Shown one piece after another: positions 1 to 64,000 of a DNA stretch of 64,000 bases; the stretch's first letter is position 1; the number at the start of each line of letters is the position of its first letter. A model generated the notes under the pieces. The model was not told where the DNA came from. It worked only from the letters and a program-made list of their open reading frames with translations, and made no database searches. Source of the stretch: an uncultured Thermoleophilia bacterium (GTDB lineage: Bacteria; Actinomycetota; Thermoleophilia; RBG-16-64-13); assembly GCA_963749535.1 (NCBI GenBank), contig CAVVNF010000021.1, forward strand, positions 3,413-67,412. Direction: 5' to 3'. Made by a program: the position numbers and the translations under genes.

Positions 1-137
1 ACGACGGTGAGGTTGCTAAGACCAAGCTTGGGATATTCATACGTTCTCAATGACCGCTCCTTGCGAATGCATTTGGTCATCGTAGTGGCATCATTCGCGG
101 CCTGTATGCTTCTCTTAATCTACCAAAGGATAGAGCC

Positions 138-923
138 ATGCCAGACACGTCGAGCCTCGATCCGGGTGCGCTGTCCAAGCACGCGGCACGCAACAGAGAC
201 CAGTGGGATAGCGACAGCGACACCTACCAGGCGGACCACGGTCCGCAGCTGGCCGCGTCCGGAGGTCTGGCTTGGGGAGTGTGGCAGATTCCCGAAAAGG
301 AACTGGGTGCGCTCGGCGACGTTGCGGGGCGCGACATCCTCGAGTTGGGATGTGGCGCCGCTCAATGGTCGATCGCCTTGGCCAAGACCGGCGCTAATCC
401 GGTGGGCCTCGATATCTCGGAGAACCAACTTGCGCATGCCCGTAAGCTCATGGCGGAGGCGGGCGTCGAGTTCCCTCTCGTGCACGCAAGCGCTGAAGCC
501 GTGCCGCTTCCGGACGAGAGCTTCGACGTAGTCTTCTGCTGCCACGGGGCGATGACGTTCGCCGATCCCTACGCGACTGTGCCGGAAGCATCACGTCTCC
601 TGCGATCGGGAGGGCTCCTGGTCTTTAACGGCGCCACTCCGATACTCCACATGTGCTATCCCGACGGCGCCGACCATCCCGAAGACCGACTGCTCGTCGA
701 CTATTTCGGGATGTGGGAGTTCCGGTACGACGACTACGTGGAATTCATGCTTCCTTACGGAGCATGGATCCGGCTTTTCCGCGCCCACGGCTTCGCGATA
801 GAGGACCTTATCGAGCTGCGGCCGGGCCCGAACGCCACGAGCAGCTTCTGCGACGACGAGGACAGGGAATGGTACCGCCGCTGGCCAGGCGAGCAGATCT
901 GGAAGGTTCGCAAAGAAGGATAG
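138..923 (+). CDS. class I SAM-dependent methyltransferase
   Basis: 261-aa ORF. It has SAM-binding motif I (DILELGCGAAQWSIALAKTGANPVGLDIS) and typical class I MTase length and layout. Confidence 0.85.
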   Translation: MPDTSSLDPGALSKHAARNRDQWDSDSDTYQADHGPQLAASGGLAWGVWQIPEKELGALGDVAGRDILELGCGAAQWSIALAKTGANPVGLDISENQLAHARKLMAEAGVEFPLVHASAEAVPLPDESFDVVFCCHGAMTFADPYATVPEASRLLRSGGLLVFNGATPILHMCYPDGADHPEDRLLVDYFGMWEFRYDDYVEFMLPYGAWIRLFRAHGFAIEDLIELRPGPNATSSFCDDEDREWYRRWPGEQIWKVRKEG

Positions 924-996
924 GGCACGTATCATCCGAGCCGCCCCGGTTGATAGCATAGGCAGCCGGTACTGTCTTCTGTACGGACGGTCGCTC

Positions 997-1839
997 ATGA
1001 TGGGAAGACGTCGATCGAACGTTGCGCGGCTCCGCCTGGGATTCACGGAGCGCTACGGCACCTGGGCGTTGATTGCCGGTGCCTCCGAAGGCCTCGGCGC
1101 TGCCTACGCCAAGGCGTTGGCGGAACGCGGCATGAACCTCCTCCTGGTGGCGCGACGCAGGGCCCCGCTCAACCAACTCGCCGAACACCTCCGCGGCACC
1201 TTCGGCGTCGAGGTCCGCTGCTGCGAGGGTGATCTCGCGGATCCGGCGTTTCTGGAAACGCTGCATGCCACCTGTTCTGGCCTCGAGATCAGCCTCATCG
1301 TGTGCAACGCCGCGCAAGCACCGATCGGCGAGTTCGCGTCCCGGGATGTGGACGAGCTCATGCGCGTGGTCGATGTCAACGTGCGGGCCCCGGTGGCGCT
1401 GCTCCGGGCGTTTCTGCCCGATATGACGGCGCGCGGTCGGGGCGCGGTCGTGATCATGACCTCTCTCACGGGCAACCAGGGTACGCCAAGGATCGCGGCC
1501 TATGCGGCGAGCAAAGCCTTTGCGCGGGTGCTCGCCGAAAGTCTGTGGTTCGAGCTGAAGGACCACGGGATAGACGTGGTCGCGTGCTGCGCCGGGGCGG
1601 TCCGCACGCCCGGGTATGCGATGGCGGCCGGCAAGGACGCCCCGGGGACTCTCGATGCGGAGAAGGTCGTGGAGCGAGCTCTTCGCGCGCTCGGCCATGG
1701 ACCCGTGGTGATTCCCGGGTTCGTCAACCGAGCCGCCACTGTGTTCATGACGCGCCTGCTGCCTCGGCGAACGGCCATCGCAATCATGGGAACGTCCACC
1801 GACAGCCTCGCCGAGCTGAGGGAAACAAAGGGCTCCTAA
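997..1839 (+). CDS. short-chain dehydrogenase/reductase (SDR) family oxidoreductase
   Basis: 280-aa ORF. It has the Rossmann motif LIAGASEGLGAAYAKAL and the catalytic YAASK (YxxxK). Confidence 0.85.
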   Translation: MMGRRRSNVARLRLGFTERYGTWALIAGASEGLGAAYAKALAERGMNLLLVARRRAPLNQLAEHLRGTFGVEVRCCEGDLADPAFLETLHATCSGLEISLIVCNAAQAPIGEFASRDVDELMRVVDVNVRAPVALLRAFLPDMTARGRGAVVIMTSLTGNQGTPRIAAYAASKAFARVLAESLWFELKDHGIDVVACCAGAVRTPGYAMAAGKDAPGTLDAEKVVERALRALGHGPVVIPGFVNRAATVFMTRLLPRRTAIAIMGTSTDSLAELRETKGS

Positions 1840-1849
1840 TGACCACTTC

Positions 1850-2927
1850 GTGAGCGGCTTTTTCGCGCCCTGGATCATCTGCGCATTCATCCTGGCTCTT
1901 CATCTCGTCCTGCCCGCACGGAAGGTGGTCGGCTACGTCCACGATCCGCTTACCGACAAGCCCCTGGAATACCGGCTCAACGGGCCGCTGGTGCTGACCG
2001 CGCTCGTCGTGCTCTGGGCAGTGACGGGTGGCACGGGCGTTTTCGCCTGGGACTGGCTGTATGTTCACCGCTGGCCGGGCCTGGCGGGTTCATGCATCCT
2101 GGGACTGGCCTTCAGCCTCGCGATGGTGCTGTCGGCCTCGGGCAGCGGCCGCCCGTTCCTGGTCGATCTGTACCTAGGCCGCTCGGAGAACCGGCAATTC
2201 TTCAAGGCCAAGGTGGACGCCAAGATGTTCCTCTACTTGGTGGGCGCGGCCATGCTGGCTTTGAACCTCCTCTCCTTCGTGGCGCACCACATCCTGACAT
2301 TCGGATCGAGCGCTCTCGCCCGGGGTCCTGCTGTACTGCTTCCTCTTCTTCTGGTTCATCGTGGACTACCTCGTATTCGAGAACGTGCACCTCTACACGT
2401 ACGACATCTTCGCGGAACGCGTCGGGTTCAAGCTCGGCTGGGGCTGCTTCACCTTCTACCCGTACTTCTATGTGGTGGGGCTCTGGGCGACGGCCAACCT
2501 GCCCGATCCCCACACATCCTCGGGGCTGCTTGTCGCTATTCGCCATCGTCTTCTTCGCCGGCTGGACCCTGTCGCGGGGCGCCAACATGCAGAAATACTT
2601 CTTTAAGACCGACCCTCAGCGCGCGCTCCTCGGCTTCATCAAACCGAAGAGCTCTGAGCGACGGCGAGAATTCACTCCTATACAGCGGATTCTGGGCGGT
2701 TTCCCGACACGTGAACTATCTCGGCGAGATCCTGATGGCGACCGGGCTGACCCTGGTCCTTGGGCTGGCCCGGTCTGTGGGTGGTCTGGCTCTATCCCCT
2801 GTATTACGTGGCGCTGCTCGTCCCGCGGGAGCGCGCCGACGAGCGGCGGTGCGCCGCAAAGTACGGCGCCTTATGGACGGAGTACGTACGGCGCGTGCCG
2901 CGGCGGATCATTCCCTGGGTCTACTGA
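1850..2927 (+). pseudogene. ERG4/ERG24-family sterol reductase-like membrane protein, about four frameshifts as assembled
   Basis: Family-typical sequence runs on across changing frames. 1850-~2310: LYLGRSENRQFFKAKVDAKMFLY. ~2298-2520: FIVDYLVFENVHLYTYDIFAERVGFKLGWGCFTFYPYFY. ~2520-2650: FFAGWTLSRGANMQKYFFKTDP. ~2650-2770: LLYSGFWAVSRHVNYLGEILMATG. ~2760-2927: WLYPLYYVALLVPRERADERRCAAKYGALWTEYVRRVPRRIIPWVY then TGA. Confidence 0.7.
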
Positions 2928-3088
2928 GTTCCCTGAGCGCAAGAATCTAGCTTGCTCTCTCTGTGTCCCTAGCAGCCCTTGACCCGACGAAGACGCTTCT
3001 CTTCGTACATCATCGCGTCCGCTCGTTGGAGCAGCTCCTCAATGGGGAGAGGGGCTTGTGGATCGTAGCTAGCCGCACCGACGCTGAG

Positions 3089-4933
3089 CTACAACGTGAA
3101 GGGTAGATCGGCGGACCGGTTGTGCTCTTCCACGACGTCATTCAGACGATTCAGGATCACCCGCTCTGTTTCGGGATCGCTCTTTGCGATCAGGACGACA
3201 AACTCGTCGCCGCCCAGTCGGGCCAGAATGTCCGCCGCTCGGAAGGTCTGACGCAAGACCTGCGCGGTCTGGCGGAGTGCGCGGTCGCCTTCTCTGTGGC
3301 CGAGTTCGTCGTTGATCGCCTTCATGCCATCGAGGTCGATGTACAAGAGCGACGCTCCGTGCCCCGCGCGATCACAGACTTTCAGCTGTTGCTGGGCAAG
3401 CAGTGTGAATCCCCGCCGGTTGTTCAGGCCGGTCAGCTGATCGACGAGCGCGAGGGATCGCAGCCTCTCTTCGGCCAGCCGGTGCTCGGTGATGTCGCGG
3501 ACTACCAGTTGGACCACGGCGGTTCCCCCCGTCAAGAAGACACGGCTCCATAGCATGTCCACCGACACGGGCTTTGCGTCGGCTGTGACCAACTCGGCAC
3601 TGGACAGGAACGCGCTGCCCTTCTCCAGGGTTGTAGTAAGGGCGTTCTTCATGCGCCGAGTCCGGTTCGGCGCCACCAGGCTGATGACGCTCTTCCCGTG
3701 CATCTCTTCCGCGGTCATGCGCAGCATGCTCAGCGCCTTGCGGTTCATCTCGACGATCACACCACGCTCGTCAAGGATCAGGATGGCGTCACCGGCCTCG
3801 TTGATCAGCACGCGGTATTTCTCCTCGGACACCCGAAGTGCGTCCCGTGCGCTGACCAATTCCTCGAAGGACCGCGCGTTGCTTACCGCCAACGCCAGGA
3901 CGCGGGCCAGGCCGATGGCGAGGTTCAGATAGCGGTCCCCGTATCGTGGAAAGTAGAAGTCTCCGGCGGTGAGAATCCCGAGGGGCTCCCCCGGCTGCCC
4001 GACCTTGACCCAAAAGGTCGTGCCTTCATCGTTCCAGCCGTACTCTGCGGCAGACCCCAAAGCCTGCGCGATCAGCGGGCCGTCCGCCTCAGCCGCCCGC
4101 TCAACGGGAACATATGCGGAATCCCGGCTGCCGAAGAGCCGCGTGGCGAGATCCGCGATCCCCAAAGTCAATTGATCTTCGGAACGCACTGAGGCCATCT
4201 GGGCGAGTAGGTCCATAGCCATCGCATAGTCGGCGAGCTCGGTGCGCAGGTCCTCATCGGTCGCGGCCGGAGACTCCACCAACGAGCCCGTCGGTCCTAC
4301 GGTCGCCTCCGACCGGCATTGCTCGAGGCGCCACTCCGCCACCGTCCTGGCCAAGAACAAGCGAACGTAACCGAGGCTCAGCGGGAAATGTTGGGATGGG
4401 AGCCCGAGGAAAGCGGCCACCTCCGTCAGACGTTGGCCGCTCTCCGGATCCACCTGTGTGTCGAGTAAGACCATCGACGAGCAGCAGTCGTGAAAGAACT
4501 CGCGCGCCTGCTCCTGGGAGAACCCCCAGCCTGCCATCCTCTCCGGCCAGTGAGACAGCCATCCGGGAGTGACCACGTACGCGCCTTCGGCGATCAACGA
4601 GCTCAGGAGCTCCCCGTCGGCCAGCGGTCCCCAGCAGTGCTCGGTGGCCACGATCCTCAGCCCCTCGTCCCAAAGATCGGAGAAATCCTCGCCGGTGACG
4701 CAGGGCCCTCCGACAGCCACCACCCGTTTGTACCTGCGAAGCAGATCGTCCGCTTGCTCGCGGAACGCCGCCGCCTGGGTGATCCCCCCAAGACAGCGAG
4801 CTCGGAGGGGTACTACGTCGACGTTGTCCAGCCCTTCCGCTGCCAGGGCGTCGGCCACTTCCATCCCGATGTTCTCGCAGTACACCAGGCAGAGGCCGCC
4901 GCGAGAGCCGGAGCTGTCCTCAGACGTCCTCAC
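3089..4933 (-). CDS. signalling protein: DUF1638-like N-domain, PAS and GGDEF diguanylate cyclase. It ends at an in-frame TAG, and the frame continues to 2969.
   Basis: 614-aa ORF. The N-terminal ~200 aa resemble DUF1638 (AYVVTPGWLSHWPERM). A PAS-like segment follows (ILILDERGVIVEMNRKALSMLRMTAEEMHGKSV). The GGDEF domain has an intact active site (RLGGDEFVVLI) and an RxxD I-site (RAAD) 5 residues upstream. The last ~39 aa of the domain (LSVGAASYDPQAPLPIEELLQRADAMMYEEKRLRRVKGC) lie in frame after TAG 3089-3091. Confidence 0.8.
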   Translation of the reverse strand: MRTSEDSSGSRGGLCLVYCENIGMEVADALAAEGLDNVDVVPLRARCLGGITQAAAFREQADDLLRRYKRVVAVGGPCVTGEDFSDLWDEGLRIVATEHCWGPLADGELLSSLIAEGAYVVTPGWLSHWPERMAGWGFSQEQAREFFHDCCSSMVLLDTQVDPESGQRLTEVAAFLGLPSQHFPLSLGYVRLFLARTVAEWRLEQCRSEATVGPTGSLVESPAATDEDLRTELADYAMAMDLLAQMASVRSEDQLTLGIADLATRLFGSRDSAYVPVERAAEADGPLIAQALGSAAEYGWNDEGTTFWVKVGQPGEPLGILTAGDFYFPRYGDRYLNLAIGLARVLALAVSNARSFEELVSARDALRVSEEKYRVLINEAGDAILILDERGVIVEMNRKALSMLRMTAEEMHGKSVISLVAPNRTRRMKNALTTTLEKGSAFLSSAELVTADAKPVSVDMLWSRVFLTGGTAVVQLVVRDITEHRLAEERLRSLALVDQLTGLNNRRGFTLLAQQQLKVCDRAGHGASLLYIDLDGMKAINDELGHREGDRALRQTAQVLRQTFRAADILARLGGDEFVVLIAKSDPETERVILNRLNDVVEEHNRSADLPFTL

Positions 4934-5552
4934 TCACCCACTCCAGGGGGTAGCGACCCCAGCGCGATACCGCTTCGGCTACCGTCTCGAGCGTCTCTTC
5001 GGGCACCTGCCAGGGTATCTCTCCGTGGTTGTCCGCCAGTATGAAGCCGCCCCCGCGGCCCGCCGTAGCAATCGCCGATTTGACCTCCGACTCGGTCTGC
5101 TCCGGGCCCCAATGCCGCATCTGGATGCCGTTGAGATTGCCAATGAGCGTCAGGCGGCCTGCGCTGGCCTGCTTCAGCTCGGCCAGATCCTCCTCTGCGC
5201 TGACCCCGACAATCGCGGTGCCAGTTGTCGCAAGGTCGTCCATGATAGCGAGGCAGCGCCCCGAGGCGAGGTGAGTGGCGGTGGGGCCGTGGATCCGCCC
5301 GAGTGTGCGCTGCGCCACAAGCATGCCGGTGCGCCTATAGAACTCGGGCGGGACGATAGTCGGACTGGCTACCGGGTCGAAGTAGACGATGGCCGTAGCG
5401 CCTGCCTGCAACTGCGCGTTCGCCCAGGCGACCTCGAACTCTTCGTTGACTTCCATCAGGCGCTTGAAAAGCTCCGGTCGTTCGAGCATAACATCGAGGT
5501 AGTTGTCGAAACCCAGTTGCATCACGGGCAAAGAGAACGGCGACATGACCAC
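4920..5552 (-). pseudogene. URO-D (MtaA/CmuA-like) family methyltransferase, C-terminal ~2/3 only
   Basis: 210-aa ORF. It starts mid-domain (IPIIGVVMSPFSLPVMQLGFDNYLDVMLERPE when read upstream in frame) and ends GGGFILADNHGEIPWQVPEETLETVAEAV. The N-terminal ~120 aa of the fold are missing. It overlaps the downstream GGDEF gene by 14 nt. Confidence 0.6.
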
Positions 5553-5920
5553 GCCGATGATAGGTATCCCGCAGCGCGCAGTACGGAGATCACGATGCGC
5601 TTGCCCAGACTGTGGTGATCGAGCAACACCCCAATGGCCACGGTTGCTGTCGCCGTCCCTTCCGCCGTGCGGGCGAAGGTGCGCGCTCCCGCCAATTCCT
5701 CACATATGCGGCTGGCCGTGTAGACCTGGGAAAGCGAGTAGCGGCCCGTCTCCCATCCTGCGCCGACAGACTCCAAGGCAGGAACGATCAGATCTTCCGC
5801 TGGACCGTCGCCCACCTCACCGTCACGAAAACCGTCGAACAAGTGTCGCGCGGCCACCCTGTTCATGTCCAAGAGGGCCTCGACGAATTCCAGAATGACG
5901 TCGCCTTCAGATGTCTGCAC
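5522..5920 (-). pseudogene. cobalamin-binding corrinoid protein, N-terminal fragment (cap helices plus first Rossmann strand)
   Basis: 132-aa ORF. It has a B12-binding cap region and the DxHxxG motif (VLLDHHSLGKRIVISVLRAAGY). It then runs straight into the URO-D fragment at ~5565 with a 1-nt frame offset. The rest of the B12-binding domain is missing. Confidence 0.6.
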
Positions 5921-6324
5921 CCAAGACCTCGCTTCCCGGTCCCGCCGGTATCAGCGACGGTGAACTTCCCCATGCATCGAGGTCCTCGTCCAAGCTTCCG
6001 CGTGGGCGATCGCCTACGGTTAGTACCCACATTTGTGCATTACCCTAACTGGCGTGAGGCAAGAGCCCGGACGGCCGCCGATCAAGAGACATGGGCACCA
6101 TTCTGCGCCGGAGGCCCAAAGTCATCATCCGCCGACCGCTCGGAGAACGCGTCCTAGTTCAGTGGCGCCCCCTCCTAACGCCGGACTCGTAGTAGCGCCT
6201 CGACGATCTGAGGATCGAACTGCCGGAAAGCACCCGCGCCGTGCAGGCAGCGAACAAGCCACTCGCTCCGAGAAGAGCTCCCCACTGTGGAGCTTGGAAG
6301 CTACCGAAGGGGCTTCCGACCAAG

Positions 6325-6987
6325 TTAGACGAGACGATTACTGTCGCTATCGGACCTTGGTTGCATCCGCTGTTCCTCGGTGGCCAGAGCTTGATGGCTC
6401 CATAGTCCTTCCCTCAGCGTCTCGGCGAACTGCTTGTTCTTTTCGGCACGCTCCTTGCGGCTCTTGATAAGGTCACGGGCCTCTTTCTCAACGCTGCTAT
6501 TGATTTCCTCAATCGCCTTGTTTAGGTCCTCAACAGCCACGATCACTTTCTTCACGTCTTCGCGGTAATAGAACTTCACGCTTGCCTCGTCAAGCCGCTC
6601 CATCGTGTACACGAGCCAAGCCTCATCGTCGCCCACTTGCAGGAGCCCATAGAGTGCTGCTGGATTACGCGCGGGCACATACTCCAGAACATGAGGATCG
6701 CCAGACGCGGGAAAGCTGAACCAAACCGAAGTCTTCTCGACACCTGACTCGAAGAGTGGCTGCGCCATAACCTGCGTCACGGCAGGGTCGAAGTCGATCG
6801 AGAACCCATTCTGTTTCACGTACCTTTCGAAATGGTCTTGCACCATTCCATTCAGTTCCACGATCGAGTGCTCGAGGAGGCTCGCTGGAGATATTCCATT
6901 GATCCATGTCGTCATGTGGCCCATTCGGGAGCTCCATAGATCCTTTGGAGACTTCCGAAAGAACCCAAGTTCGGCGGTTGTCGTCAC
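6325..6987 (-). CDS. hypothetical protein (no family recognised)
   Basis: 220-aa ORF with a coiled-coil-like Lys/Glu-rich C-terminus. It sits in a segment of visibly lower G+C flanked by ~400 bp and ~280 bp of non-coding DNA. Confidence 0.55.
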   Translation of the reverse strand: MTTTAELGFFRKSPKDLWSSRMGHMTTWINGISPASLLEHSIVELNGMVQDHFERYVKQNGFSIDFDPAVTQVMAQPLFESGVEKTSVWFSFPASGDPHVLEYVPARNPAALYGLLQVGDDEAWLVYTMERLDEASVKFYYREDVKKVIVAVEDLNKAIEEINSSVEKEARDLIKSRKERAEKNKQFAETLREGLWSHQALATEEQRMQPRSDSDSNRLV

Positions 6988-7263
6988 GTCGATCCTTCCC
7001 TAGTTCTTACCCTTGCTAGAGCACAAACAGGAAACTACACCTAGCTTGACTTTAAGTCGAGAAAGCGAAGACCCCGGCGCCACGTACAGCCCCGAGTCTT
7101 CTTCTTCCCACGCGCCATGTCGGGGCGAGGAAGCGGTGGGGGCGGTCCTGCAGAGTGACGGTCTCCGCGGGGCCGTTTGAAGACATCCCTACGATCCGAA
7201 TGGATTCGTCCTAGTGCCCTCGCGTCGTTTCTCGTATGAAGACGCCGGGGAAGATCGCTCGCC

Positions 7264-8229
7264 TCACGACATGAGCGGCTCCAGATCTGCGTAGAACCGG
7301 GCCTCGTTGATGTGAGTGAGCACAGCCTTCTCCAACGGCATCACGCCGAAGTCGTAGTCTTCCTTGGCCAGGGCGCTGCTGTACCTCCAGGGCAATTCGC
7401 AGTCCTCGGATTCGGTACCATAGCTGATGACCGCATCGGGGATGAACTTCTTGACCACCGCGCCGACGTCCTTGAGACTGTATGGGGGTCCGCCGAGGTT
7501 ATAGGCCGAATGGGGCGACGAGGTGGTCTTGAGGACTCTGCGGGTGAACTCGGCCACATCGTCGGATAGGACGAGCGAGAAACGCCAGTCGCCGGTGCAT
7601 TCGAGATTCACCGGCTTGCCGATCGCTGGCAACGAGACGATCTCGGAGAACCACCTTACGAACTTCGGGTCTTTGCCGCCGTGACCGTATCCGATGCCGG
7701 GACGGAGGGCCGTCGACTCGATGCCGTAGAGCTCGCGGTACTGCTCTCCCATCACCTCGGCCAGGCACTTGGCAAGAGCGTAAAAACTGCCGGTGAAAGG
7801 CATTAGCCGCACATCCTCCGTGACATCCCTATCGCCGTAGTCTTTCTGCTCGCCGTACACAGTCTCAGAGCTCGCATATACCACGCGTTTGATCCCAAGG
7901 AGACGAGCCGTTTCCCAAACATTGCAGGCACCGAGAAGCCCGACCCTCGTGTTGAGCCGGGGATTGGGAGCCTTGGATAAGATCATGGCCCAGTTCACGA
8001 TGCGATCTACGCCGTTGTCATATGCCGCGTTCATGACGTCTTCCAAGTGCCCGATGTCTCCAGGCACGAACTTGAACCGACTGGCGTAAGGCTCGATGGC
8101 CCTGTAGAAGCTCGCCGGAGGACGGACCACATCCATGGAGACGACCTTGTCGAACCCCTCGTCCTGCAGCAGGGTCGAGCAAGTCTTCTTGCCGAAGAGG
8201 CCGCTCCCGCCGATCACCAGAGCTCTCAT
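7264..8229 (-). CDS. NAD-dependent epimerase/dehydratase family protein (extended SDR)
   Basis: 321-aa ORF with N-terminal MRALVIGGSGLFGKK (GxxGxxG), a YALAK catalytic motif and typical length. Confidence 0.85.
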   Translation of the reverse strand: MRALVIGGSGLFGKKTCSTLLQDEGFDKVVSMDVVRPPASFYRAIEPYASRFKFVPGDIGHLEDVMNAAYDNGVDRIVNWAMILSKAPNPRLNTRVGLLGACNVWETARLLGIKRVVYASSETVYGEQKDYGDRDVTEDVRLMPFTGSFYALAKCLAEVMGEQYRELYGIESTALRPGIGYGHGGKDPKFVRWFSEIVSLPAIGKPVNLECTGDWRFSLVLSDDVAEFTRRVLKTTSSPHSAYNLGGPPYSLKDVGAVVKKFIPDAVISYGTESEDCELPWRYSSALAKEDYDFGVMPLEKAVLTHINEARFYADLEPLMS

Positions 8230-8341
8230 ATCAAACCTCCAGCTTCGATCGGTTTACTGTTCGCAAGAAACGGGGGCCGGCCGGTCCCGCACCTTGGGAA
8301 CCTCCCCGGCCCTGCATTCAGACTTGCGCGCTTTTCCGAAC

Positions 8342-9334
8342 TCAGGCCCGGGATCGCAACTTGTCTCTCTTCTTGATGCACTCCTTCACCGAGACAACCA
8401 GGTCCTGGGCGCTGAGTGCGAAGTGCTCCATCAGCTCGTCCCTTTCCCCGATTATCAGCCCCGACTGCCCGAACTCATCTTCCACACCGACCTTCACGAG
8501 AGGCGTGGGGAGGTTCTCGGACAGAACGCAAGCCACTGCGTCGCCCAAACCGTTGATGTCGCTGCAATTCTCGGCCGTGACGATCGCGCCGGTGCGCGCA
8601 ACTGCCTCGATGATGGCCTCTTCGTCGATAGGCTTGATGGTGCAGACGTTGAGGAGGCCCACGTCAAGGCCCTCTTTCTCCAGCATCTCGACCGCTTTTA
8701 TGGCCTCGGTGACCATGTAGCCGGTAGCGACGATGGTCGCGTCCTTACCGTCCCTCAGCAAGTACGCCTTGCCGATATCGAAGGGGTAGTCGTCGGTGAA
8801 GATCGTGAAGGGATCCGGGCTCAGTTCCTGGCGGATCATCACCGGCCCGATGTACTGCATCATCGCCTCGGTCGCCTTCTCGGCCTCGACTGCATCCGCC
8901 GGGTTCATAATCACGAGGTTGGGAAGGACACGCAGGCTGCCAATCCCCTCGACAGTGGCATGCGAGACGCCCACTTCTCCCCATACGCCCTCCCGCGCGA
9001 TGAACTTCACATTGAAACGGTCGACCAGGATACTCTGCCGGATCTGGTTGTACGCCCGGCTCATGCTCGCGAACAGGAAGTTGTTCAGCACCGGGACGAA
9101 GCCCTCGGCGGCCAGAGCCGCCGCCACGCAGGCCCCGTTCTGCTCGGCGATGCCGCACTCGATCATGCGGTCGAACATGTTGTCGGTGAACCACTCGATC
9201 TCGGGGAACTGCATGTCCTCGAGTATGGCGAGGGCCTTCGGATCCTTAAGGAAAGCGGCCTTGATGGCTTTGCCGATCCCCTTGCCCGTCATGGCGGGCT
9301 CGCCGATCGCCACATGCTTATTCCACGTCGCCAT
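8342..9334 (-). CDS. transketolase, C-terminal (pyrimidine-binding/C-domain) subunit
   Basis: 330-aa ORF with FTDNMFDRMIECGIAEQNGACVAAALAAEGFVPV, typical of split transketolase subunit B. It overlaps the N-subunit gene by 17 nt. Confidence 0.85.
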   Translation of the reverse strand: MATWNKHVAIGEPAMTGKGIGKAIKAAFLKDPKALAILEDMQFPEIEWFTDNMFDRMIECGIAEQNGACVAAALAAEGFVPVLNNFLFASMSRAYNQIRQSILVDRFNVKFIAREGVWGEVGVSHATVEGIGSLRVLPNLVIMNPADAVEAEKATEAMMQYIGPVMIRQELSPDPFTIFTDDYPFDIGKAYLLRDGKDATIVATGYMVTEAIKAVEMLEKEGLDVGLLNVCTIKPIDEEAIIEAVARTGAIVTAENCSDINGLGDAVACVLSENLPTPLVKVGVEDEFGQSGLIIGERDELMEHFALSAQDLVVSVKECIKKRDKLRSRA

Positions 9335-10220
9335 ATTTGGCTCTTCCTTCCCTCACGCCCTTCATCATTTCTTCGCCGCGGCCGAGGTGCATGTGGAGTT
9401 CCTCCCAGTTGGAGACTCCCCGGCCTTTGACTGTGTGGGCGATGATGACTTTGGGCTTGTTGTCGCCATACTGCTTGGCCACCAGGTCGAGTGCATCGAG
9501 GATCTGGCGCAGGTCGTGCCCGTCGATCTCGTATACCGACCAGCCGAAGGCCTTCCATTTGTCGACCAGCGGCTCGATGGGCATGATGTCGTTAGTGGGG
9601 CCGTCGAGCGACCATTTGTTGTAGTCGACGATGCCGATCAGGTTGTCGAGCTTGAACTTCGCGGCGAACATGGCCGCTTCCCACACCTGACCCTCGTGCA
9701 TCTCGCCGTCGCCCATGATGCAATAGGTGCGATAGCGCGGGTTGTAGCGCACGATGTAACGGGGAAGGAACGTGTCCTGCCGCGAGGGCGGGTTGTACTT
9801 CATCTTGAGCTTCTCGGCGAGGGCGAGCCCGGCCGCAAAGGAGAGTCCCTGTCCCAGCGAGCCGCCGGAGAAGTCGATGCCCGGCGTGCACCAGCGGTCG
9901 GCGTGCCCCTGAAAGGGCGACCCGTAGCAGTAATAGGTACCAAGCGTCTCCTCCGGATACATGCCGAGCTCAACGAGGGCCGCGTAAATCGCCTCGCAGC
10001 AATGGGCCTTCGACATGATCAGGCGGTCCCGTTCCGGCCAATCGGGATTCTTGGGATCGAACTTGAGATGATGGAAGTAAAGCGCCGAGACGATCTCAAG
10101 GACCGACATCGTGCCGCCGACATGGCCCTGGCTGAACGTGCAGAACTGCGTCAGACAGTGGTTGGCCAGAATCTTGGTCCTGGCCTCTAGTTCCTGTACG
10201 AGGGCATCGTTATGACCCAT
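9318..10220 (-). CDS. transketolase, N-terminal (thiamine-diphosphate-binding) subunit
   Basis: 300-aa ORF with a ThDP motif (IMGDGEMHEGQVWEAAMFAAKFKLDNLIGIVDYN) and SKAHCCEAIYAAL. Confidence 0.85.
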   Translation of the reverse strand: MGHNDALVQELEARTKILANHCLTQFCTFSQGHVGGTMSVLEIVSALYFHHLKFDPKNPDWPERDRLIMSKAHCCEAIYAALVELGMYPEETLGTYYCYGSPFQGHADRWCTPGIDFSGGSLGQGLSFAAGLALAEKLKMKYNPPSRQDTFLPRYIVRYNPRYRTYCIMGDGEMHEGQVWEAAMFAAKFKLDNLIGIVDYNKWSLDGPTNDIMPIEPLVDKWKAFGWSVYEIDGHDLRQILDALDLVAKQYGDNKPKVIIAHTVKGRGVSNWEELHMHLGRGEEMMKGVREGRAKYGDVE

Positions 10221-10413
10221 GGGTGGCCCGTTTCTTGATCTGGATCTTCACGGAGGTCTGCGATAAGGCGGCTCCGCATCGTGGACAGGCCTCGTTATAT
10301 GCGGCCAGAACGGCCGCTTCATCGGGGATGGCGCGCATGTAGAGACGTCGCTTAATCTCCTCCCCGAAATACAGCAGCATGCCGCAATTGCCGCAGGTGA
10401 TCTTTTCACTCAT
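10210..10413 (-). CDS. small zinc-ribbon protein
   Basis: 67-aa ORF with two CxxC pairs (CGNCG ... CPRCG). It overlaps the transketolase N-subunit start by 11 nt. Confidence 0.6.
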   Translation of the reverse strand: MSEKITCGNCGMLLYFGEEIKRRLYMRAIPDEAAVLAAYNEACPRCGAALSQTSVKIQIKKRATHGS

Positions 10414-10474
10414 TCCGTGACCTCACTTTGCGCTTGACCTTACTCGGGGTGTAGCACTCAAAGCTTGACCGGCA

Positions 10475-11494
10475 TCAGGGCTTCACCAGGATCTTGATGG
10501 CCGTGCTGGTCTTCCGGCCGGCGAGGGCGCGGTCGATCCCCTCTAGGGGAACGATCTCGCTGAGCAGCGGATCGAGATCGAGCTTGGACAGGAGCTTCAC
10601 CGCCCGGGGAAACAGATAGGGTGCCAACGTGGTCGAACGCAGGGTCAACTCGTTCGCGAACAGGTAGTACGGCGTGATGGCCAATTCGGCTTCCTCTGGG
10701 TAGACGCCTGCCCAGACAACGGTGCCGCATTTGTCGGCCAGACCGATGCACTCCTTGGCGGCGGTCAGATTGCCGCTGCACTCGAAGACCGTGTCAAAGC
10801 CCCGGCCCTCGGTGAACGCCCGAGCGGTGGCTCGCACGTCCTGGCTCAGCGGATCGACGGTCCAGTCCGCTCCGAGCCTCTTGGCCAGTTCCCGCTTCTC
10901 TGGCATCGGGTCCGATACGAACACGCAGGCCGCTCCCGCCCGCATCGCGATCTGCATGACCAACTGGCCGATCGTCCCGCCGCCACTGATAGCTACGGTG
11001 CGGCCGGGGATGACATTCCCTTGGTCCACACAATGCGCGGCGATCGTCACCGGCTCCAGGAACGCGCCATGCTCGAGGCTCAGTTCGTCCGGCAAATCGT
11101 AGACGGCCGCTTCTCCGTAGATCGCATACTCGGCGAAGCCCGCTTCGTAATTGGTGATGTGCTCGCATTGATGCTCCCGCATCGAGCGGCAGTAGTAGCA
11201 TTTGCCGCAGTAGGTGCGGAAGTTCATCGCCACGCGCTGGCCTACCTCGTGCTCCCCCACCAGGCCGGGACCGAGCTCCACGATCACGCCCGAAGCCTCG
11301 TGGCCCACCGTAAAGGGCGGCTTCGGCCACCATGGCTCTTTCAGGAGGCCGAACGAGCCATCGTAGATGTCAGGATCGCTGCCGCAGATGCCGCAGTAAG
11401 CGATCTTGACCTTGATCTCGCCCGGACCCGGAGAAGGTTCCGGCACCTCCTCCACCCTGACGTCATAGGGAGCGTATTGACGAGCTGCCTTCAT
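10475..11494 (-). CDS. zinc-dependent alcohol/polyol dehydrogenase (MDR family)
   Basis: 339-aa ORF with a catalytic Zn motif (GHEASGVIVELG), structural Zn cysteines (CGKCYYCRSMREHQC) and a Rossmann motif (ISGGGTIGQLV). Confidence 0.85.
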   Translation of the reverse strand: MKAARQYAPYDVRVEEVPEPSPGPGEIKVKIAYCGICGSDPDIYDGSFGLLKEPWWPKPPFTVGHEASGVIVELGPGLVGEHEVGQRVAMNFRTYCGKCYYCRSMREHQCEHITNYEAGFAEYAIYGEAAVYDLPDELSLEHGAFLEPVTIAAHCVDQGNVIPGRTVAISGGGTIGQLVMQIAMRAGAACVFVSDPMPEKRELAKRLGADWTVDPLSQDVRATARAFTEGRGFDTVFECSGNLTAAKECIGLADKCGTVVWAGVYPEEAELAITPYYLFANELTLRSTTLAPYLFPRAVKLLSKLDLDPLLSEIVPLEGIDRALAGRKTSTAIKILVKP

Positions 11495-11495
11495 G

Positions 11496-11957
11496 CTACG
11501 GCTCCCGCAATTCGATGGCGAGATTCCCGATGTCTGAACCCTCGAAGTAGACGAAGCCGGGCTGACCCGGCACGATCGAACTGCACCACACCTTCGCTCC
11601 CCGGGCCGTGGCTCTATCGATCTCGGCCTGCAGGTGAGTGGTCAACCAGCCAATGTGGTGGAGACCCTCGCCTTGAGAGTCAAGACTCTCCTTCAGCGCC
11701 TGGTCGCCCTTGTAAGGCTCGAGCAGTTCGAGTTCGATCTCGCCCATCTTGGCGTTGCTGATCTTCGTGGTCCACTCCGCTGGCGTGCCGTGAAGCTCGC
11801 CTTTGAAATCGATCGCGAACACCTTGTGCTCGTCGTCGAACCTAAATGGGCCGAAGCCGAGCGACTCCAGGTGAGCTATGGCTTTGTCGATGTCCTTCAC
11901 GACCACGCCCACGTGATGGGGCCGGGTGTTCTGGAACGATCGCTCTATTTCAGACAC
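11496..11957 (-). CDS. VOC (glyoxalase/dioxygenase) family protein
   Basis: 153-aa ORF with HHVGVVVKDIDKAIAHLESLGF and GEGLHHIGWL, typical paired VOC modules. Its stop lies 1 nt from the ADH start. Confidence 0.75.
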   Translation of the reverse strand: MSEIERSFQNTRPHHVGVVVKDIDKAIAHLESLGFGPFRFDDEHKVFAIDFKGELHGTPAEWTTKISNAKMGEIELELLEPYKGDQALKESLDSQGEGLHHIGWLTTHLQAEIDRATARGAKVWCSSIVPGQPGFVYFEGSDIGNLAIELREP

Positions 11958-12261
11958 AGAGAGTCCTCCTCTCCCTATGACGCGGTTAACAGGAATTCGC
12001 CTACGCGAGAGGTGTCGGCGCGTCTTTCTGCGAGGGACCGCGACAAGTGAGACTGCGGCACGCGCCTCAAACCCATCGGTACCCGCGATCTACCGTGGTG
12101 CCATGGGGGGGTAGAGCCTTGAAATGCAGCTGACCGTGGCCTCGCTCGCCGATGCGATCGACCACACCTCTCGGCTCATTGCCGTCGCAGACGAGGTGAT
12201 CAAAGCTTGCATATGACCCGTCCCACCGCCGGGTGACAGCCAGCGGACTGCGGCTGCACTC

Positions 12262-12987
12262 TCACAGCCCCAGGTAGGCCTTCCGAATGTGCTCGCTGTC
12301 CATGAGCATACTGCAGGCGCCCTTGAAGGCGACACGGCCGTTCTCCAGCACGCACGCACGATCGGCGATATTCAGAGTCTGCCGCACGTTCTGCTCCACA
12401 AGGAAGATAGTGATCCCTTGGTCGCGGAGCAGCTTCACGATCTGAAAGACTTCTGTGACTACTTTGGGCGCCAGTCCGTTCGAGGGCTCGTCGATCATGA
12501 CGAGCTTCGGCTTGGACATGATGCCGCGGCCCATCGCCAGCATCTGCTGCTCGCCCCCGCTCAAGGTCCTGGCAAGCTGGCCGGCGCGCTCCTCTAGCAG
12601 GGGGAAAAGCGCGAAGACCTGCTCCATGGTCTTGTGCCGTTCTTTCCACGACCGTGAAGGGTAGGCGCCCATCTCGAGGTTCTCGCGGATAGACATGTCG
12701 GTGAACAATTTACGGCTCTCAGGAATGTGTGAGAGCCCCATGTCGACGATCTTGTTGGGAACAAGCCCGTCGATTCTCTTTCCCATGAAGGTCACAGTAC
12801 CGGAAGTGGGCCTGAGCACGCCGGAAATGGTCTTCAGCAATGTGCTCTTGCCCGCGCCATTCGCTCCGACGAGGGCGACTATCTCGCCTTCCTCAACGTC
12901 GAAGCTGACGTCCCAGAGGACCTGCACCCGGCCGTAAGCGGCACTAAGACCGTCGACTTCAAGCATTGGCATGGACTTCTTCCCCAA
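12262..12987 (-). CDS. livF: Liv-type (HAAT family) ABC transporter ATP-binding protein, LivF-like
   Basis: 241-aa ORF with Walker A (GANGAGKST), signature (LSGGEQQML) and Walker B (LVMIDEP). Confidence 0.85.
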   Translation of the reverse strand: MGKKSMPMLEVDGLSAAYGRVQVLWDVSFDVEEGEIVALVGANGAGKSTLLKTISGVLRPTSGTVTFMGKRIDGLVPNKIVDMGLSHIPESRKLFTDMSIRENLEMGAYPSRSWKERHKTMEQVFALFPLLEERAGQLARTLSGGEQQMLAMGRGIMSKPKLVMIDEPSNGLAPKVVTEVFQIVKLLRDQGITIFLVEQNVRQTLNIADRACVLENGRVAFKGACSMLMDSEHIRKAYLGL

Positions 12988-13696
12988 GATAGACTTCGAT
13001 GACCTTTTCGCTCTTCGCTATTACCTCGGGCGTGCCGTCGGCTATCTTGCGCCCGTGGTCGAGCACGATGATGCGGTCGCTGATGTTCATGATCGCCTGC
13101 ATCACGTGCTCGATCATAATCACCGTGATCCCGCTCGTCCTGATCTCCCTGATGTCCCCCATGGCCTCGGATATCTCGGTAGCCGTCAGGCCCGCCATCA
13201 ACTCGTCGAGCAGCAACAGCTCCGGCTGGGAGGCAAGCGCGCGAGCGACTTCGAGACGTTTCTGGTTGGCCAGGGTGAGATCGCCGGCCGGAACATCCTT
13301 CAGAGGCGTCAGGTCGACGAACTCGAGGGTTTCCTCAGCCTTCTTGAGAGCCTCGCGCGAACTCATTCTGTGACCTGTCCCGAAGAGCGCCCCGACCATG
13401 ACGTTCCTCACCACGGGGACATGGGGGAAGATCTTGACCGTCTGGAACGTGCGGGCGATGCCTAGGCGGCAGATCGCATAGGCGGGCAACGGGGTGATGT
13501 CGCGTCCCTTGAATGTGATCTTGCCCGGCTTCGGCTTCAGCGCTGCCGAGATGAGGTTGAAGAGCGTCGTCTTGCCGGCGCCATTAGGCCCGATAAGTCC
13601 CAGTATCTCGCCCTGGTCCGCGTAGAAGTCGACGTCAGCCACCGCGGCCAGGCCGCCGAAATACCGGGTAACCCCTTCACCCTCAATCAGGTGCAC
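12959..13696 (-). CDS. livG: Liv-type ABC transporter ATP-binding protein, LivG-like
   Basis: 245-aa ORF with Walker A (GPNGAGKTT), Walker B (LLLLDE) and the LivG-type C-terminal extension. Confidence 0.85.
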   Translation of the reverse strand: MHLIEGEGVTRYFGGLAAVADVDFYADQGEILGLIGPNGAGKTTLFNLISAALKPKPGKITFKGRDITPLPAYAICRLGIARTFQTVKIFPHVPVVRNVMVGALFGTGHRMSSREALKKAEETLEFVDLTPLKDVPAGDLTLANQKRLEVARALASQPELLLLDELMAGLTATEISEAMGDIREIRTSGITVIMIEHVMQAIMNISDRIIVLDHGRKIADGTPEVIAKSEKVIEVYLGEEVHANA

Positions 13697-14634
13697 GTCG
13701 ACCTCCTCTGATCATGCGCCACAATTGCTGCGCCAGCCCCAATATGCCGTTTGGCATGAACAGTATGGCTAGGATCAGGACCACACCGAAGATGAGCAGG
13801 AAAAGATCGGGGAAGTGAGTCAAAAGATAGTCCCCCAGGTAGGTGAACACGCCGGCGCCGATCACGGGTCCGACCAGGTTGCCCATGCCGCCGAACATGG
13901 CCATGAGCACCGGCAGGAACGACCCGTTCAAGTTGAACGCGAGGCCTGGATCGATGTACGAGCGGCGGGTCGCGATGATGGCCCCCGCCATGCCCATGAA
14001 GAACGCACTGGCCGCGAAAATGAGGATCTTAGTCCGGACGACATTGATACCACTATGTGCCGCCGCCTCTTCGTATTCGCCGATGCTCTGCAGCGCAAGG
14101 CCGTAACGTGAGCGCCGGATCAGGGTGGCAGCCACCAGCGTCAGCACCAAGACAATGAGCATGGCATAGTACGCGACGTTCGTGCTTTCCTGCTGAACGA
14201 AACGTCCTCGTGTCCCCGTCACCAGGCGCTCGACCTCGAGTACAACGTTGTTGACCAGGAGTACGAGTGCGAAGGTGAAAATGGCGAAGTACACACCCCT
14301 GAGCCGTAGCGTCAGCGCACCGACCAGCAAAGCCATAATGAAAGCTATGGCGCCGGAGAGGATGATGACCACCACGAAGGGAAGGGGGCCGTTGAAAACG
14401 GCCGCCGATATAGAAGCCCAGACCGAAGAAGGCGGCGGTCGCGAGAGACATGTACCCGGTAGGGCCGGAGAAGATCACCCAGGCGACAGTCAGGATCGCG
14501 TACCTGAGGATATCGGTGAGCTCCGTTATCCAGTAGCCGTTGTAGAACGTGGGAAGCAGCGCGAGCACCACGAAGATGGCCGCGAGTACTGCCAGAGAAA
14601 TGATCCTGCTCTTGGTGAAAGTGTTGTTCTTCAT
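13683..14634 (-). pseudogene. livM: Liv-type ABC transporter permease, LivM-like (one frameshift as assembled, ~14400)
   Basis: N-terminal part is in ORF 14053..14634 (MKNNTFTKSRIISLAVLAAIF...FFGLGFYI). The rest is in ORF 13683..14375, whose frame reads AAVFNGPLPFVVVIILSG upstream. Together they make one continuous LivM-like permease. Confidence 0.75.
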
Positions 14635-14636
14635 GG

Positions 14637-15500
14637 CTACTTACCCAGGATCCCTTTTGGCCTTGCCAGCAGCAGCACGATGAAGATGGCGTAGTAGGCG
14701 ATGAAGGTCATCGTCGGCTGGAAATACGTGACGATCTGCGACACGATCCCCAAGATGACGCCGCCGATGATCGCCCCTGTGATGCTGCCCAGGCCCCCCA
14801 GCACGACCACGATCATCGCGATGACAGTGTATTGAAGGCCCATGCTCGTATCGATCGCCAACACCGTGCTGATCAGGCTACCGGCGATGCCGGCCATAGC
14901 CAAGCCCAATCCAAAACAGATCGCCAGCACGCCGTTGATGTTCACGCCCATCAGTCCGGCCGTGGTGGGGTCCTGCGCAGAGGCGCGGATGGCCTTGCCC
15001 ATGCGCGTACGGGCCAGGAAGACGTAGAAAGCCACCGCTACGACGATCGACGACCCCCAGGGCCACCAACCGGTTGAGCGGGATGTCGGCGCCGGTCACG
15101 TTGCGACTCAAGAACAGGACCTGGTGGGTCTGAGAGCCCCAGATTATCCGGGCTAAGTTCTGTACGACATAGAGCAGCCCGAACGACGCCAGCATCGACG
15201 CACCTTCGAAAACGTCGAGCGAGGGGGCATTATGCCATCAAGCGCCGGAAAAGAGTCGCGTGAAGGAACCAGCCGATCGCAAAGATGAGGGGAGCGGAGA
15301 CCACGAGAGTCAGCGAGTGCGTTGAGGTTATAACTGCTCGTGAGCCAGAACGTGATGAAGGCCCCGAGCATGATGAATTCGCCGTGGGCGACGTTGAGGA
15401 CGCGCCCTACCCCGTACTCCAGACTCAACCCGACAGAGACCAGCGCGAAGATGCCTCCGAGTAACAACCCTGTGATGATGATGTCCCTGACTGCATCCAT
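14637..15500 (-). pseudogene. livH: Liv-type ABC transporter permease, LivH-like (about three frameshifts as assembled)
   Basis: Pieces run N- to C-terminal as follows. 15153..15500: [31 protein letters not shown] short frame ~15240-15330: [22 protein letters not shown]. 14878..15195: [32 protein letters not shown]. 14637..15035: AFYVFLARTRMGKAIRASAQD... Confidence 0.75.
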
Positions 15501-15624
15501 CCAATATCCTTTGTATGACTACATCCACAACAGGGGGCACCGGGGCGTGGCAGACGCGCGCCCCCGGTGGCCCGCTTCAGTTCAACTGCTGCTTCACGCT
15601 CTGCGGCAAATCTCCAACCGCAGC

Positions 15625-17046
15625 CTAGGTGGTGCTGCTCGTACCCGACTTGGTAGCATCCGCCCAGTTCGGTTTCGGATACCAGAGCTTGTCCGTCGAA
15701 CGCTTCGGCTTGTCGGCGACCTCGGGATAGTCATTCTGCCACTGGCCGATCTGGCCGGCATAGCACGAGTTGTCGAGGATCTGGATGGGGTTCATAAACA
15801 TGTTGTCGGTCATGATCGTCTTGTAGTGCGCTTTGCGCATGACCGCGGCGATCTTGGCCCGATCAAGGGTCGCGGCCTCTTCAATGGCCTGCTGGAAGAA
15901 CTCGAGCTCGGCCCTGTAGATCAATGGACCCCAGAAGTCGATATTCGCCGGACCGTTAACAAAGGCAACGAGCTTGTCGTAGTAGGCCTGGATGGCGGGG
16001 CTCTGCTTTTGGAGTCCATGCGCCTTCGAAGAAGATCCCGTCCATCCCGCCTTTGAAGATGTCGTAGACAGCCTGGGTGGAGGTGCCAGGACCTCCCAGG
16101 ATGGCCGGCGGGTTGTAGTTGAGCTGCATCATCGTCCCATAGGTCAGGATGTTCTCCGGCGGGTACTGGAAGGAGCACACCAGGTCCGGGTTCTCCCCCT
16201 GGATCTTCTTGATGATGCTCGACACGTCCTTGATGCCCGCCGGGACAGCGGTGCTGCTCGTCATCTTGGCGTTCAGCGGCGGCGTGCCGAAGAAGATCTG
16301 CGCCTGCGCGTTGTACTCGATGCCGTGCAGGTCGTCGATGTACATGATCGCAAACGACTTCATGCCCAATTCCGCCATGAGGTCCGCCATCACCGGCATC
16401 TGGTTATGGTCGGAGTAGTTGAGGAACTGGAAGACCCAGGGTAGTTTGCCCGCCTCCATCTGTTTCGACAGGGTGGTGGCGCCGCCCTCGGCGCTCATGA
16501 AGATGTACTGGTGGTCGTTCTGGAGGGCGGCCGACGCGAACAGGAACGCCGTACTGCACGGCGCGAACATGAAGTCGACCTTGTCCTGCTCCATGAGCTG
16601 AGTCTGGAGGCGCAGGCTCGTATCGAGGTCGCTCTGGTCGTCGTAGACCTTCATCACGATGGGCAGCTTCTTGCCGGCCACGTTGAGACCGCCGGCGTCG
16701 TTGACGTCCTTGACCCACAGCTTGTAGGCGGGGCCGAAGTGGGCCTGCTCGAAGATCGCGTTCACGCCGGTGATCGGACGGGCAGCGCCGATGGTGATCT
16801 GGTTTTGGGTCGGCGGGGTCGGGCCGGCCGCCACCGATGTGGTAGCAGCCCCCGGCGGCTGTGGTCGTCGGACCCGCAGCTGGTCGTAGTCGTGCCTCCA
16901 CCACAAGCGGCAACCAAGCCGCCCAAGCCGCCACCGACACCGACTACCGCGCCGGCTATCCCCGCGTACTTCAGGAACTCGCGCCGGCTGACCGCCTTAC
17001 CTTCGAGTAGACCTTGTTCTGTGGTTTCCTCGGGATTCATCTTCAT
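15625..17046 (-). pseudogene. Liv-type (Peripla_BP_6-like) ABC substrate-binding lipoprotein with Tat signal (two or more frameshifts as assembled)
   Basis: Signal peptide in 16762..17046: SRREFLKYAGIAGAVVGVGGGLGGLVAACGGG (twin-arginine motif plus lipobox). Body in 15956..16906: ITIGAARPITGVNAIFEQAHFGPAYKLWVKDVNDAGGLNVAGKKLPI... C-terminus in 15625..15924, whose frame reads SPAIQAYYDKLVAFVNGPANIDFWGPL upstream. Confidence 0.75.
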
Positions 17047-17194
17047 CGCGTAGCATCCTGTGGTCCCCCCTTCATGTTACTGACCCTTCTCAACGCGTCG
17101 CAAACCACGTAGCTAACCGCGCACCAGCGTGCTTCCGCACCCATGCCAACCGATCACCTCCCGCAGACTCTCCCCGCCTGTGTCTTGCCTGTGG

Positions 17195-18534
17195 TCACCG
17201 ATACCGACCGTACTCGTGGGCCGTGTCGATCATCGCGTGCAGGTTCTCGTCCTTGCCGCCATCAGCCACCGCGCCGATATCCAAGATGAAACCGCCGCCT
17301 TTTCGGGCGGAATCGATCAAGGCGCGCGTATAGTCGACTGTCTCCGCGGGCGTGCCGGCATAGATGAGGGAAAGGGGCACGTTGCCCTGGATGCAGGCCA
17401 CTTTGCCGATAGTCTGCTTTGCTCGGGCCATGTCGGTCTGGTCGAAGAGCCAGACCGTGCGAGCCTTCGGCAGGTCCATGATGGCCTCGAGCCGCGAGCC
17501 GTAGCGACCCTCCGCGAACAGGAACGGGATAGCGCCCTCTTCGATAAGGCCCAGAAGGACCGCCCTCAGAGTCGGCCAGTAGAACTTGTGGAACTGCTCG
17601 ATCGCTCATGAAGCCGTCCGCGCCCTTGTGAAGCGGGATGAAGACCACCGGAGTCTGCAGCTGCCCGGGACGCTTGAAGACGAAATCGATGGCCACCGGC
17701 ACGAGCCGCTCGCATGCTGCCAGGACCTTCTCCGGCCGGCGGTAGAGATCCGTGACCACACCGCGGGTGCCGCGCAGGCTATCGCCCAGGATGTCGAACG
17801 GGGCCTTAGTCGCCCCTCCGAAGTAAGCAGGAAAGCCCAGGCTCATGAGTTCGCCGATCTTTGCGAAGGTGGCCTGGGCCCAGCCACCGACGTCACGGGA
17901 TGCGGAGGCTAACCTTTCCAGCCCATCCGTCATCTCCGGGGAGCCCCACCCGCCCATGTGACCCGACACGAAGGGCAGCTCGACAAAATCGAAGAAGGAG
18001 GAGAGCCCGGCGAAGCCGGCGAAGGCGCCAACGGTACGGGGCAGATACGTGCGGAGCATGTAGTCCGAGGGATCGGAGATCAGATGATCGTATTCCTCGG
18101 GCAGCATCCATTCTTTCTCGTTGTACTGATAGCTGGACTCCTTGGCAACGCCATGACCAGGCCAGGAATAGAGCTTGTAGTCCAAAACCTCGAAGACCGA
18201 GGCGGGAGTCGTGTAAAGGAGCGGGCTGACCATGGCGTCCGGCTGGAACTCCAGGTTGAAGTCCACCCACGCCTGCGCCGCCGCGGGCGGCATCGTGCAT
18301 GGCTTCGTACGGAGTCATTCCGGCCCTGGCAGCCGGCCACCAGCCGGACGTGATGCTTACGGGCACGCAGTCGGGCTCACGGAGCTCAATCGCGGCCAGC
18401 AAACGGTCCACCCGGGCCTTGTAGGTGGCTTTGGCTTCAGGAGTGGCGAACTCCACCTCCGGGTTTCGCCAGCCCTCGATCCGCGAGGCGAGCCTCTCGT
18501 CGGCGGTCATCTCCGCCCAGGGTTTCTCAGCCAC
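17195..18534 (-). pseudogene. URO-D family, ~445-aa corrinoid-dependent methyltransferase-like protein (two frameshifts as assembled, ~18295 and ~17607)
   Basis: N-terminus in 17893..18534 (MAEKPWAEMTADERLASRIEGWRNP...). Middle in 17262..18293 (QAWVDFNLEFQPDAMVSPLLYTTPASVFEVLDYKLYSWPGHG...PLHKGADGFMS). C-terminus in 17195..17479, whose frame reads EQFHKFYWPTLRAVLLGLIEEGAIPFLFAEGRYGSRLE upstream. Its start lies 3 nt after the stop of the upstream corrinoid protein gene. Confidence 0.7.
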
Positions 18535-18536
18535 GG

Positions 18537-19172
18537 CTACCTCACCCCCACAGTCTCTTTGGCGAAGGCAACGGCAGCCATGGCGTCGTCGCCATAGGCG
18601 TCGGCCCCGGTGTACTTGCGCACGGTCTCGTCCATCTGGCCGCCGCCGATGATGACTTTCAACCCTTTGCGCAGCCCAGCCGCTTCCACCTGTTCGATGG
18701 TGGACTTCATGGAGTCAAAGGCGACCGAGAGGAAACCGGAGAGGGCCAGCACCTGAGGATGATGCTCGTCCACCGCGCGTACGAAGTTCGCCTCAGGCTG
18801 GTCGATGCCGATGTCGTAGACCTCGAAGCCGTTCACTTCCAGCATGAAACCCACGATGTCTTTGCCGATATCGTGGATGTCGCCGCGCACGGTGCCCAGG
18901 ACCACCGTCCCCAGCTTGGCTGTAGAGGTTTGCTGGGCGGCAAGCAGCGGCTTGAGGATCTCCCCGATCTTCTTGAGCATCTCGCCGCTCATGATGAGCT
19001 CGGGCAGGAAGTAGGTGCCTTCCTGGTAGCGCTCCCCCACGAGCTGCATAGCCTCAGAAGAGAGGTCCAAAATCGTGTTCGGGTCTTCTCCCCTGGCCAA
19101 CATGTCGTCAACGAGCTTGAGCGCTTCCTGCTCTCTCATGTTGGCCATCGCTTCAACCAGTTCGTGGGCCAT
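18537..19172 (-). CDS. cobalamin-binding corrinoid protein (MtaC/MtvC-like)
   Basis: B12-binding cap plus Rossmann domain with DxHxxG (GTVRGDIHDIGKDIVGFMLEVNGFEVYDIGID). I place the start at ATG 19172 (MAHELVEAMANM), preceded by AAAGGAG. The track ORF extends to 19226. Confidence 0.85.
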   Translation of the reverse strand: MAHELVEAMANMREQEALKLVDDMLARGEDPNTILDLSSEAMQLVGERYQEGTYFLPELIMSGEMLKKIGEILKPLLAAQQTSTAKLGTVVLGTVRGDIHDIGKDIVGFMLEVNGFEVYDIGIDQPEANFVRAVDEHHPQVLALSGFLSVAFDSMKSTIEQVEAAGLRKGLKVIIGGGQMDETVRKYTGADAYGDDAMAAVAFAKETVGVR

Positions 19173-19293
19173 CGTGGCTCCTTTCGCGCGCAAAGCACTA
19201 CGCTCAACCGGGCCAAACCGATCCATCCGAACGTGAAGTCCCCCCCGGGACTGACCCGATCATCCGCCCCGCAGCGGGTGGGTCGATTTCCGA

Positions 19294-19334
19294 CTATACA
19301 AGACGCTGGGAAGTTGCGCAACCAACTTGTATAG
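19294..19334. promoter_or_regulatory. 41-bp nested palindrome in the divergent corrinoid / gntR intergenic region (candidate GntR/HutC operator)
   Basis: CTATACAAG (19294-19302) and CTTGTATAG (19326-19334) are exact inverted repeats. They flank the perfect palindrome GTTGCGCAAC (19313-19322). The GT-TA-AC-type core is typical of GntR-family operators. Confidence 0.4.
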
Positions 19335-19610
19335 ATGATATTGTGCTATCGATGGCGTCGGATAGATAGTTAACCTGACGGCATGCGCATCGGTCCGGAG
19401 TTCCACATGGATTCGCGCTTTGGTGACCGGATTGTAAGTACATGTGAAGCACGTGGATCATCATATGGTCGCTCTGCATTCGGGCGGTTGTCGCGCTCCG
19501 GATACCTGTTATAGTCCGCCCGTAGCAGGCTCCGCGGCTCATGCAGCATCGGCCGTCCGCTCTTCCTGGGGCCCAAATCAAAGGGTTGTTGCCAAGATGA
19601 GGTTCTCGGC

Positions 19611-20414
19611 TTGAATAGGACATACGCGAAAGATCTGGACTCGCTCGAGATCCCCACCGACGGGCCGCGCGGGGAGGGCGTTCTTCCAGCGTATCTTCGT
19701 ATTGCCACGACCTTGGCCGACAGAGTGACCTCAGGCGTCTACGCCGCCGGCAGCCGTCTGCCATCCGGGTCAGAATTCTGTGCCGAGTTCGGGGTCAGTC
19801 AGATGACGGTTCGCAGGGCGCTCAACATCCTCCAAGACCAGGGACTGGTTTCTGGGATGCAGGGGCGGGGAACCTTTGTTCGCTCGGTGAACCTGAGCGA
19901 CTCAGCATTTAGGCTGGACTCCCTCACCGGTGAGTGGCTGGACGAATCGGCCGAGATACGCTTGCTTTCCGCCTCCATGACCAGAGCGGACGAGAAAGTC
20001 GCGGCCATGCTCAGTGTCGAGCCCGGTGAACGCGTGATATACCTGCGGCGTTTGGTGCTCTATGACGGCAACCCGGCGATGTATCACACGGAGTACATCA
20101 TCTATGACCCGCGCCGCCCGCTCGTCGAGTCCCAGCTCCAATTGACCTCCATGCACGCATTCTTGGATTGCGGCAGAGCACAGCGATTCCCACGAGGCGA
20201 GCTCACCCTGACCGCGGTAAGCCTTGACGCGGAGAGTGCCCATGCTCTGGGGGAATCCGAGGGTGCGTTGGCGTTGTGTCTGGAGCACATCTTCCAGGAG
20301 AGCGACCGCACTCCGGTGAGTTGGGGCTGGTTTCTTCTGCGAGCTGAGTTGTTTCGGCTTCGAGCGCGACTGGGGCCGGAACAGGAGACGGTTGGAGGCA
20401 GGAACCATTGGTGA
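19611..20414 (+). CDS. GntR family transcriptional regulator, HutC/UTRA subfamily
   Basis: 267-aa ORF with a TTG start. Winged HTH (GSRLPSGSEFCAEFGVSQMTVRRALNILQDQGLVSGMQGRGTFV) followed by a UTRA-like effector domain. Confidence 0.85.
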   Translation: MNRTYAKDLDSLEIPTDGPRGEGVLPAYLRIATTLADRVTSGVYAAGSRLPSGSEFCAEFGVSQMTVRRALNILQDQGLVSGMQGRGTFVRSVNLSDSAFRLDSLTGEWLDESAEIRLLSASMTRADEKVAAMLSVEPGERVIYLRRLVLYDGNPAMYHTEYIIYDPRRPLVESQLQLTSMHAFLDCGRAQRFPRGELTLTAVSLDAESAHALGESEGALALCLEHIFQESDRTPVSWGWFLLRAELFRLRARLGPEQETVGGRNHW

Positions 20415-21082
20415 CACTCGTGACACTCGATGCACTACGGGGCGCTCTGATCGAGCTGGACGAGAGCCGTACGCTCGACCTCACCCGGGAGCTCCTGGCT
20501 CAAGGCAAGGCAACGCCGCTTTCGATCTTGAACACCTGCCAGCAGGCGCTGAAGGTAGTGGGGGAGCGCTACGAACGGCAGGAGTATTTCATCTCGGGGC
20601 TCATCATGTCGGGCGAGCTCTTCAAGGAAGTGCTTGACCTGGTTCAGCTACCTCAGGAGCAGACCCCTCCGGGGGAGTCTGCGGGAACGGTCGTCCTTGG
20701 GACGGTTGCCAAGGACATCCACGATATCGGGAAGAACCTGTTTGGTACGTCGCTCAAAGGCTTCGGCTTCAAGGTGATCGACCTAGGCGTCGACGTGTCC
20801 GCGGAGGCGTTCTTGGAGGAGGTCAGCCGATCCCGGCCCGATGTGGTGGGTCTCTCGGGGCTGATCATGGCTGCATTCGAAAGCATGAAGGAAACTGTGT
20901 CGCTGCTGCGGGACCGCGAGGTAGAACTTGGATACCGCCCCCCGGTCATCCTGGGGGGAGCGATAATCGACGGCAGGGTGTGCGAGTACTGTGGAGCCGA
21001 CTCGTGGAGTACGGATGCGATGGAGGGAGTTCGCATCTGTCAAGAATTGGCGGCTCGATCCCCGCATGGCCGATCCACGTGA
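20408..21082 (+). CDS. cobalamin-binding corrinoid protein (second copy)
   Basis: 224-aa ORF with a B12 cap plus DxHxxG (GTVAKDIHDIGKNLFGTSLKGFGFKVIDLGVD). It overlaps the gntR stop by 7 nt. Confidence 0.85.
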   Translation: MVTLVTLDALRGALIELDESRTLDLTRELLAQGKATPLSILNTCQQALKVVGERYERQEYFISGLIMSGELFKEVLDLVQLPQEQTPPGESAGTVVLGTVAKDIHDIGKNLFGTSLKGFGFKVIDLGVDVSAEAFLEEVSRSRPDVVGLSGLIMAAFESMKETVSLLRDREVELGYRPPVILGGAIIDGRVCEYCGADSWSTDAMEGVRICQELAARSPHGRST

Positions 21083-21520
21083 CGATCGCGTCGCGCGCGT
21101 CGCTTGACGGAGGGACCGGCGGCAAGAGCGTCGCGCGCGGCCTGGCGAAGGCGGCCGGCAACCACACCGTGGATTCTGCGCCCTCACTCGCTCGCTGAGA
21201 GGGTTAGAGCCTGCTTGAGCGGTTCGCCGCGCAATAGTGTCTGACTCACGGAGCCGTCGGCGCTCTAACGTCCACCAACCGCTGGGCTAGGACGGCCATG
21301 CTCCGCGCTCACTCATCCTGGCCGGTACTCCGCCACCGTTCCTCCGCCCGCCTCGCACGAGTGGCGAGCACGAACAGTGCGAGAAAGCTGGGGAAGACGA
21401 TGACAGTAATGAGCAGCCAGGACCATCCGGCATTCAGTCCTATGAAGGGGAGCAGCGCGACGCCGAGTGACGAGCACTAACTCGCCGCCATGCGAAGCTC
21501 ACTTCATCAGCCAGAGCCGG

Positions 21521-21940
21521 TCACCGCGCTTGCATCGCTCCCAGCTGCTCGAGCATGAGCGCGCGATCGAATATGGGCCGATCATCCACGATCTTGCCAC
21601 CACGGATCCGGTAGAAGACGTGGCCGGGCACTTCGACCTTCTTGCCGGTGGGCGCGATGCCCATGAACTCTCCCTGATGGGTTCCGCTGAGGACGAAGCG
21701 AACCGCCACCTCATCCCCCTCGGCGATCAGGCTCTCGACGGCGAGGTGAAAGTCGGGGAAGGCCGCCGGGAAAACGGCCATGAACTCTGGAAACGCCTCG
21801 CGCTTCAGGGGCTCGGACATCCCTGGGAAGTGAAGCGCGTAGTCGGGCGCAATGAGTTCGCCTATGAGGTCTACGCGCTGGCGGTTCAGGACCTCCTCGA
21901 TGAACTCCCGGACGATCTGCTTGTTTTCCTCGGCGGGCAC
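21521..21940 (-). CDS. SnoaL-like / ester cyclase family protein
   Basis: 139-aa ORF with N-terminal NKQIVREFIEEVLNRQRVDLIGELIAPDY and a C-terminal GGKIVD motif, typical of this NTF2-like family. Confidence 0.7.
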   Translation of the reverse strand: MPAEENKQIVREFIEEVLNRQRVDLIGELIAPDYALHFPGMSEPLKREAFPEFMAVFPAAFPDFHLAVESLIAEGDEVAVRFVLSGTHQGEFMGIAPTGKKVEVPGHVFYRIRGGKIVDDRPIFDRALMLEQLGAMQAR

Positions 21941-22566
21941 AGTCGGCCTCCTTCATGGAAAGTTTAGGCATATCGGGCCCGGCAAACACCTGGCCTCATG
22001 CTTGTATTCCCGTTCGCCCGCTTCCTGCAACGCCTCGCGTCTCGAAACGAACGACTTGCTTGGCTCCGCCGACCAGAACTACGCCGTCGTTGGCGACTCG
22101 ACGTCGCTGCGATGGATCGGAAGACACCAGGTGCGAAGTGTCTACCGCATCACCGAGTTACCGGATGGTCGCTGGCGGCTCAGACGTTAAGCAGCCAAGA
22201 GGCCGACTGGCACATGCGGATCCCTGTTCGAGGCGTCAAGCCGCGCCGCGGAGCTGGGAGGCTGCTGAAGAACAGCGCCCCGGCCGTCAGGAGCGCACTG
22301 GGCGGCACGATAGCACGTCCTCGGTCGCGTCAATAGCGCCGCTATTCACGCTCCCTGCGTCCTTCTCTCCCGCGTACCCATCGGGCTCTGGCGGCGAGGC
22401 GCCATTCTTCAGCAGCCGCTAGTCGAGAAGCGGCCCAACTGCGAGGTCTTGGTGGAGAAGCGACGGCATTGAGCCGTTGTTCGCGGTATCCGCATGCTGG
22501 CTATCAGCTAGGTTTCAGAAGATTTCCCCGGCCTCAGGTGTCCCCACCGACGAGGAACCGCCCTTT

Positions 22567-22998
22567 CTAAGTGAGCTCGACCTCAGTGGTGGGCCACTCG
22601 AAGCCTTGCTCCAAAAGATAGTCGAGCGCAGGGTGACCCTTACCGAAAGCCAGGAGTTCGTCCTCGTCGCATATGTCGAACAAATCCTGGCCTATTGCCA
22701 TGGCAGCGACGATCATTTCCTGTGAGTAGACCTTGAGCGTGCCGCCCCGCCGCGCTTCCATGGCCGCGTCCAGATCGTCCGGGTCCCACCCCTCTCTTCC
22801 CAGCACGATCACGGGCGCGTCGGACTCGTTCACGTAGATAGCCTCGATCCCGCAGGCCCCCAAGAACTCGTCAAAGCTATGTTCGTCGTACGGACCGTTG
22901 CCCTGAGACGCGACGACGCCCCCAAGAATGCCTCGACAGACCACCGCGTTGCTCGATAGGTGATCCAAAACAAGTTCCCACGGAAAGTCGCTCGCCAC
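22567..22998 (-). CDS. hypothetical protein
   Basis: 143-aa ORF. The GTG start is preceded by GAGGGGGAG, with an in-frame stop just upstream. No family recognised. Confidence 0.55.
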   Translation of the reverse strand: MASDFPWELVLDHLSSNAVVCRGILGGVVASQGNGPYDEHSFDEFLGACGIEAIYVNESDAPVIVLGREGWDPDDLDAAMEARRGGTLKVYSQEMIVAAMAIGQDLFDICDEDELLAFGKGHPALDYLLEQGFEWPTTEVELT

Positions 22999-23329
22999 TA
23001 TCTCCCCCTCTTAGAAAGGCTTGCCAATCGGATTCGTCCCATTGTAGAAGAATAGCGCCGTGAATGGGTGGTCCGGCACGGGGAAGACCTGCCAAGGCCC
23101 TCTCGAACTGAGCCAGACCTTCCCCGGACCCGATTCCCGCGCGGGGCCAGTTCATGTGGCCCGCCTTGCCCACTTCCGCGGTTGCCACGAAGAATGTGGC
23201 CGCACGCGACCCTTTTGTCTACCAGCCAAGTACGTCCTCCGCCGATACCCTTGTTCCTCTCTCAGGTCTACAAGTTTCCACAACAAGGCCGGAAGGCCGA
23301 CGGCTCCGTTTCTTCCTACGATATTTACC

Positions 23330-24871
23330 CTAAGGTCTGGGAACGACCATCATCGACTCGGCCATCGTCAGCAGCTCAGCTTTGCTCGCCGTGTAAGTGA
23401 GAGTGTTCGAGAGGAAATAGAGGACGTTGTTCTGCGTCCACCAAATGTGATCCACGTCTTGGCTCGTGCCCACCAGAGTGAACGTCACCCCGTCTTTCGT
23501 GACTTCCGTGCCCTTGCTGGCGATGGGCGCGCTGAGCCACGTAGTTTCCGTGATACCGAGGTATAGGTCTGATTTGACCCCCTGCGGCTCGTAGCGATAG
23601 ATCATACGCAGCGCGGGCTTGCCCGAATCGCCGGGGACGATGTCGTAGGTGCCTCCCTTTTGTGGCATCCGATCCGAGTACTTGAAGCCCGGGGGGACGT
23701 ACCCGGGCCCTTCGAGTTGGTAGGGGACCATGCCGGCCAAGGCCTTCCACTCGCTGGAGTTCGGCATGGTCTGAACGGTGGTGACTACCGAGGTGCTCGC
23801 AGCCGCGCTCGTGAGAGCCGAGGTGGTGCTCGAGGCAACGTCGCCGGGGACGGTGGTCTTCGAGGCACCCTGGTTGGGGGCGGTCAACGCTGCCGCCACG
23901 TAATCGTGCAGTTGTTGCTTGGGAATGACGACCACCGCTTGGCCTGCGATGGTGGGCGTCGATCCGGTCATGACCACCTGCTTTATCCGGCCGGGGTCCA
24001 GTTTGACACCCCAATAAGCCAGCTTGAGAACGTCGTTGGCACTCAAGGTGGTGGTGACGTTCCGGAAGAGGGCGCTGACCAGGCCGGGTAGGCGAAACAT
24101 GAGGTTGTTCCAGCTCATCGCCTGCTGTCGCAGATCCTGTAGGAAACGCTGCTGACGGGCCATGCGGCCGAAGTCCAGATTCCCGTCGTGTCTGTAGCGG
24201 ACGTACTCGAGAGCGTCGTGACCCCCCAGGAGTTGGTAGCCCGGAGAGAGTTTGATGAGCTCCCAAGTGGGGTCTGCGTTGTAGTAGCGATGGTCGACGT
24301 CGACGTAAACACCGCCCAGGGCGTTGGTTATGTCCTCGAAGGCCGAGAAGTCCACTTCAAGGTATTGGTTCAGGTCGATACCGGTGACGTCTTGTACCGT
24401 GGTGATGGCCAGAGCCGCGCCACCGTAGGCGTATGCCGCATTGATCTTTTGCATGCCGTGGCCCTGCACGTCCACGTAAAGGTCGCGCGGGATGGAAAGA
24501 ATGGACACGAAGTTCTGGGCGCGATCCACGTGGACGACCATCATAGTGTCGGAGCGGCCGTTAGTCTCGTTACCACGATTGTCGGAGCCCAACACTAAGA
24601 TGTTCATGCTGTCCGGAGCGCCGGGGAGCGGGGCCAGCGTGGTACCAGGAGTGGCAAGAGTGGTCGCTGGATGGGTTCGCAGGGCCGATACGGCTGTCTT
24701 GCTCACTCGAGCGTTGGCTTTACCAACCTGGGCGCGGAACCACAGGTAGGAGCCCCCGGAAACAGCGAGCGCCAACACGACAATACCGACGATCGTCCAC
24801 ATGAGGATACGGGGCCACCGCCGCCTGGGCGCGCCGTCGACCTCGTAGACGCTGTACGGCTTGTCACTCAT
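23330..24871 (-). CDS. LCP (LytR-CpsA-Psr) family cell-envelope phosphotransferase with an extended C-terminal domain
   Basis: 513-aa ORF with an N-terminal TM helix. LCP core: NILVLGSDNRGNETNGRSDTMMVVHVDRAQNFVSILSIPRDLYVDV...INAAYAYGG. Confidence 0.85.
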   Translation of the reverse strand: MSDKPYSVYEVDGAPRRRWPRILMWTIVGIVVLALAVSGGSYLWFRAQVGKANARVSKTAVSALRTHPATTLATPGTTLAPLPGAPDSMNILVLGSDNRGNETNGRSDTMMVVHVDRAQNFVSILSIPRDLYVDVQGHGMQKINAAYAYGGAALAITTVQDVTGIDLNQYLEVDFSAFEDITNALGGVYVDVDHRYYNADPTWELIKLSPGYQLLGGHDALEYVRYRHDGNLDFGRMARQQRFLQDLRQQAMSWNNLMFRLPGLVSALFRNVTTTLSANDVLKLAYWGVKLDPGRIKQVVMTGSTPTIAGQAVVVIPKQQLHDYVAAALTAPNQGASKTTVPGDVASSTTSALTSAAASTSVVTTVQTMPNSSEWKALAGMVPYQLEGPGYVPPGFKYSDRMPQKGGTYDIVPGDSGKPALRMIYRYEPQGVKSDLYLGITETTWLSAPIASKGTEVTKDGVTFTLVGTSQDVDHIWWTQNNVLYFLSNTLTYTASKAELLTMAESMMVVPRP

Positions 24872-25101
24872 CGTCGCAGCTGAAGGGACGATTCAAACTA
24901 TTATTCACTCCTCCTCGAATCGCCCACAACGACTGCGGTGGATGGTATGTCGTCCAGATGAATACCCGATGAAGGAACGATCCGCGGGGCCACCGGCCAT
25001 CCCCGGGACCGCTGAGCCGCTTCCCGCGAGCGCCGCTGAGATGCCGGCGCCCCGGTCAGCAACAGACAGCCGTCGCTCAGGCACCTGATCGCTTCGGCGT
25101 T

Positions 25102-25788
25102 TCAAGCTTCCGTAGGGCGTCCTGACCGCGACCGCTGCCATCTCGCTCCTAGCCACCAGCCCATAGGCAGAGCCATGACGTGGGTGGCTGCGTCGATCAG
25201 ACCCTCCGGGGCGGTGCGCGCGTGAAAGGCCGCCCACACGACCGTCCCCGCCAAAACCGCGCCAACAACGCAGACCACGTACACTTGAAAACGCTGGGAG
25301 AAGTAGGTCAACACGACGCCGAGACAGGCGAGGTATCCGGCCGAAGGCCCCACGCTTCGCAGCTTCACGAGTTCCTCGAGCAGAGCCGAGTTGACCAGAC
25401 GAGACGCGGCTAGCCCAACAATCGCTTCGATTATTCCGGTGCCGAGGTGAACGCTCCAGAACGCAAGCGCGGTCCGCCGAACCCCCGCCCACCACTCACA
25501 TGCTCCGACTGCAATACCGAGCGCGACCAAGTTGAACCAGAAGTAGAAAGCGCCCGGAGTTAGGAGAACCGAGACCGGAAGCCTCCAACCACGCCTCGGG
25601 GAAAGATCTGTGAGCGCGAATCCCAGCCTCTCTAGCCAGACACTGGAAAGCGGGTGGAGAACGGTGTTGCTGATTATCGCGCACGCAATGTAAGCCGCGA
25701 GTACCCAAAGGGTGAACGGGGCGGGCGATATTCTCGGCCGCGTCTTGAGGCAGGCGGTTATGCTTGAAAAGCGGTGCTGACGATCCAT
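25102..25788 (-). CDS. polytopic membrane protein, rhomboid-like
   Basis: 228-aa ORF with about 6 TM helices. It has a WR motif (GWRLPVSVLL), a GxSxG-like motif (VGPSAGYLACLG) and a late His (ATHVMALPMGWWLG). The TM2 His residues of canonical rhomboids are not obvious. Confidence 0.45.
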   Translation of the reverse strand: MDRQHRFSSITACLKTRPRISPAPFTLWVLAAYIACAIISNTVLHPLSSVWLERLGFALTDLSPRRGWRLPVSVLLTPGAFYFWFNLVALGIAVGACEWWAGVRRTALAFWSVHLGTGIIEAIVGLAASRLVNSALLEELVKLRSVGPSAGYLACLGVVLTYFSQRFQVYVVCVVGAVLAGTVVWAAFHARTAPEGLIDAATHVMALPMGWWLGARWQRSRSGRPTEA

Positions 25789-25825
25789 CAGGCAATCGTA
25801 CAGGAAGCGCGGGACGCCGCAGCGT

Positions 25826-27490
25826 ATGATGAGGCCAGTGAAAGTCTCGGCACATCAGTCACAACCAATCGTGTCCTCGGCACAGAGCGTCTGGCCCGTG
25901 CGAATGATCAGTCTCGTTGTCTTCGTCGCCGGGTGCCAGGTCCTCTTCCACTCCCTTCTGGCGCGGCTACCCTCAGAGGTACGCTTCGCCGATTCGGTGC
26001 TGCCATTCAACACCCTGCATTGGCACCGGTTGGCGACCATAGTCATCGGGTTTCTGCTCGTGTATCTGTCGCTGCACCTGTACAAGCGGCGGAGAGCAGC
26101 GTGGTACGTTGCAACGGCCGCGACCACCCTGTTGCTCGCTCTCCACATGGGCCGATGGCATCTGGCCGTAGGACCGGCCGTATTGCTTGGTCTCCTTCTC
26201 CTTTGCAGAAGCCACTTCACCGTCCGCAGTGAGCCGAGGAGTGTCCTTCGCGGACTACTCTTGGCGCTGGGGATACTGGTGATCGCGGTGATCGTGGGCA
26301 CGGTCGGCTTCGAACTGCTCGACCGGCGAGATTTTGGTGCCGACTTCGGGCTGGCAGAGTCGCTGGTCCGGACTCTACGCCAGTTCGCGCTCGTAGGAAA
26401 CCAAGACCTCTCGCCGCTCACCCGTCACGCGCACTGGTTCACCGAAGCACTCACCATACTGGGCGCCTTCGCGGAGATCCTTGCCGCGCTCAGCTTCTTC
26501 AGGCCGGTGGCATTTCGCATGGCCACGCTCCCCCGCGAGCGGCAGCGGGCGGGGAACATCGTCGCTCAGTTCGGCCGCTCCCCCTACGACCATTTCAAGA
26601 TCGGGCGGGACAAGTCGTTCTTCTTCTCGGGAAACGGCCGCTCATTCATCGCGTACAGGACTGTTTCCAACGTCGCCTTGGCCCTCGGGGACCCGGTGGG
26701 ACCGGAGGAAGATCTCGGGAACACTATCGCCGGTTTTGTGAACCTCTGCCGGCGCAATGGCTGGACGGCGGCGTTCCTGATGCCGGAGATACCCGCCGTC
26801 TATCGGAAGCACGGACTCTCAGTGGTCAAGATCGGCGAAGAAGCCGTCATCGACTTGGACCGGTTTCTCGCGCAGACGGCCAAGGGAAAATACTTTCGCT
26901 ATGTCCGGCGCAAGCTGGAGAGCGAGGGGTACGTCGTGACCCGGCACCTTCCTCCTCACGACAGAACTCTGCTGGCCGAGGCGGAGGAGGTGTCAAACGA
27001 ATGGCTCTCACTCCCTGGTCGTCGGGAGTTTGGTTTTTGCCAAGGGTCGTTCGACCGCGATGCCATTGCCGCTGCACCTCTCTTCGCGCTCAGGAACTCG
27101 ACGAGGAGCATGGTGGCGTTCGCAAGCCAGGTCCCGTCGTATCGGCCCGGAGAGGCCAATTTCGATCTCATGCGGCGCCGGCCGGGAACCCATTGGGCCG
27201 GGATGGACCATCTGTTCCAGGAGATGCTCCGGACTTTGCGGGACGAGGGCTACGTCACCTTCAACATGGGCATGGCTCCGTTCGCCGGATTAGCGAGTAG
27301 CCCAGAGGCCTCGTGGACAGAAAAGGGGATGCGCGAACTCGCGGAACATGTGCGGTGGCTCGCCTCTCTCCAAGGCCTACGCACGTACAAGTCCAAGTTC
27401 GAACCCATCTGGGAAGAGCGCTTCCTCGTGTACGACGGCGGGCCAGTCTCTCTACCCAAAATCGGCCTGGCAATGGCCCGGGCGATGTAG
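25826..27490 (+). CDS. aminoacyl-phosphatidylglycerol synthase (MprF C-terminal/DUF2156-type domain) with N-terminal TM region
   Basis: 554-aa ORF with QFGRSPYDHFKIGRDKSFFFSGNGRSFIAYRTVSNVALALGDPVGPEE and LMRRRPGTHWAGMDHLF, typical of the LPG-synthase C-domain. Confidence 0.8.
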   Translation: MMRPVKVSAHQSQPIVSSAQSVWPVRMISLVVFVAGCQVLFHSLLARLPSEVRFADSVLPFNTLHWHRLATIVIGFLLVYLSLHLYKRRRAAWYVATAATTLLLALHMGRWHLAVGPAVLLGLLLLCRSHFTVRSEPRSVLRGLLLALGILVIAVIVGTVGFELLDRRDFGADFGLAESLVRTLRQFALVGNQDLSPLTRHAHWFTEALTILGAFAEILAALSFFRPVAFRMATLPRERQRAGNIVAQFGRSPYDHFKIGRDKSFFFSGNGRSFIAYRTVSNVALALGDPVGPEEDLGNTIAGFVNLCRRNGWTAAFLMPEIPAVYRKHGLSVVKIGEEAVIDLDRFLAQTAKGKYFRYVRRKLESEGYVVTRHLPPHDRTLLAEAEEVSNEWLSLPGRREFGFCQGSFDRDAIAAAPLFALRNSTRSMVAFASQVPSYRPGEANFDLMRRRPGTHWAGMDHLFQEMLRTLRDEGYVTFNMGMAPFAGLASSPEASWTEKGMRELAEHVRWLASLQGLRTYKSKFEPIWEERFLVYDGGPVSLPKIGLAMARAM

Positions 27491-27504
27491 CTGGGTTCCA
27501 AGCC

Positions 27505-28536
27505 ATGAAGACGCGGGGCCCGCTCCGTAGGTGGCGGCAACTCCTTCTGCTGGCCATGTTCTTGGGCTTTAGTGCCCTCGTCGTCACCCAGTTCACGGAC
27601 GCGAGGAATTTCGCTCAGACCCTGGGTTCCGCGGTTTGGTATTGGGTTCTCGCCTCGATCCTCCTCTTTGCCTTTTCCTTCTATCTTTACGCGATGCTTT
27701 ATCGGATCGGGTTCCGGGCGGTCGAACTCAAGGTGGCCACCGTAAGCATGCTGCCGCCATTGATGGCGTCCATCTTTCTCAACACCTTCGCCCCGGTAGG
27801 CGAGGCCATCTTCGTCCAGGACGCGGTCGAACACGGGAGGTCCGGGGCCAGGACCGCGCCGGGAGTCCTGCTCGTGCTAGCCGTCGATCTTGGAACGTCG
27901 CTGCCTTTCATCGCCGTAGGCATGGCCTTCCTCAAAGCACACGCAGCCCTACCCTTCTACGACATCGTGGCCAGTGTTCTCTTCTTTTTGGTCGTCTTCA
28001 TCTTCGTGGCGGCACTCTGGCTCGGCAACGTCCGGAAGGGCTGGTTGGAGAGATTCCTGGGCTGGGCCCGGGGCGTGATCAACTGGGTAGGCGGGTTGTT
28101 CCGGCGCCCCGATCTCGTATCCCATTCCTGGGTCGAAGGGAGCGTGGACCAGTTCTCGGAGGCCTCCTCCGGTATCGCTCGCCATCCGGGCATCCTGGCG
28201 AGTCTGCTGGTCTTGGGGTTGGTGATGCATGCCGTGAACGCAGCCGGACTTTACGCCCTCTTCTTGGCGTTCCATCAACCGGTCGGTGTCGGCACGATCA
28301 CAGCCGGTTTCGGCATGAGCATCGTCTTGTACGTCATCGCGGTGACGCCGCATGGGGTCGGCGCGGCAGAGGGCGTGATGTCTCTGCTGTTCACTTCCAC
28401 GGGCGTCCCGGGCGCGACCGCAGTGGTCGTGGCGATCGGCTATCGGATATTCAACGTCTGGATCCCGGTTGTAGTCGGCTACTTCTTTACACGGAGAATG
28501 CGGGTCTTCAAAGGGACTGCGAGCCGGCGTCAGTAA
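27505..28536 (+). CDS. lysylphosphatidylglycerol synthase TM-region (UPF0104/flippase-like) family membrane protein
   Basis: Start placed at ATG 27505 (MKTRGPLRRWRQLLLLAMFLGF), 12 nt after the upstream stop. The track ORF starts at 27313 inside the previous gene. About 8 TM helices, with a typical family C-terminus (VAIGYRIFNVWIPVVVGYFF). Confidence 0.7.
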   Translation: MKTRGPLRRWRQLLLLAMFLGFSALVVTQFTDARNFAQTLGSAVWYWVLASILLFAFSFYLYAMLYRIGFRAVELKVATVSMLPPLMASIFLNTFAPVGEAIFVQDAVEHGRSGARTAPGVLLVLAVDLGTSLPFIAVGMAFLKAHAALPFYDIVASVLFFLVVFIFVAALWLGNVRKGWLERFLGWARGVINWVGGLFRRPDLVSHSWVEGSVDQFSEASSGIARHPGILASLLVLGLVMHAVNAAGLYALFLAFHQPVGVGTITAGFGMSIVLYVIAVTPHGVGAAEGVMSLLFTSTGVPGATAVVVAIGYRIFNVWIPVVVGYFFTRRMRVFKGTASRRQ

Positions 28537-29216
28537 TTGGTCAATACTTCATCCTCGGCCACACCAAGGCGGCAAAACTCATCTCGGCTCTCATCCATCA
28601 TCGCCTTCATGCCGCAGACCAGGGCCACCGGCTTCTCCAGCCCTTCCAAGGCCTCGCCGCAATGCAGCGTGACGTAGCCTGACTTGCCAGACCAAGCCGA
28701 TCCTTCGGGACGGCTCAGGGTCAGCATCGTGGTGATACCGGCTTCGTTCCAGCCGTCCAGCTCGCCGGTGAAGGGGAAATCCGTGGGCACACGAACACCG
28801 AAGATAGCCGTGACCTTGCCGAAATCAGCTCTCCTCCGGGTGACGGAACGGATAACCCCTCTCATCGGGGCTATGGCGCTACCCACGGCGGTGATGACCA
28901 GATCTCTGCCCTTGTAGTCGTCGATCGGAAAACCCTTGCCCATCGGACCTTTGACCTGCAAGGTGTGGCCTTCCTTGAGCCGAAAGATGGCTCCCGCGGC
29001 TCCCCCGCCGTCCTTGACCAGAAACTCCAGGATGCCCTTATCCTCCGGAGCTGAGGCGATCGCAAAATACGATTCGCCCACGCCCTCGACCCCGAGAACG
29101 CAGACCTGACCCGGTATGAACGTCCAGGCAGGTTCCGCTGTCAAGGTGAACAATTTCAACTGGGGCGTTTCATCCGACACTCGCTGGATGGTCATGACGC
29201 TCGCTTGAGTTTCCAC
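28530..29216 (-). CDS. FNR-like FAD/NAD(P)-binding oxidoreductase
   Basis: 228-aa ORF with a flavin motif (ESYFAIASAP) and an NAD(P)-binding motif (LVITAVGSAIAPMRG). There is no C-terminal Fe-S cysteine cluster. Confidence 0.7.
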   Translation of the reverse strand: METQASVMTIQRVSDETPQLKLFTLTAEPAWTFIPGQVCVLGVEGVGESYFAIASAPEDKGILEFLVKDGGGAAGAIFRLKEGHTLQVKGPMGKGFPIDDYKGRDLVITAVGSAIAPMRGVIRSVTRRRADFGKVTAIFGVRVPTDFPFTGELDGWNEAGITTMLTLSRPEGSAWSGKSGYVTLHCGEALEGLEKPVALVCGMKAMMDESRDEFCRLGVAEDEVLTNY

Positions 29217-29491
29217 GCTATCTCCCTCCTTGACTAAGAGCTTTGCGCAGCGCGATGTGACCTAACGGGATATCTGAAGCTTAACAGCGATCTTCAGACT
29301 ACCAGGAGACGATACCAACGCCGAGCCAGGAGACCATACCAGGGCCGGGGCTGACCAGGCCGCGGGGTGATCGCTTCGTCGCCAAAGTGCGGAAGGCCCG
29401 CCGGCCGCAACCGCCCTCGCGCTCCGTCCACCTGGTCGCCCGGAGGCGCGGGTTGGGCACGGGCGCGGACACCAGACAGAAAGGCCCAACG

Positions 29492-30291
29492 TCACCTCGC
29501 GGGCGGAACGACTCGCTTCTTGGCCCTTCGAACGAGCCAGTAAGCCGCAATCGGCGCCAGGATGATCCCCGCCACGGCGAACAGCTGGGCCTCCCTCATG
29601 CCCAAGAAGATGATGTTGTTCACCCGGTAGAACGAGATGAAGAAGCGGCCGAAGGAGTAGAGCCCGATGTAGGCGAGGAAGGCCAGACCGTCGGTCTTGA
29701 GGCGAGGGATCGAGATACAGGAGTATGCCCAGCATCACGAGCAGCCATAGCTGCTCGTAGACCGGAGTTGGGTGCGTGGGGACTCCCAGCAGGTTGGCGG
29801 GCAGGAGAGCGTTCGGGTTGGTGTAGGTGAAGCCCCAAGGCAGCTTGGTGGGCGGTCCCCAGGTGTCGCCGTTTATGATGTTCGCGCAGCGGCCGATGAT
29901 CTGGGCCACCGGGAAGGCCAGAGCCGTGCGAGTCGAGCACCCTGAGCACCGGGAGCTTCTTCCAGCGGCAGTAGATGACCAAGCCGAAGATGCCACCGGC
30001 GATCACCCCGTAAATAGCAAGGCCGATGAGCTGCCCGCCAAAAATCTGTCCGGGGTGGTGCCAGTAGAAGCTGAAGTTGTCGAAGACGTGGAAGAGCCTG
30101 GCCCCAATGACCCCCAAGGGCACGGCAAAGACGGCGATCCCCCAGGCATGGTCTGGTGAGATGTGGCGCCGCTTTAGTTGACCGGCAAGGATCCAGAGGC
30201 CGACGATGACCGCCACCGCCATGATCACGCCGTACCAGCGGAACGTAAGGGGACCCAGCTTCCCGATGATCGGGTCGATGCTGATGGTCAT
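29492..30291 (-). pseudogene. lgt: prolipoprotein diacylglyceryl transferase (two frameshifts as assembled, ~29960 and ~29700)
   Basis: N-terminus in 29620..30291 (MTISIDPIIGKLGPLTFRWYGVIMAVAVIVG...GARLFHV...[11 protein letters not shown]). Middle in 29262..29996 ([35 protein letters not shown]...[12 protein letters not shown]). C-terminus in a third frame ([41 protein letters not shown]...[15 protein letters not shown] at 29492-29494). Confidence 0.8.
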
Positions 30292-30484
30292 GCGGAGCTA
30301 TCTCCGCCGACGGGGAGGCCCGTGTTGACCCCAACGGCTCCCGCAAGCTGGCCCGCGCGACGGCTGAGCGAACGGATGACCAAGGATTGCAAAGCTACCT
30401 TCCTGATGAGTGTGTCTGCTCAATAGCGGCTTCTGAAAACCCCCGCTCGATCACGGTCATTAGGTGCGGCATTCGCTCAAGATC

Positions 30485-32260
30485 TCAACCCGCACCGATC
30501 GGCCTAGCCCCTTGCCACAGGCGGGAGGCGCCGAGCACGCCAAAGTATACCGCGGTGGCCACGGCTAGGATCGCGAAGCTGGGTGGCACCCGGGGCACGC
30601 TGTAGCTAAGGATGAGGCCCACCCACATCTCCCCCACCGAGAGGACGGCGGAAAGAGCGAGGGCGAGATAGGGTCGCGCCGTCAAGCGCTGGGCAGTGCC
30701 GGCCGGAGCCGCCAAAAGCCCGAGCAGAAGCAGAGCGCCCACGGCTTGAGCCGAGAGAGCAGCGGCCGCTCCCACCAGCGCGAGGAAGCCCACGCCCAAC
30801 GCCCGCACAGGCACGCCTCGGGCCGCGGCGACGGACTCATCCACGCTCGCAAAGAGAAGGGGTCTCGCCACCAGGAGCAGCAGGACGACCACGGCCAGAG
30901 CGGAGGCCGCGCTCAAGACCGCCTGTCTCCCGCTCAGCCCCAGGATCGACCCGAAGAGCACAGAGACGCTGGCACCGCCGGTCCGCGCGCTCCGCGAGGT
31001 AGTGTAGATGGAGAGGAAAAGGACTCCCAGGCCCAAGATCCAGGCGAAGACACTGCCGATGACCGCATCGTTCGCGCGGCCCTTGGGACCGATGGCGCCC
31101 ATCAGCAGACCGACAGCGATAGCCAGAGCGAACAGCCCGACGCGAGCGTCAAGACCAGCCGCCAGAGCCGCGAGAGCACCGGTGAAGGCCACGTGACTCA
31201 GAGCATCCCCGGTGAACACTTGGGCCCGCAGCACCACGAAGTATCCGACGAGACCAGAGGCCAGAGCTATACCACTCCCGGCCAGGAAGGCGTGCTGCAT
31301 GAATGGCTGGCTGAAGAAGCTCACCCGCGGCTCCGAGAGGGTACGCCTGGCTCCGTCTTGACGTCGGCCCTCGGAGACTCGGACAAGCCTGGCCGCAGCC
31401 ACGGAATAGAGCACCGCGAGCAGATAGATGGCGAAGGCGAACGTGGTCACAAAGAAACCCACTGGATAGGGGGTGTAGAAAGCCACTCCCAGAGCGAGCC
31501 AGGTGACGACGATCCCGATCACCACCGCCAGGCCCAAACTGAGCGCCGGGCGGACGGTCAGGCGCTGGGCAGTGGCCGCCGGCATGACGAGCAAGGCGAA
31601 CACGAGGAGCGCGCCGGTTATCTGGCTCACCTCCGCGACCGCGACACCCAGAAGCAGGAGGAACGCAGCCGAGAGTAGCCTCACCGGAACGCCGCGGGCC
31701 TCAGCCGCTTGGGGATCGACACTGGCAAAGAACAGGGGCCTACCCAGGAAGGCAAGGAGGACCAGAACCAAAGCTGCAGCGCCGAGGAGCACGAAGACTT
31801 GGGTCAGGCTGATTCCCAGGAAGCTCCCGAAGAGGAGAGCGTCAAGCCCGCTCAGGAAGCCGGGGTAAAGAGCCACGAACAGGAACCCACAGGCAAGCAC
31901 GAAGGCTTGCACGGTGCCGGTGACGGCGGACTCCTCGCCCCTTCGCCTGCCGCCGCTCCCGGGAAGAAGAGCGATGGCAAGAGCCGCCAGGATGGCTCCG
32001 CCGAAGTATCCGTAGCTCACGCTTATGCCTAGAAGAGCGGCGCCCGCGGCCCCGGGAAAGCCAACGAGGGCGAGGGTATGCCCGGCGAAACTCTGCTGGC
32101 GGAGCACCATGAACCAGCCGACGATTGCGGCAAGCACCGCGACGATCGTGCCCGCGGCCAGAGCGTGAACCATGAAGGGGTAGGAGAAGAGTTCCTGGAC
32201 GTCCTTGAAGAGATTCCAGGAGAAGCTATCGGCGGGGCTCACAGCATTCCTGCTCCGCAT
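30485..32260 (-). CDS. metal ABC transporter permease, tandem fusion of two ABC-3 (ZnuB/TroCD-like) domains
   Basis: 591-aa ORF made of two homologous halves, each ~280 aa with 8-9 TM helices. First half: FMVHALAAGTIVAVLAAIVGWFMVLRQQSFAGHTLA. Second half: FMQHAFLAGSGIALASGLVGYFVVLRAQVFTGDALSH. Confidence 0.8.
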   Translation of the reverse strand: MRSRNAVSPADSFSWNLFKDVQELFSYPFMVHALAAGTIVAVLAAIVGWFMVLRQQSFAGHTLALVGFPGAAGAALLGISVSYGYFGGAILAALAIALLPGSGGRRRGEESAVTGTVQAFVLACGFLFVALYPGFLSGLDALLFGSFLGISLTQVFVLLGAAALVLVLLAFLGRPLFFASVDPQAAEARGVPVRLLSAAFLLLLGVAVAEVSQITGALLVFALLVMPAATAQRLTVRPALSLGLAVVIGIVVTWLALGVAFYTPYPVGFFVTTFAFAIYLLAVLYSVAAARLVRVSEGRRQDGARRTLSEPRVSFFSQPFMQHAFLAGSGIALASGLVGYFVVLRAQVFTGDALSHVAFTGALAALAAGLDARVGLFALAIAVGLLMGAIGPKGRANDAVIGSVFAWILGLGVLFLSIYTTSRSARTGGASVSVLFGSILGLSGRQAVLSAASALAVVVLLLLVARPLLFASVDESVAAARGVPVRALGVGFLALVGAAAALSAQAVGALLLLGLLAAPAGTAQRLTARPYLALALSAVLSVGEMWVGLILSYSVPRVPPSFAILAVATAVYFGVLGASRLWQGARPIGAG

Positions 32261-33013
32261 CCGCGGGATGCCAATCCCCGCCTACCGGCACCCCCTCCGG
32301 CTGACCCACCACCAAGAGCCGCCCGTCGGAGGTGCGGTGAACCTCTACCGGAGAGCCGTAGATGCGGGTGAGGGTGGCGCTCGTTATGACCTCGGCCGGG
32401 GTACCCGACACGACCCCTTTTCTTGCGATGTAGACGACCTTTTGGGCCTGGCCGAGCACGGGGTTCACGTCGTGGGTGACCATGAGCACAGCTTATCCCC
32501 CGCTCGCGCGAGATGCGGCCCACGAGCGCGGTCACCGCCATCTGGTTGGGGTAGTCCAGGCTCGACAGGGGTTCGTCCAGAAGCAGCACCTCCGGCTGGT
32601 GCACGATCGGACTGGGCGATAAGAAGACGCTGCTGCTCGCCTCCGGAGAGCTCTCCGATCGGACGGTTGGCGTACGCGGAGGCGCCCACCAACTCGATCA
32701 CTTCGTCTACCCGGCTCCCCCCGTCGGCGCGATGCGAACCGAAGAGCCGGGGAAGAGGCACGCCCCAATGGTCGCCGTCGAGGCCCAGTCGTACGAGGTC
32801 CACGCCCCGCACCCGCACCGAAGTGTCGAAGACCCGGCTCTGGGGCAGATAGCCTACCCGGGAGCGGGCCTCCCGCGGGGGCAGCCCCAAGACTCGCACC
32901 TCTCCCTCGGCGGCTGGCACAAGCCCCAAGATGACTTTGAGCAGGATTGTCTTGCCCACCCCATTGGGACCGAGCAGGGCGGCGAATTCCCCACGCGACA
33001 CGGAGAGACTCAC
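32226..33013 (-). pseudogene. metal ABC transporter ATP-binding protein, ZnuC-like (two frameshifts as assembled, 5' end uncertain)
   Basis: Walker A in 32465..33013 (GPNGVGKTILLK) and signature LSGGEQQRLLIAQ. Walker B in 32239..32604 (EVLLLDEPLSSLD). H-loop and C-terminus in 32226..32489 (MLMVTHDVNPVLGQAQKVVYI). Conserved upstream residues (GKRVIWQDVSLSV) lack an in-frame start. Confidence 0.75.
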
Positions 33014-33096
33014 GTCTTGCCAGATGACTCGTTTGCCGAGACGAGCGCTTGCTTGCTGAATTCCACAGCGAAACCGTGTGAGGGGGCTCGTTCAGG

Positions 33097-34086
33097 TCAT
33101 CTGCCTGTCGCTTGGGCGAGGGCGGCCTGGATCCGAGTAAGCTGGGCGACCTGCCAGTCCTGGAAGGTGGCGGTCGCCGGGTTCAATGTCTCGGTGATTG
33201 CGACCACCGGTATCCCGGCCGCCTGGGCTTCGGCCACTTGAGTCTGGATGTCGGGAGTGGCGTTCTGGGAGTTGTAGATGTAAACCTTGATCTGCCTGTC
33301 TTTGATCTGCTGGTCGATGGTGGCCTTGTCCTGGGCCGTCGGGTCGGTGCCTTCGCTTACGGCGTTAAGGAAGGAGGCCGGGGTAAGCAGGTTGAGCCCC
33401 AGGGCCTGGGCCAGCGGAGCCATGATGCTCTCCGAAGCCCCGATGGGTGTGCCCGCGTACTTGGCCTTTATACCGGCGATGAGGCCGTCGTAGGTGGCCA
33501 ATGTCTTCGTCTCAAAGAGCTGCCTCTGCTGGTCGAAGTAGGTGGCGTCTTTGGGATCGAGGGACTTGTAATCGGCGGTGATCTGCGCGATCACCCTGTG
33601 CACGTCATCGGGGGAGTACCAGCGGTGAGGGTTGCCGCCCGGCTTCACCCCGACCACGTCCCCCACGTTGAGCACCAGTCTGCCGCTGACCGAGGAGGCG
33701 CCGAGCAGGCGGTCCACCCAGGGATCGTAGCCGACCCCGTTCTCGATCACGAGCTCGGCGGTCGCCATCTTTATAGCGTCCTGCGCTGTAGGCTCGTAAT
33801 CGTGGGGGTCGGTATTGGGATTGCTGATGATGCTGGTTACGTCTGCGTGCCGGCCGCCCAGTTGGGCCGCGATGCTCCCCCAGAAATTCTCGGCAGCGAT
33901 GACGGCTATCGGCGCGGCGTTGGTTGCTGATGCAGGAACGCCTACGGAAGAACAGCCGCCGAGGCTCAAGGCCACAAGAGCGACAAGAGCCACCGCCGGC
34001 ACTGCCAGTGCTCCACTCGCCAAGCCAAGGCGCCGCGGACCCGGTCTCGCCGCTCGATCACGAGTAGATCCTCCCGCCGCCCCCAC
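33097..34086 (-). CDS. metal ABC transporter substrate-binding lipoprotein (ZnuA/TroA family)
   Basis: 329-aa ORF with a signal peptide and lipobox (LVALSLGGCSS). Family motifs: IAAENFWGSIAAQLGG and NPHRWYSP. Confidence 0.8.
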   Translation of the reverse strand: MGAAGGSTRDRAARPGPRRLGLASGALAVPAVALVALVALSLGGCSSVGVPASATNAAPIAVIAAENFWGSIAAQLGGRHADVTSIISNPNTDPHDYEPTAQDAIKMATAELVIENGVGYDPWVDRLLGASSVSGRLVLNVGDVVGVKPGGNPHRWYSPDDVHRVIAQITADYKSLDPKDATYFDQQRQLFETKTLATYDGLIAGIKAKYAGTPIGASESIMAPLAQALGLNLLTPASFLNAVSEGTDPTAQDKATIDQQIKDRQIKVYIYNSQNATPDIQTQVAEAQAAGIPVVAITETLNPATATFQDWQVAQLTRIQAALAQATGR

Positions 34087-34087
34087 A

Positions 34088-34549
34088 CTAATCTCCGTGG
34101 GTCGTCAGAACGACCGCCGCGGTTACACCGTTAGCCTGACACTCGGCACAAATCCCTGCCAGCTCCAAAGAATGAGCACTTATCTTGAAACCGGTTTCCG
34201 TTGCCGCCGCCTTCTCGACGGAGACCATGTCGCAGCTCGAAAACTCCGCCACCCGCCCGCATCCGAGGCACACCACGCTGTGACCGTGCCCAGCCTTCGC
34301 GCCCACGACAGTCGCGCAGCCCTCAGACGTGTGAATGCGACGGGCTATCCCGAGGCTGACTAAGAGGTCCAGGGCCCGGTAGACAGTGGTTAGACCGAGC
34401 TCCGGACATTCCGCCTGGGCCGCGTAGAGGATCTCCTCGGGGCTGAGCCCTCGTTCAGCCCGGCCGAGGGCGGTGAGCACGGCCGCTCGCTGGCGCGTAA
34501 GCCGGATACCTCTGGCGCGCAACTCTTGTATTGCTTTTCCCACGTCCAC
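34088..34549 (-). CDS. Fur family transcriptional repressor (putative Zur)
   Basis: 153-aa ORF with a Fur-type wHTH (RLTRQRAAVLTALGRAERGLSPEEILYAA). Metal-site residues include HGHSVVCLGCG and CAEC. It lies 1 nt upstream of the metal ABC genes. Confidence 0.8.
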   Translation of the reverse strand: MDVGKAIQELRARGIRLTRQRAAVLTALGRAERGLSPEEILYAAQAECPELGLTTVYRALDLLVSLGIARRIHTSEGCATVVGAKAGHGHSVVCLGCGRVAEFSSCDMVSVEKAAATETGFKISAHSLELAGICAECQANGVTAAVVLTTHGD

Positions 34550-34610
34550 GCTCGCCCGTCCTCGCAGCCGCTATCTTCGATACCCGAACCGGGTCTGCCT
34601 CGATCCCAGT

Positions 34611-34625
34611 TGAAAATCTTTCTCA
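34611..34625. promoter_or_regulatory. candidate Fur/Zur box upstream of the regulator-transporter operon
   Basis: TGAAAATCTTTCTCA lies 62 nt upstream of the regulator start. It is an imperfect 7-1-7 palindrome resembling the TGAAAAT-N-ATTTTCA type of Fur-family operator. Confidence 0.45.
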
Positions 34626-34767
34626 TTTAGATGCATTGTAAACCTCCGGATCGCGCGCCGCGAGCCCGTACGACGAAATGCTGAAGCACCCATCTCCAAG
34701 CACCGTTTGTTGCGACACACGGCGGGGCATGCTCACGGACGATCGCGCTCTGGACGCAGAGTGACCG

Positions 34768-37098
34768 TCACGGCAGGTCGTCAACCTCACCCGGCCCAGG
34801 CCCTCGGCCCAGCGAAGCCGGTCGAGGCGAGCGCCTATTCTTCCGCTTCCGCCATCCCACCACGCGCCAGCTACCGATGCCCGCGAGCACGAGCCAGCCG
34901 ATCACTTCCAAGATCTGGCCCGCGTTGTTCGCGTTAGTACGCCCGTAGTAAAGCGTCACGTGACTCTGAGTGGGGATGACCATCATGAACGATGGAGACA
35001 CGAGATAAGGACCGTCCGCCCCTTTCACGTGCCAGTTGGGAAAATAAGAGATCTTGATCCAGTGCGGCACGCCGATGGCGGTGGTGTCGAAGGTCAGCGT
35101 GTTGTCGGTGAGCCGCTCGTTCGTGACCGCACCGCCGGTCTCGATGGGAGTCACCGGCGGATTCGTGACCTTCTCCGCGGAAGCCGACTTGAACTGCCTG
35201 AGCGCCGATTGCCCCTGGTCCCAAACAAGCGGAGTGGCCAGATCGGCCGGATTCTCATACCACGCCACGGCCAAATCCTGCCACGCCGCCTGCGGCACAG
35301 CCAGGCGGACCGGCTGGTTTTGCATCACCTGCACGTAGCCGGTGGCACCCGCGATGCGAAAGAGGTTGTACTGGCCCCAAGTGGCCAACAGGGAGGCCCG
35401 CGGGTCGGCCTTCACCCGATTCGCCACCTCGGGCGTCGCCGTCAGCAGATAGGGGATGTTCATGAGCTGCAGGTGAGTGAGTCCAGCCGCAATGTCCAAC
35501 GAGGGATATTTGACGCCGAGAATCGCGTCGCTCGGTTCTTCGGACAGCTCTGCCTGATTGATGAAATGGAACGGAGCGGTAAGCGACGCCTCCATGAGCG
35601 TCCCCTCCATGGTCGGCTGGGCCACTCCGTTCCCTTCTTCGGCGTCCAGTTGCGTCCAATAGGGAATGAGCTCAAAGGCCCTCAGGGTCCCGAACTCCTC
35701 TATGGTCTGCGAATGTTCCACCATCACCCTGCCGGGCGGAAGGCTGGCGATGAAGCTGTTGATCTGTTGGTACTCCGAGTTGCTGGGCTTGCCTTCGTAG
35801 CCGCTATAGTTCCATTGGATCAGCGCGGCCGGGGTCTCGCTGCTCAGTCTCTCAGCCCTCTGCTTGTCTACGCCGAACACGCCGCCAATAGCCTGGAGCT
35901 CGGCACGCACCACCGTTGTCTGACCGGTCAGGACGATCGCTACCCCGAGCACGATAGCGACGACGGGCACATACACGCGGCCCGCCGTCACGCCACTCGT
36001 CCGGAATACGCGACGAACCGCCGCGGCGAAAGGACCCATGAACCACACGGCGGCGTACGCGGTCCAGAGGTAGAGCGAGAACCAAAAGAAGGGCATCACC
36101 CGAGCGTTCCATAAGCGTCCGTTCGGCAGCGCGTATATCAACACCAGCGAGACGAATGTGATCCAGGCCAGGGGGAGGAGTCGCCTGTCCTTTCGCCTCA
36201 GCGCGTAGGCCATGCCGGCGAGCCCGAGCACGGCCACCGGAAGGACGGCGGTAGGCAGCAGGTCGTGGAAAGAGTGCAGTTGGATCCAGTCCATCTTCGC
36301 CGACCACTTCAGATCGGCGACAAAAGGCAGGGACCAGAACGCTGTGAGGGCAAAGCCCACTGCACCGATGCCGACCAGATAGAGGAGCGCACGCCGGCGC
36401 CAGTGCACCAGCAGGAGGCCCCAGACCAGGAACACCAGCACGAACGTGGTCACGACATGTGAAAGCACGATGGCCAGGAGCAACAGACAGTTGACCACGA
36501 ACAGCCAGTCGAACTTGGATCCTCGCTCCATGCCCTTGTGCACCGTCCCCAGGAAGAGGAAGCAGAGGGTAAAGCTCAGCATGTAGCTGAACTCGCCGGC
36601 CAGGGTGCTCAGGATGTTTCCGCCGTAGATGGAATAGCTCTGCAAGAAGAGGAAGACGAGAGCAAGTACCGCCGCGAGCGCCGGGTACGGACGCCGGATG
36701 CGAAGCAAGCGCGCAAAAGCGTACGTGACGACAGGCAGCGCGAACACCCCCAGGACGGTCACGATCTTGAATGCGATCTGGTAGGGGATGATCCACTGTA
36801 AGAAAGCGATGAGCAGGAACGGGAACGGGAAGTAGAAGGTGAACATCGGCATCCCCGCGTACCAACCGGGAGCCCAACCGGTGAGCTTGAAGTGCGGAAG
36901 CAGATCCTGAATGAGGAACTGCATCGGGTAGTGGTACGCGCCGGTGTCTCCGCCGGTCGTGGTGGTCATGCTGAAGAGCAGATCCGGCCGGTAGAAGACA
37001 AGAAGAACCGCGTAGATGGCGAGAAAGGCGACAAGCGTGGGGATCCAATCCCACAGGCCTTTTCGTCCTACCGAATCTCCGTGGTCGGGACCCTGCAT
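34768..37098 (-). CDS. large polytopic membrane protein with C-terminal extracytoplasmic domain (possible GT-C-type glycosyltransferase)
   Basis: 776-aa uninterrupted ORF. It has ~12 N-terminal TM helices with an early loop (TTTGGDTGAYHYPMQF), a ~330-aa soluble domain and a C-terminal TM anchor. The function assignment is weak. Confidence 0.6.
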   Translation of the reverse strand: MQGPDHGDSVGRKGLWDWIPTLVAFLAIYAVLLVFYRPDLLFSMTTTTGGDTGAYHYPMQFLIQDLLPHFKLTGWAPGWYAGMPMFTFYFPFPFLLIAFLQWIIPYQIAFKIVTVLGVFALPVVTYAFARLLRIRRPYPALAAVLALVFLFLQSYSIYGGNILSTLAGEFSYMLSFTLCFLFLGTVHKGMERGSKFDWLFVVNCLLLLAIVLSHVVTTFVLVFLVWGLLLVHWRRRALLYLVGIGAVGFALTAFWSLPFVADLKWSAKMDWIQLHSFHDLLPTAVLPVAVLGLAGMAYALRRKDRRLLPLAWITFVSLVLIYALPNGRLWNARVMPFFWFSLYLWTAYAAVWFMGPFAAAVRRVFRTSGVTAGRVYVPVVAIVLGVAIVLTGQTTVVRAELQAIGGVFGVDKQRAERLSSETPAALIQWNYSGYEGKPSNSEYQQINSFIASLPPGRVMVEHSQTIEEFGTLRAFELIPYWTQLDAEEGNGVAQPTMEGTLMEASLTAPFHFINQAELSEEPSDAILGVKYPSLDIAAGLTHLQLMNIPYLLTATPEVANRVKADPRASLLATWGQYNLFRIAGATGYVQVMQNQPVRLAVPQAAWQDLAVAWYENPADLATPLVWDQGQSALRQFKSASAEKVTNPPVTPIETGGAVTNERLTDNTLTFDTTAIGVPHWIKISYFPNWHVKGADGPYLVSPSFMMVIPTQSHVTLYYGRTNANNAGQILEVIGWLVLAGIGSWRVVGWRKRKNRRSPRPASLGRGPGPGEVDDLP

Positions 37099-37499
37099 TC
37101 TCCTCCTTCTAAAGCAGCAAGCGCAATCCTAGCAAGCCGTGACATCACTTCGCCGCGTTTGCTGAGATTCACCAAACTAGGGTAGAGCAACCGGCAATGG
37201 CCTCGGTCGCATTTGTGTCCGCGGGCGGTGAGTCGCAGGAGGGTCTCGAGCGGGGGGTTCGCCGAGGCTCGGCCGACTTTACTCTTCTTCGCGCGCCCGC
37301 AAGGACCAGATTGCGCCACATGCCCGCGCTGCTACACTTGGGCGATGCTTGTCGTCTTGGAGGTGCGGCTGACGCCGCCAGCCAGACTCACGCTGGGTGC
37401 GGCCCCTTGGTGTCCCGACAGATTCTGGACGCGCGCCGAACACCCGCGAGAAGGCGAGAAGCCGAACGTGTTGGGGCGAATCGGAAAGGAATCAATGCC

Positions 37500-38084
37500 G
37501 TGGAGCAAAAGGAAGACAAGGAACTCGTCCAGGTCCTCATGACACGAGCGAAGCTGAACCAGTTCCACCAAGAGAAGCTTTCGAGGGACGCTCTCTACAA
37601 TGCTCACGCGGCGCAGAAGCAGGTCGCCCGGGCGAACATGCTGAGTGCCAAGACCCTTCTCAAAGCTGTTGGCGTAGAAGAAGCGGTCAAACTCACTGAA
37701 GAGACAAGCTATGAGTTCAACTACATGATGGGCAGAAAACGTGCCGAGGCGCTGGGGAATCCAAAAGACTTGGACTCCATGCTGTACGCGTATATCGGTG
37801 AATTACTGGATGCGATCCCGTGGGTTCCAAATGCTGAATTTATTGAGAGATCAGAGAAGAAGATCGTTTGGGGAAACACAAAGTGCATGTATGCGGATTA
37901 CATAAACGAGTGGAGAACTGAAGTGCCAGAGTTCTTGACTGATGATGTTTATGAAGTGATGTGCGCTCGTTGTTCGCATGACCACGGATGGGCCAACGGC
38001 TTCAATCCAGATATAGAGTTCAAGAGGGTACAGTTCAAGTTGGATGGGGACAAAGGCTGCTTCTTCGAGATGACGGCTCCGTGA
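37500..38084 (+). CDS. hypothetical protein with Cys/His-rich C-terminus
   Basis: I place the start at GTG 37500, preceded by GGAAAGGAA; ATG 37539 is an alternative. The track ORF extends to 37197 through non-coding-looking sequence. G+C is visibly lower than in the flanks. The C-terminal motif CARCSHDHGW...GDKGCFFE faintly resembles the ATC-hydrolase family. Confidence 0.5.
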   Translation: MEQKEDKELVQVLMTRAKLNQFHQEKLSRDALYNAHAAQKQVARANMLSAKTLLKAVGVEEAVKLTEETSYEFNYMMGRKRAEALGNPKDLDSMLYAYIGELLDAIPWVPNAEFIERSEKKIVWGNTKCMYADYINEWRTEVPEFLTDDVYEVMCARCSHDHGWANGFNPDIEFKRVQFKLDGDKGCFFEMTAP

Positions 38085-38155
38085 GCCACACGAGTGACGA
38101 GCACACGCTCAAAAAGGGTGGCTGACTTACAAAGCGATCATCCGATACTTAGCCC

Positions 38156-39427
38156 ATGACGGAAGCTAATGAGTATAGCCACCCTCTCCAATTGGGAAGA
38201 TACCGCAAGCCGACCAGCACGTTCGGGAAATACGACAACGCGCGGAGATTCTGGGAAGACCATGTCACCGGAGTCTTCTTAGCGCCCCACCTCGAGAAGC
38301 TGCTGGCGCGTTGCAAGGGGCGCGGCACAGGCCTCCGTATCCTCGATCTGGGATGTGGCATCGGAGACGGTCTGGACCTTATTCAGCGGATCGCCCGGAG
38401 CCAGGGTCGGGAGTTCGGCGCGGCCGGCACGGAACTCGTCCCTCTAGAATCGCTCGGAGAATATGTCGGCGTCGATATCAACGACGATCTGCTTTGCCAA
38501 GCGGAGGAATGCTATGCCTCCGCGAGCAACGTGCGGTTCGTGAGAGGTGATCTTTCCGAGGGATTGCCAGAGGAGATCTTCAGAGATCACCGGCCGTTCG
38601 ATCTGTATTTCACGTCATATGCCATGCTGTCTCATTTCCACGACGACCAATTTTTGACCATATTAGGGGATGTCTGCAGGCATGCGCCAGAGCGCGCCCT
38701 CTTCGTCGGCGACTGGCTCGGTCACTACTCCTATGAGTGGCCGCGGTTCTGGCTCGATGCCCCCAGAGCCGACTACTTCGTCGATTACCGCATGTCGTAC
38801 CTTTATGACGAAGCCGAACGTCGAACGAACGATATACCCTCCTTTCCCCTGCGGCTGATGACAAGGGATGAGGCCCTGGGGCTCGTCAGAGAAGCTTCCG
38901 AAGAATCGGGCGTTCCGATTCTTTCTCTGGTGACGTTCGATCGCTCCATACTGACGGGGCGGCATACCGATACGCGCGAGTACAACCCCACATCACCACC
39001 GCTGCGACGTGCGATCAACTCGCTCTTTGAGCCGCAAACTCGGACCGACCTCGAGCAACTCTTTGTTGACTACGTGCCCCGGCAGGGCTTTGATGCGGTG
39101 AACCGCTTCTACGACGGTTTCTTTCGAGCCACCAACGACCTGGTCAGCTACACGGTTGCGCTGCTCGAGAATCCCGCGCAGGCGGAACGGGAGTCATGTT
39201 TCCTGCAACCTCCCTGCCTGGACCCCTCGCCTCTCAGGGACAGCATGGGAATCATGCGATCACTGATAGGAGGCCTGAGATCCGTTGCATGGGGGGATGC
39301 CCGCGCGAATCTGATCGAACCTGCGCTCGCCCACGCCCTGGAACACCTGGAGATCGGGATGCAGCAGGGCTTGGGCATGGGTCACAGCCTTGGCGTTGTT
39401 GCAGAGATCGCAAAGGACGTGGACTGA
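38156..39427 (+). CDS. class I SAM-dependent methyltransferase with a long C-terminal extension
   Basis: 423-aa ORF with motif I (LRILDLGCGIGDGLDLI) and motif II (VRFVRGDL). Confidence 0.75.
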   Translation: MTEANEYSHPLQLGRYRKPTSTFGKYDNARRFWEDHVTGVFLAPHLEKLLARCKGRGTGLRILDLGCGIGDGLDLIQRIARSQGREFGAAGTELVPLESLGEYVGVDINDDLLCQAEECYASASNVRFVRGDLSEGLPEEIFRDHRPFDLYFTSYAMLSHFHDDQFLTILGDVCRHAPERALFVGDWLGHYSYEWPRFWLDAPRADYFVDYRMSYLYDEAERRTNDIPSFPLRLMTRDEALGLVREASEESGVPILSLVTFDRSILTGRHTDTREYNPTSPPLRRAINSLFEPQTRTDLEQLFVDYVPRQGFDAVNRFYDGFFRATNDLVSYTVALLENPAQAERESCFLQPPCLDPSPLRDSMGIMRSLIGGLRSVAWGDARANLIEPALAHALEHLEIGMQQGLGMGHSLGVVAEIAKDVD

Positions 39428-39525
39428 ACCGTTACAGGCCTCCGCTCCCGGCCGCTTCAAGGTTGAGCGGAAATCCCGTCCGGAACTGTGCACCAATCGT
39501 CGGCGTCCGGACACATAAGGGGTGA

Positions 39526-40884
39526 GTGAATCTTTCCAGGAGGACCGACGTGAAGTGTTGGGCAGGGCGCTCAGTTCTCTTGTTGCGAATACTCGCCGCG
39601 TGTCTCGCCGCATCCGCTGCACTTCTGCTTTTCGGTTGCGGCCAGGCCTCGCCGTCCGCTGAGTCCTCGTCTTCCGCTCATTCTCTGCAATCCACCCAGT
39701 CTTCACTTTCGGTCGGCTCCGCTGGCAGCCGACCGATATCCGGCAAGCCCTTCGAGATCTATCGCGTCACGGCCCAAGAGGACTTCTGGGAGAGTTGGAT
39801 CTCGGGAGATACAGTCGTTTGGCTCGAAAGTCCAGGACCGGGGACCGGCGCCGGTTACGGCATGATCTCCGCCGCGGCAAGCTCCGGCACCATCCTTCGC
39901 TCCTGGTCGCCGGAGACCGGAAAAGTCGAAGATGTCCCCGGCTCCAAGCTCGCAGCCCCAGATCTGCCGCCCGAAGGCGCCACGTACATGTCGACACTAC
40001 CGAGTTCCTGGGCTGCCGTCCTTTCCGGCGGCACTGGAACTCCGAAGGTCGTCTGGGCGGAAGGACCGAAGGAACTCGGGGACAACTACATCTTTCGCGG
40101 GCTCTGGAGCTGGGTCCCCGGCACCGAGCCGAAGCAGCTTCTCCCCGAGTCTTTCGGCTCTAGCACCCATCTTGCCGCCGGAGACGCGCTCGCCATATTC
40201 GTTCCCTCTGCTGCCTTCCTTTCTCACCCGCAGAATCATGACCCATCTGACCCGGCTAGTTGGCAGAAGGTCCTACTCATGACAGCGAACATGGATGCCC
40301 CGATCGAGGTCGACCCCTCCCACCCCGAACTGCCTGCTTCAGCCTTAGAGGGACTTTCCCCCTACTTCTCGTTCTGGTCGGGGACGTCGCCGGGCCAAGA
40401 CGTCTACGATCTGCGGACCGGTGCCAAGCTCGCGGTCCGCGTACCGGACCAGGGTTCGCTCATAGCCGGTCACTGGGCGGCCTCGTACAAAACTGATCCG
40501 TCCTTCGGCCGCACGAACAACGTGGATATCGTCCTCACCGACTTGGAGACGGGCGAGTCGAAGACAGTGACGAGCTTCGGCGTCGAGCAGTACTACTCGC
40601 CCGTTTTCGCGCTGAGCGCGGACTGGTTGGTAGTCCTGAAGCCAGGCAAGGAAGTCCCGACCAACGTCGACTCGACCACCACTCTCCCGGACCAGCACAT
40701 CGGCGCCGACCTGGTCGCCGCAGGCCCGGAGAGCCAGCGCAGTCCGCGCCAAAGCGGCACCTGCCGAGCGAGTGGCTCGAGCTACCCCACCCGGTGCTCT
40801 TTGCGCACCACCTTACGCGCCCCGGCGTGCCACGACGTGCTCCAATCCTTGGGCGGAACCACTTCATCCAGCCGGTCCAGCTGA
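39526..40884 (+). CDS. secreted lipoprotein, hypothetical (3' end uncertain)
   Basis: 452-aa ORF with a signal peptide and lipobox (AASAALLLFGCGQ), then a Ser-rich linker. The last ~35 codons overlap the convergent metV gene and look non-native. Confidence 0.6.
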   Translation: MNLSRRTDVKCWAGRSVLLLRILAACLAASAALLLFGCGQASPSAESSSSAHSLQSTQSSLSVGSAGSRPISGKPFEIYRVTAQEDFWESWISGDTVVWLESPGPGTGAGYGMISAAASSGTILRSWSPETGKVEDVPGSKLAAPDLPPEGATYMSTLPSSWAAVLSGGTGTPKVVWAEGPKELGDNYIFRGLWSWVPGTEPKQLLPESFGSSTHLAAGDALAIFVPSAAFLSHPQNHDPSDPASWQKVLLMTANMDAPIEVDPSHPELPASALEGLSPYFSFWSGTSPGQDVYDLRTGAKLAVRVPDQGSLIAGHWAASYKTDPSFGRTNNVDIVLTDLETGESKTVTSFGVEQYYSPVFALSADWLVVLKPGKEVPTNVDSTTTLPDQHIGADLVAAGPESQRSPRQSGTCRASGSSYPTRCSLRTTLRAPACHDVLQSLGGTTSSSRSS

Positions 40885-41453
40885 TCGATGCTCTTGAGGC
40901 GCGTGTAGATGAGTTGCCAGGCACAGGGGCGATCCGGGTCCACCTCGCAGTGCGTCTCGGTCGAGCCCCCGCAGGGGCCGTTCAGGAGCCGCTTGGCGCA
41001 GCGCGTGACGGGGCAGATGCCGCCGAACTGGGCCAGCATGCAGTCGCCGCAGCCCAGGCATTTCTCGGTCCAGATCGCCTGCTCCTCCAGAGTCCCCATG
41101 AACTGGGTGTTGAGTCCGGCGTAGACGGGCTTGTCGGGGAATCTCTCGGCGATGGCCTGCACGCCCACGCCGCAGCCGAACGAGACGATGGCGTCGACGT
41201 CAACCGCCGGCTCCGCCAGATCCTTGATGAATTCGTTCTCGCACTGCCGCTCGATGGTCACCTGGGTCAGCTCCAGGGCTTCGCCGTCAAGCCTGCGCGC
41301 CATGCGGATGGCGTAGGAGGCAATGCCCACCTCACGCTCACCACCGGCCAGGCATACCGTGACGCAGGTGCCACAGCCCACGAACAGCACCTTGCTGTGA
41401 CCCGCGATGAGGTTCTTCACCTCGGTGATCGATTTCGGGGAAGCGACGATCAT
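40782..41453 (-). CDS. metV: methylene-THF reductase-associated zinc-ribbon/Fe-S subunit MetV (MTHFR C-terminal-domain family)
   Basis: 223-aa ORF with cysteine clusters (GCGTCVTVC, CLGCGDC) and the hallmark LLNGPCGG motif. It shares an ATGA start/stop overlap with mvhD. Confidence 0.85.
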   Translation of the reverse strand: MIVASPKSITEVKNLIAGHSKVLFVGCGTCVTVCLAGGEREVGIASYAIRMARRLDGEALELTQVTIERQCENEFIKDLAEPAVDVDAIVSFGCGVGVQAIAERFPDKPVYAGLNTQFMGTLEEQAIWTEKCLGCGDCMLAQFGGICPVTRCAKRLLNGPCGGSTETHCEVDPDRPCAWQLIYTRLKSIDQLDRLDEVVPPKDWSTSWHAGARKVVRKEHRVG

Positions 41454-41947
41454 GATGTTCCTTCACTTTCCAATTGCCGGGTCTCCCTGAGCGGGCTCGG
41501 CCCCAGCGCCTTGACCGTGTCAACCATCTCCTGCACGCTCTCGACGAAGGTGGGGGCCATGGCGGCCGAAAGGTTCACCATCTTGAGCCGTTCGTCCCCG
41601 ACGCCGATCTCGGCGAGCATCTCGCGGATGCGGTCCGTGCGCTTGCGCGCGCGCAGGTTGCCCTCGAGGAAGTGGCAACCCCCTTCCAGGCAACCAGCCA
41701 CAAGAATCCCGTCGATGCCCTTCAGGAAAGCCTCCAGGATATGCTCCATCTCGATCTTGCCGGTGCACGGCGCGTGGATGATGCGAACGTTGGCCGGGTA
41801 CTGCATCCGCTTGGAGCCCGCAAGGTCCGCCGCGGCATACGCACAGTAGTTGCAGCAGAAGGCGATGATCTCGGGTTCCCAGTCGGCGCCGAGCGTCGCC
41901 GCGGTCGCGGCCGCTTGCATCATCTCGGGCATCACAGCCTCGCTCAT
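41450..41947 (-). CDS. mvhD: MvhD/FlpD-like [2Fe-2S] electron-transfer subunit
   Basis: Start placed at ATG 41947 (MSEAVMPEMM), forming an ATGA overlap with the hdrA stop. The track ORF extends to 42148. Motifs: IIAFCCNYCAYAAADLAG, IHAPCTGKIE and LVAGCLEGGCHFLEGN. Confidence 0.85.
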   Translation of the reverse strand: MSEAVMPEMMQAAATAATLGADWEPEIIAFCCNYCAYAAADLAGSKRMQYPANVRIIHAPCTGKIEMEHILEAFLKGIDGILVAGCLEGGCHFLEGNLRARKRTDRIREMLAEIGVGDERLKMVNLSAAMAPTFVESVQEMVDTVKALGPSPLRETRQLESEGTS

Positions 41948-44900
41948 AGCCGCGCTCCATCCACCAACAGCTCGTCCAGCATGGCGACCAGCGCCTCGTC
42001 TTCCTGGTGCTGCAGGGTGATCGTCCTGGCCGGGCAGGAGGCCGCGCAACTGCCGCAGCCCATGCACATCGCGCCCTGGATCTCGGCCTTCATAAGCTCG
42101 TTGATCATGGGAGCGCCGTATGGGCAGACCTTGACGCAGGTGGCGCACGCCACGCAGTTCTCCGGATCGACCTTGGCCACCTGTCCGGGGATCTCAAGGA
42201 ACGCCTTGGACAGGACCGTCGTGGCTCGTCCGACTGTAGCCTGGGCCTGGGCGATGGTCTCGTCCATGAACCGGGGCGAGTGGGCTAAGCCGCAGAGAAA
42301 CTCGCCCTCGTTGGCCAGATCCACCGGCCGGAGCTTGGGATGCGCCTCGAGGAAGAATCCGTCGGCGGTGAGGGCACTGCGCAGCAGTCCGGACAGCACC
42401 GGGTTGCCGGCGGCCGGAGCAATGCCGGTGGAGAGCACCAGCAGATCGGGCCGCAGCACCAACTCGCGGTTGCTCGACGCGTCGTGCACGGTCACCTGGA
42501 GCCGTCCGCCTTCCTCGACCACGATCGGGTCGCCCTTTTCGGGATGGCGCACGAACAAGATCCCTTCTTCTCGGGCCTTCTGGAAGAACAGCTCCCGGAA
42601 TCCGTACGTTCGGATGTCCCGCCCCAGTACCGCCACGTTGGCGTCGGGCACAAGGCGCTTGATCTCCAGCGCGTTCTTGACCGCTTCGGAGCAGCACACC
42701 CGGCTGCAATAGCCGTGCTCCTCGTTGCGGCTCTCCACGCACTGGATCATCACCACGGTGGGACTCTTCTTGCCTTGCAGCTCAGGCGGAAGATCGCCCC
42801 CGGCCAGCACGGCCTCCAGCTTGCTCTGGGTAGTCACGTGCGGGTTCTTGCCGTTGAGGTACAGGTCGGTGGAGCGCTCCTGGCCGCCCGTCGCGACAAT
42901 AACGACTCCGTGACTGATTGGCAGCTCGCTCCCGGCCACGTTGAGAACGCTCTTGAAGTTGCCGACGTGTCCGGTGATGCTCGCAGCGGTGGTGCTCAGA
43001 TAGACCTCGATGCCGGGATGGGCTTCGACCTTGTCCACCAATCGCTGAAGATACGCCTCAACGTCGGCACCCTCGAGCGTGGTGTGCACATCGCGAAGCA
43101 ATCCGCCCAGGGCGGGCTCCTTCTCCACCAAGTGCACGTCGAACCCTTGGTCGGCGATGCCCAGCGCCGCGGTCATGCCGGCCAGTCCGCCGCCCAGGAT
43201 GAGCGCTGAGGCCGTCACCGGCAGTCGCCCGGTCTGCAGGGCCCTCAGATGCCGCGCCCGTGCCACCGCCATAGCCATCAGGTCGACGGCCTTTTCGGTA
43301 GCGGCGACGGGGTCGTCCTTGTGGACCCAGGAACATTGGTCGCGGATATTGGTCATCGCGAACAAGTACTGGTTCAGCCCGCTCTCGCGCAGCGTCTCCT
43401 GGAAGAGGATCTCGTGGGTCCGCGGCGAGCAGGAGGCCACGACCAGCCGGTTGAGCCGGTGCTTCTCGATCATGTCCTTGATGTGCTGCTGGTTGGTGTC
43501 CGAGCAGGTGTACATGCTGGCTTCGGCGTGACGCACGTTGGGCATGAGGGACGCCCTCCGGGCCACTTCCTCCACGTCGATGACCGACGCGATGTTCTGG
43601 CCGCAGTGGCAGATGAACACGCCCACCCGCGGCGCTTCGTCGGTGGTATCGCGCTCCCAGGGGTATTCGTGCCGCTGGATCAGATTGCCGCGGGCTTGGG
43701 CCAGTTGGTCCATGGCGCACGCCGCGGCCGCCGACGCCTGGGCCACCGATTCGGGGATGTCCTTCGGCTCCTGGAATGCTCCGGCCACGTAAAGGCCCGG
43801 TTTGGACGTCGCCAGCGGAGCCAGCCGCTCGGTCTGGGCAAAGCCGAACTCGTTGAGCTCCAACCCCAGCCGTCCAGCGGTTTGCCGGACACTGGCGGGA
43901 ACCTGCATGCCCACGCTGAGCACCACCAGGTCGAACTCCTCCTGCCGTTCGATCCCCGCCTCGTCGAAGTAGCGTATGCGCGGGTTCTTAGTGCCGGGCA
44001 TCTCGACCACCCGCGAGGGGATGGCCCGGATGTACTTCACACCGTGCTCGTCGCGAGCGCGGTTCACGTAGCTATCGAACTCCTTGCCGAAGGCGCGCAC
44101 GTCCATGCAGAAGATGGATACTTCCAAATTCTGGCCACGCGCGTGCTCTAAGGCGACCATGGCCTCCTTGGTGGCGCTCATACAGCAGATGGACGAGCAA
44201 TATCCGTTGCCTCGGGCGGCGTCGCGGCTGCCGACGCATTGGATGAACGCGATGCGTTCTACCTCACCGCCGTCCGAAGGCCGCTGGACATGTCCGCCGG
44301 TGGGACCCGCGGCCGAGAGCATGCGCTCGAATTGGACGCTGGACAGCACGTTCGCGTAGCGCCCGTGGCCGAACTCCCCGCGCAGAGAACCCTGGAACTC
44401 CTCGAAGCCGGGAGTCAGGATCACACTGCCGGCATCGATCTCGATCTCCTCGGGTTGCTGGTCGTGACACACCGCGCCGGCCGTGCAGACCTTGACGCAC
44501 TGCATGCATTCACTGCAAAGTCCGCAAGCGAGACAACGCTTGGCCTCCGCGACGGCCTGATCCACGCTGTAGCCCAGGTCGATCTCGGTGAAGCCGTCCA
44601 CGCGCCCAGATGGGTCGGCTTGCGGCATCTTCACGCGCTCCTGCCGCGGGGCGTCGGGCGTGGGGTTCTTGGCCTGCTCCACCGGATTCTCGGCCTCCGC
44701 CGCGCCGGAAGTCGCTGCCAGCTTGGCCCCTCGTAGGTAGGCGTCGATGGCCTCGGCGGCCTTGTGACCGTGCGCCATTGCATCGACCATAGAGGCCGGT
44801 CCCAGCACCGCGTCGCCGCCTGCGAACAGACCCGGGACGCCGGTGGCGAGCGAATCTTGGTCGGCCACGATCCGCCCGCCGGGGCCGGTGGCCACGCCCA

Positions 44901-46530
44901 GCCCGGCTGAGTCGATTCCCTGGCCGATGGTAACGATCACCGTGTCAGCAACCAGAACGGCGGTCCGCAGATCGTCGAACTGGGGATTGAAACGCCCCTG
45001 CTCGTCGAACACGCTGGTGCAGGCCCGGAAGGACACTCCCGACACCTTGCGCCCGCTCGTCTCGATCCGCGTCGGCCCGAGGCTGTTGTGGAAGACGACT
45101 CCCTCCTCAAGCGCCTCGGCTGCCTCCCAGGAGTGGGCCGGCATCTCCGCGCGACTCTCGAGACACGCCAGATGTACCGAAGACACACCGGGCAGCCGGC
45201 GGGCGCAACGCGCGGCATCCATGGCGACGTCGCCGCCGCCGATAACCAAGACGGTGGACCCGAGAGCCGGTGTCTCACCACTGTTGACCCGGCGCAGGAA
45301 ATCGAGACCCTCCCAGACGCCCGTAGCCTCTTCGCCGGCGATGCCCAGTTTCCGGCTCACCCAGGCTCCCGGCGCTGCGAAGACAGCTTTGAACCCGGAC
45401 TCCAGGAGACCCGCCGGGTCGGCGACGCGCGTGCCCGTCTTGGCCTCCACGCCCAAGTCGAGGATGTACTGGATCTCCTTGTCCAAGACGTCCTTGGGCA
45501 GTCGGTAGCTGGGAATGCCGTATCGCAGCATGCCCCCCAGGTGCGGCTGAGCCTCGAACAAGGTCACGCCATAGCCCAACAGGGCCAGGTCGGAGGCCGC
45601 CGTCAGGCCGGCCGGGCCGCCGCCGATGACTGCGACCTTGGCATCCAACTTGACGGCGGCGGGCTTGGCCGGCGGATACTCGCTCGGATTCGACTCAATG
45701 TAGTCGGCGACGAACCGCTTGAGATCGCGCACAGACACGGCCTCGTCGATCTCGCCGCGATTGCAGCTATCTTCGCAAGGATGCTGGCAGACCCGTCCGC
45801 ACGCAGCCGGGAGCGGGCAGCGCTCACGGACCAGCTCGTAAGCCTCCTTGAACTTGGACGCGGCAATGAGAGCCACGTAGCCTTGAGCGTTGACGCCGGC
45901 GGGACAGGATGACTTGCACGGCGCGCGTCCCGCGGCCTTAGAGATACCGAAGACGTTCGGAATCGCCTGTGGGTAGGGGCGGAAGATCGCCTTCCGCGTG
46001 CCAAGCCGGCGGTCGAACTCGCTTGGCAGATCGACCGGGCAGGCATCGGTGCAATCACCGCATGCGTTGCATTTGGCCAGATCCACGTAGCGCGGGTTCT
46101 GGCGCAGCTTCACCTTGAAGTTGCCCGGCTCGCCCGAGATCCCCTGCACGTCGGCCAGCGTGATGATTTCGATGTTCTTGTTCCGCGCGCATTCCACCAG
46201 CTTGGGCGAGATGATGCACATTGCGCAGTCGCCGGTGGGGAAGGTCTTGTCCAGTTGTGCCATCCTCCCACCGATCGCGGGCGAGGAGTCCACCAGATAG
46301 ACTTTGAAACCGCTCTCGGCGAGGTCCAGGGATGCCTGAATGCCGGTGATGCCGGCTCCGCAGACGAGTACGGCGCCTACGGCCTCGGGGCCGTTGGCTC
46401 CATTCCCATTCGGTCCCTTCCCGTTGCCTCCGGTGTGGCCGCTCATGGCCGCACCTCGGCCTTGGTTCGTGCCTCGGCCCTGTTTCGTGGCTCGGCCCTG
46501 TTTCGTGGCTCGGCCCTGTTTCGTGCTCAC
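41944..46530 (-). CDS. hdrA: giant HdrA-like flavoprotein: HdrA module interrupted by a GltD/NfnB-like NAD(P)H oxidoreductase module, followed by a second complete HdrA module
   Basis: 1528-aa uninterrupted ORF. aa ~50-200: FAD fold (VLVCGAGITGIQASLDLAESG) plus a ferredoxin motif (CNACGDCTDACP). aa ~200-605: GltD-type N-terminal Fe-S region (RERCPLPAACGRVCQHPCEDSCNRG) and two dinucleotide folds (VAVIGGGPAGLTAASDL...GMLRYGIPSYRLPK; VLVIGGGDVAMDAAR; LFAGGDAV). aa ~660-950: rest of HdrA-1 (FIQCVGSRDAARGNGYCSSICC). aa ~965-1528: HdrA-2 (VFICHCGQNI, ILGGGLAGMTAALG, MIQCVESRNEEHGYCSRVCC, C-terminal 2x[4Fe-4S] CVACATCVKVCP / CMGCGSCAASCP). Confidence 0.9.
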   Translation of the reverse strand: MSTKQGRATKQGRATKQGRGTNQGRGAAMSGHTGGNGKGPNGNGANGPEAVGAVLVCGAGITGIQASLDLAESGFKVYLVDSSPAIGGRMAQLDKTFPTGDCAMCIISPKLVECARNKNIEIITLADVQGISGEPGNFKVKLRQNPRYVDLAKCNACGDCTDACPVDLPSEFDRRLGTRKAIFRPYPQAIPNVFGISKAAGRAPCKSSCPAGVNAQGYVALIAASKFKEAYELVRERCPLPAACGRVCQHPCEDSCNRGEIDEAVSVRDLKRFVADYIESNPSEYPPAKPAAVKLDAKVAVIGGGPAGLTAASDLALLGYGVTLFEAQPHLGGMLRYGIPSYRLPKDVLDKEIQYILDLGVEAKTGTRVADPAGLLESGFKAVFAAPGAWVSRKLGIAGEEATGVWEGLDFLRRVNSGETPALGSTVLVIGGGDVAMDAARCARRLPGVSSVHLACLESRAEMPAHSWEAAEALEEGVVFHNSLGPTRIETSGRKVSGVSFRACTSVFDEQGRFNPQFDDLRTAVLVADTVIVTIGQGIDSAGLGVATGPGGRIVADQDSLATGVPGLFAGGDAVLGPASMVDAMAHGHKAAEAIDAYLRGAKLAATSGAAEAENPVEQAKNPTPDAPRQERVKMPQADPSGRVDGFTEIDLGYSVDQAVAEAKRCLACGLCSECMQCVKVCTAGAVCHDQQPEEIEIDAGSVILTPGFEEFQGSLRGEFGHGRYANVLSSVQFERMLSAAGPTGGHVQRPSDGGEVERIAFIQCVGSRDAARGNGYCSSICCMSATKEAMVALEHARGQNLEVSIFCMDVRAFGKEFDSYVNRARDEHGVKYIRAIPSRVVEMPGTKNPRIRYFDEAGIERQEEFDLVVLSVGMQVPASVRQTAGRLGLELNEFGFAQTERLAPLATSKPGLYVAGAFQEPKDIPESVAQASAAAACAMDQLAQARGNLIQRHEYPWERDTTDEAPRVGVFICHCGQNIASVIDVEEVARRASLMPNVRHAEASMYTCSDTNQQHIKDMIEKHRLNRLVVASCSPRTHEILFQETLRESGLNQYLFAMTNIRDQCSWVHKDDPVAATEKAVDLMAMAVARARHLRALQTGRLPVTASALILGGGLAGMTAALGIADQGFDVHLVEKEPALGGLLRDVHTTLEGADVEAYLQRLVDKVEAHPGIEVYLSTTAASITGHVGNFKSVLNVAGSELPISHGVVIVATGGQERSTDLYLNGKNPHVTTQSKLEAVLAGGDLPPELQGKKSPTVVMIQCVESRNEEHGYCSRVCCSEAVKNALEIKRLVPDANVAVLGRDIRTYGFRELFFQKAREEGILFVRHPEKGDPIVVEEGGRLQVTVHDASSNRELVLRPDLLVLSTGIAPAAGNPVLSGLLRSALTADGFFLEAHPKLRPVDLANEGEFLCGLAHSPRFMDETIAQAQATVGRATTVLSKAFLEIPGQVAKVDPENCVACATCVKVCPYGAPMINELMKAEIQGAMCMGCGSCAASCPARTITLQHQEDEALVAMLDELLVDGARL
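46454..46525 (-). repeat. four tandem 18-bp repeats at the hdrB/hdrA junction, encoding (TKQGRA)-like hexapeptides if translated
   Basis: Plus-strand units: cctcggccttggttcgtg, cctcggccctgtttcgtg, gctcggccctgtttcgtg, gctcggccctgtttcgtg. They sit between the GTG at 46530 (GTGA overlap with the hdrB stop) and an alternative ATG at 46446. Confidence 0.9.
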
Positions 46531-47420
46531 TTTTCGTGCCTCCTGCTTCGTGTCTCAGGCCCGGAGAACCCTATTGATTCCAGAAGTTCTTGCGGCTCCA
46601 CGACAAGGCTTTCGAGCGACACCTCACTCGTTGAGCAACCCATGGCCAGGCCAAGCAATTGCGTGAAATAGAAGATCGGTAGGTTGTACCGGCGTCCGTA
46701 CTTGGCCTCGATGTCCTTCTGCCGCATATCCAAGTTGAGCTGGCAAAGCGGACAGGCGGTCGCGATGCAGCCGACCTCGGCGGCCTGCGCCATCGATAGG
46801 ATCCTGTCGCTCAGTTCCAGGACGATGCTCGAGTCGGCGATGGAGAAGCTCGCCCCGCAGCACTCGGTCTTGTGCGGCCAGTCCACGACCGTGGCTCCGG
46901 CGGTCTCGAGAAGCTGGTCCATCAGCGTGGGGTTCTCCGCGTCGTCGAACTGCGTGACTTCGGGCGGACGCGACAGCAGGCAGCCGTAGTAGCAGGCCAC
47001 CCTGAGCCCAGTTAGCGGGCGGCGGATGGCCGCGGCGACTCCCGGCCCCACGTCCCGGCCCAATATCTCCAACAGATGCCGGACCGGCGTCTGGCCGTCG
47101 TAATCTCCTCCGATCACCTGCGCGACCTTGATGCGCGTGCCGACGTCGCCGGCGATGTGGTGATTGGCCATCTTTAGGCGGCTGTAGCAGGCGGCGCATG
47201 CTACGGCGACAGTCCGCCCGCGAGCCGCACGCAAGTTTTGCGCCGGCAACGCGTCGGCTAGGAGAGGATCGCTGCTGTGGGCGGCAGTCGAACCGCAACA
47301 TATCCAGTCCTCTAGCTCGGGCAGCTCCAACCCCAACTTGGCTGCTACAGCCAGTGTCGAGCCATGGAAATCTTTGGCTGTGCCATCAAGCGAACAGCCC
47401 GGGAAGAAGGTGTAGCTCAA
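46527..47420 (-). CDS. hdrB: heterodisulfide reductase subunit B-like (two CCG domains)
   Basis: Start placed at TTG 47420, preceded by AAGGAGG and forming a TTGA overlap with the hdrC stop. The track ORF extends to 47765. Motifs: YTFFPGCSL, WICCGSTAAH, YYGCLL, KTECCGASFS and ACPLCQLN. Confidence 0.85.
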   Translation of the reverse strand: MSYTFFPGCSLDGTAKDFHGSTLAVAAKLGLELPELEDWICCGSTAAHSSDPLLADALPAQNLRAARGRTVAVACAACYSRLKMANHHIAGDVGTRIKVAQVIGGDYDGQTPVRHLLEILGRDVGPGVAAAIRRPLTGLRVACYYGCLLSRPPEVTQFDDAENPTLMDQLLETAGATVVDWPHKTECCGASFSIADSSIVLELSDRILSMAQAAEVGCIATACPLCQLNLDMRQKDIEAKYGRRYNLPIFYFTQLLGLAMGCSTSEVSLESLVVEPQELLESIGFSGPETRSRRHEK

Positions 47421-48001
47421 GGCTCGCCTCCTTGTGTTGCCCGGCGAAACAGTTTCTCGCGCTCTTTCCGCCCGCCGACCCGCGGGCCCAGCAACGGCAG
47501 TTTGCCCTTTGCCATCATCATGGGCGCCTTGCTGGCATCCTCGAAGAGCCGCCTGGTGCGCAGCTTGAATTCGGCCATCAACCCCAACTCGTACACCCGG
47601 CCGCGCTTGCGAACGCTTTTCAGAAATGCGTCGTTGAACACGGGAACGGCCGTGCCCGCCGCCGCCAGTCCCTCGCTCAGGCTGAGTGCCCGCAGCGCGT
47701 CGTTCATGGCGGGGATGTCCACATTCTGCGGGCAGCGCGTGATGCACGTCTGGCACGACGTGCACTCCCAGATAAAGCGACTGGTGAGCACCGACTCGCG
47801 CTGGTCCATCTGTACAAGCCGTACGACCTCATGTGGTTTGAGATCCCCGCGGTTGGCGACCGGACAGCCGCTGGAGCACTTCGAACATTGCAGGCAGCTC
47901 ATCGGCGAGGCGCCGCTCGAAACCTTCACCTCGCTGGCCAGGCTGCCGCCGATCTCTTCGATCTCTATCGTTACCTGGGTCACCGTCGTTGCCGCGGTCA
48001 T
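47417..48001 (-). CDS. hdrC: heterodisulfide reductase subunit C-like (2x[4Fe-4S])
   Basis: Start placed at ATG 48001 (MTAATTV), forming an ATGA overlap with the upstream stop. The track ORF extends to 48736. Motifs: CLQCSKCSSGCP and CTSCQTCITRCP. Confidence 0.85.
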   Translation of the reverse strand: MTAATTVTQVTIEIEEIGGSLASEVKVSSGASPMSCLQCSKCSSGCPVANRGDLKPHEVVRLVQMDQRESVLTSRFIWECTSCQTCITRCPQNVDIPAMNDALRALSLSEGLAAAGTAVPVFNDAFLKSVRKRGRVYELGLMAEFKLRTRRLFEDASKAPMMMAKGKLPLLGPRVGGRKEREKLFRRATQGGEP

Positions 48002-49407
48002 TTCTTCTCCTCCGACCCAGCCAGCACCGATAACTTGACGGCACTGACCTTGCGATAGACCTCCTGCGGGATCCGAAGCTCGCCGTCGACCCTCAGCAGG
48101 TCCTCCACCCGGATGCCGAATAGTCGCTCGTTCTCTTCCAAATAGCCGCGGATCAGCCGCCAGTCCTTGTCGTCCAGTGGCGAGAACACCCCACCATTGA
48201 GCTGGCGCTCGACCACCTTGTAATGCGGGTCGCGGATATAGATCGCGCCGCCGCTCGCCAGAGAGAACAGGTTGCTGCCCGGGTACGGAGCCGCCTGGGG
48301 AACCATGCGGCCGCATCCGTCGAACTCGATGCCGTTCAGGATGACGAACCCGCCGCCGGCCAGAGGATCCCCGGCCATGAACGACTCCGCCAGGAAGTCG
48401 AGACAGGTGCCGTTGATGACCACCCGTGGTCGTCCCACGGCGTTGATCAACGGCCGGCCCGCCCCGTTGCCCAAGACGAACACGTCGCCGCCCTTGGCGC
48501 CATACATGAAAGTCTGTCCCACGTCGCCGTAGATCACCAGCTTGCCGCGCTTGGCGATCTGGGCCACCTGGTCTTGGGCGTTGCCGTGAATGTGCAGCTC
48601 CAGGCCGTCCATGCCACTGGCGGTGTAATCGCCGTTGGAGCCGTAAAGATCGATGCGCACGCCGTCGGTTCTCGCGCCCAGACCCACTCCGTGGAAGCGT
48701 TGTCCCCGCAGCCGATAGACGACGAACCGCTTCCACCCCGCCCGGTACGCCTCACGCAGCAGGACCGCGTCGCAGTCGTCGCCCTCGGGCGGGAAGCCCT
48801 GGCTATCGAGGCACAGCAGCTCCTCGCCGGACCGCGGAGCCGCCACCCGATCACGGGTGTCCCAGGTGATCCGCCGCCAGAAACCCGCCGTAGGATCGCC
48901 AAAAAGCGGGGCGGCGTCGAAGAGTTGGTCGAGTGTCTCCTCGATCACCTGGATAACCGTCGCGCGGCGTTTGTCTCCGGTCGGGAAGGGCCGGTCGTGA
49001 AGCTTCGTTAGCGTCTCGATGGCCGCGGCGCACGATCGGGAGTTATCCGCCCCTGCCAGCACGGTCTGGCAGAACCGCCGCAGCCGGCCGGCCGGCCAAG
49101 AGGGCATTTCCCGGGCCTCGGCGATCAAAGCCTCCACCTCACCTCGGCGCAGCATTTCATGGATGCCGGCCGCGGTCAGAGCTTGGATGGGCGCACCGCC
49201 GGGCGGCGATCCCTCCTGGTGGCTCTCGATGCCCGCCGGGCCAGTCGTCAAGCCGGTCACCGGGTCAGCCGCCGAGTCAGCCGGTACGTCGCAGCGCACC
49301 GTGCCCGTGTCGCACTTGACCTCGTGGCCGAACTTGTTGGTGCACGAGAGCCGCATGTGCTCGACTGTCGCCGTCGCTCCCCGGCGCCACGGTGAAGATG
49401 AACGCAC
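47998..49407 (-). CDS. GXGXG-motif protein (glutamate synthase alpha-subunit C-terminal domain / FwdC / MgsB family) with ~200-aa N-terminal extension
   Basis: 469-aa ORF. It has a beta-helix repeat region: LRGQRFHGVGLGARTDGVRIDLYGSNGDYTASGMDGLELHIHGNAQDQVAQIAKRGKLVIYGDVGQTFMYGAKGGDVFVLGNGAGRPLINAVG. The 5' end overlaps the upstream amidotransferase ORF by ~130 nt in another frame, so this is either a fusion broken by a frameshift at ~49390 or a separate gene. Confidence 0.75.
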   Translation of the reverse strand: MRSSSPWRRGATATVEHMRLSCTNKFGHEVKCDTGTVRCDVPADSAADPVTGLTTGPAGIESHQEGSPPGGAPIQALTAAGIHEMLRRGEVEALIAEAREMPSWPAGRLRRFCQTVLAGADNSRSCAAAIETLTKLHDRPFPTGDKRRATVIQVIEETLDQLFDAAPLFGDPTAGFWRRITWDTRDRVAAPRSGEELLCLDSQGFPPEGDDCDAVLLREAYRAGWKRFVVYRLRGQRFHGVGLGARTDGVRIDLYGSNGDYTASGMDGLELHIHGNAQDQVAQIAKRGKLVIYGDVGQTFMYGAKGGDVFVLGNGAGRPLINAVGRPRVVINGTCLDFLAESFMAGDPLAGGGFVILNGIEFDGCGRMVPQAAPYPGSNLFSLASGGAIYIRDPHYKVVERQLNGGVFSPLDDKDWRLIRGYLEENERLFGIRVEDLLRVDGELRIPQEVYRKVSAVKLSVLAGSEEKK

Positions 49408-50683
49408 CCCCGTCTGTCGACGAGCCGCCTCGAGCGTTCCAGTATTTGTCGGCCACCGGACAGAAGCGCGGATCGTCCTCCGCCAGGCTCCGCAGAGTTG
49501 CGTCGATGGCCTGCTTTTCCGAGCAGATCAGGCCGATCTGGACTTCGCCGCTGTCCGAGAGCGCGAAGACCTGCGGGCGCAGCATGGCCGTGTCGGTGAT
49601 GCCCAGCAACTGGAACCGGTCGCCCTGGCTGCGGGCGATGATGAAGAACCAGGGACCATCCGGCGACGCATGTATGTGGGTCGCCTGGATCTCCCGGTAA
49701 ATGAGCTGCTTCTCCGGCGGCAGCTTGTCGAAATCCAGCTCGGTGGTGGGAGCCAGCGCCTCGATGATGTACTCGAGTCGATACTTGTAGACGCGGTCCC
49801 ATAGGTCGAAGAGCTGGACGGACACCTCCGTGTCCGTGAGGAACTGCTGCCGGATATTGCGCTGGCGCAAGTACTCGCAGACCGAGTGGTAGTTGGCGAA
49901 GTCGCCGTTGTGTACCAGCGCCTCGTTCATGCCGACGAACGGGTGAGCTCCTCCGGGGTGCCACACGCGGCCCTTGGTGGGATAGCGCTGATGGGCGATC
50001 CACACATGGGCCTTGAAATCCTCGAGTTGGTAGTACTCCACGTTTTGCTCGGCGTATCCCACCATCTTGAAGACCAGCAGATTTCTCGAATGAGAGAGCA
50101 CGAAGGCACGCTTTTCGCCCAGCGACGCGTAGTACTCATCGTTGAGCCGGTAAGAGTTGCGCCACACGAACTCGTCTTCCAGCGCGCGCGGCGCGAGATC
50201 TTGCAGCCCCGTCGCCTCGGCGAAGGTCTTCAGGACACTCGGCTTCACGCGCGCCACATAGCGGTGAACGTCTGGCGGACGGACCTCCAGCCCGGCGATG
50301 TCGCGATAGTCGTCGACGTGCGGCTGCCGCGTGGCCAGGGCGATGTCGAAGTTGGGCAGGATGAACTCCCGCTCCAGCTCGGCATGGCAGTCGGTATCGA
50401 GCAGGGCTATCTGGAGCAGATAGTGACTTGCGAGCATCTCGTCGGTGATGCCCAGTTGCTCGGGAACGAGGCCCGCCGCCGCGATGCCGCCGCCTTTGCC
50501 GTTGCCGCGGTTCTGCATCTGCTTCGACGGCTCGTAGATGAATCGCCCTTTCACCGGCACCGTGCAGGCAAAGCCGGTTACGCCGCACCCGCCTTCCTCT
50601 ACGCGCTCGGATCCGATCGGCTCTTCGGGACCCGAATAGACCTGCGACCGGCTGGCCAACAGACGTTCGGCGGATTCGCTCAC
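49277..50683 (-). CDS. class II (Ntn-type) glutamine amidotransferase-like protein (glutamate synthase domain-1 / MgsA family)
   Basis: Start placed at GTG 50683, forming a GTGA overlap with the upstream stop. The candidate nucleophile Cys sits in EEGGCGVTGFAC after a ~30-aa leader. Other motifs: NRGNGKGGGIAA and AHQRYPTKGRVWHPGGAHPF...ALVHNGDFANY. Confidence 0.75.
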   Translation of the reverse strand: MSESAERLLASRSQVYSGPEEPIGSERVEEGGCGVTGFACTVPVKGRFIYEPSKQMQNRGNGKGGGIAAAGLVPEQLGITDEMLASHYLLQIALLDTDCHAELEREFILPNFDIALATRQPHVDDYRDIAGLEVRPPDVHRYVARVKPSVLKTFAEATGLQDLAPRALEDEFVWRNSYRLNDEYYASLGEKRAFVLSHSRNLLVFKMVGYAEQNVEYYQLEDFKAHVWIAHQRYPTKGRVWHPGGAHPFVGMNEALVHNGDFANYHSVCEYLRQRNIRQQFLTDTEVSVQLFDLWDRVYKYRLEYIIEALAPTTELDFDKLPPEKQLIYREIQATHIHASPDGPWFFIIARSQGDRFQLLGITDTAMLRPQVFALSDSGEVQIGLICSEKQAIDATLRSLAEDDPRFCPVADKYWNARGGSSTDGGAFIFTVAPGSDGDSRAHAALVHQQVRPRGQVRHGHGALRRTG

Positions 50684-52381
50684 GGGGACACCTCCCCGGC
50701 CATGGCCGGCTCGTCGCTGAGGTAGCACAGCACGTCGCTACGCCCTCGAAGCTCGCGGATCGACGCCATCCCCAGGTGCCCGAGCACCACCAGCATCTCC
50801 TCGCGCCAGGCATTGTTGAGGTTGATCAGCCGCTGTGTGGCCCACTCGAGGCTCATCTGCATCATCATTTCGGGGTCGGTGGTAGCGATGCCGCGCGGGC
50901 AGCCCCGGCCGCTCTCGCAGCAGGCACAGCGCACGCAGCCCAAGGCCACCAGCTCGGCCGTGCCGATCACCACGCCGTCGGCGCCCAAGGCGATGGCCTT
51001 CAACGCGTCGTAGGCCGTGCGGATGACCGCCGGAGGCGATTAGCGTGATCTGATCCCGGATTCCTTCGGCGACCAGGAACTTGTGCACCTTGGGGATGGC
51101 GTACTCGATGGGCATGGCGATGTTCTTCTTGGCGATGTCTGGCGCCGCGCCGGTGCCGCCGTAGCTGCCGTCCAGATGGATGATGTGCGCTCCCGCGTAG
51201 TAGCTGCCCACCGCCACCATATCCACGTCGGTGGGCGTCGAGACCTTCACGCTCACCAGACAGTCAGGGTTCACTTCCTTGATCCAGTCCACGTGCTTCT
51301 TGTGGTCTTCCACGCTGTAGACGCTGTGGAAGGGGAACGGGCTGAACAAGGCGTTGCCGGCCACGGCCTCGCGCATGCGGGCGACCGGCGGCGTGTTCTT
51401 GTCGCCCAGCAGATGGCCGCCCAGGCCCGGCTTGGCGCCCTGCGCGTACTTGAACTCCACGATCCGCACGCGCTGGATGGTCTCCTCGCGCACACCGAAC
51501 AGGCCCGTGGCGACTTGCGTGATCACGTGGTCGTCGTAGGGCCTGAGGCGGTCGTGGTACCCGCCCTCTCCAGTGCAGGTGAAGCTGTTCCAGGCCGCAG
51601 CCGCGCGGGCCTTCGCCAGGATCGTGTGGATGCTCACCGAGCCGAAGCTCATCCCGCCCCCGTACATGGGGATGTCGAGATGGACTTGCGGCCGGCCGTC
51701 GCCGCGTCGGTTCAGATCCAGACCCGTGTCGATTTCGACGGCGCTGCCGGGCCGGCGGCGACTCGGCGGCGTGACCGAGGCTGCGCGTCGAGGCGGCGCG
51801 GCGACTACCCGGGCCGGAGCCTTCGATTTCGTCGCTTGGAACTTGAAGCGCAGCCTGTCGAACCCGCCGCCCGAAGCACCGTGCCGATATTCGAGATGCG
51901 GCGGCGCGGCATGCCCGGTGGCGGCCTGATGCCAGGTGGACAGGATCAGATCGCTCGACCAGCGCGGATCGCCCATGCAGTCGGCAGCGGGATTGCGCCG
52001 CATCGTGAGCGCCTTCTGAGGGCACTGCGCCACGCATGACTCGGCCGTCTCCGCGCACTCCGGGCCGATGCACAAATGGTCCTGGGGCCGAAGAGTGAAG
52101 GCATAGCCCTCGGGCTTGACATGCACTCCATGACGGCACACCTCCACGCACCGGCCACACGATGCGCACCGAGCCAGGCGGTCGATCTTGTACTTGCCCA
52201 AGACGTTGCGGTAGCGATCGGGGGCCGGGCGGATCTCCCGGTCGACCTGCCCCTGCGGCCATGCGCTCTGGCCCAGATGCGAAGCCGATGCCTGCGCAGG
52301 CTCGTCCCGGACTTCGGCCGAGACTTCGCCCGCAGCTTCGACCGGGACTTCGCCAGGAATGGTTGCCGCGTCCATCGTCAT
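50680..52381 (-). pseudogene. ferredoxin-fused glutamate synthase FMN-domain (domain-2) protein, catalytic-looking paralogue (one frameshift as assembled, ~51000)
   Basis: Start at ATG 52381, forming an ATGA overlap with the upstream stop. N-terminal Cys motifs: CASCGRCVEVC and CIGPECAETAESCVAQCP. TIM-barrel motifs: IPMYGGGMSFGSVS, VEFKYAQGAKPGLGGHLLG, HLDGSYGGTGAAP and LIASGG. After the shift, ORF 50680..51003 reads ALGADGVVIGTAELVALGC...CCESGRGCPRGIATTDPE. Confidence 0.8.
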
Positions 52382-53802
52382 GCACACACCTGACCCTGAG
52401 ACACGCGGGCCAGATCGCCGAATGCCTCCTTCTCGATATCCTCCATGAAGATGGCTCGTCCCACTTCGCCACGAAGGCGGCGGACTTCGCGGATGCCCAT
52501 GGCGCCCAGCACCTCGATGAGCTGGCTGTGCCACGCGCCCATGAGGTTGACCATGCGCTGGGCAGCGTAGGCAGAATCGCCCGAACCGATCTCGGCCGGG
52601 CAGGCGTTTTCGGAGTTGCATCGGCGGCCCTCACGGCACACCCGGCAGCCCAGAGCCACCAGAAGCGGTGTGTCCACGGCTACCAGGTCGGCCCCGCAGA
52701 TGATCGCCTTGGCCATGTGCTCGGCCAGGGCGATCCCGCCGGAGATGATCAGCGTGACCTCGTCGCGGAGCCCTTCTTTCACCAGTCGCCCGTGGACCTC
52801 GCGGAGGGCGTCCTTGATGTGCCGGCCGGGGCGCCCGTCATCCAGCAGCTCGCGCCCGTGCTGGTCGGCGCAGAGTTGAAAGACCTTGACGCCCGTCCGG
52901 CCCAACTCGACGATGCGGTCGGCTGTCGCGTGACACAGCACCAAGCGGACGGAGACCACCAACTGCTTGTGGGCGGCTTGGATCTCGCCGGCCAACTCCG
53001 CCGTATCCGAACCGTCAACCACTTGCACCATGCGCACGGCTTGGAGGAGGTCCTGGCTCCGTTCGATGTCGTCTTTGCCCAGCAACGGGCACCGCGAACG
53101 GCAGTAACTCTGGCGGCAGCGCGGACGCATCGGCTGCCGGCATCACGGCCACGGAGCTGAGCTTCATGGCCGCCACAGCGCGGGCAGCAGCCATGTGCTC
53201 GCTCTCAACCGGCCAGGCCGGCATGTCTAGGATCGCCGGAAGCTGGATCTCCAGCAGATGGGAGGGCGGAGTGAGCAGCTTGCCGTCGGGGGCGAACCTC
53301 AGGCGCATGGGCTTGGGGCCGATGTCCACCGAGGTGGAGATGTACTCGCGACCGTGGATTCCGTCGCGCGTGGGCCGGACGATCTCCGACATGTCCGTCC
53401 AGATGGAGTCGAAACCAGGGCCGTAGAACCGTCCGCGATAGCCCGCCCCGGAGACGGGGATCCTGCCGGCATCGGACTGGTTCCAGGTGGTGAGAATGAT
53501 GTCGGGCTTCCAGTACTCGTCGCCCATGTCCAGGAACTCCGGGTTGACCGAGATGCTCAGCAGTCCCTTGGTGCAACCCTGGACGCAGGACAGGCAGGCC
53601 TTGCATTCGTTGAGCGTCTGGACCGAGGCCAGCGGGTCGCGGTTGTAGGTCGCTTCGTTCCGGTAGACGTCATAGAGGCAACGCAGCTTGACGCAGTTGG
53701 TGCAGCGGGAGCAGTCCTCGCGCCAGTCGACGTTGCCGAACTTGCCCACCCGGCGGAACCGCGGGCCGTGGGAACGGCGTGAATGTGGTAGCGGTCGGGC
53801 AT
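52378..53802 (-). pseudogene. ferredoxin-fused glutamate synthase FMN-domain-like protein, degenerate paralogue (two frameshifts as assembled, ~53780 and ~53110)
   Basis: ATG 53802 (MPDRYHIH) matches the PDRY segment of the downstream paralogue. It then shifts to ORF 53015..54253 (RFRRVGKFGNVDWREDCSRCTNCVKLRCLYD...CKACLSCVQGC...IPVSGAGYRGRFYGPGFDSIWTDMSE). The C-terminal half is in 52378..53130 (LIISGGIALAEHMAKAIICGADLVAVDTPLLVALGC...ACPAEIGSGD). The GGTGA and KPGxGG motifs are not recognisable. Confidence 0.7.
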
Positions 53803-53814
53803 GCCTACGTCCCC

Positions 53815-54677
53815 TTACGCCAGTCCGGCTGCCTCGATCACCTGGCCGGCAAGCGCTTCGCAGCCGCCGCTGAGGATGTGGATGCCGCGGACGCCCGGCA
53901 TCGTCTTGAGCTTGGCGGCTATCTCGGCTGCCATGGCCAGGCCCTCCTTGGCCGCGTCGGGGGCGCTGGCCAACCGGGCGACCACGGTTTCGTCGAGCGG
54001 TCCGTAGGTCTGCTGTTGCCGCAGGTGCTCGGCCTGCTCGACGCTGGTCAGGGGCAGCACGCTGGCGATGATGGCCGCCCGCTTGTCCAGTCCGGCCGCC
54101 CGAACCGAATCCATCCACCGAGTGAAGCCGGCAAGGTCGAACACCGGCTGCGTGAGCAGGAAGTCCGCCCCGGCCGCGATCTTCTTCTTGAGCCGGAGCA
54201 GGTTCAGCTCCATCGGCTGCTGATGGGGATGGGCCACCGCCCCGACCAGCCATCTCCGCGCGAGATCCAAACCCTTACCATCTGGGCTTGCGCGAGCTGG
54301 GTGGAGTCGATGTCGTTGACCCCGGCCGCCTGGGGACAGACCCCGAGAGACTGGTGATTGCCGCTGAGGCAGAGGATAGCGCCGATGCCCAGTGCCGCGG
54401 CCCCCAGAGCATCGCTCTCCAAGGCGATGCGGTTGCGGTCGCGGGTCACCATGGACAGAACCGCCTCGCGGCCTTCGCGGGCCAGGAGAGCCGCACACGC
54501 CAAGGCCGAACCGTGGATCTCGTCGGGGTTGTCCGCCACCACCACCGCGTCCAGGCTCGGCGACAGCGCGGCCGAGAGCTTCTTGACAGCCTCCGCGCCG
54601 CCGGTGCGCGGCGGCAGGCACTCGGCCGTTAGAACGAGTTTGCCGGAGGTCAATGCCTCGCCGAACTTAGTCTTCAT
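53815..54677 (-). pseudogene. metF: methylenetetrahydrofolate reductase, small acetogen-type MetF (one frameshift as assembled, ~54260)
   Basis: ATG 54677 (MKTKFGEALTSGKLVLTAECLPP...VVVADNP...LSMVTRDRNRIALESDALGAAALGIGAILCLSGNH) in ORF 54204..54785. It continues in ORF 53815..54621 (LVGAVAHPHQQPMELNLLRLKKKIAAGADFLLTQPVFDLAGF...). The start overlaps the upstream gene by 11 nt. Confidence 0.8.
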
Positions 54678-55272
54678 TGGCGTCATCGCTGGTATCCAGT
54701 TCTTGGTAAGGGTCCTCGGCCGCTTCGGGTACATCGATGTCGAAAGGAGTGGGGGCCAGGCCGTCCAGCGCCAGCAACACTGCATCCCGGATGGCCGCGA
54801 CCCGGGCGTCCCCGGCTTCGGCCGTGCAAACCGGCACGGATCTTCCTGCGCCCAGCGCCATGTCTTCGGTGGCAGTGCCAGGCAGGTGAAAGAGCATCAA
54901 ACGCTCCCCTCCAAGCCCAATCTCGTCGAGGATCGCCCGAAGATAGTCCACCCGGCGAGCGCATCGCATGCTGCCTTCCAGGTAGTGACAGTTGTCCTCC
55001 TGGCACGCGACCGCGCAGACCAATCGGGCGCCGGACTCAAATGCCTTCAGGACGTGCTCCGGCTGGATCCGCCCCGTGCAGGGCACCAGCACTTCCCGCA
55101 CCGAAAAGGGCCAATCGAACCTCGGGACGATCGGACGCGACCGATCACCGGAGTTCGGCGCCTCGCTCGGCCGCGCGCAATTCATGCAGACAAAGGCCGT
55201 CACGATCGTGGCGTCGGCGGCGGAGTCGGTCGGCTGCTCAACATCGGAAAGAATCGATGGAGGAGCCATCAA
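54667..55272 (-). CDS. divergent MvhD/FlpD-like protein (first gene of the operon)
   Basis: 201-aa ORF with VTAFVCMNCARP, VLVPCTGRIQPEHVLKAFESGARLVCAVACQEDNCHYLEGS and an acidic C-terminal tail. GAGGAAGGG lies upstream of the ATG at 55269. Confidence 0.7.
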   Translation of the reverse strand: MMAPPSILSDVEQPTDSAADATIVTAFVCMNCARPSEAPNSGDRSRPIVPRFDWPFSVREVLVPCTGRIQPEHVLKAFESGARLVCAVACQEDNCHYLEGSMRCARRVDYLRAILDEIGLGGERLMLFHLPGTATEDMALGAGRSVPVCTAEAGDARVAAIRDAVLLALDGLAPTPFDIDVPEAAEDPYQELDTSDDANED

Positions 55273-55919
55273 AGCCCGTGCCCTTCCTCAAAGACCCTCT
55301 TCAAGTTCACCCGGAATACTCGCGAAGCTGTCAAGAAAGCCAAGGACGTCGACGAACGTGAGGCGGACGAGCTTGCTCTGTTTCTCCTCGGCGGGGCGAA
55401 GGACGTCCTTCTTGCTCAGTTCTTCTCCTATCGGATGCTCTTCTCAGTCCGTGGACCGTTTAGAGTAGCAGCAGTTGCAACGGGGTGGTTTGTCCAAAAG
55501 GCCAGTATTTAGCTGGGAATAGTTGGACCTATGTATTGCCCGAGGAGTTCCGAAGAAAACCCGAGTTACGGAGCGGTGGGGACCGAGACTGACAGCGGCG
55601 ATGACCAAGAATGTCAGCTTCGCGCACCGCGCTCCGCCTCGTGGTGCAGGGCAGCGACGTCTACAACTATCCGAATCAATGGCCGACGAATGCTCACGAG
55701 CGCACTGTCAACAGCGGCGAGCGCCTGATCTACGCGGGAGGCTAGTATGATTCGCACCTTCTTGCGCCCGTTATCCCCGCGAAATGAGGCCAAGCCGACT
55801 GTAGCCCTCGAGCAAAGCAAGGAGGCCCGGGAACTCGCCGGGCTTCCTTGCCACCCGAACCCCCCAATGACTCTGCTTCGAAGGAGCTACTGGCGGATCG
55901 AACCTCTACCCCAATGCAC

Positions 55920-56860
55920 CTACCCCTCCCTAGTTCCCAAGGGGGGAAAGATCGCCTGGGGAGCGCCATATTGCTGCCCCCAGTCCAGCCAGGCGACGTC
56001 GGTGGCGCCGACGTTGTAGGTGAGCACCTTCCAGACCGCCGTTCCAGTGAAGAAGCCCCATCGCTTCATCACTAAAAGCACCGGCTTGCACGTCCTGAAG
56101 GTAGGGAGTCTTCGAGTAGTCGATGGGGGCGCCGCTCGGCTGAACCGTCTGGCCCAGCACGAAAGCAAAATCGTTCTCCACTTTGAAGGTGTCGATCACG
56201 AAGAGGACCGATTGGTTCAGCTCCTTTTCGACGGGGACCCGAAGCACATCCAGGATGGCCTTCCGTTCGGCCGAGCCGGACGCGGGCGTATGCAGACGCG
56301 GCTCGGGAGCCGGAGCCAGGGTCGTGGTGGTGGTCGAGGGAAGCGAGGAGGTGGTGGTCGAGGGAAGCGAGGAGGTGGTGGTGCTTTCGGTGTCGCTGGA
56401 GCTGGTGGAGGGGATGGTGACGGTGGTGGACACCTGCGGCCAAAGTGCTAGTGGAGGACTCGCTGGACGACAGTCGTCGACGAGGAGGCCGTCTTGCCAG
56501 AATCGTTGCCGCGCAGGCCGAAGTAAGCGCCCAGCCCCGGCTCCGGCCAGCACGATGACTGCAGCCACGACGATGCCTACGATCAGCCCGGTACGCCGGC
56601 GCGGCGGCGGTGCCTGCCAGCCTGGCGTGTATCCCGATGGGGCGGCGATGGAGGTGGCGCGTAGCTTATGCGGCGGTGGCGGGACTGAGCGGGATCCTGG
56701 CGGCTCAGAGGAAGCGGCCGGCCTGACTTGGGTCGCATCTAGTCCGGACTCCAGCCCGGCGGCTCCCCCCGTCCTCTGGACCTGGGGGGCAGGCGCCCCG
56801 CATTCTTTGCAGAATGCCGCGCCCTTCATCGATCGTCTTGCCACAACTGGAGCAAAACAT
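55920..56860 (-). pseudogene. double zinc-ribbon, single-pass membrane protein with Ser/Thr-rich linker (three or more frameshifts as assembled)
   Basis: N-terminus: MFCSSCGKTIDEG (frame of 56705..56917) then AAFCKECGAPAP (frame of 55930..56901). TM helix: LIVGIVVAAVIVLAGAGAG. Linker: TTTSSLPSTTTSSLPSTTTTT. The C-terminal domain finishes in the frame of 55920..56168 (TAVWKVLTYNVGATDVAWLDWGQQYGAPQAIF). Confidence 0.55.
56331..56378 (-). repeat. perfect 24-bp tandem duplication inside the Ser/Thr linker
   Basis: tggtcgagggaagcgaggaggtgg occurs twice back to back (56331-56354 and 56355-56378), encoding the repeated SSLPSTTT. Confidence 0.85.
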
Positions 56861-57127
56861 CGGATCCCCTCCCCTTTCGCAGCCCTGGGCTCCGCATCCA
56901 TCGATCATCCAACGCAAGCGTAAGACATGCGCGCGCTGTAGTCCATACCTTGCGGTGCCCGCGTGCGCGGCAGATACCCGCTGGGATGGCGATTACTGAG
57001 GCCACCATTAGCGGCGTCTTGCTCGCCGACGCGCGAAGGTGCAACTTTGACGGCTTGTCGCCCAGTTCCGCTCTCCGATGTGGCCGGCAGCTTGGTTACG
57101 CTCGCGCCTCGACCCGACACGCGCTCG

Positions 57128-57163
57128 CCCTTTGGTTTGAAGCGGTTTGCCAAAGGGTATAAT
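57128..57163 (+). promoter_or_regulatory. candidate promoter with embedded inverted repeat
   Basis: The consensus -10 TATAAT (57158-57163) directly abuts the inverted repeat CCCTTTGG (57128-57135) / CCAAAGGG (57150-57157). A -35-like TTGAAG (57137-57142) gives a 15-nt spacer, which is suboptimal. It would drive plus-strand transcription toward the small ORF at 57494. Confidence 0.3.
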
Positions 57164-57493
57164 GATATTTGGTAGGGATTTACCCTGCTCTCAGAAGGGC
57201 CAGAATGGGCACCCTAGTTTGTGAGTTGCAGCGTAGCTTGCGCGACCACACCCTACCTTCCCGTCCTCTTCCTCCTCCGCAAACTCAAAGTGCGTCGATT
57301 GCTGTGCGCCGAACGCTTTCGGGGCCCAGCGATGAGCCACAAGCCAGAAAGGAGAGTCCCAGAAGCCGGACCGATCGATGAAACTGGCCGGGTGAGCTGT
57401 CAGGAAGCATCGAAAACCGGCTTGGTGCAAAGAAACGGGCATCTTCGCCCCGATGAGCACGCATCACGTAGTTTAGACAGGAGATAAAGAATC

Positions 57494-57592
57494 ATGGCAG
57501 GCTTCATTGCTCTTATGGCCTCGGCACTAGTTGGTGCAGCCCTTGTGGTCTTCTTTTCTTTGCAGGACAGATGGGCGACCAGGGGTCTCTAA
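57494..57592 (+). CDS. 32-aa hydrophobic small protein, paralogue 1 (not in the ORF track)
   Basis: ATG preceded by GACAGGAGATAAAGAATC. It encodes MAGFIALMASALVGAALVVFFSLQDRWATRGL, then TAA. It is 21/32 identical to the ORF at 59461, with synonymous differences at conserved residues. Confidence 0.6.
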   Translation: MAGFIALMASALVGAALVVFFSLQDRWATRGL

Positions 57593-57639
57593 CCTCGAGG
57601 ATCCCGGCATGTCCGTCACCCGCCATTCTTGTTCAGTGA

Positions 57640-58272
57640 CTACCAGGACGTATCGCCTGGGTTGGGTACAGCTAGGGGAAGGGGGATTTCGGCCTCTGCA
57701 GGCGTGGCAGTCTGAAGCAGCGGTAGCCCGTCATGCTGGTGAATCGCGGGCGCCCTCGGCAAGACGCGGACGGACGACGTTAGCGCCATCGGGCGTTTTG
57801 AGGGCGCGTTGTGGCGTGCTGCCAGAGGGCGAAGGATAGGGCCGCGGAGGCATTTGGCCTGCGGTTCTGCCGTGCCGGGCTTCCCTCGAATCACGCCCCT
57901 GTTGTCGGCAAGCCCCTGCTCTGGGCACGCCCTTGGCGTGCCGGCTGAGCGTTCCCGGTGCTCCCCGCCGGATAATTCGCCCGGGTCGGCATCAGCGGGT
58001 CGAGCCATCAGGTCCTGAAAGCGCTGAGCCATTTTCTCCTGCTCAGCGTCCTGCGCCGCGCGCACCCGGGAAGCCGCCTCGTCGAGGGCCAGCTTCTTTC
58101 GCTGGGCAGTCGCAAGCAGGCCGTCGATCGTGACCGGTGCCTGGTCCTTGGCCGCCTCCTTCAGTATCTCCAGCACTTCCTCCTGAAGCGACCGCTGGTT
58201 GTAGGCCGCGCGGCTGCGGAGTCCGCGGGCAACGTCGTCGGGCACGTTCTTGATGGAGAGGTTGACGGGCAT
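57640..58272 (-). CDS. ribbon-helix-helix (Arc/FitA/VapB-like) DNA-binding protein with a long non-native-looking tail
   Basis: The N-terminus MPVNLSIKNVPDDVARGLRSRAAYNQRSLQEEVLEILKEAAK is a typical RHH antitoxin/repressor motif. The remaining ~160 aa are Ala/Arg/Pro-rich and match no recognisable fold, so the true stop may lie earlier. Confidence 0.55.
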   Translation of the reverse strand: MPVNLSIKNVPDDVARGLRSRAAYNQRSLQEEVLEILKEAAKDQAPVTIDGLLATAQRKKLALDEAASRVRAAQDAEQEKMAQRFQDLMARPADADPGELSGGEHRERSAGTPRACPEQGLADNRGVIRGKPGTAEPQAKCLRGPILRPLAARHNAPSKRPMALTSSVRVLPRAPAIHQHDGLPLLQTATPAEAEIPLPLAVPNPGDTSW

Positions 58273-58441
58273 GCGGGTTGCTCCTCTCTGACTCCCTCAA
58301 TCGGTTCGTTCTTGTCGATTGTAGCCTGGACATCGGCTGCTCGGCGTCGTCGATGAGGCTGCGGGAGCCGAGGCATGGTTGCGAACAATACATCCAAAAC
58401 GGCCTGGCGCCGCGCCTCGGGTCAGAAGGTCTTCTCAGCCT

Positions 58442-59173
58442 CTAGCCTGAAACTGTACTCGGAGGCTCTCCACCAGGGTACGTGACCACCGGGCACAGCT
58501 TCAGAAGCTTTCGTATCTGCTCGAGCTCACTCGGTTCCATGGCTTCCTGCGGTCGGTTGGCGATCCCGTCGAGGAGTTGATTGAGCAGGGTGGTCGAACG
58601 ACCCGCAGTGACGAACTGACTCAACCCCATGACGTGGGCGATGTCCTCGGCCCACCACACAGCATGCAGTGCCCAGGCCACCTGTTCGGAGTCGACATCG
58701 GGGCGGATAGAGCCCTGCGCCTTTCCTTCCTCCACGGTGTTTGCGACCGACCGGATCATCTCGAGTTGCTTCACTGCCTGGGCTTCCCGAAGTCCAGCCT
58801 CTCGCGGGGCAGCGAGGAACTCGACGAAGGGATACACGAACGTCCCCTGATCCGAGGAGATGAGATCCGAGTGAACGTGACCCATGGCGCGCAGCCGCTC
58901 GAGCGCGTCGGGCTTGTCGGATGACTCGAGAACCAATTGCCGGATGCGCTGGTAGAGCGAATCAAGGGCGGCAAGCAACACCTGGTTCCTGTCGTCGAAG
59001 TGCCGGTAAAGGGCCGCGGGGGTGATCCCAGCCGCTTGCGCGATGCGGGCGTTGGTGGTCCCCTGGACGCCCTCCGTCGCCAGCAGATCGAGGGTGGTCT
59101 CAGCGATCTGGCGTTTTCTCTCTATTCCTGTCATCCGGGCCATGGCGCCTACCAGTCTACCCTGTTGAGTCAT
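58442..59173 (-). CDS. TetR/AcrR family transcriptional regulator
   Basis: 243-aa ORF with an N-terminal HTH (RKRQIAETTLDLLATEGVQGTTNARIAQAAGITPAALYRHFDDRNQVLLAAL). Confidence 0.85.
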   Translation of the reverse strand: MTQQGRLVGAMARMTGIERKRQIAETTLDLLATEGVQGTTNARIAQAAGITPAALYRHFDDRNQVLLAALDSLYQRIRQLVLESSDKPDALERLRAMGHVHSDLISSDQGTFVYPFVEFLAAPREAGLREAQAVKQLEMIRSVANTVEEGKAQGSIRPDVDSEQVAWALHAVWWAEDIAHVMGLSQFVTAGRSTTLLNQLLDGIANRPQEAMEPSELEQIRKLLKLCPVVTYPGGEPPSTVSG

Positions 59174-59270
59174 TCCCCGTCCAATGGTCGGTATAAGTGA
59201 CTCCTAAGTCATAATTACAAAAGTCTAGTCGCTCTATTATGGGATAATCTCCCTAATAATCAGCAAATAC

Positions 59271-59314
59271 ACGATATAGTGGGGATTGACCTTTGGGGAT
59301 TGTTAGTATATCGT
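59271..59314. promoter_or_regulatory. candidate TetR operator/promoter in an AT-rich divergent intergenic region
   Basis: ACGATATA (59271-59278) and TATATCGT (59307-59314) are exact inverted repeats. They bracket a direct repeat GGGGATTG (59281-59288 and 59295-59302). TTGACC (59286-59291) with a 17-nt spacer to TATCGT is a possible plus-strand promoter for the small ORF at 59461. Confidence 0.35.
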
Positions 59315-59460
59315 TAGTAACAATAAATCAGGATGCCGAACGTAGGCAGCCGGTTTGCTCTGTTTCCAAGTATCGGCTAGGGGCAGAGAGGTGGGGCAGC
59401 TTTGCCCGAATGGGCACACGCCCGGTCTATCCAGTCTATTTAGACGGAAGGAGGTAGATC

Positions 59461-59559
59461 ATGACAGGCTTTATCGTACTCATGGCCGCGGCAGCAGCGG
59501 GCGCTGCCCTCGTGGCTTTCTTTACTTTGCACGACACGTGGTTGAGCAGAGGGCTCTAA
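59461..59559 (+). CDS. 32-aa hydrophobic small protein, paralogue 2 (not in the ORF track)
   Basis: ATG preceded by a strong RBS (GGAAGGAGGTAGATC). It encodes MTGFIVLMAAAAAGAALVAFFTLHDTWLSRGL, then TAA. It is divergent from the TetR gene. Confidence 0.65.
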   Translation: MTGFIVLMAAAAAGAALVAFFTLHDTWLSRGL

Positions 59560-59588
59560 ACTTAAGTTCCTTACGCTGGGTCGTCGGG

Positions 59589-59965
59589 TCAACTAGTCCC
59601 GGGCGCGTGGCTCTGAAGGATGGCAAACGCGCTCTCGGCGGGTGCATTGTAGGCTGCGATCGACTTCTCCTGCACCCCCTGGCGTCGTGGTAGGTGATGT
59701 CGAGCACCTGCATCGCGCCAAGGTGGCCCGGGTGAGGTAAGAGCTTCACCGAGATGATCGAGGCATAGGGGATCTCGAAAGAGGCGTCTCCCCGTCGCCG
59801 CCTGAGAAGAGGAAAGCCAGACTTTCGACTTCCCCTAAGGGAATGCTCGGTGAGTTCGATCAGAAAGACGTTCTGCCATTGCCACTTGAATACAGCGTAG
59901 GGTCCATCGCACACCGAGACGCCGAAAGGCCCGAAGCTGAGAAGCGACTGTTCCGTGTCCACCAT
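59589..59965 (-). pseudogene. hypothetical small protein (possibly PH/GRAM-like), one frameshift at a C5/G5 run
   Basis: MVDTEQSLLSFGPFGVSVCDGPYAVFKWQWQNVFLIELTEH...MQVLDITYHDA in ORF 59522..59986. After the homopolymer at 59675-59679, a second frame reads GVQEKSIAAYNAPAESAFAILQSHAPGTS, then TGA (59589-59591). Confidence 0.5.
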
Positions 59966-60236
59966 GCAGACCTCCCTGCTGGACATCCACGCGGGCCATC
60001 GACCCTGATTTTGTCCGCCTCACTTAGTGCCCTGCATGCACTCCTTTGGATCGATGGCCCCCAGGCTCTCGAGGAGAAGATGAGCGGGTCACATCCCTGT
60101 CCCTCGTATTGCTCTGGGCAACTCGCCGACGCCGCGGCCAGGCACCGCAAGCCATGGGACTTTGGTTGTGGCGAGGTCCCGTATGGCTCGGCGAGAACGG
60201 CGGGGCCGAGGGATTATTTCAACCAGGGGCACTGAG

Positions 60237-60521
60237 TCAGGCATCCATGGAAAGGAACTCGTCGATGACCTCCGGCTTGACGTCGGAGCGGTCGCCAGCC
60301 CAGCCGATGAGTTCCCGCAACTCGGTGGAGTCCGCGAATTTCCGGGCTTGTTCCACATTCTCAAATTCAAGGAGAGCCACAAGGAGCGTAGAATCCGCCG
60401 GATCGCGGAAGAGACGGGCACCCTTGGACCCGCCTGCGCGACGCCGACCGGCGTCTGACTCAAAAATCTCCTTCAACTGGTCGACGTTCTTCACCTTGTG
60501 ATGAATCAAGACATACGGCAT
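60237..60521 (-). CDS. small alpha+beta (ABM/Dabb-like) protein, hypothetical
   Basis: Start placed at ATG 60521 (MPYVLIHHKVKNVDQLKEIFESDAG...LLVALLEFENVEQARKFADS). The size and pattern resemble a ferredoxin-like-fold stress or monooxygenase-type domain. Confidence 0.5.
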   Translation of the reverse strand: MPYVLIHHKVKNVDQLKEIFESDAGRRRAGGSKGARLFRDPADSTLLVALLEFENVEQARKFADSTELRELIGWAGDRSDVKPEVIDEFLSMDA

Positions 60522-60966
60522 TACTCCACCTCTCTCGCGAACCGATTGGAGTCCTCGCATCTCGTGAGTGCGCCAACACGCCGCATATATACCAGATTGA
60601 TCGGTCCAGCAAAACAGTGCAGATCCTCGCGAAGGCTACCTTGTCGAAGCCCGCGCCGCGGCGCTCTCGTCGCTGAGAGCCTTCCCCGTGGTCGAGCCTG
60701 CAGCTACCGCAAAGGGGCCTGCGGCCTTTTTGGTCGGAGTCGTGCGTCGAAGCCTATGTGGTCGCCGCGCAGCCCTCCCCGCAGACCGAGCATTGGGAAA
60801 TCGACATGGGGCAACCGGCTAGGGATCGAAACTGGCTCACGCCGGCCGCTCACATCCCGATCACGAGCCCGGTGCAAGTCAGTTCGCCAAACAGGCAGTC
60901 TTCTCGCAGGAGTTATGCGCCGTCTTCTCGCAGAAATCCGTCGATCTCCTGGCCGCCGGGCCCGGC

Positions 60967-61638
60967 TCATTCTTTCACCGCCCTCCTGCCCATGCGAATA
61001 GAGATGTACATCACCACTCCGGCGACGGTGACAAAAAACAGCACCATCCACAGGGCCGACCCATAACCTCCTTCCATCGATTTGGAATAGATGGCCATAG
61101 GCATGGTTTGAGTCTTGCCGGGCCAGTTCCCTGCCACCATGATCGTCGCGCCGAATTCGCCCATAGCTCGGGCGAAGGCCAAGGTTGCGCCGGCGACTAT
61201 CCCCTGCCAAGAGAGAGGGATGACCACCCGCAGCGCAGTCTGGAACTCGGACCGGCCAAGCATGTAGGAGGCGTTGACAAGTTCCTGGTCGACATCCGCC
61301 ATTGTGGCCCGAGCAGTGATCAACATGAGCGGGAAGGATACGACGAACGACGCGATCACGGCGGCATACCAGGTAAAGACAATGCCCAGATAGTGTCCCG
61401 TGATGGCGTGGAACAAGTGGCTGAGCGGATAATTCTTGCCCAGCAGAAGCAGCAGCAAGTAGCCGGTCACCGTCGGTGGAAGGACCATGGGCAAAAGTAA
61501 CAGCAGGGTTACGACGTCCTTCCCCCTGAAACGCTTTCGGGCCAGCACGTAGGCGACGGGGATGCCCACGAGCAAAGTGACCAGGGTGGCGCAGGTCGCC
61601 ACCTGCAGCGAAAGACGTAAAGGAAAGAGCACGCCCAT
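60967..61638 (-). CDS. modB: molybdate/tungstate ABC transporter permease
   Basis: 223-aa ORF with a CysTW/ModB-type EAA loop (ASYMLGRSEFQTALRVVIPLSWQGIVAGATLAFARAMGEFGATIMVAGN). Confidence 0.85.
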   Translation of the reverse strand: MGVLFPLRLSLQVATCATLVTLLVGIPVAYVLARKRFRGKDVVTLLLLLPMVLPPTVTGYLLLLLLGKNYPLSHLFHAITGHYLGIVFTWYAAVIASFVVSFPLMLITARATMADVDQELVNASYMLGRSEFQTALRVVIPLSWQGIVAGATLAFARAMGEFGATIMVAGNWPGKTQTMPMAIYSKSMEGGYGSALWMVLFFVTVAGVVMYISIRMGRRAVKE

Positions 61639-61798
61639 CTAGCCTCCGATAACGCGCTGCGATCGCGGGGTCACGGCCAACATCAGATCGACGGCAGTAC
61701 AGTGCCCGCTCTCTGGCCCGAACAAGCGAAGAACCGGGGAGAGAGCAACCGGTCAATCCGGCGCTCTCTCCCCGGTGTCTGGCGTGAGCTAGCCGTCG

Positions 61799-63046
61799 CT
61801 ACTGACCAAAGCCCCCGAACTTGAGGAACCCGTACTTATGCAGGATCGCCTGACCATAGGGGCCGTTGACATAGTCGCAGAACGCCGTCGCCAAGGCCTG
61901 GTGCTTGCTTTCCGTGAGAGTCGCGATCGGATAGACGATCGTGCTATACCAGGTGGGTGAAGCCACGGCCACGATCTTCACCTTGCTGCCGGCGCCGTAC
62001 GCCTCGGTGTTGAAGAGGATGCCTGCGTCCACTTCGCCGGAGACCACCCACTGCGTAGCCGTCGCCACGTTGGGAGCGTATATCACCTTGGGCTTGACTT
62101 GGCTAAAGATGCCGAGCGTGTGGAGGATCTGTTCTGCATATACTCCGTTAGGCGCGACCGCAGGGTCTGCGTAGCCCACCTTCTTCACACTCGATTTGGT
62201 CAGATCCAGGAAGCTCGTGATCCCCAACGTTGAGTTAGCCGGCACCACCAGGCACATCTGGTTGCTGGCGAAGTACCTGACGGAACTCGGCACTGCGAGA
62301 TTCTCCTTCAGCAGAGCGTTGACTTGCGTCAGGGCTGCCGAAGCGAAGGCATCCACGTAGGCGCCGGCCTCGATCTGTTTCTGCAAAGTGCCCGAGGCGT
62401 CGAAGTTGAAGGTGGTCGCCGAGTGGTGTGACTTGTCGAACGCCGCCCCTATCTCGGTGAAGGCCGCCGTGAGGCTGGACGCGGCCGATATCTTCAACTC
62501 TGTCTTTGGCTGGGTTCGCAGCGTGTAGAGCATCCAGGCGACTTCACCGCGGGTGGCGTTACCCGTGGATTGCCAGCCGGCCGGGGTACTGCCGGAGCCC
62601 CCCGCTCGCTCCACCATGGTGAGCACCTGGGCCCGGGTGATGTAGGCGAGCGGTGCGAAATGATAGGTGTCCGTGCCTTCGGTGTAGCCATCGGCGGCGG
62701 CGGCGGCCACATAGCCGCTCGGATATGGCCAGGCGCTGGCCACGTCCCAGAAGTGGTTCTGCGCTGCCGGCAGAGGACTCTGTCCCAGCGAAAGGACGAT
62801 CATCTTGGCGAACTGCTGCCTGGTGACCGGGTTGTTGGGACCGAAGTTGCCGTTGGCATATCCACTGATGATGCCGCTGGCGGCCAGGTTGGTGATAGCG
62901 GTGTGGTAGGGATTGGAGCTGGGAACGTCCGGGAAGCTGGTGGTGGCAGCGAAGCTTGTCGAGACGGCTAGGCCCATGATGAGAATGGCTAGCAACGCGG
63001 TGACGATGACTAATGCAACGGGATACCTGAACAGTCTTTTGCGCAT
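61799..63046 (-). CDS. modA: SLH-domain-anchored molybdate/tungstate-binding protein (SLH x2 + ModA)
   Basis: 415-aa ORF. A signal/TM segment is followed by two SLH-like motifs (FPDVPSSNPYHTAITNLAASGIISGY; FWDVASAWPYPSGYVAAAAADGYTEG). A ModA-type domain follows (LKISAASSLTAAFTEIGAAFDK...FNFDASGTLQKQIEAGAYVDAFASA...ADPAVAPNGVYAEQIL). Confidence 0.8.
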   Translation of the reverse strand: MRKRLFRYPVALVIVTALLAILIMGLAVSTSFAATTSFPDVPSSNPYHTAITNLAASGIISGYANGNFGPNNPVTRQQFAKMIVLSLGQSPLPAAQNHFWDVASAWPYPSGYVAAAAADGYTEGTDTYHFAPLAYITRAQVLTMVERAGGSGSTPAGWQSTGNATRGEVAWMLYTLRTQPKTELKISAASSLTAAFTEIGAAFDKSHHSATTFNFDASGTLQKQIEAGAYVDAFASAALTQVNALLKENLAVPSSVRYFASNQMCLVVPANSTLGITSFLDLTKSSVKKVGYADPAVAPNGVYAEQILHTLGIFSQVKPKVIYAPNVATATQWVVSGEVDAGILFNTEAYGAGSKVKIVAVASPTWYSTIVYPIATLTESKHQALATAFCDYVNGPYGQAILHKYGFLKFGGFGQ

Positions 63047-63273
63047 TGGACCCCTCCGAGCGTGGTACCATCGAAAGTATTATATTGTCGTGAGTATAAC
63101 GATTCGGCTTGAAGACAGCAAGTTCATGCGGACGCGGTCAACGGAAGTCTTGAGGCAGCCGAGCGAGCAAACCGCAATCGCGGAGCGACGGGAGTCTCTT
63201 ACGTTATGATTGCGTGTAGCGAGGTAGTTCGGCAGCTGCGCCGCCAAGGCCGGCCGGAGGAGGTTGTATCAGG

Positions 63274-63766
63274 ATGCGGGTCATGAAACGAGCGAGAGTC
63301 CGACTTGTGCCACTCGGCGTGCTCGTGGTGACGCTCATCGTGATGGGAGCGGGCTGCGGAGGATCGTCGACCAACACGACTGTGGCCCCAGCGCCTTCGA
63401 TTCCCTCCCTCCCTGCCCCTGCTAATGCAGACACCATCGCCGCGAATTACGTGATGTTCTTCGACGGCACCCAACCCGTCGCCAATAAGATCGGGTTGCT
63501 TGAGAACGGCCAGCAGTATGCACAACAGCTTGAAGCCCAAGCCGCCTCACCGCTGGGGAAAACGGTATCGATCACCATCTCCTCGGTCACCATCACGTCG
63601 TCCACCACGGCAGCGGTCAAGTTCTCCATCCTCGGTCAGCGGCAAACCGGCTTTCCCCGACCAGACGGGGAAGGCGATACTGCAGGATGGCGTATGGAAA
63701 GTCGGGGCAGACACCTTCCTGGCCTTGCTGGCGCTGGAACAGGGATCCACTACGCAGTCCAGCTAG
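63274..63766 (+). pseudogene. hypothetical lipoprotein (one frameshift as assembled, ~63633)
   Basis: Signal peptide and lipobox (LVVTLIVMGAGCGGS). The body runs to KFSIL in ORF 63274..63930, then continues in the frame of 63500..63766 (VSGKPAFPDQTGKAILQDGVWKVGADTFLALLALEQGSTTQSS). Confidence 0.55.
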
Positions 63767-63793
63767 AAACCGCAGATGACCCCCGGAAGGCCC

Positions 63794-64000
63794 CTACAGG
63801 CGAACCGCCTTCCAGCAGCGGCACGACATGGGCACAGAAACCATCTCGCCATCGGCCCCCGCGAAGTGAGAGTCGAGGAAACGGCGGGCACGAGCCAGCA
63901 CCTCGGCCCGCTCCTCAGGCGGGAGGATGATGACCGAGCTAAACGTGCCCAAGGCACCGAGCAGGTTATGTACGTTCGTTCTCCCCGTCCAGGGAATAGT
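63794..64000 (-). CDS. C-terminal fragment of a probable SAM-dependent methyltransferase (5' end outside window)
   Basis: Open frame from the window edge to TAG 63794-63796. It reads TIPWTGRTNVHNLLGALGTFSSVIILPPEERAEVLARARRFLDSHFAGADGEMVSVPMSCRCWKAVRL, a pattern typical of the C-terminal segment of small class I MTases. Confidence 0.4.
   Translation of the reverse strand, partial: TIPWTGRTNVHNLLGALGTFSSVIILPPEERAEVLARARRFLDSHFAGADGEMVSVPMSCRCWKAVRL

Follow-up and report, generated by a model that had tools for sequence, protein, structure and literature searches.

The minus strand of the window (the whole 64,000-nucleotide stretch of DNA that was analyzed) carries, from 55272 to 40782, a co-directional array of ten genes that is one operon and that, on balance, probably encodes a glutamate synthase (GOGAT) complex for nitrogen assimilation, split and rich in iron-sulfur clusters, NADPH-fed and possibly bifurcating. 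This reading draws on the gene set, the domains identified in it, conserved catalytic motifs, synteny and the nitrogen-assimilation neighborhood of related loci. No account of an operon linking glt-like, MetVF and Hdr genes was found in full-text literature searches, in keeping with what the initial annotation had supposed, and a glutamate synthase of this type is apparently undescribed so far.

Organization of the operon

The genes are given in order of transcription.

54667..55272, minus: flpD/mvhD-like small iron-sulfur protein, ~200 aa (Pfam FlpD 3.5e-24)
53815..54686, minus: metF, MetVF-type MTHFR-like flavoprotein (Pfam MTHFR in two frames)
52378..53802, minus: FMN-domain paralogue A (FMN-A), ~475 aa (Pfam Glu_synthase 4.3e-16 in the C-terminal part; Fer4_9 weak)
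50680..52381, minus: FMN-domain paralogue B (FMN-B), ~565 aa (Pfam Glu_synthase 5.6e-62, plus 3.1e-20 in the next frame)
47998..50683, minus: class II (Ntn) amidotransferase-GXGXG beta-helix fusion, one gene, ~890 aa
47417..48001, minus: hdrC, 194 aa (Pfam Fer4_17/Fer4_8; NCBIfam HdrC models 1e-15 to 1e-16, below cut-off)
46527..47420, minus: hdrB, 297 aa (Pfam CCG 2.6e-22, two stretches; TIGR03288 1.5e-51, below cut-off)
41944..46530, minus: giant HdrA ("HdrL", type III HdrA), 1528 aa (Pfam, NCBIfam and motif positions)
41450..41947, minus: mvhD, canonical FlpD, ~165 aa (Pfam FlpD 4.5e-48, full profile; ATGA overlaps on both sides)
40782..41453, minus: metV, 223 aa (Pfam DUF5981 "MTHFR C-terminal" 1.5e-37)

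All seven 4-nt start/stop overlaps reported by the initial annotation were present (ATGA at 41450-53, 41944-47, 47998-48001 and 52378-81; GTGA at 46527-30 and 50680-83; TTGA at 47417-20), with an SD-like GGAGG upstream at most of them, and the 12-nt spacer that it also reported is the metF/FMN-A junction, the FMN-A ATG lying at 53802. With metF starting at 54677, its junction with flpD accounts for the 11-nt overlap; orthologue N-termini favor the ATG at 54686, however, and the overlap is then 20 nt. The flpD/mvhD-like gene likely starts at the ATG at 55269, preceded by GAGGAAGG. Neither a sigma-70-like promoter nor a convincing terminator was found inside 40300-56000.

The single coupled array stood, but the eleven genes first counted became ten, since the amidotransferase and GXGXG reading frames are one gene broken by a 1-nt insertion near 49364. 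In tblastn an orthologue matched it over residues 1-406 in frame -1 and 388-812 in frame -2, and in every homologue the two parts belong to a single protein, called at 770-820 aa with PF13522 and PF01493. The statement that all three domain types occur as separate ORFs was therefore wrong. The description "complete but disassembled" is only partly apt: the GATase and GXGXG domains are fused, and FMN-A is without catalytic loops. Each of the earlier domain calls was backed by a Pfam profile search of the cluster products.

The fusion protein has a propeptide of ~35 aa ahead of the Cys in EEGGCGVTGF, a motif found in-frame in 81/84 loci; Pfam recognized its GXGXG domain at 4.9e-12 and GATase_6/GATase_2 weakly. 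FMN-A has two N-terminal CxxCxxC ferredoxin-like motifs followed by a degenerate Glu_synthase barrel, and a consensus of 58 orthologues was devoid of the KxAQGAKPGxGG and DGxxGGTGA loops. FMN-B also has an N-terminal ferredoxin-like domain, here followed by a GltS FMN/3Fe-4S domain; archaeal split GOGAT likewise has a ferredoxin-like domain ahead of its FMN domain. The FMN-B orthologue of a related locus, L002, aligned with residues 857-1189 of Azospirillum GltS alpha (E=1.9e-51) and retained both loops, the Lys972 and Arg992 equivalents and all three 3Fe-4S cysteines, which points to FMN-B as the likely catalytic synthase subunit.

In HdrL a GltD/NfnB-like module is inserted into an HdrA module; a second HdrA module and C-terminal 2x[4Fe-4S] follow. 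The insert, which had been proposed as a GltD-like module inside HdrA, was found by Pfam as Fer4_20 plus Pyr_redox_2. We located the FAD motif GGGPAG at 303, the nucleotide site GGGDVA at 431 and GGGLAG of the second HdrA module at 1113; the insert has a GxGxxA nucleotide motif like NADPH-GltD. The 5' end of the gene contains an 18-nt tandem repeat in 4.1 copies (46454-46526). MetV is 80% identical to that of L002.

Recurrence and genomic neighborhood

Relatives of the amidotransferase-GXGXG fusion occurred in at least 597 species-representative genomes, and we examined the 80 best-scoring loci, which are not a random sample; all were MAGs, from at least nine bacterial phyla. FMN-A and FMN-B were both found in 60/60 loci with sufficient upstream sequence, and in most related loci the cluster opens with a FlpD/MvhD-like gene, which precedes FMN-A by two or three genes. 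MetF and MetV accompanied them in 41 of the 44 loci with full flanks, leaving three without MetVF. At least four distinct gene orders were seen, membership persisting while order varied by lineage. Among these best-scoring loci the proposed unit of glt-like genes with MetF, MetV and MvhD is conserved. The Hdr part of that unit fared less uniformly: HdrL was present in 29/44 full-flank loci, together with HdrBC in 24/44, but was absent from about one third. Hdr, the part concerned with bifurcation, is an optional addition.

Upstream of the related loci (141 ORFs) the neighbor families included P-II (9), Ammonium_transp (8), Sigma54_activat (5) and Gln-synt_C (4), and downstream (114 ORFs) the CPSase small chain (5) and large chain (2). 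No C1 or Wood-Ljungdahl family was among the top 25 neighbor families on either side. In L040 the order is glnA-mvhD-FMNA-FMNB-GATGXG-carA, and in L008 amtB and P-II pairs lie immediately upstream. Three of the four Gln-synt_C neighbors (L040, L045 and L067) passed the TIGR00653 cut-off for type I GlnA; the fourth (L061, 790 aa) fell below it. A neighborhood of P-II, AmtB, type I GlnA, sigma-54 activators and CarAB points to nitrogen assimilation (GS/GOGAT), not to C1 catabolism or N-methylglutamate (NMG) synthesis, the second of which the initial annotation had considered beside a GOGAT-like reaction.

The MetF subunit

MetF is of the MetVF type, with an RDRNR motif and PRK08645 as its best NCBIfam match. 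The equivalent of E. coli Glu28 is present (TAECLPP), and Asn occupies the position of Asp120 (LCLSGNH). This catalytic Asp was present in 21/22 scorable loci without HdrL versus 8/28 with HdrL; in the other 20 HdrL operons N, Y, A, S or another residue took its place. HdrL-free operons retained both the Glu28 and Asp120 equivalents. The D120N mutation of E. coli MetF is said to cripple the folate half-reaction. Because of the Asn here and the loss of Asp in most HdrL operons, methyl-/methylene-THF chemistry appears doubtful for the window's operon.

Comparison with known systems

With NADPH-GltBD (Azospirillum brasilense, PDB 1EA0/2VDC/6S6S) the operon shares the Ntn amidotransferase with its propeptide and Cys nucleophile, the FMN/3Fe-4S synthase domain with equal substrate motifs, the GXGXG beta-helix and a GltD-type NADPH/FAD/2x[4Fe-4S] module, here embedded in the giant HdrA. 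It differs in that the alpha subunit is split over three proteins, the GATase being joined to GXGXG with nothing in between; a degenerate FMN-domain paralogue stands in for the central domain, each FMN protein has a ferredoxin-like domain at its N-terminus, and MetF, MetV, two MvhD and HdrBC are additional. The NCBIfam GltB cut-off was reached by no subunit (143-203 bits versus 1047).

MetFV-HdrABC-MvhD is reportedly the methylene-THF reductase of Moorella thermoacetica. The set hdrC, hdrB, hdrA, mvhD, metV and metF is the same, and the order hdrC-hdrB-hdrA-mvhD-metV is preserved in the window. Here, however, metF has been displaced to the opposite operon end, next to another MvhD-like gene, and the operon includes three inserted glt-like genes. 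Its HdrA is of the giant type with the GltD insert, its MetF has Asn in place of the catalytic Asp, and the neighborhood in related loci is one of nitrogen assimilation rather than Wood-Ljungdahl genes.

HdrL (type III HdrA) is described from Desulfobacterium autotrophicum HRM2 (PMC2702500), Syntrophobacter fumaroxidans (PMC5947623) and archaea (PMC12054007). The passages on HdrL in these papers tie it to DsrC, sulfate respiration or methane metabolism and show the inserted GltD-like NAD(P)H module, extra thioredoxin-reductase-like module and MvhD companion that we see here; the same passages report neither adjacent glutamate-synthase alpha-type genes nor MetVF. In Calderihabitans (KKC1_RS05235-40) separate "glutamate synthase domain 1/2" ORFs lie beside a GS-like gene (PMC7306483). 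Compared by gene content, such split GOGAT-like genes of Calderihabitans and archaea share separate GltB-domain ORFs and a glutamine synthetase neighbor with the related loci, but are without MetF, MetV, MvhD and Hdr partners, a duplicated FMN-domain subunit or a GATase-GXGXG fusion.

Proposed function and alternatives

The conserved synteny suggests that the products may form a physical complex. In it, glutamine would be hydrolyzed at the Ntn cysteine of the fusion once the propeptide of ~35 residues had been removed, and ammonia would pass to FMN-B, where 2-oxoglutarate would be aminated and the imine then reduced by FMN. FMN-A, with its catalytic loops lost and Fe-S motifs retained, could serve with the FlpD-like protein as scaffold and electron wire. 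The most likely electron source is NADPH, oxidized at the inserted GltD-like module of HdrL, from where electrons would travel to the synthase via the Fe-S clusters of HdrL, MvhD, MetV and FlpD; through the HdrA flavins and HdrBC, this very exergonic reaction may also reduce ferredoxin (flavin-based bifurcation). MetF/MetV would be the module by which electrons ancestrally entered the enzyme family or were exchanged in it; it seems catalytically intact in HdrL-free operons, and in the window, with Asp changed to Asn, it has probably been reduced to a part in structure or electron transfer.

Several findings count against a split GOGAT. No nitrogen genes were found in the window's own flanks, and no subunit reached an NCBIfam equivalog cut-off. 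The amidotransferase is highly divergent (Pfam GATase_2 E=0.0048), its best PDB matches being GlmS and FwdC rather than GltS, and Gln978 of Fd-GltS is His in the FMN-B family. Retention of MetF, MetV, HdrB and HdrC would be unexplained if HdrL alone supplied NADPH electrons.

An unlikely alternative extends the Moorella hypothesis to a double reductase, in which NAD(P)H oxidation at HdrL would be bifurcated and two exergonic reductions, of methylene-THF at MetF and of 2-oxoglutarate plus glutamine at FMN-B, would drive ferredoxin reduction. The full hdrC-hdrB-hdrA-mvhD-metV set with two HdrA flavin modules is consistent with this, as are its translational coupling to the glt genes and its standing as the commonest arrangement among complete loci (24/44). 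One third of loci nevertheless do without Hdr, the catalytic Asp of MetF is mostly lost precisely where Hdr is present, and for archaeal type III HdrA the GltD insert is argued, from models, to block the ferredoxin site (PMC12054007).

Quite unlikely, in our estimate, is a synthase driven by methyl-THF (CH3-THF + 2-oxoglutarate + glutamine -> CH2-THF + 2 glutamate), in which MetF would oxidize methyl-THF and the electrons would reach the GltS-like FMN site by way of MetV and MvhD while Hdr tunes or bifurcates. This is closest to the core idea of the initial annotation, that C1-folate chemistry is coupled to GOGAT; the genes do form a conserved unit, but the Asp120 equivalent is Asn here. In HdrL-free operons, with their intact Glu28 and Asp120 equivalents, MetF and FMN-B are the sole redox sites that react with substrates, and Fe-S proteins link them; our rough estimate from standard potentials makes the reaction exergonic by at least ~100 mV. 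Against it stand the replaced Asp in the window and most HdrL operons, the crippling effect ascribed to D120N, the lack of enrichment of C1-pathway genes beside the cluster and the three loci missing MetVF altogether; to our knowledge, a biosynthetic enzyme dependent on methyl-THF would be without precedent.

It is decidedly unlikely that a MetFV-Hdr methylene-THF reductase and a ferredoxin-dependent split GOGAT are independent enzymes with nothing in common but their operon and its regulation. The glt module does stand alone in L038, L039 and L049, and the ferredoxin-like domain of each FMN subunit could take electrons from free ferredoxin. Yet in the type 1 order metF and metV lie at opposite operon ends with the glt genes between them, MetF/MetV stay linked in 41/44 loci even though distant phyla show at least three rearranged orders, junctions are 4-nt overlaps, and loss of the catalytic Asp would not be tolerable for a free-standing MTHFR.

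We give very little credence to an NMG-synthase-like (MgsABC-type) system that would use methylamine and pass C1 units to folate: its three domain types match those of MgsA, MgsB and MgsC, there on separate polypeptides, and AmtB-type transporters nearby could carry methylammonium, but three of four GS-like neighbors score above the equivalog cut-off for type I GlnA and so are not GmaS, sarcosine-oxidase-like NMG dehydrogenase families are absent from the top neighbor families, P-II, the sigma-54 activator and CarAB indicate ammonium and glutamine metabolism, and FMN-B retains the 2-oxoglutarate residues of GltS.

Frame changes

The frameshifts noted earlier in metF and both FMN genes were found, together with a further one in the fusion gene, giving five: metF ~54277 (at GTAAGGG, probably a short A-run), FMN-A ~53763 (within a C-run) and ~53085, FMN-B 51026 (an extra base in GGCGG[T]CATCC, an indel relative to L001) and the fusion ~49364. 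The L002 orthologue of MetF matched by tblastn over residues 4-145 in frame -3 and 143-296 in frame -2. These five changes count against a working split GOGAT in the window's own organism. They fall within 5.5 kb of the 5' half, versus zero in the 8.5-kb hdr half, and three lie outside homopolymer runs, as real mutations in a decaying, non-functional locus might. The chance of such decay is very slim. Two of the changes are homopolymer undercounts, the related contig L001 is full of 1-nt insertions, and L001, L008 and many MFD loci have "contig_N" names resembling long-read assemblies. Genes elsewhere in the window that have no relation to the cluster are broken as well (Peripla_BP_6 near 16.0-16.1 kb, BPD_transp_2 near 15.1 kb and URO-D near 17.6 kb), which makes assembly error likelier than decay, and each shifted segment is still open, strongly periodic in GC3 and 54-83% identical to orthologues.

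Gene content and organization

Between 55272 and 40782, the minus strand of the window encodes all of the chemistry-bearing parts of a glutamate synthase together with MetF, MetV, MvhD and Hdr proteins, a set that is conserved and found in a nitrogen-assimilation neighborhood. The coding run is co-directional and gap-free in a GC3 frame plot, and Pfam and NCBIfam matches fall along it in the following order.

55272-40782, minus strand: FlpD/MvhD-like protein; MTHFR (MetF); two Glu_synthase paralogues (FMN-A, FMN-B); class II amidotransferase; GXGXG; HdrC; HdrB; HdrA (1528 aa); canonical FlpD/MvhD; DUF5981 (MetV)

HdrB contains two Pfam CCG domains. The N- and C-terminal halves of MetF fell in different frames, and both FMN paralogues, which carry N-terminal ferredoxin-like cysteine motifs, were each split between frames. 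The initial annotation listed eleven genes; we count ten. Searching with the GXGXG ORF recovered more than 2000 homologous proteins; those of full length were called at 770-820 aa and combined PF13522 (GATase_6) with PF01493 (GXGXG). In tblastn, residues 1-406 of an 812-aa orthologue mapped to 50518-49310 in one frame and residues 388-812 to 49350-48007 in another. The amidotransferase and GXGXG ORFs therefore belong to a single gene that a 1-nt indel interrupts, and we refer to its product as the fusion protein (GAT-GXGXG).

All seven of the 4-nt start/stop overlaps reported earlier were present, with GGAGG-like Shine-Dalgarno sequences ahead of most. A consensus scan of 40300-56000 found no sigma-70-like promoter or convincing intrinsic terminator, with nothing above shuffles inside the operon. 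No sigma-54 -24/-12 element was seen by eye upstream of flpD, and Rfam at gathering thresholds detected no riboswitch or other RNA in the whole window. Because of the overlaps, the Shine-Dalgarno sites and the lack of internal sigma-70 promoter or terminator signals in these scans, the earlier description of one translationally coupled unit stands.

Glutamate synthase components

The Ntn Cys domain, the FMN/2-oxoglutarate/3Fe-4S domain and the GXGXG domain of glutamate synthase were all found. When in-frame upstream sequence was included, the amidotransferase Cys motif EEGGCGVTGF lay behind a propeptide of about 35 aa in the window and in 81 of 84 loci. This is what an Ntn amidotransferase with a propeptide would show, and bacterial GltB is likewise one. 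Pfam support for this domain was weak (GATase_6, 1.5e-7; GATase_2, 0.0048). The GXGXG domain matched PF01493 at 4.9e-12 and, as its best PDB match, FwdC (5t5i); the PDB sequence search with the fusion protein returned FwdC and GlmS fragments only. Most public gene calls of the GATase-GXGXG family (P0001-P0120) begin at an internal Met (MQNRGNGKGG...), so the propeptide and catalytic Cys are left out of most database entries. Judged from these sequences, start-site mis-annotation in the family is systematic.

FMN-B, the likely catalytic subunit, matched Pfam Glu_synthase at 5.6e-62. Its orthologue in L002, a related locus, aligned to the Azospirillum GltS FMN domain (2VDC/1EA0, residues 857-1189, E=1.9e-51) and keeps the KxAQGAKPGxGG loop, the Arg992 equivalent, DGxxGGTGA and three 3Fe-4S cysteines. 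The Gln978 position of FMN-B is His. On our own mapping, the KxAQGAKPGxGG loop includes the equivalents of Lys972 and Gln969 of Synechocystis Fd-GltS. In FMN-A the substrate and flavin loops are gone; what remains are two CxxCxxC motifs, a block (VSGAGYRGPFHGPGFDSMWTDMSEIVRPTRDGIHGREYIS) that is strictly conserved, and a C-terminal phosphate-binding and Cys region. For the GltS central domain there was a weak Glu_syn_central match (2.8e-4) on FMN-A; degenerate Glu_synthase paralogue is the better description of this protein. We read FMN-A as a putative scaffold or electron-transfer subunit, perhaps in place of the GltS central domain.

Unlike in a GltB-type synthase, the alpha domains are carried by three proteins rather than by a single alpha polypeptide, and GltD is embedded in HdrL, the giant HdrA of the cluster, rather than being a free beta subunit. 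The curated GltB model PRK11750 (NCBIfam) gave 143-203 bits against a cut-off of 1047. None of the curated equivalog models was reached by the cluster proteins, whose names in the sources consulted were generic.

Proposed electron input through HdrL and MetF

HdrL has an N-terminal HdrA FAD motif (GAGITG at residue 58), a GltD/NfnB-like insert (Fer4_20 and Pyr_redox_2) at about residues 205-600 with GGGPAG (FAD) and GGGDVA, and a second HdrA module (GGGLAG at residue 1113), with C-terminal 2x[4Fe-4S]. GGGDVA is a GxGxxA motif, which as a rule of thumb is of the NADPH type. The features by which available passages of PMC2702500 and PMC12054007 define HdrL or type III HdrA, an HdrA FAD module and an inserted GltD-like NAD(P)H module, are both present in the window. 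The same passages, with those of PMC5947623, call the giant GltD-inserted HdrA HdrL in Desulfobacterota (PMC2702500, PMC5947623) and type III HdrA in archaea (PMC12054007), and in none of the three do they link it to GltB-type genes.

An 18-nt tandem repeat (4.1 copies, 92% match) at 46454-46526, just inside the 5' end of the hdrA ORF, encodes TKQGRA-like repeats, and the L002 HdrL orthologue begins downstream of it. This would fit a lineage-specific extension of the N-terminus or, alternatively, a true start farther downstream.

We propose that the operon proteins would form one complex, in which glutamine would be hydrolyzed at Cys1 and ammonia channelled to FMN-B, the predicted chemistry being 2-oxoglutarate + glutamine + 2e- -> 2 glutamate. 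In the window, NADPH electrons would enter at the GltD-like insert of HdrL and pass to FMN along the Fe-S clusters of HdrL, MvhD, MetV and FlpD (the small MvhD-like protein at the 5' end) and the ferredoxin domains of FMN-A and FMN-B. The HdrA flavins may bifurcate, in which case the strongly exergonic reaction would also reduce ferredoxin. In operons without Hdr the entry point would be MetF, most simply via methyl-THF oxidation.

One rival to NADPH entry is a glutamate synthase driven directly by methyl-THF in the window itself, and the MetF residues bear on it from both sides. MetF is of the MetVF type (RDRNR motif; best NCBIfam match, the PRK08645 MTHFR domain). Most scored loci retain the E. 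coli Glu28 equivalent, which lies in TAECLPP in the window, and the window protein has Asn at the Asp120 equivalent (LCLSGNH). In E. coli MetF, D120N reportedly slows the folate half-reaction severely (Trimmer et al. 2005). Operons without HdrL had Asp at this position in 21 of 22 scorable loci (N once), compared with 8 of 28 operons with HdrL, where the replacements were N, Y, A, S, L, R, F and E. This suggests a working substrate site in MetF where HdrL is absent, and MetF appears to be under relaxed constraint once an NADPH-binding HdrL is in the operon. The contrast yields a concrete prediction that can be tested; our functional readings of individual MetF and FMN-B residues lean on E. coli and Synechocystis work. 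That MetF is a plain NAD(P)H dehydrogenase is less likely, because MetVF-type enzymes are, to our knowledge, not NAD(P)H-reactive.

A bifurcating double reductase is a second rival, and hdrC, hdrB, hdrA, mvhD, metV and metF of the MetFV-HdrABC-MvhD methylene-THF reductase are all in the window cluster. The order in that system is a contiguous hdrCBA-mvhD-metV-metF, whereas in the window metF and metV are about 12.4 kb apart, metF upstream, with three glt-like genes and the hdr genes between them. Its catalytic pair also differs, with Glu kept and Asp replaced by Asn. An exact-sequence look-up found no record of the window MetV, and a PDB sequence search found no match to it.

Distribution and gene order of related loci

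With one genome taken per GTDB species, a pattern scan detected relatives of the fusion protein in at least 597 species-representative genomes. The loci examined came from the best-scoring 80 of these rather than from a random sample. All 80 were MAGs, from Acidobacteriota, Actinomycetota, Myxococcota, Chloroflexota, Planctomycetota, Desulfobacterota, Latescibacterota, Armatimonadota and Nitrospirota, and the sampled loci derived from soil, sediment and subsurface. Ten query proteins were compared with all loci by tblastn, and the resulting matrix gave the following arrangements.

Gene arrangements at related loci
Window type: FlpD-MetF-FMNA-FMNB-GATGXG-HdrC-HdrB-HdrL-MvhD-MetV
Without HdrCB: window-type order minus HdrC and HdrB
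Without any Hdr: L005, an Acidobacteria MAG
Type 2: MvhD-MetV-MetF-FMNA-FMNB-GATGXG (Desulfobacterales, Dehalococcoidia, others)
Type 3: MvhD-FMNA-FMNB-GATGXG-MetV-MetF
Bare module: FMNA-FMNB-GATGXG alone (a few loci)

MetF and MetV were present at 41 of the 44 loci with full flanks, HdrL at 29 and HdrBC at 24; three of the 44 lacked all of these. Both FMN-A and FMN-B were found wherever there was enough upstream sequence (60/60 loci). Two independent enzymes that are co-transcribed are a further rival, against which gene order speaks: because membership outlasts reshuffling across phyla, there is strong evidence that the glt-like proteins are functionally coupled to MetF, MetV and MvhD. The Hdr proteins are an optional extension of the set.

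Among the loci compared, L018 and L030 were closest to the window by Hdr protein identity; together with the SLH and LytR-type genes of the window, this makes an Actinomycetota MAG the probable source. At three loci from some Chloroflexia and Ca. Desulfofervidaceae MAGs (L038, L039 and L049), FMNA-FMNB-GATGXG stood alone, with MetF, MetV, MvhD and Hdr absent within 10 kb and unrelated genes (thiolase, aldo-keto reductase, aldolase) in the flanks. Another Ca. Desulfofervidaceae MAG (L083) had the order HdrL-MvhD-MetV-MetF-FlpD-FMNA-FMNB-GATGXG at 1452-12415, with a Moorella-like hdrA-mvhD-metVF block directly 5' of the glt module, an arrangement that may closely resemble the ancestral juxtaposition. 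At the Glu28 and Asp120 positions, the L083 MetF carries Tyr and Glu, respectively.

Genomic neighborhood

We scanned with Pfam the three nearest upstream ORFs (141 proteins, from loci with upstream flank) and the two nearest downstream ORFs (114 proteins), all called heuristically. The commonest upstream families were P-II (9), ammonium transporter (8), sigma-54 activator (5) and glutamine synthetase (4), and the commonest downstream were the carbamoyl-phosphate synthase small (5) and large (2) chains. One locus read glnA-mvhD-FMNA-FMNB-GATGXG-carA, and another had two amtB-glnK pairs directly upstream of the cluster. By these families, the related loci sit in a context of ammonium and glutamine assimilation. 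The top 25 of neither pool included a folate, Wood-Ljungdahl or sarcosine-oxidase-type family.

An MgsABC-like system, making N-methylglutamate, is also a rival. Of the four glutamine-synthetase-like neighbors, three pass the curated type I GlnA cut-off (TIGR00653), the fourth falling below it, and those three are therefore not gamma-glutamylmethylamide synthetases. Unlike MgsABC, which clusters with gmaS and N-methylglutamate dehydrogenase, the related loci had no DAO, GCV_T or SoxG-type families in the top 25 neighbor families. We set the N-methylglutamate synthase reading aside on neighbor identity.

Frame changes and sequence quality

Five frame changes occur in the cluster.

metF, ~54277
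FMN-A, ~53763
FMN-A, ~53085
FMN-B, 51026: GGCGG[T]CATCC, one base more than in the related contig L001
GAT-GXGXG, ~49364

In two cases, at GTAAGGG and GGCCC, the change resembles a homopolymer run counted short. Away from the cluster, unrelated genes within 14053-18714 are also frame-split, which suggests window-wide indel errors.

15956-16996 and 15625-16128: Peripla_BP_6 binding protein, frame-split (profile 1-254 and 254-325, respectively)
14637-15095: BPD_transp_2 permease, C-terminal half only in frame
17195-17605: URO-D family protein, C-terminal third only in frame

The frame changes probably do not reflect a decaying locus, a reading that we dropped because these unrelated genes are split too; every shifted cluster segment stays open, with 54-83% identity to its orthologue, and we treated the indels as assembly errors. 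L001, an ENA metagenome contig and the closest relative found, has about 88% nucleotide identity to the window and dozens of 1-nt insertions relative to it. Many of the related MAGs are Microflora Danica (MFD) assemblies, whose "contig_N" names point to long-read data.

Relation to known glutamate synthases

Glutamate synthase is the main entry of nitrogen into biomass, and its known forms take electrons from NAD(P)H via GltD, from ferredoxin or from F420. If MetF, MetV and MvhD, whether or not joined by HdrL and HdrBC, make up the electron-input side, this central enzyme would gain a new architectural class. Such a synthase would also bear on an open question of anaerobe bioenergetics, the electron partners of MetVF- and Hdr-type complexes. 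A broader reading, which we hold to be possible and on balance doubtful, is that MetVF-type modules are the native electron input of a widespread, unrecognized class of glutamate synthase: without Hdr (Desulfobacterales, Dehalococcoidia and others), methyl-THF oxidation would drive glutamate synthesis directly, and with Hdr, the NADPH-binding giant HdrA would have taken over and may bifurcate to ferredoxin. If MetVF is indeed the native input, MetVF/Hdr complexes would gain a physiological redox partner that nobody has considered. In the portions of the full-text literature covered, which take in few subscription journals, we found no description of MetVF- or Hdr-linked GltB-type genes. What those portions do describe is HdrL, type III HdrA, GOGAT-like genes in split form and F420-GOGAT, in no case with the linkage seen here.

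Other features of the window

The window's own flanks (TetR, FitA, SLH-SBP, ZnuA/ABC-3, LytR) gave no functional hint. Compared with L001, about 3.6 kb of extra DNA (37155-40722) lies directly downstream of metV, in the region of the following ORFs.

37197-38084: ATC_hydrolase-domain protein, in the extra DNA
38156-39427: SAM-methyltransferase-like protein, in the extra DNA
39526-40884: 452-aa ORF, no Pfam match, converging on metV and overlapping its 3' end by ~100 nt

Elsewhere the window encodes a LytR_cpsA_psr protein and a solute-binding protein that bears two S-layer-homology domains (23330-24871 and 61799-63046 being the two ORFs); they hint at a monoderm-type cell envelope, Actinomycetota- or Chloroflexota-like, in the source organism.

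Follow-up and report, generated by a model that had tools for sequence, protein, structure and literature searches.

In the 64-kb window, that is, the whole stretch of DNA analysed here, a single open reading frame of 1528 codons (hdrA/hdrL, hereafter designated hdrL) occupies positions 41944–46530 of the minus strand, running unbroken from a GTG at 46530 to a stop codon at 41944–41946; the length, position, and continuity of the frame are as the sequence-only reading of this DNA had stated. The start is ambiguous between this GTG and an ATG at 46446 that would give 1500 aa. The GTG is favoured by its overlap with the hdrB stop codon (GTGA) and by an AGGAGG located 8 nt upstream, whereas the ATG is favoured by the homologues, which are ~1480–1510 aa long and have their first residue near it. 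An 18-nt tandem repeat of 4.1 copies (46454–46526) lies at the hdrB/hdrL junction and would encode TKQGRA repeats if translation starts at the GTG.

The gene is flanked by hdrC–hdrB upstream and mvhD–metV downstream, all coupled by overlapping start/stop codons, in a ten-gene cassette on the minus strand. The first gene of the cassette is mvhD1 (54667–55272; 201 aa), the second and longer of two MvhD/FlpD paralogues, followed by metF for the MTHFR catalytic subunit (53815–54686), which has lost its frame through an insertion of 5 nt; the relatives that could be aligned there (loci L001, L002, and L087) do not have it. Three glutamate-synthase-like genes come next. GluS_a (52378–53905, start coordinate approximate) is a highly divergent second Glu_synthase-domain paralogue, scoring 29 bits against GltB, with a frame break near 53071–53083 where a net deletion of ~50 nt falls in a Gly-rich linker. 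GluS_b (50680–52381, 1-nt insertion near 51025) combines a ferredoxin-like N-terminus with the GltB FMN (synthase) domain, matches GltB structures at E=1.5e-51, and retains the GltB synthase-site motifs and a Cys cluster. The third gene (47998–50683, 1-nt insertion near 49363) fuses a class-II GATase, which retains the CGVTGF Ntn-type cysteine and HNG, with GXGXG (GltB domains 1 and 3); in relatives, this is one protein of 860–900 aa. There follow hdrC (47417–48001; 194 aa, 2x[4Fe-4S]), whose ATG overlaps the stop codon of the GATase+GXGXG gene, and hdrB (46527–47420; 297 aa, two CCG domains), whose TTG start overlaps the hdrC stop and has AAGGAGG upstream. Downstream of hdrL lie mvhD2 (41450–41947; 165 aa, FlpD), whose ATG overlaps the hdrL stop (ATGA), and metV (40782–41453; 223 aa, DUF5981/MTHFR C-terminal-like), whose ATG overlaps the mvhD2 stop. 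The genes of an Hdr-type MTHFR operon, that is, hdrC, hdrB, mvhD, metV, and metF, are all present and translationally coupled.

Since frame-disrupting indels in the window affect metF and the three GltB-like genes, part of the GltB "split" is damage; the earlier description of these genes as split holds only in part, with the GATase and GXGXG portions being fused in relatives. The disruption of metF also means that the MetFV-Hdr complex may be non-functional in this organism. The 64-kb window contained no Wood-Ljungdahl genes, no dsr genes, and no GltD-like element other than the one inside hdrL, in accord with the earlier claim for the surroundings of the GltB-like genes.

Domain architecture of the hdrL product

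PDB chains of HdrA match the hdrL product at E~1e-176 in four collinear pieces, query residues 60–198, 672–945, 965–1139, and 1383–1515 corresponding to residues 152–290, 293–567, 2–176, and 508–643 of the solved protein. NCBIfam HdrA-type models also match (E=1e-197 to 1e-281), but the equivalog cut-offs for methanogen HdrA/HdrA2 are missed (936 vs 1100, 667 vs 1400, and 656 vs 1300 bits), so that the product counts as homologous to the HdrA of CoB-CoM heterodisulfide reductase but not as its equivalog. The AF2 model is poor (pLDDT 57.7).

The polypeptide contains two HdrA flavin modules, A and B, each with a QCVxSR...YCSxxCC signature (QCVGSR 764–769 and YCSSICC 777–783; QCVESR 1263–1268 and YCSRVCC 1274–1280) at the residues given by the sequence-only reading. 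The first part of module A (aa 53–198; 45937–46374) corresponds to residues 152–290 of 5ODC HdrA and carries the FAD Rossmann motif GAGITG (58–63), a DCAMC motif in which C105 is the equivalent of Cys197, and the first half of the inserted ferredoxin domain (C154/157/160/164). Its second part (aa 672–949; 43684–44517; 5ODC residues 293–567) carries the other half of that domain (C672/675/678/682) and the remaining TrxR-like domain with E735, the cluster motif at 764–783, and K788; module A has no C-terminal ferredoxin domain. Module B begins with an N-terminal (MvhD-like) Fe-S domain (aa 965–1095; 43246–43638; 5ODC residues 2–~135; C974, C976, C1009, and C1034), continues with a TrxR-like FAD domain (aa 1096–1445; 42196–43245) with GGGLAG (1113–1118), E1239, the cluster motif at 1263–1280, and K1285, and ends with a 2x[4Fe-4S] ferredoxin domain (aa 1446–1528; 41947–42195; Cys motifs 1459–1470 and 1489–1500). 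The TrxR-like domain of module B (aa 1096–1445) has neither the inserted ferredoxin domain nor a DCxxC motif. GxGxxG motifs lie at 58–63, 303–308, and 1113–1118.

The accessory domains are divided between the two modules, so that each occurs once: C102/C105 are confined to module A and the N-terminal Fe-S domain to module B, and the inserted ferredoxin domain, interrupted by an insert, is in module A and the C-terminal one in module B. Both flavin modules keep the TrxR-domain cluster motif C-x12-C-x3-C-C (765/778/782/783 and 1264/1275/1279/1280), the cysteines of which are invariant in 57–68 homologues; the ligand cysteines are likewise invariant across 46–68 homologues of 43–52% identity. The alignment with solved methanogen HdrA that had been proposed as a check finds the ligands kept, with one N-domain, one inserted ferredoxin domain, and one C-terminal ferredoxin domain. 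The E356/K409 signature, used as a criterion for bifurcating HdrA flavins by Kremp et al. 2022 (PMC9430772), is present twice, as E735/K788 in module A (invariant, 57/57) and as E1239/K1285 in module B (kept in 42/68 and 55/68 homologues, respectively). This makes plausible the earlier suggestion of two potentially bifurcating flavins.

NAD(P)H module inserted in module A

The insert within the ferredoxin domain of module A is an NfnB/StnC-like NAD(P)H module (aa 199–671; 44518–45936) that falls between HdrA-equivalent residues 290 and 293. The sequence-only reading had correctly parsed a GltD/NfnB-type insert with an Fe-S region, two dinucleotide folds, and GIPxYRLPK splitting the first module, although the length is 473 aa instead of the ~400 aa then estimated. 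The Fe-S region (202–280) contains C205, C209, C244, C248, C252, C256, and K271, with residues 238–256 reading CPLPAACGRVCQHPCEDSC, and is followed by an FAD fold (298–332), GIPSYRLPK (338–346), and an NAD(P)H fold with GGGDVA (431–436). A permuted NfnB N-terminal segment (632–669) places C666/C669 so as to supply the first NfnB CxxC. The insert has the two dinucleotide folds and the N-terminal domain for two [4Fe-4S] clusters that characterize the NfnB/StnC type, and the domain parse finds the Fe-S, FAD, and NAD(P)H sites in place. After the second Rossmann strand, the NADPH-type YRR motif of NfnB and StnC is replaced by CLESR (456–460); YRR is kept in 37 of 57 scored distant homologues.

In Pfam, the insert matches Fer4_20 (202–280) and Pyr_redox_2 (298–588, E=1.6e-48), and the GltD-like NCBIfam model NF009410 is above its cut-off over residues 202–702. 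The GltD cut-offs of TIGR01317 and TIGR01318 are, however, missed (172 vs 447.7 bits and 207 vs 483 bits). Against 9BOV, 9N5U, 8OH5, and 4YLF, E values are 1e-106 to 1e-76, in comparison with 1e-44 for GltD, and bit scores are 322–360 for StnC and two NfnABC chains (9BOV, 360), 260 for NfnB, and 155 for GltD. Foldseek ranking agrees, placing NfnABC, StnC, and NfnB ahead of GltD. By these comparisons, the insert is closer to StnC/NfnB than to GltD.

Distribution and integrity of the gene

A taxonomic survey, as the earlier reading had advised, found the ~1500-aa double-HdrA layout to be widespread: it is encoded by >120 protein clusters, of which at least 20 remain when clustering at 50% identity, and by no fewer than 46 species genomes, spread over many lineages of both bacteria and archaea. 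Among 80 distant HdrL loci, mvhD occurs in 69, and mvhD, metV, and metF occur together in 33; about half lack metVF. GltB-like genes adjoin one of the 80, the insert being present without a GltB-like neighbour in the other 79, and are confined to the close clade plus L055. The ten-gene cassette, that is, the hdrL core with the glutamate-synthase-like genes and the second mvhD, is strictly conserved in six loci (L001, L002, L055, and L085–L087), which are labelled with different phyla and have HdrL identities down to 52%. The cassette appears to move between phyla.

Damage in the window, namely the four frame-disrupted genes adjoining hdrL and a GGDEF gene with an in-frame TAG, might raise the suspicion that the long frame is an artefact, the product either of gene decay or of an assembly that joined two neighbouring hdrA genes into a chimera. 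We regard this as hardly conceivable: the same length recurs with 97% coverage in >120 independent protein clusters of 67–98% identity, collinearity extends over 1200 aa in 20 clusters that represent the 50% identity level, species genomes hold 46 uninterrupted frames of at least 1350 aa with this layout, and all cofactor ligands are intact. The chimera in particular is ruled out by the clusters and genomes that share the ~1500-aa layout.

Relation to known systems

The MetFV-HdrABC-MvhD methylene-THF reductase of Moorella thermoacetica reportedly goes back to work by Mock in 2014. Its HdrA (162.8 kDa) belongs to an NADH-oxidising enzyme, has a GltD domain interrupting the N-terminal TrxR/Fd part, lacks the inserted Fd in the C-terminal HdrA, keeps E/K in both modules, and shows NADH:BV activity (Kremp et al. 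2022, PMC9430772). With benzyl viologen, this HdrA oxidises NADH at 190 U/mg, and it binds two FAD; NADH as donor and two FAD are also given by Buckel and Thauer 2018. The earlier statement that large HdrA homologues with an NAD(P)H module are biochemically uncharacterised is outdated, whereas the name HdrL that it gave for them agrees with Strittmatter 2009. The hdrL product resembles Moorella HdrA, as judged from the published domain description and Firmicute-labelled homologues, in length (~1490–1500 aa), in the GltD-type Fe-S/FAD/NAD(P)H domain interrupting the N-terminal TrxR-like and Fd part, in the C-terminal HdrA with an N-domain and C-terminal Fd but no inserted Fd, in the E/K signature of both TrxR modules, and in clustering with hdrCB, mvhD, and metVF. 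The operons differ in that here metF lies at the 5' end and a second mvhD and three glutamate-synthase-like genes are included; moreover, the host is no acetogenic Firmicute.

HdrL of Desulfobacterium autotrophicum and Syntrophobacter fumaroxidans (PMC2702500, PMC5947623) is likewise a large fusion of HdrA and glutamate-synthase parts that has an NADH site and is followed by mvhD. Its genes, however, are associated with dsr, fdh, or hdrABC loci, and selenocysteine occurs in some of the proteins, whereas the present protein lacks Sec and its gene is associated with metFV. The ANME-1 HdrA9-11 or 'type III' HdrA, including class A9-TRX-C, and the 'type II' double-TrxR HdrA (PMC9012536, PMC12054007) have in common with it an NfnB/GltD insertion located within the inserted ferredoxin domain, an extra TrxR domain, and the proposal that the ferredoxin port has been turned into one for NAD(P)H. 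The complementarity between Cys197 and the N-terminal domain proposed for fused HdrAs (Chadwick 2022) is common to hdrL and the ANME proteins, although the complementary halves are here in the reverse order relative to ANME HdrA3/4, and the ANME HdrAs are archaeal and found in methane-metabolising contexts with HdrBC or FdhB. Methanogen HdrA (5ODC, 8RVU) has the same TrxR-like FAD domain and C-x12-C-x3-CC cluster, an N-domain cluster involving Cys197, and both ferredoxin domains (inserted and C-terminal), but forms homodimers of ~650 aa without a nucleotide module, with ferredoxin as the low-potential partner.

The best structural and sequence matches of the insert are StnC of the Sporomusa ovata StnABC transhydrogenase (8OH5) and the NfnABC large subunit (9BOV, 9N5U), with 37–42% identity and collinearity over ~475 residues. 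They share the Lys cluster ligand, K271 being conserved and equivalent to StnC K170, and the GltD-like domain of StnC is a non-bifurcating NADPH entry module. The insert is likened to them as a nucleotide entry feeding a separate bifurcating module, whereas they bind NADPH (YRR) and are fused to NuoG/FdhF-like domains, and the insert has CLESR and is embedded in HdrA. The operon contains no NfnA (PyrK-like) or StnAB partner gene.

Proposed function and electron path

From the observed architecture, conserved ligands, gene context, and match to the described Moorella layout, the hdrL product is probably the HdrA subunit of an Hdr-type (MetFV-HdrCBA-MvhD) methylene-tetrahydrofolate reductase of the Moorella thermoacetica/"HdrL" class. 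One polypeptide would act as its own asymmetric HdrA "dimer," a pseudo-dimer in which module A would give a TrxR-like FAD domain, the Cys197-equivalent C105, and the inserted ferredoxin domain, and module B the N-terminal Fe-S domain, the second TrxR-like FAD domain, and the C-terminal ferredoxin domain. The inserted ferredoxin domain, which is the ferredoxin port of methanogen HdrA, would here be capped by the StnC/NfnB-like FAD module. The FAD of this module would be reduced by NADH, presumably preferred because CLESR, a single motif, replaces the NADPH-type YRR. [quoted passage not shown] Flavin-based bifurcation or confurcation may be the mode of operation. In this clade, the second MvhD and the glutamate-synthase-like proteins, if physically included, are probably extra branches of the same wire.

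It is, by comparison, unlikely that the complex is an NADH-dependent archaeal-type split glutamate synthase in which the insert is the beta subunit feeding the GltB-like FMN subunits, with Hdr, MvhD, and MetFV as accessories. The two FMN-domain paralogues and the GATase+GXGXG fusion do lie within the operon between metF and hdrC with overlapping start/stop codons, this arrangement is conserved in the six loci, no separate gltD exists in the operon or window, and GluS_b and the GATase retain their site motifs. The insert, however, predates the GltB association, as the distant loci with the insert but no GltB-like gene indicate, many of which have metVF; it misses the GltD family cut-offs, has StnC, NfnABC, and NfnB as its nearest solved relatives, and is built into HdrA's own ferredoxin domain. 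The GltB-like FMN subunits, moreover, have N-terminal ferredoxin-like domains of their own, and GluS_a is highly divergent from GltB. The earlier proposal of a missing beta subunit is supported in part but not as stated; the insert could still be where NADH feeds the entire cassette, including its GltB-like proteins. Still less probable is an HdrL-type NAD(P)H:disulfide reductase acting on DsrC or another thiol/disulfide carrier, with HdrB as the main catalytic site and an incidental link to MetFV. In favour of it, both CCG domains are retained in HdrB, a link from NADH to DsrC or to sulfite reduction was proposed for the HdrL of D. autotrophicum and S. fumaroxidans, and about half of the distant loci are without metVF; against this, metV and metF share the translationally coupled operon with hdrL, the window has no dsr, and the NAD(P)H-site variant of the hdrL product co-occurs with metV in distant loci (metV is linked to 12/16 loci with the acidic "LE" variant vs 12/37 with the YRR type).

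The methylene-THF reductase reading could be extended, tentatively and with a doubtful outcome, to a core that has taken up a split glutamate synthase of the archaeal type together with a second MvhD, forming one NADH-fed supercomplex that would couple glutamate synthesis, as a high-potential acceptor, to methylene/methyl-THF redox chemistry via the two HdrA flavins. If true, this would provide a concrete physiological third partner for the Hdr-type MTHFR, sought for the Moorella enzyme since 2014, and if the cassette proteins form one enzyme, they offer a candidate, open to testing, for the branch of Hdr-type MTHFRs that takes the co-substrate. The protein itself is not new, double HdrAs with an NAD(P)H module having been described in Moorella, sulfate reducers, and ANME archaea; the less ordinary part is its place in the conserved ten-gene cassette with glutamate-synthase-like genes and a second mvhD, of which we found no description in the literature. 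As a survey result, the double-HdrA layout is usually accompanied by mvhD and often by metVF, and its NAD(P)H site occurs in two variants, of which the acidic one tracks the metVF context.

The hdrL gene encodes a fused double HdrA

The minus-strand ORF at 41944..46530 (hdrL) is open across 1528 codons starting at GTG, confirming the long double-HdrA ORF of the sequence-only reading, and each motif quoted there was found at its residues in the protein: QCVGSR (764–769) and YCSSICC (777–783) in the first HdrA flavin module (module A), QCVESR (1263–1268) and YCSRVCC (1274–1280) in the second (module B), CPLPAACGRVCQHPCEDSC (238–256) and GIPSYRLPK (338–346) in the insert, and dinucleotide-fold glycine motifs at 58–63, 303–308, 431–436, and 1113–1118. 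The family matches are far beyond chance, with E=1e-197 to 1e-281 against HdrA-type models and a GltD-like NAD(P)-binding model covering residues 202–702 above its cut-off (NCBIfam), together with Pfam matches for Fer4_20 (202–280), Pyr_redox_2 (298–588, E=1.6e-48), and two C-terminal 4Fe-4S motifs. An assembly chimera of two hdrA genes was rejected, as the same layout occurs in many independent clusters and genomes. Selenocysteine was also rejected, there being zero in-frame TGA codons across the ORF.

Two starts are possible for HdrL. GTG 46530, 8 nt downstream of AGGAGG, overlaps the hdrB stop codon (GTGA), whereas the homologues, 1480–1510 aa in length, align beginning from ATG 46446. The 28 additional codons from GTG 46530 consist of an 18-nt tandem repeat at the hdrB/hdrL junction (46454–46526; 4.1 copies, 92% matches), which, with GTG 46530 as the start, would add TKQGRA repeats to the HdrL N-terminus; locus L083, 94% identical, has this region read as a C-terminal extension of HdrB.

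More than 120 protein clusters with 67–98% identity to HdrL, labelled among others Actinobacteria, Bryobacteraceae, and Planctomycetota, are of equal length at 97% coverage. Soil and peat are the source of the close homologues. A scan of one genome per species yielded 80 more distant loci (L003–L082) matching HdrL residues ~21–1494 at 43–52% identity, derived from bacteria (Desulfobacterota, Syntrophales, Acidobacteria, Chloroflexota, Planctomycetes, Clostridia, and Thermotogae) and archaea (Thermoplasmata, Bathyarchaeia, and Archaeoglobi); in 46 of them, the ORF runs without interruption for 1350 aa or more and the motifs keep their order. A 1200-aa core of HdrL, searched against a representative library clustered at 50% identity, was collinear with 20 representatives of 1404–1532 aa; shorter relatives were also found, namely single HdrAs with an NfnB insertion and double-TrxR HdrAs without the insert. 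Many representatives of ~900–1130 aa match the NfnB-inserted first module alone, and others of ~950–1050 aa match the double-TrxR part without the insert. Sequence layout thus points to a modular HdrL family with at least three arrangements.

The two flavin modules are complementary

Alignment to the solved methanogen HdrA structures (5ODC and 8RVU) resolved HdrL into four collinear pieces. Residues 60–198 correspond to HdrA 152–290 (the beginning of the TrxR-like domain plus the inserted ferredoxin domain's first half), 672–945 to HdrA 293–567 (second half of the inserted ferredoxin domain and remaining TrxR-like domain), 965–1139 to HdrA 2–176 (N-terminal Fe-S domain and start of the second TrxR-like domain), and 1383–1515 to HdrA 508–643 (the last part of the TrxR-like domain plus the C-terminal ferredoxin domain). 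Residues 199–671 (473 aa) are therefore an insertion within the inserted ferredoxin domain of module A.

The two TrxR modules share just 24% identity. The N-terminal domain and C-terminal ferredoxin domain are missing from module A, which keeps the DCxxC motif, the second Cys of which (C105) aligns with Cys197 of HdrA; module B carries both of these domains but neither an inserted ferredoxin domain nor a DCxxC motif. Every accessory domain therefore occurs once in HdrL, which is the complementarity reported for tandem and fused HdrAs by Chadwick et al. 2022 (PMC9012536), where a fused HdrA is read as its own heterodimeric partner. Moreover, the E356/K409 signature, the criterion for bifurcating HdrA flavins (Kremp et al. 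2022, PMC9430772), is retained in both modules (E735/K788 and E1239/K1285), and the putative cluster cysteines, except C238, C244, and C1066, are invariant in 46–68 homologues of 43–52% identity. These features indicate a fused, asymmetric double flavin core. For residues 29–965, AF2 prediction from an alignment of 20 sequences gave a poor model (mean pLDDT 57.7, pTM 0.36), whose Foldseek matches repeat the sequence result and which was left out of geometry arguments.

The insert resembles NfnB and StnC

Among PDB sequences, the insert matched best the large subunit of NfnABC (9BOV, 360 bits, E 1e-106; 9N5U, 344 bits, E about 1e-101) and StnC of the StnABC transhydrogenase (8OH5, 322 bits, E 4e-95), followed by NfnB (4YLF, 260 bits, E about 1e-76) and, much lower, GltD proper (155 bits, E about 1e-44), and it missed the GltD family cut-offs of NCBIfam by a wide margin. 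It is therefore of the NfnB/StnC type rather than a glutamate synthase beta subunit. The segment found at the N-terminus of NfnB (R..F.E..LGY...EA.RCL.C) is placed after the flavin domains in HdrL, at residues 632–669, so the first NfnB-type cluster probably combines C205/C209 with C666/C669. StnC and 9BOV have a collinear arrangement of segments in common with the HdrL insert. In addition, StnC K170, the Lys ligand of the FAD-proximal cluster, corresponds to the conserved K271 in HdrL, whereas NfnB has Glu at this position. As the StnC module is non-bifurcating and serves as a linear wire through which NADPH electrons reach a separate bifurcating module, the simplest model by analogy is that the insert would likewise act as a linear entry wire.

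The nucleotide may differ, however. NfnB, StnC, and NfnABC carry YRR(T/S) at their NAD(P)H site, whereas HdrL and its close relatives have CLESR there. An acidic residue at a Rossmann-fold nucleotide site suggests NADH specificity, and the Glu of CLESR thus suggests NADH as the donor in HdrL. The entry module of HdrL is built in and StnC-like and, on these residues, probably NADH-specific. Among the 80 distant loci, the site (HdrL residues 456–460, window 45151–45165) occurs in two variants, YRR(S/T), like the NADPH-binding NfnB and StnC, and the acidic (C/S)LE(S/K/T/D)R. Linkage to metV was observed in 12 of 16 loci with the acidic variant versus 12 of 37 with the YRR type.

HdrL belongs to a probable methylene-THF reductase cassette

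The minus-strand operon has the order mvhD1, metF, GluS_a, GluS_b, GATase+GXGXG, hdrC, hdrB, hdrL, mvhD2, and metV, with ATGA, GTGA, or TTGA overlaps at seven junctions from GluS_a/GluS_b through mvhD2/metV and an ORF overlap of about 20 nt at mvhD1/metF. Rfam detected no riboswitch or other RNA family across the window, the region upstream of the operon included, and the window contains no Wood-Ljungdahl genes.

HdrL matches, feature by feature and in the same gene company, the published description of the Moorella thermoacetica HdrA of the MetFV-HdrABC-MvhD methylene-THF reductase (Kremp et al. 2022, PMC9430772). That 162.8-kDa protein has a C-terminal part (residues 922–1487) equivalent to HdrA without the inserted Fd domain, an N-terminal part in which a GltD domain interrupts an additional Fd and TrxR domain, and the E/K pair in both TrxR domains, and showed NADH:benzyl viologen activity of 190 U/mg, so that the view of such proteins as biochemically uncharacterised is outdated. 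In the Moorella complex, according to Buckel and Thauer, the donor is NADH and HdrA holds two FAD; the second acceptor is still debated. By this correspondence in domain layout and gene context, the window protein is assigned to an Hdr-type methylene-THF reductase as its HdrA/HdrL subunit.

The name HdrL comes from the D. autotrophicum genome, where a "heterodisulfide reductase/glutamate synthase fusion" with an NADH site is followed by mvhD (PMC2702500), and HdrL was detected in the S. fumaroxidans proteome (PMC5947623). An NfnB-like insertion of ~500 aa in the inserted ferredoxin domain has been described for ANME-1 HdrA9–11 (Chadwick 2022, PMC9012536), and a 2025 survey (PMC12054007) distinguishes type II HdrA with two TrxR domains from type III with a GltD insert, including class A9-TRX-C, proposing that the insert turns the ferredoxin port into an NADH port. 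The fusion has thus been described already, and the glutamate-synthase-bearing cassette alone, as far as we searched, has not; our failure to find a description of a GltB-like/Hdr/MetFV cassette, from incomplete coverage of the literature, is weak negative evidence.

All ten genes, in identical order, were found in loci L001 (88% HdrL identity), L002 (Actinobacteria RBG_16_64_13), L085 (on a 3.56-Mb contig), L086 (Planctomycetota), L087 (Bryobacteraceae), and L055 (Armatimonadota, 52% HdrL identity). The cassette (window 40782–55272) thus spans 52–88% HdrL identity across genomes labelled Actinobacteria, Acidobacteria, Planctomycetota, and Armatimonadota. In the 80 distant loci, HdrL adjoins mvhD in 69, mvhD together with metV and metF in 33, hdrB in 26, and GltB-like genes in 1. 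Thus, HdrL-MvhD forms the widespread core, frequently accompanied by MetVF and HdrCB, and the GltB-like genes are an addition restricted to one clade.

The operon carries two mvhD genes, differing from Moorella-type clusters, described with one. The two paralogues (54667–55272 and 41450–41947, both minus strand) are about 38% identical, and the longer one (54667–55272) begins the cassette and adjoins metF. The extra MvhD may be a connector to the GltB-like proteins, or may substitute for the N-terminal MvhD-like domain absent from module A.

The insert and the GltB-like genes

The GltB-like genes resemble a split glutamate synthase of the archaeal type: GluS_b matches the GltB FMN domain (E=1.5e-51) and carries the KxAQGAKPGxGG motif with a Cys cluster, the GATase part retains the CGVTGF cysteine and HNG, and GluS_a is a highly divergent paralogue. 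The sequence-only reading had suggested that the insert acts as their missing beta subunit. Indeed, it is correctly the sole GltD-like element near these genes, the window having no other, and the cassette with the GltB-like genes is conserved, both of which favor that assignment. Its strict form is nevertheless argued against by the insert itself, which is ancestral to the GltB association and far more widespread, is of the StnC/NfnB type, and is wired into the ferredoxin domain of HdrA. A weaker version is retained, in which the insert would be the NADH port for the entire complex and the GltB-like proteins may form one branch fed by it in this clade, perhaps via the extra MvhD1.

Frame disruptions and possible horizontal movement

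Compared with intact orthologues aligned at each site, four consecutive operon genes (window 48000–54700, minus strand) are frame-disrupted: metF by a 5-nt insertion, GluS_a by the net loss of about 50 nt from a Gly-rich linker near 53071–53083, GluS_b by a 1-nt insertion near 51025, and GATase+GXGXG by a 1-nt insertion near 49363 that is absent even from the 94%-identical L083. The remaining six genes (hdrC, hdrB, hdrL, mvhD1, mvhD2, and metV) are intact. In relatives, GATase and GXGXG form one protein of 860–900 aa; the "split GltB" appearance is therefore partly damage. The four lesions reflect either genuine decay of some cassette genes or errors in assembly, with the 5-nt and ~50-nt events looking more like real mutations. 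If the lesions are real, MTHFR function has been lost in this organism. Elsewhere, an in-frame TAG at 3089–3091 (minus strand) interrupts the GGDEF domain encoded by a PAS-GGDEF gene (...LPFTL*LSVGAASYD...), apparently another pseudogene or an error in the contig.

The G+C content of the operon is 0.64–0.67 versus 0.59–0.62 in the flanks. Operon proteins are 70–88% identical to proteins labelled with different phyla, whereas for the MprF-like flanking gene, a housekeeping-type gene that pointed to no clear lineage, identity after two close matches is at most 55%, to proteins labelled Chloroflexi and Actinobacteria. This difference in conservation suggests that the cassette is a horizontally moving module.

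Follow-up and report, generated by a model that had tools for sequence, protein, structure and literature searches.

Glutamate synthase-like genes lie beside metF-like and Hdr-like genes in the window examined here (64,000 nucleotides of contig CAVVNF010000021.1 from an uncultured Thermoleophilia bacterium), which raises the question of what these genes make together and where the electrons for it would come from. From sequence comparisons we favor, with somewhat better than even confidence, an ammonium-assimilating GOGAT with subunits A, B and CD that is fed through an iron-sulfur and flavin chain of MvhD, MetFV and Hdr proteins, possibly with electron bifurcation.

Gene organization and frame-breaking indels

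With open reading frames corrected against relatives, the region comprises three minus-strand genes, A (474 aa), B (about 566 aa) and CD (about 894 aa), in an operon that runs from mvhD to metV (Table 1). The first-pass annotation listed four genes, but its 'amidotransferase' and 'GXGXG protein' are one; its description of a split glutamate synthase-like set is borne out by domain content, and its placing of metF in the same operon reflects a real and strongly conserved link. The ATG start of B overlaps the stop codon of A (ATGA), the GTG start of CD overlaps the stop of B (GTGA), and the 3′ end of the first mvhD copy shares 20 nt with the start of metF. The HdrL-type protein has a GltD/NfnB-like NAD(P)-binding module inserted at residues about 200–700.

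Table 1. Features of the operon and of gene CD, in window coordinates.
Feature	Coordinates	Strand	Content and basis
mvhD/flpD copy 1 (201 aa)	54667..55272	-	First gene of operon; ORF; L002 ortholog annotated PF02662 FlpD; tblastn synteny
metF-like flavoprotein (MTHFR family, about 287 aa)	53815..54686	-	PF02219 in orthologs; PDB alignment against E. coli MetF
Paralogue A	52378..53802	-	N-terminal 2x[4Fe-4S]-type domain; degenerate GltS-type barrel without 2-oxoglutarate loop
Paralogue B	50680..52381	-	N-terminal 2x[4Fe-4S]-type domain; FMN/synthase barrel with all catalytic motifs
Fused CD	47998..50683	-	32-aa leader, class-II (Ntn) glutaminase domain, linker, helical domain, GXGXG beta-helix
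Cys33 codon in CD	50585..50587	-	Candidate N-terminal nucleophile, exposed once propeptide is removed
GXGXG (PF01493) beta-helix match in CD	48196..48675	-	3.9e-12; weak FwdC similarity
hdrC-like (194 aa)	47417..48001	-	HdrC models, below cutoffs; synteny
hdrB-like CCG-domain protein (about 297 aa; start approximate)	46527..47420	-	PF02754 in ortholog; TIGR03288, 171 bits, below cutoff
HdrL-type protein (1528 aa)	41944..46530	-	HdrA modules; PRK12771 525 bits vs 516 cutoff; HdrA2 model 936 bits
mvhD/flpD copy 2 (start approximate)	41450..41947	-	PF02662, 4.5e-48
metV (DUF5981, MTHFR C-terminal-type zinc/Fe-S protein; start approximate)	40782..41453	-	PF12225, 1.5e-37; last gene of operon

Relative to a scaffold that is 94.6% identical (L001), single-base indels interrupt A (1 nt missing at about 53764 and 1 nt extra at about 53082), B (one extra nt at about 51024) and CD (one extra nt at about 49363, which creates the apparent split between amidotransferase and GXGXG protein), and metF has a small indel cluster at 54251–54283. 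The first-pass annotation had allowed that such frameshifts might be real inactivating lesions, in which case metF, A, B and CD would be pseudogenes in this strain. Five to six frame-breaking indels do fall within the 6.5 kb from metF to CD, with none in the neighboring 7.3 kb from hdrC to metV, and there is no homopolymer at any of them. However, indels also break unrelated genes of the window, with lgt spread over three frames and a Peripla_BP_6 gene over two, and the frameshifts are therefore most probably assembly errors. The pN/pS ratios against L001 are 0.09–0.17 in the broken genes, within the span of the intact genes (0.04–0.20), and the frame-corrected genes have essentially zero internal stops. 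A, B and CD are all intact in relatives, A of L001 carries a different frameshift of its own, and HdrL matches are similarly fragmented in related long-read MAG loci. We regard pseudogenes as a very improbable explanation.

Paralogues A and B

A and B are adjacent paralogues, as first described. In each, a cysteine-rich ferredoxin-like domain (eight cysteines, weak Fer4_9 match) lies N-terminal to a Glu_synthase (PF01645) barrel. B matches PF01645 at 2.9e-90 and retains AQGAKPGLGGHLLG, ARMRE, DGSYGGTGAAP, SGGIRT and the cluster motif C-x2-C-x2-C-x5-C-P, in agreement with the motif retention already read from it. Aligned to residues 879–1172 of A. brasilense GltS alpha, it keeps the glutamine and lysine of AQGAKPG, the arginine of ARMRE and the cysteines at C1102, C1108 and C1113; a histidine stands at the equivalent of Synechocystis Gln978. 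A matches PF01645 over its C-terminal half only (3.7e-16) and the Pfam central-domain model weakly (E about 1e-3), and its sequence is closer to the FMN domain. The earlier view that A has lost most motifs holds for a 44-residue block (K-x-AQGAKPG ... SPFPFHSVYS) and for DGxYGGTGA, both of which are absent, but not for its 8+4 cysteines or the FMN-phosphate-type motif GGIAxAEHxxKxIICGAD. A also retains GGIALAEHMAKAIICGAD and a C-x2-C...C...CP motif, and has an invariant motif peculiar to it, WTDMSEIVRPTRDGIHGREYIST.

Fusions of A to B occur at 7 or more loci and in at least 120 clusters of proteins about 980 aa long, and A, B, GATase and GXGXG form a single protein of 2204 aa in P0254. The best matches of an AF2 model of the A-B fusion (pLDDT 74, pTM 0.75) are GltS alpha chains (about 940 aligned columns; query-normalised TM-score 0.47–0.50), although the Foldseek superposition has a high rmsd of 13–17 Å. 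These comparisons support B as the catalytic FMN subunit. They support A as a conserved iron-sulfur paralogue, apparently non-catalytic, in which the substrate loop is missing and which probably substitutes for the central domain of GltS. The catalytic and scaffold pair proposed at first thus stands in part; with its own invariant motif, its retained motifs and its fusions to B, A is more than a degenerate scaffold.

The fused glutaminase-GXGXG protein

Each of the best 120 CD homologues is one protein of 812–908 aa with both GATase_6 and GXGXG domains. The GXGXG protein had seemed twice its usual size, but this is a boundary artefact combined with an additional domain: three segments account for the apparent doubling, namely the amidotransferase C terminus, a linker, and a helical domain of about 120–150 aa that is conserved and also precedes the beta-helix in stand-alone versions (350–460 aa) in other lineages. 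The candidate nucleophile, previously placed about 30 residues from the start, is Cys33 within EEGGCGVTGF, and it is invariant in 25 of 25 close homologues and conserved in most distant ones. Propeptide processing or inactivity had both been proposed; processing appears more likely, because the leader and EEGGCGV motif are conserved across the CD family and the predicted glutamine-binding residues, which align with GlmS R73/T76, N98-G99 and D123, are kept. By alignment, B and CD together keep the residues for glutamine hydrolysis and those for 2-oxoglutarate and FMN.

Conservation and genomic neighborhood

The 82 related loci span at least eight phyla; A, B and CD are together at every one, always in that order, and gene order is kept in Acidobacteriota, Actinomycetota, Myxococcota, Chloroflexota, Planctomycetota, Desulfobacterota, Latescibacterota and Syntrophorhabdia. 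At the 54 loci with informative flanks, A and B are each present in all 54, FlpD/MvhD in 51, MetF/MetV in 49 and Hdr in 21. About half of the loci have HdrCB and the HdrA-GltD fusion, as in the window, and about half have a minimal module, MvhD-MetV-MetF-A-B-CD, without an NAD(P)H-binding protein. Most hosts are anaerobes (Desulfobacterota, Dehalococcoidia, Phycisphaerae, Syntrophorhabdia), and the combination of split GOGAT with MetFV/Hdr is widespread in anaerobes; a literature search did not find a paper on this gene cluster.

In the closest genome relatives (L005, L006, L010, L017) amt-glnK lies immediately upstream of the operon on the same strand, and the order in L049 and L052 is amt-glnK-glnA-[mvhD-metV-metF-A-B-CD]; many of the related loci directly adjoin amt-glnK-glnA. 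Recurrent neighbors in related loci are amt, glnK, glnA and carAB, and clustering of neighbors at 20 loci gave zero conserved families beyond FlpD, MetV, MetF, GlnA, Amt and PII. The only GS-like neighbor is a genuine type I GlnA, which scores 648 bits with TIGR00653 (cutoff 429). Beside the operon in the window, amt, glnK and glnA are absent.

These neighborhoods bear on the suggestion in the first-pass annotation that the set acts in methylated-amine metabolism, as an N-methylglutamate synthase (MgsABC-like) or as another amine-transfer enzyme. MgsABC has the same three domain types (glutaminase-like, GXGXG and FMN-barrel), and metF and corrinoid genes are indeed present in the window, although the latter lie 27–45 kb from the operon. 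However, gene order and fusion differ, GATase and GXGXG being joined in A-B-CD, and both A and B have ferredoxin domains and cysteine cluster motifs in an operon rich in electron carriers; the reaction of NMG synthase is redox-neutral. The partners of MgsABC are gmaS and mgd, whereas the neighbors in related loci are amt, glnK and a type I rather than GmaS-type glnA, whose product scores below cutoff for type III GS-like models. With the neighbor clustering confined to the families above and the hosts mostly anaerobic, we find this identity extremely improbable.

A different possibility is that an ordinary assimilatory, ferredoxin-dependent GOGAT of the archaeal type shares its operon with an independent Moorella-type Hdr-MvhD-MetFV reductase, the two being uncoupled physically and electronically. 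Coupling is not obligatory, since A-B-CD has no MetFV, MvhD or Hdr neighbor in L027 and L036; free ferredoxin could feed the ferredoxin-like domains of both A and B, and the hdrCBA-mvhD-metVF set is a known Moorella thermoacetica complex, as cited in PMC9012536 and PMC10553843. We nonetheless consider this unlikely. A-B-CD sits between metF and hdrC, or directly after mvhD-metV-metF, in at least eight phyla, with overlapping start and stop codons in the window and MetF/MetV adjacent in nearly all informative loci (49/54), and the entire block lies downstream of amt-glnK(-glnA) in relatives. Hdr-linked MetF, moreover, often is without a residue needed for folate reduction, an ill fit for an autonomous MTHFR.

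The MetF-like protein

In the window protein the equivalent of E. coli MetF E28 is kept, and that of D120 is Asn. This Asp is replaced (by N, A, F, Y, L, T or R) in 19 of 28 Hdr-linked operons; in Hdr-less operons the E28 equivalent is kept in 28 of 28 alignable proteins and the D120 equivalent in 30 of 30.

The intact Hdr-less proteins are consistent with a methyl-THF-linked enzyme, in which MetFV would oxidize 5-methyl-THF to methylene-THF and the FMN of B would receive the electrons from it by way of MvhD and the Fe-S domains on both A and B (net, methyl-THF + 2-oxoglutarate + glutamine → methylene-THF + 2 glutamate), with glutamate synthesis as the high-potential electron sink for a thermodynamically difficult oxidation. 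The midpoint potential of methylene-/methyl-THF is about −200 mV and that of 2-oxoglutarate+NH4+/glutamate is more positive, which makes the reaction feasible. The minimal module, with no NAD(P)H-binding protein, also fits such an enzyme, and the corrinoid methyltransferase genes of the window would supply methyl-THF. In giant natural fusion proteins a different dehydrogenase, a GlcD-like FAD oxidase, is attached to these Glu_synthase and GXGXG modules, which suggests that the GltS-like core takes electrons from substrate dehydrogenases. However, the replaced Asp, in the window as in most Hdr-linked operons, argues against folate chemistry here, and the corrinoid genes are distant. Nitrogen-assimilation flux is presumably far below catabolic C1 flux and so could not be the main route of methyl oxidation. 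We think this reading quite unlikely.

A proposed glutamate synthase fed by an iron-sulfur and flavin chain

In the reading that we favor, A, B and CD would together make up the four classical GltS alpha domains in permuted order, with A central-like, B the FMN/synthase domain, and CD the glutaminase and beta-helix. Cleavage of the 32-residue leader would leave Cys33 as the N-terminal nucleophile of CD; glutamine would be hydrolysed, the ammonia would pass to 2-oxoglutarate held over the FMN of B, and the resulting 2-iminoglutarate would be reduced to glutamate. A long Fe-S wire rather than a separate GltD subunit may bring electrons to this FMN, through one four-cysteine cluster site in the barrel of B and its two ferredoxin-type clusters, and three further cluster sites on A, paired with B at the position that the central domain has in GltS. 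MvhD, MetV and the MetF-like flavoprotein, all encoded in the operon, could be further parts of the wire. NAD(P)H is the most likely donor here, because besides HdrC and HdrB the operon encodes an HdrA into which a GltD/NfnB-like NAD(P)H module is built, and the exergonic reduction of 2-iminoglutarate may drive a second electron pair onto ferredoxin by flavin-based bifurcation.

Several observations count against this assignment. Two high-potential acceptors, methylene-THF and 2-iminoglutarate, within one bifurcating complex would be unusual. The four-cysteine motif of B and its histidine at the Gln978 position, the weak central-domain match of A and the high rmsd are also counted against it, as are the indels in this assembly the missing amt, glnK and glnA beside the window operon, and the loci L027 and L036, in which A-B-CD stands without MetFV, MvhD or Hdr neighbors.

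Comparison with known systems

The operon and its glutamate synthase-like genes have parallels in several described systems. In Moorella thermoacetica, hdrC, hdrB, an hdrA-type gene, mvhD, metV and metF lie in one operon for HdrABC-MvhD-MetFV, a methylene-THF reductase complex as PMC9012536 and PMC10553843 cite it. Compared with the complex as cited there, the window operon has three additional GltS-like genes between metF and hdrC, two mvhD copies, the large HdrL form of HdrA with its GltD/NfnB-like insertion, and Asn at D120 of MetF, and the operons of relatives lie in nitrogen-assimilation neighborhoods. Desulfobacterium autotrophicum HdrL is likewise large and HdrA-like, with a GltD-like part that binds NAD(P)H, and mvhD comes after it (PMC2702500), although its loci adjoin dsr and other genes and an association with GltB-like or MetFV proteins is not described in that paper.

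Archaeal-type split GOGAT has separate glutaminase, FMN+ferredoxin and GXGXG ORFs, and shares with the present set the split domains, the ferredoxin-like domain on the FMN subunit and an exchangeable electron input (PMC3087415, PMC8097209). Classical forms use GltD or ferredoxin (PMC8097209), and the proposed F420-dependent enzyme has an FrhB-like fourth subunit, 'subunit 4' (PMC3087415). Compared by description, the present set differs in its extra paralogue A, in a glutaminase joined to GXGXG through the helical domain, and in having MvhD/MetFV/Hdr rather than FrhB as candidate electron input.

The glutamate synthase alpha subunit (GltB/GlsF; 1EA0, 1OFD, 7MFM), whose structures gave the best superposition of the A-B fusion model, shares the four domain types, a glutaminase cysteine after a propeptide, an FMN barrel with the lysine and glutamine of AQGAKPG and the arginine of ARxR, a cysteine motif ending in CP, and a C-terminal GXGXG beta-helix. 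In the present set, by contrast, three polypeptides share these domains, which run from central-like through FMN and glutaminase to beta-helix, with an extra N-terminal 2x[4Fe-4S]-type domain on each barrel subunit, a four-cysteine motif in place of the three-cysteine [3Fe-4S] motif of GltS, and a histidine at Gln978; the central-domain counterpart A keeps FMN-phosphate-type and cysteine motifs, and in place of a separate GltD there is a GltD-like module within HdrA.

Gene structure and reading frames

Coding from metF to CD lies throughout on the minus strand. The first-pass annotation had recognized four genes here, but six-frame translation shows these to be pieces of three, which shift frame without stops between them: A and B, adjacent ferredoxin-fused GltS-type barrel paralogues, and CD, a glutaminase (GATase_6) fused to a GXGXG domain. 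Insertions and deletions were placed using L001, a reference scaffold from an independent metagenome with 94.6% identity over 14.2 kb. Relative to L001, a single base is missing from the window at ~53764 and a single one is added at ~53082, both in A; further additions of one base fall at ~51024 in B and at ~49363, and a few indels lie close together at 54251-54283 in metF. A, B and CD overlap through ATGA and GTGA start-stop sequences, as expected of a translationally coupled operon. When the amidotransferase and GXGXG segments were concatenated as a query, each of the nearest 120 homologues proved to be one protein of 812-908 aa containing both GATase_6 and GXGXG, the best being 894 aa long with 97% identity. 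The supposedly separate amidotransferase and enlarged GXGXG protein are therefore one protein, CD.

Features of the window discussed in the text, by window position
Feature	Position	Strand	Remarks
Operon mvhD-metF-A-B-CD-hdrC-hdrB-hdrL-mvhD-metV	55272-40782	-	genes in 5'-to-3' order
A	53802-52378	-	474 aa after frame correction
B	52381-50680	-	~566 aa after frame correction
CD	50683-47998	-	~894 aa after frame correction
HdrL-type protein	41944-46530	-	1528 aa, frame unbroken
Gap upstream of operon	55273-55930		~650 nt, no Rfam match
ORF adjoining gap	55933-56901	-	323 aa, Ser/Thr/Pro-rich, no Pfam match
lgt	29265-30291		split over three frames
Peripla_BP_6 solute-binding gene	15628-16996		split over two frames
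Corrinoid methyl-transfer set	3092-5950 and 17198-21079		27-45 kb from operon
DUF1638-PAS-GGDEF protein	3092-4933
URO-D/MtaA-like methyltransferases	4923-5699 and 17198-17605		each cut short by frame changes
B12-binding protein fragment	5525-5950	-
B12-binding protein	18540-19259	-
B12-binding protein	20348-21079	+
LytR_cpsA_psr	23333-24892
MprF-type lysyl-phosphatidylglycerol synthase pieces	25781-28533
SLH-domain solute-binding protein	61802-63079

The window frameshifts are probably not real. That those in metF-CD are genuine lesions of pseudogenes is favored by two observations, as none of the indels lies in a homopolymer and their density is higher in metF-CD than in hdrC-metV. However, unrelated genes of the window are broken likewise, including lgt (whose fragments match Pfam LGT positions 1-116, 115-181 and 186-239), the Peripla_BP_6 gene, and two URO-D genes that are without their N-terminal halves. 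Such frame-breaking indels throughout the window indicate an error-prone, probably long-read, assembly. Moreover, pN/pS values against L001 are 0.09-0.17 in the interrupted genes, compared with 0.04-0.20 in the uninterrupted hdr, mvhD and metV genes, and with frames restored the interrupted genes are nearly free of internal stops. The A gene of L001 carries its own, different frameshift, and matches to HdrL, an HdrA with a built-in NAD(P)-binding module, are fragmented across frames in several related long-read MAG loci. On the pN/pS values and the indels elsewhere in the window, we judge pseudogenization to be very improbable.

B and CD have the features of a glutamate synthase

B is a complete glutamate synthase FMN/synthase domain with a (beta/alpha)8 fold (PF01645 at 2.9e-90) that can be aligned to the A. 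brasilense GltS alpha chain (1EA0/2VDC) at residues 879-1172. Its earlier description as the catalytic-looking paralogue is borne out: it retains the 2-oxoglutarate ligands (the Gln and Lys of AQGAKPG and the Arg of ARMRE) along with the DGxxGGTGA and GG-x-R/K-T motifs. The active-site alignment departs from the classical enzyme at two places. The residue at the position of Synechocystis Gln978, a ligand equivalent, is always His, and although the B cysteines align with GltS alpha positions C1102, C1108 and C1113, the pattern that is invariant across phyla is C-x2-C-x2-C-x5-C-P, with four ligands and not three. This four-cysteine motif suggests that B holds a [4Fe-4S] rather than a [3Fe-4S] cluster.

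At the start of CD, a leader of 32 residues precedes EEGGCGVTGF, which makes Cys33 the candidate nucleophile. The leader and the Cys are invariant in close homologues and kept in the majority of distant ones; in one sub-branch Gly replaces Cys and other catalytic positions are degenerate as well. Propeptides preceding the catalytic Cys occur in bacterial GltB and B. subtilis PurF, so the leader, which had been taken to imply either processing or inactivity, is no evidence of the latter. The segments IAHQRYPTKG, VHNGDF and TDTEV align with the GlmS glutamine ligands R73/T76, N98-G99 and D123, respectively; by this alignment CD has the predicted ligand set of a class-II (Ntn) glutaminase, and Cys33 would be exposed by processing. 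The C-terminal third is a GXGXG beta-helix (PF01493 at 3.9e-12), preceded by a conserved helical domain that is also present in stand-alone versions of 350-460 aa. The AlphaFold model of CD is poor (pLDDT 57.5), and a Foldseek search with it gave no significant match. Identity with FwdC/FmdC was considered and rejected, since the similarity is weak (TIGR03122 at 23.9 bits against a cutoff of 130) and there are no fwd genes in the operon.

Paralogue A is a conserved, predicted iron-sulfur subunit

Homology between A and B runs the full length of A. A was previously regarded as a degenerate scaffold, and it has indeed lost a 44-residue block, comprising the 2-oxoglutarate loop and the following SPxPxHxxYS, as well as DGxYGGTGA. 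However, eight N-terminal cysteines (CxxCxxCxxxxC and CxxCxxCxxxC), four further cysteines at the cluster site of the barrel and an FMN-phosphate-type motif, GGIAxAEHxxKxIICGAD, are all preserved. Another motif, PVSGAGYxGxF..GFDxxWTDMSEIVRPTRDGIHGREYIST, is peculiar to A and invariant among Actinomycetota, Planctomycetota and Desulfobacterota. Residues ~133-155 of A, WTDMSEIVRPTRDGIHGREYIST, are invariant across phyla, missing from B and classical GltS, and rich in Arg, Asp, His and Glu; this segment might be a binding site. The invariant motifs and the cluster ligands contradict the role of a plain scaffold, and on sequence grounds A is not a decaying gene. Its homologues number in the thousands, labeled mostly 'hypothetical', 'ferredoxin' or 'glutamate synthase-related'.

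A and B form a single ORF in at least 7 of 82 loci, and A-B fusions of ~980 aa make up at least 120 protein clusters from several phyla; P0254 (2204 aa) carries A, B, the glutaminase and GXGXG in a single protein. In two other proteins of ~3000 aa each, P0159 and P0188, Glu_synthase and GXGXG modules are fused to a GlcD-like FAD-linked oxidase. The AlphaFold model of one natural A-B fusion has a pLDDT of 74 and a pTM of 0.75, with the A barrel at 85-96. Its best PDB matches are GltS alpha chains, over ~940 columns and with query-normalized TM-scores of 0.47-0.50, a span exceeding what B alone could yield. The central domain of GltS is regarded as a possibly duplicated, truncated barrel (PMC8097209). 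As A lies N-terminal to B, just as the central domain that lines the ammonia tunnel does to the FMN domain in GltS, we infer that A may be the central-domain counterpart, although the match of A to the central-domain family PF04898 is weak.

The operon, HdrL and MetF

In HdrL, a GltD/NfnB-like NAD(P)-binding module is inserted into an HdrA at ~residues 200-700. The listed ORF begins with a TKQGRA-type repeat that is probably upstream sequence and not protein. In classical NADPH-GOGAT, a module of the GltD type passes electrons to GltB (PMC8097209).

The operon MetF clearly belongs to the MTHFR family. Alignment with E. coli MetF shows that the general-acid Glu (E28) is kept, and that the D120 equivalent is Asn in the window, in L001 and in a second related locus, L002. 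In E. coli MetF, D120 is important for both folate binding and reduction. The Asp is kept in all 30 of the Hdr-less operons, whereas it is replaced in 19 of 28 Hdr-linked ones and kept in the other nine; in three Hdr-linked MetFs the E28 equivalent is also replaced, by Ala. Loss of the Asp in most operons with Hdr and its NAD(P)H module suggests that folate chemistry is dispensable in the Hdr-linked MetF-like subunit, which would act mainly as a flavin relay. The Hdr-less MetF may have kept its reactivity toward methyl- or methylene-THF.

Rfam scans found neither a riboswitch nor any other RNA, whether in the whole window at gathering thresholds or in the region upstream of the operon at E values up to 1, and matches to a sigma-54 promoter pattern are no commoner than by chance. 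The upstream gap and the Ser/Thr/Pro-rich ORF that adjoins it are listed in the table.

Distribution and genomic neighborhoods

Among the first 600 pattern matches from a scan of species-representative genomes, 567 were confirmed as CD relatives, and 80 loci were kept. These come from Acidobacteriota/Bryobacterales, Actinomycetota, Myxococcota, Chloroflexota, Planctomycetota, Desulfobacterota, Latescibacterota and Syntrophorhabdia, and the cluster is present in several hundred genome records from soil, peat, sediment and subsurface anaerobes. Mapping of ten operon proteins onto related loci by tblastn revealed three layouts: that of the window; mvhD-metV-metF-A-B-CD, without Hdr; and mvhD-A-B-CD-metV-metF. 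Neighbors were counted in the 54 loci whose sequence extends 5.5 kb or more upstream of CD: A and B are present in all, MvhD in 51, MetF or MetV in 49, and Hdr in 21. Two loci with ample flanks, L027 and L036, have A-B-CD alone with no MvhD, MetFV or Hdr neighbor, showing that the trio can exist as a self-contained unit. One of them is flanked by thiolase and beta-CASP genes, the other by ubiD/ubiX/ubiA.

Other genes that recur next to the cluster encode an ammonium transporter, PII, carbamoyl-phosphate synthetase and glutamine synthetase, the last a genuine type I GlnA in related loci. A glnA/amt/glnK link is seen in 19 of the 80 related loci, including the closest genome relatives of the window, in which amt-glnK(-amt-glnK) lies directly upstream of the operon on the same strand; Hdr-less loci have the arrangement amt-glnK-glnA-[mvhD-metV-metF-A-B-CD]. 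The window itself contains no amt, glnK or glnA neighbor of the operon. It does contain a corrinoid methyl-transfer set at some distance, and its LytR_cpsA_psr gene, MprF pieces and SLH-domain protein suggest a host with a Gram-positive-type envelope. The loci closest to it carry the labels of Actinomycetota or Bryobacterales MAGs.

Function and electron supply

Domain content, catalytic residues, natural fusions and nitrogen-assimilation neighborhoods support the prediction that A, B and CD are subunits of a genuine glutamine-dependent glutamate synthase. The near-universal and order-conserved association with MvhD and MetFV, together with the HdrCB and GltD-containing HdrA of the window operon, points to an operon-encoded chain of Fe-S and flavin proteins as the electron supply. 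We therefore favor, as fairly probable, a glutamate synthase fed by this chain. There is precedent for a split GOGAT with an exchangeable input subunit in the FrhB-like subunit of a proposed F420-dependent enzyme (PMC3087415).

How the chain would be used is a more speculative matter. NAD(P)H would be the electron donor in the Hdr-containing form found in the window, and the exergonic amination would drive ferredoxin reduction by bifurcation; in the Hdr-less form, methyl-THF would be the donor. Put together, these steps would describe an energy-coupled supercomplex, in which the free-energy drop of glutamine-dependent 2-oxoglutarate amination is spent on reducing ferredoxin with NAD(P)H via HdrL/HdrBC/MvhD/MetFV, or in the Hdr-less form pulls methyl-THF oxidation. 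A would then be a living intermediate of the duplication behind the GltS central domain, still with its Fe-S clusters and perhaps FMN. We offer this only as a tentative and somewhat doubtful scheme. That A-B-CD and MvhD/MetFV/Hdr are independent neighbors with no coupling, for which the solitary trios can be cited and against which the conserved association can be set, we consider unlikely. A glutamate synthase coupled specifically to methyl-THF agrees with the intact Asp of the Hdr-less MetFs and disagrees with its frequent replacement in the Hdr-linked ones, and seems to us likewise unlikely.

Nitrogen enters biomass mainly through glutamate synthase, an enzyme known to take electrons from NAD(P)H via GltD, from ferredoxin and, in a proposed form, from F420H2. 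The cluster points to a fourth arrangement: the enzyme is split, has an additional conserved Fe-S subunit, and is encoded alongside MvhD, MetFV and, in many cases, an Hdr linked to NAD(P)H. Were the coupling real, it would reveal how anaerobes with little energy to spare meet the cost of assimilating nitrogen, and would supply a concrete candidate for the partner reaction of the Hdr-MetFV complexes, which has long been a puzzle. Annotation would change as well, both for such 'metF/hdr' clusters, which are now read as Wood-Ljungdahl genes, and for the A, B and CD genes under their present 'hypothetical', 'ferredoxin' or 'glutamate synthase-related' labels.

Comparison with known systems

The chemistry belongs to a known enzyme family. 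The novelty lies in how the subunits are built (an additional Fe-S paralogue A, a glutaminase fused to GXGXG and a four-cysteine cluster motif), in the permuted domain order of A-B-CD, in its conserved pairing with MvhD/MetFV(/Hdr), and in the systematic loss of a catalytic residue from Hdr-linked MetF. A full-text literature search found no description of a MetFV/Hdr plus glutamate synthase cluster, a result that is no proof of absence from the literature as a whole; in the related papers found, glutamate synthase appears only as GltD/NfnB similarity or as generic nitrogen assimilation.

A link to N-methyl-amines through MgsABC, the N-methylglutamate synthase, had been raised for this operon. 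MgsABC is encoded by separate mgsA-mgsB-mgsC genes next to gmaS and mgdABCD, whereas in the A-B-CD loci the order is A-B-CD, the GATase is fused to GXGXG, the GS-like neighbor is a type I GlnA, and clustering of the neighbors in 20 loci brought out no conserved family beyond FlpD, MetV, MetF, GlnA, Amt and PII. Gene order, Fe-S content and neighbors thus rule against this reading, to which we give practically no credence. The Moorella-type HdrABC-MvhD-MetFV methylene-THF reductase is like the window operon in that all six of its gene types are present in one operon. The window operon differs in that A-B-CD interrupts the hdr and met genes, its HdrA is of the HdrL type, and its MetF has Asn in place of D120, where an intact E28 and D120 would be expected of the Moorella-type enzyme. 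Finally, the [3Fe-4S] motif of GltS alpha is C-x5-C-x4-C-P, in contrast to the C-x2-C-x2-C-x5-C-P of B.
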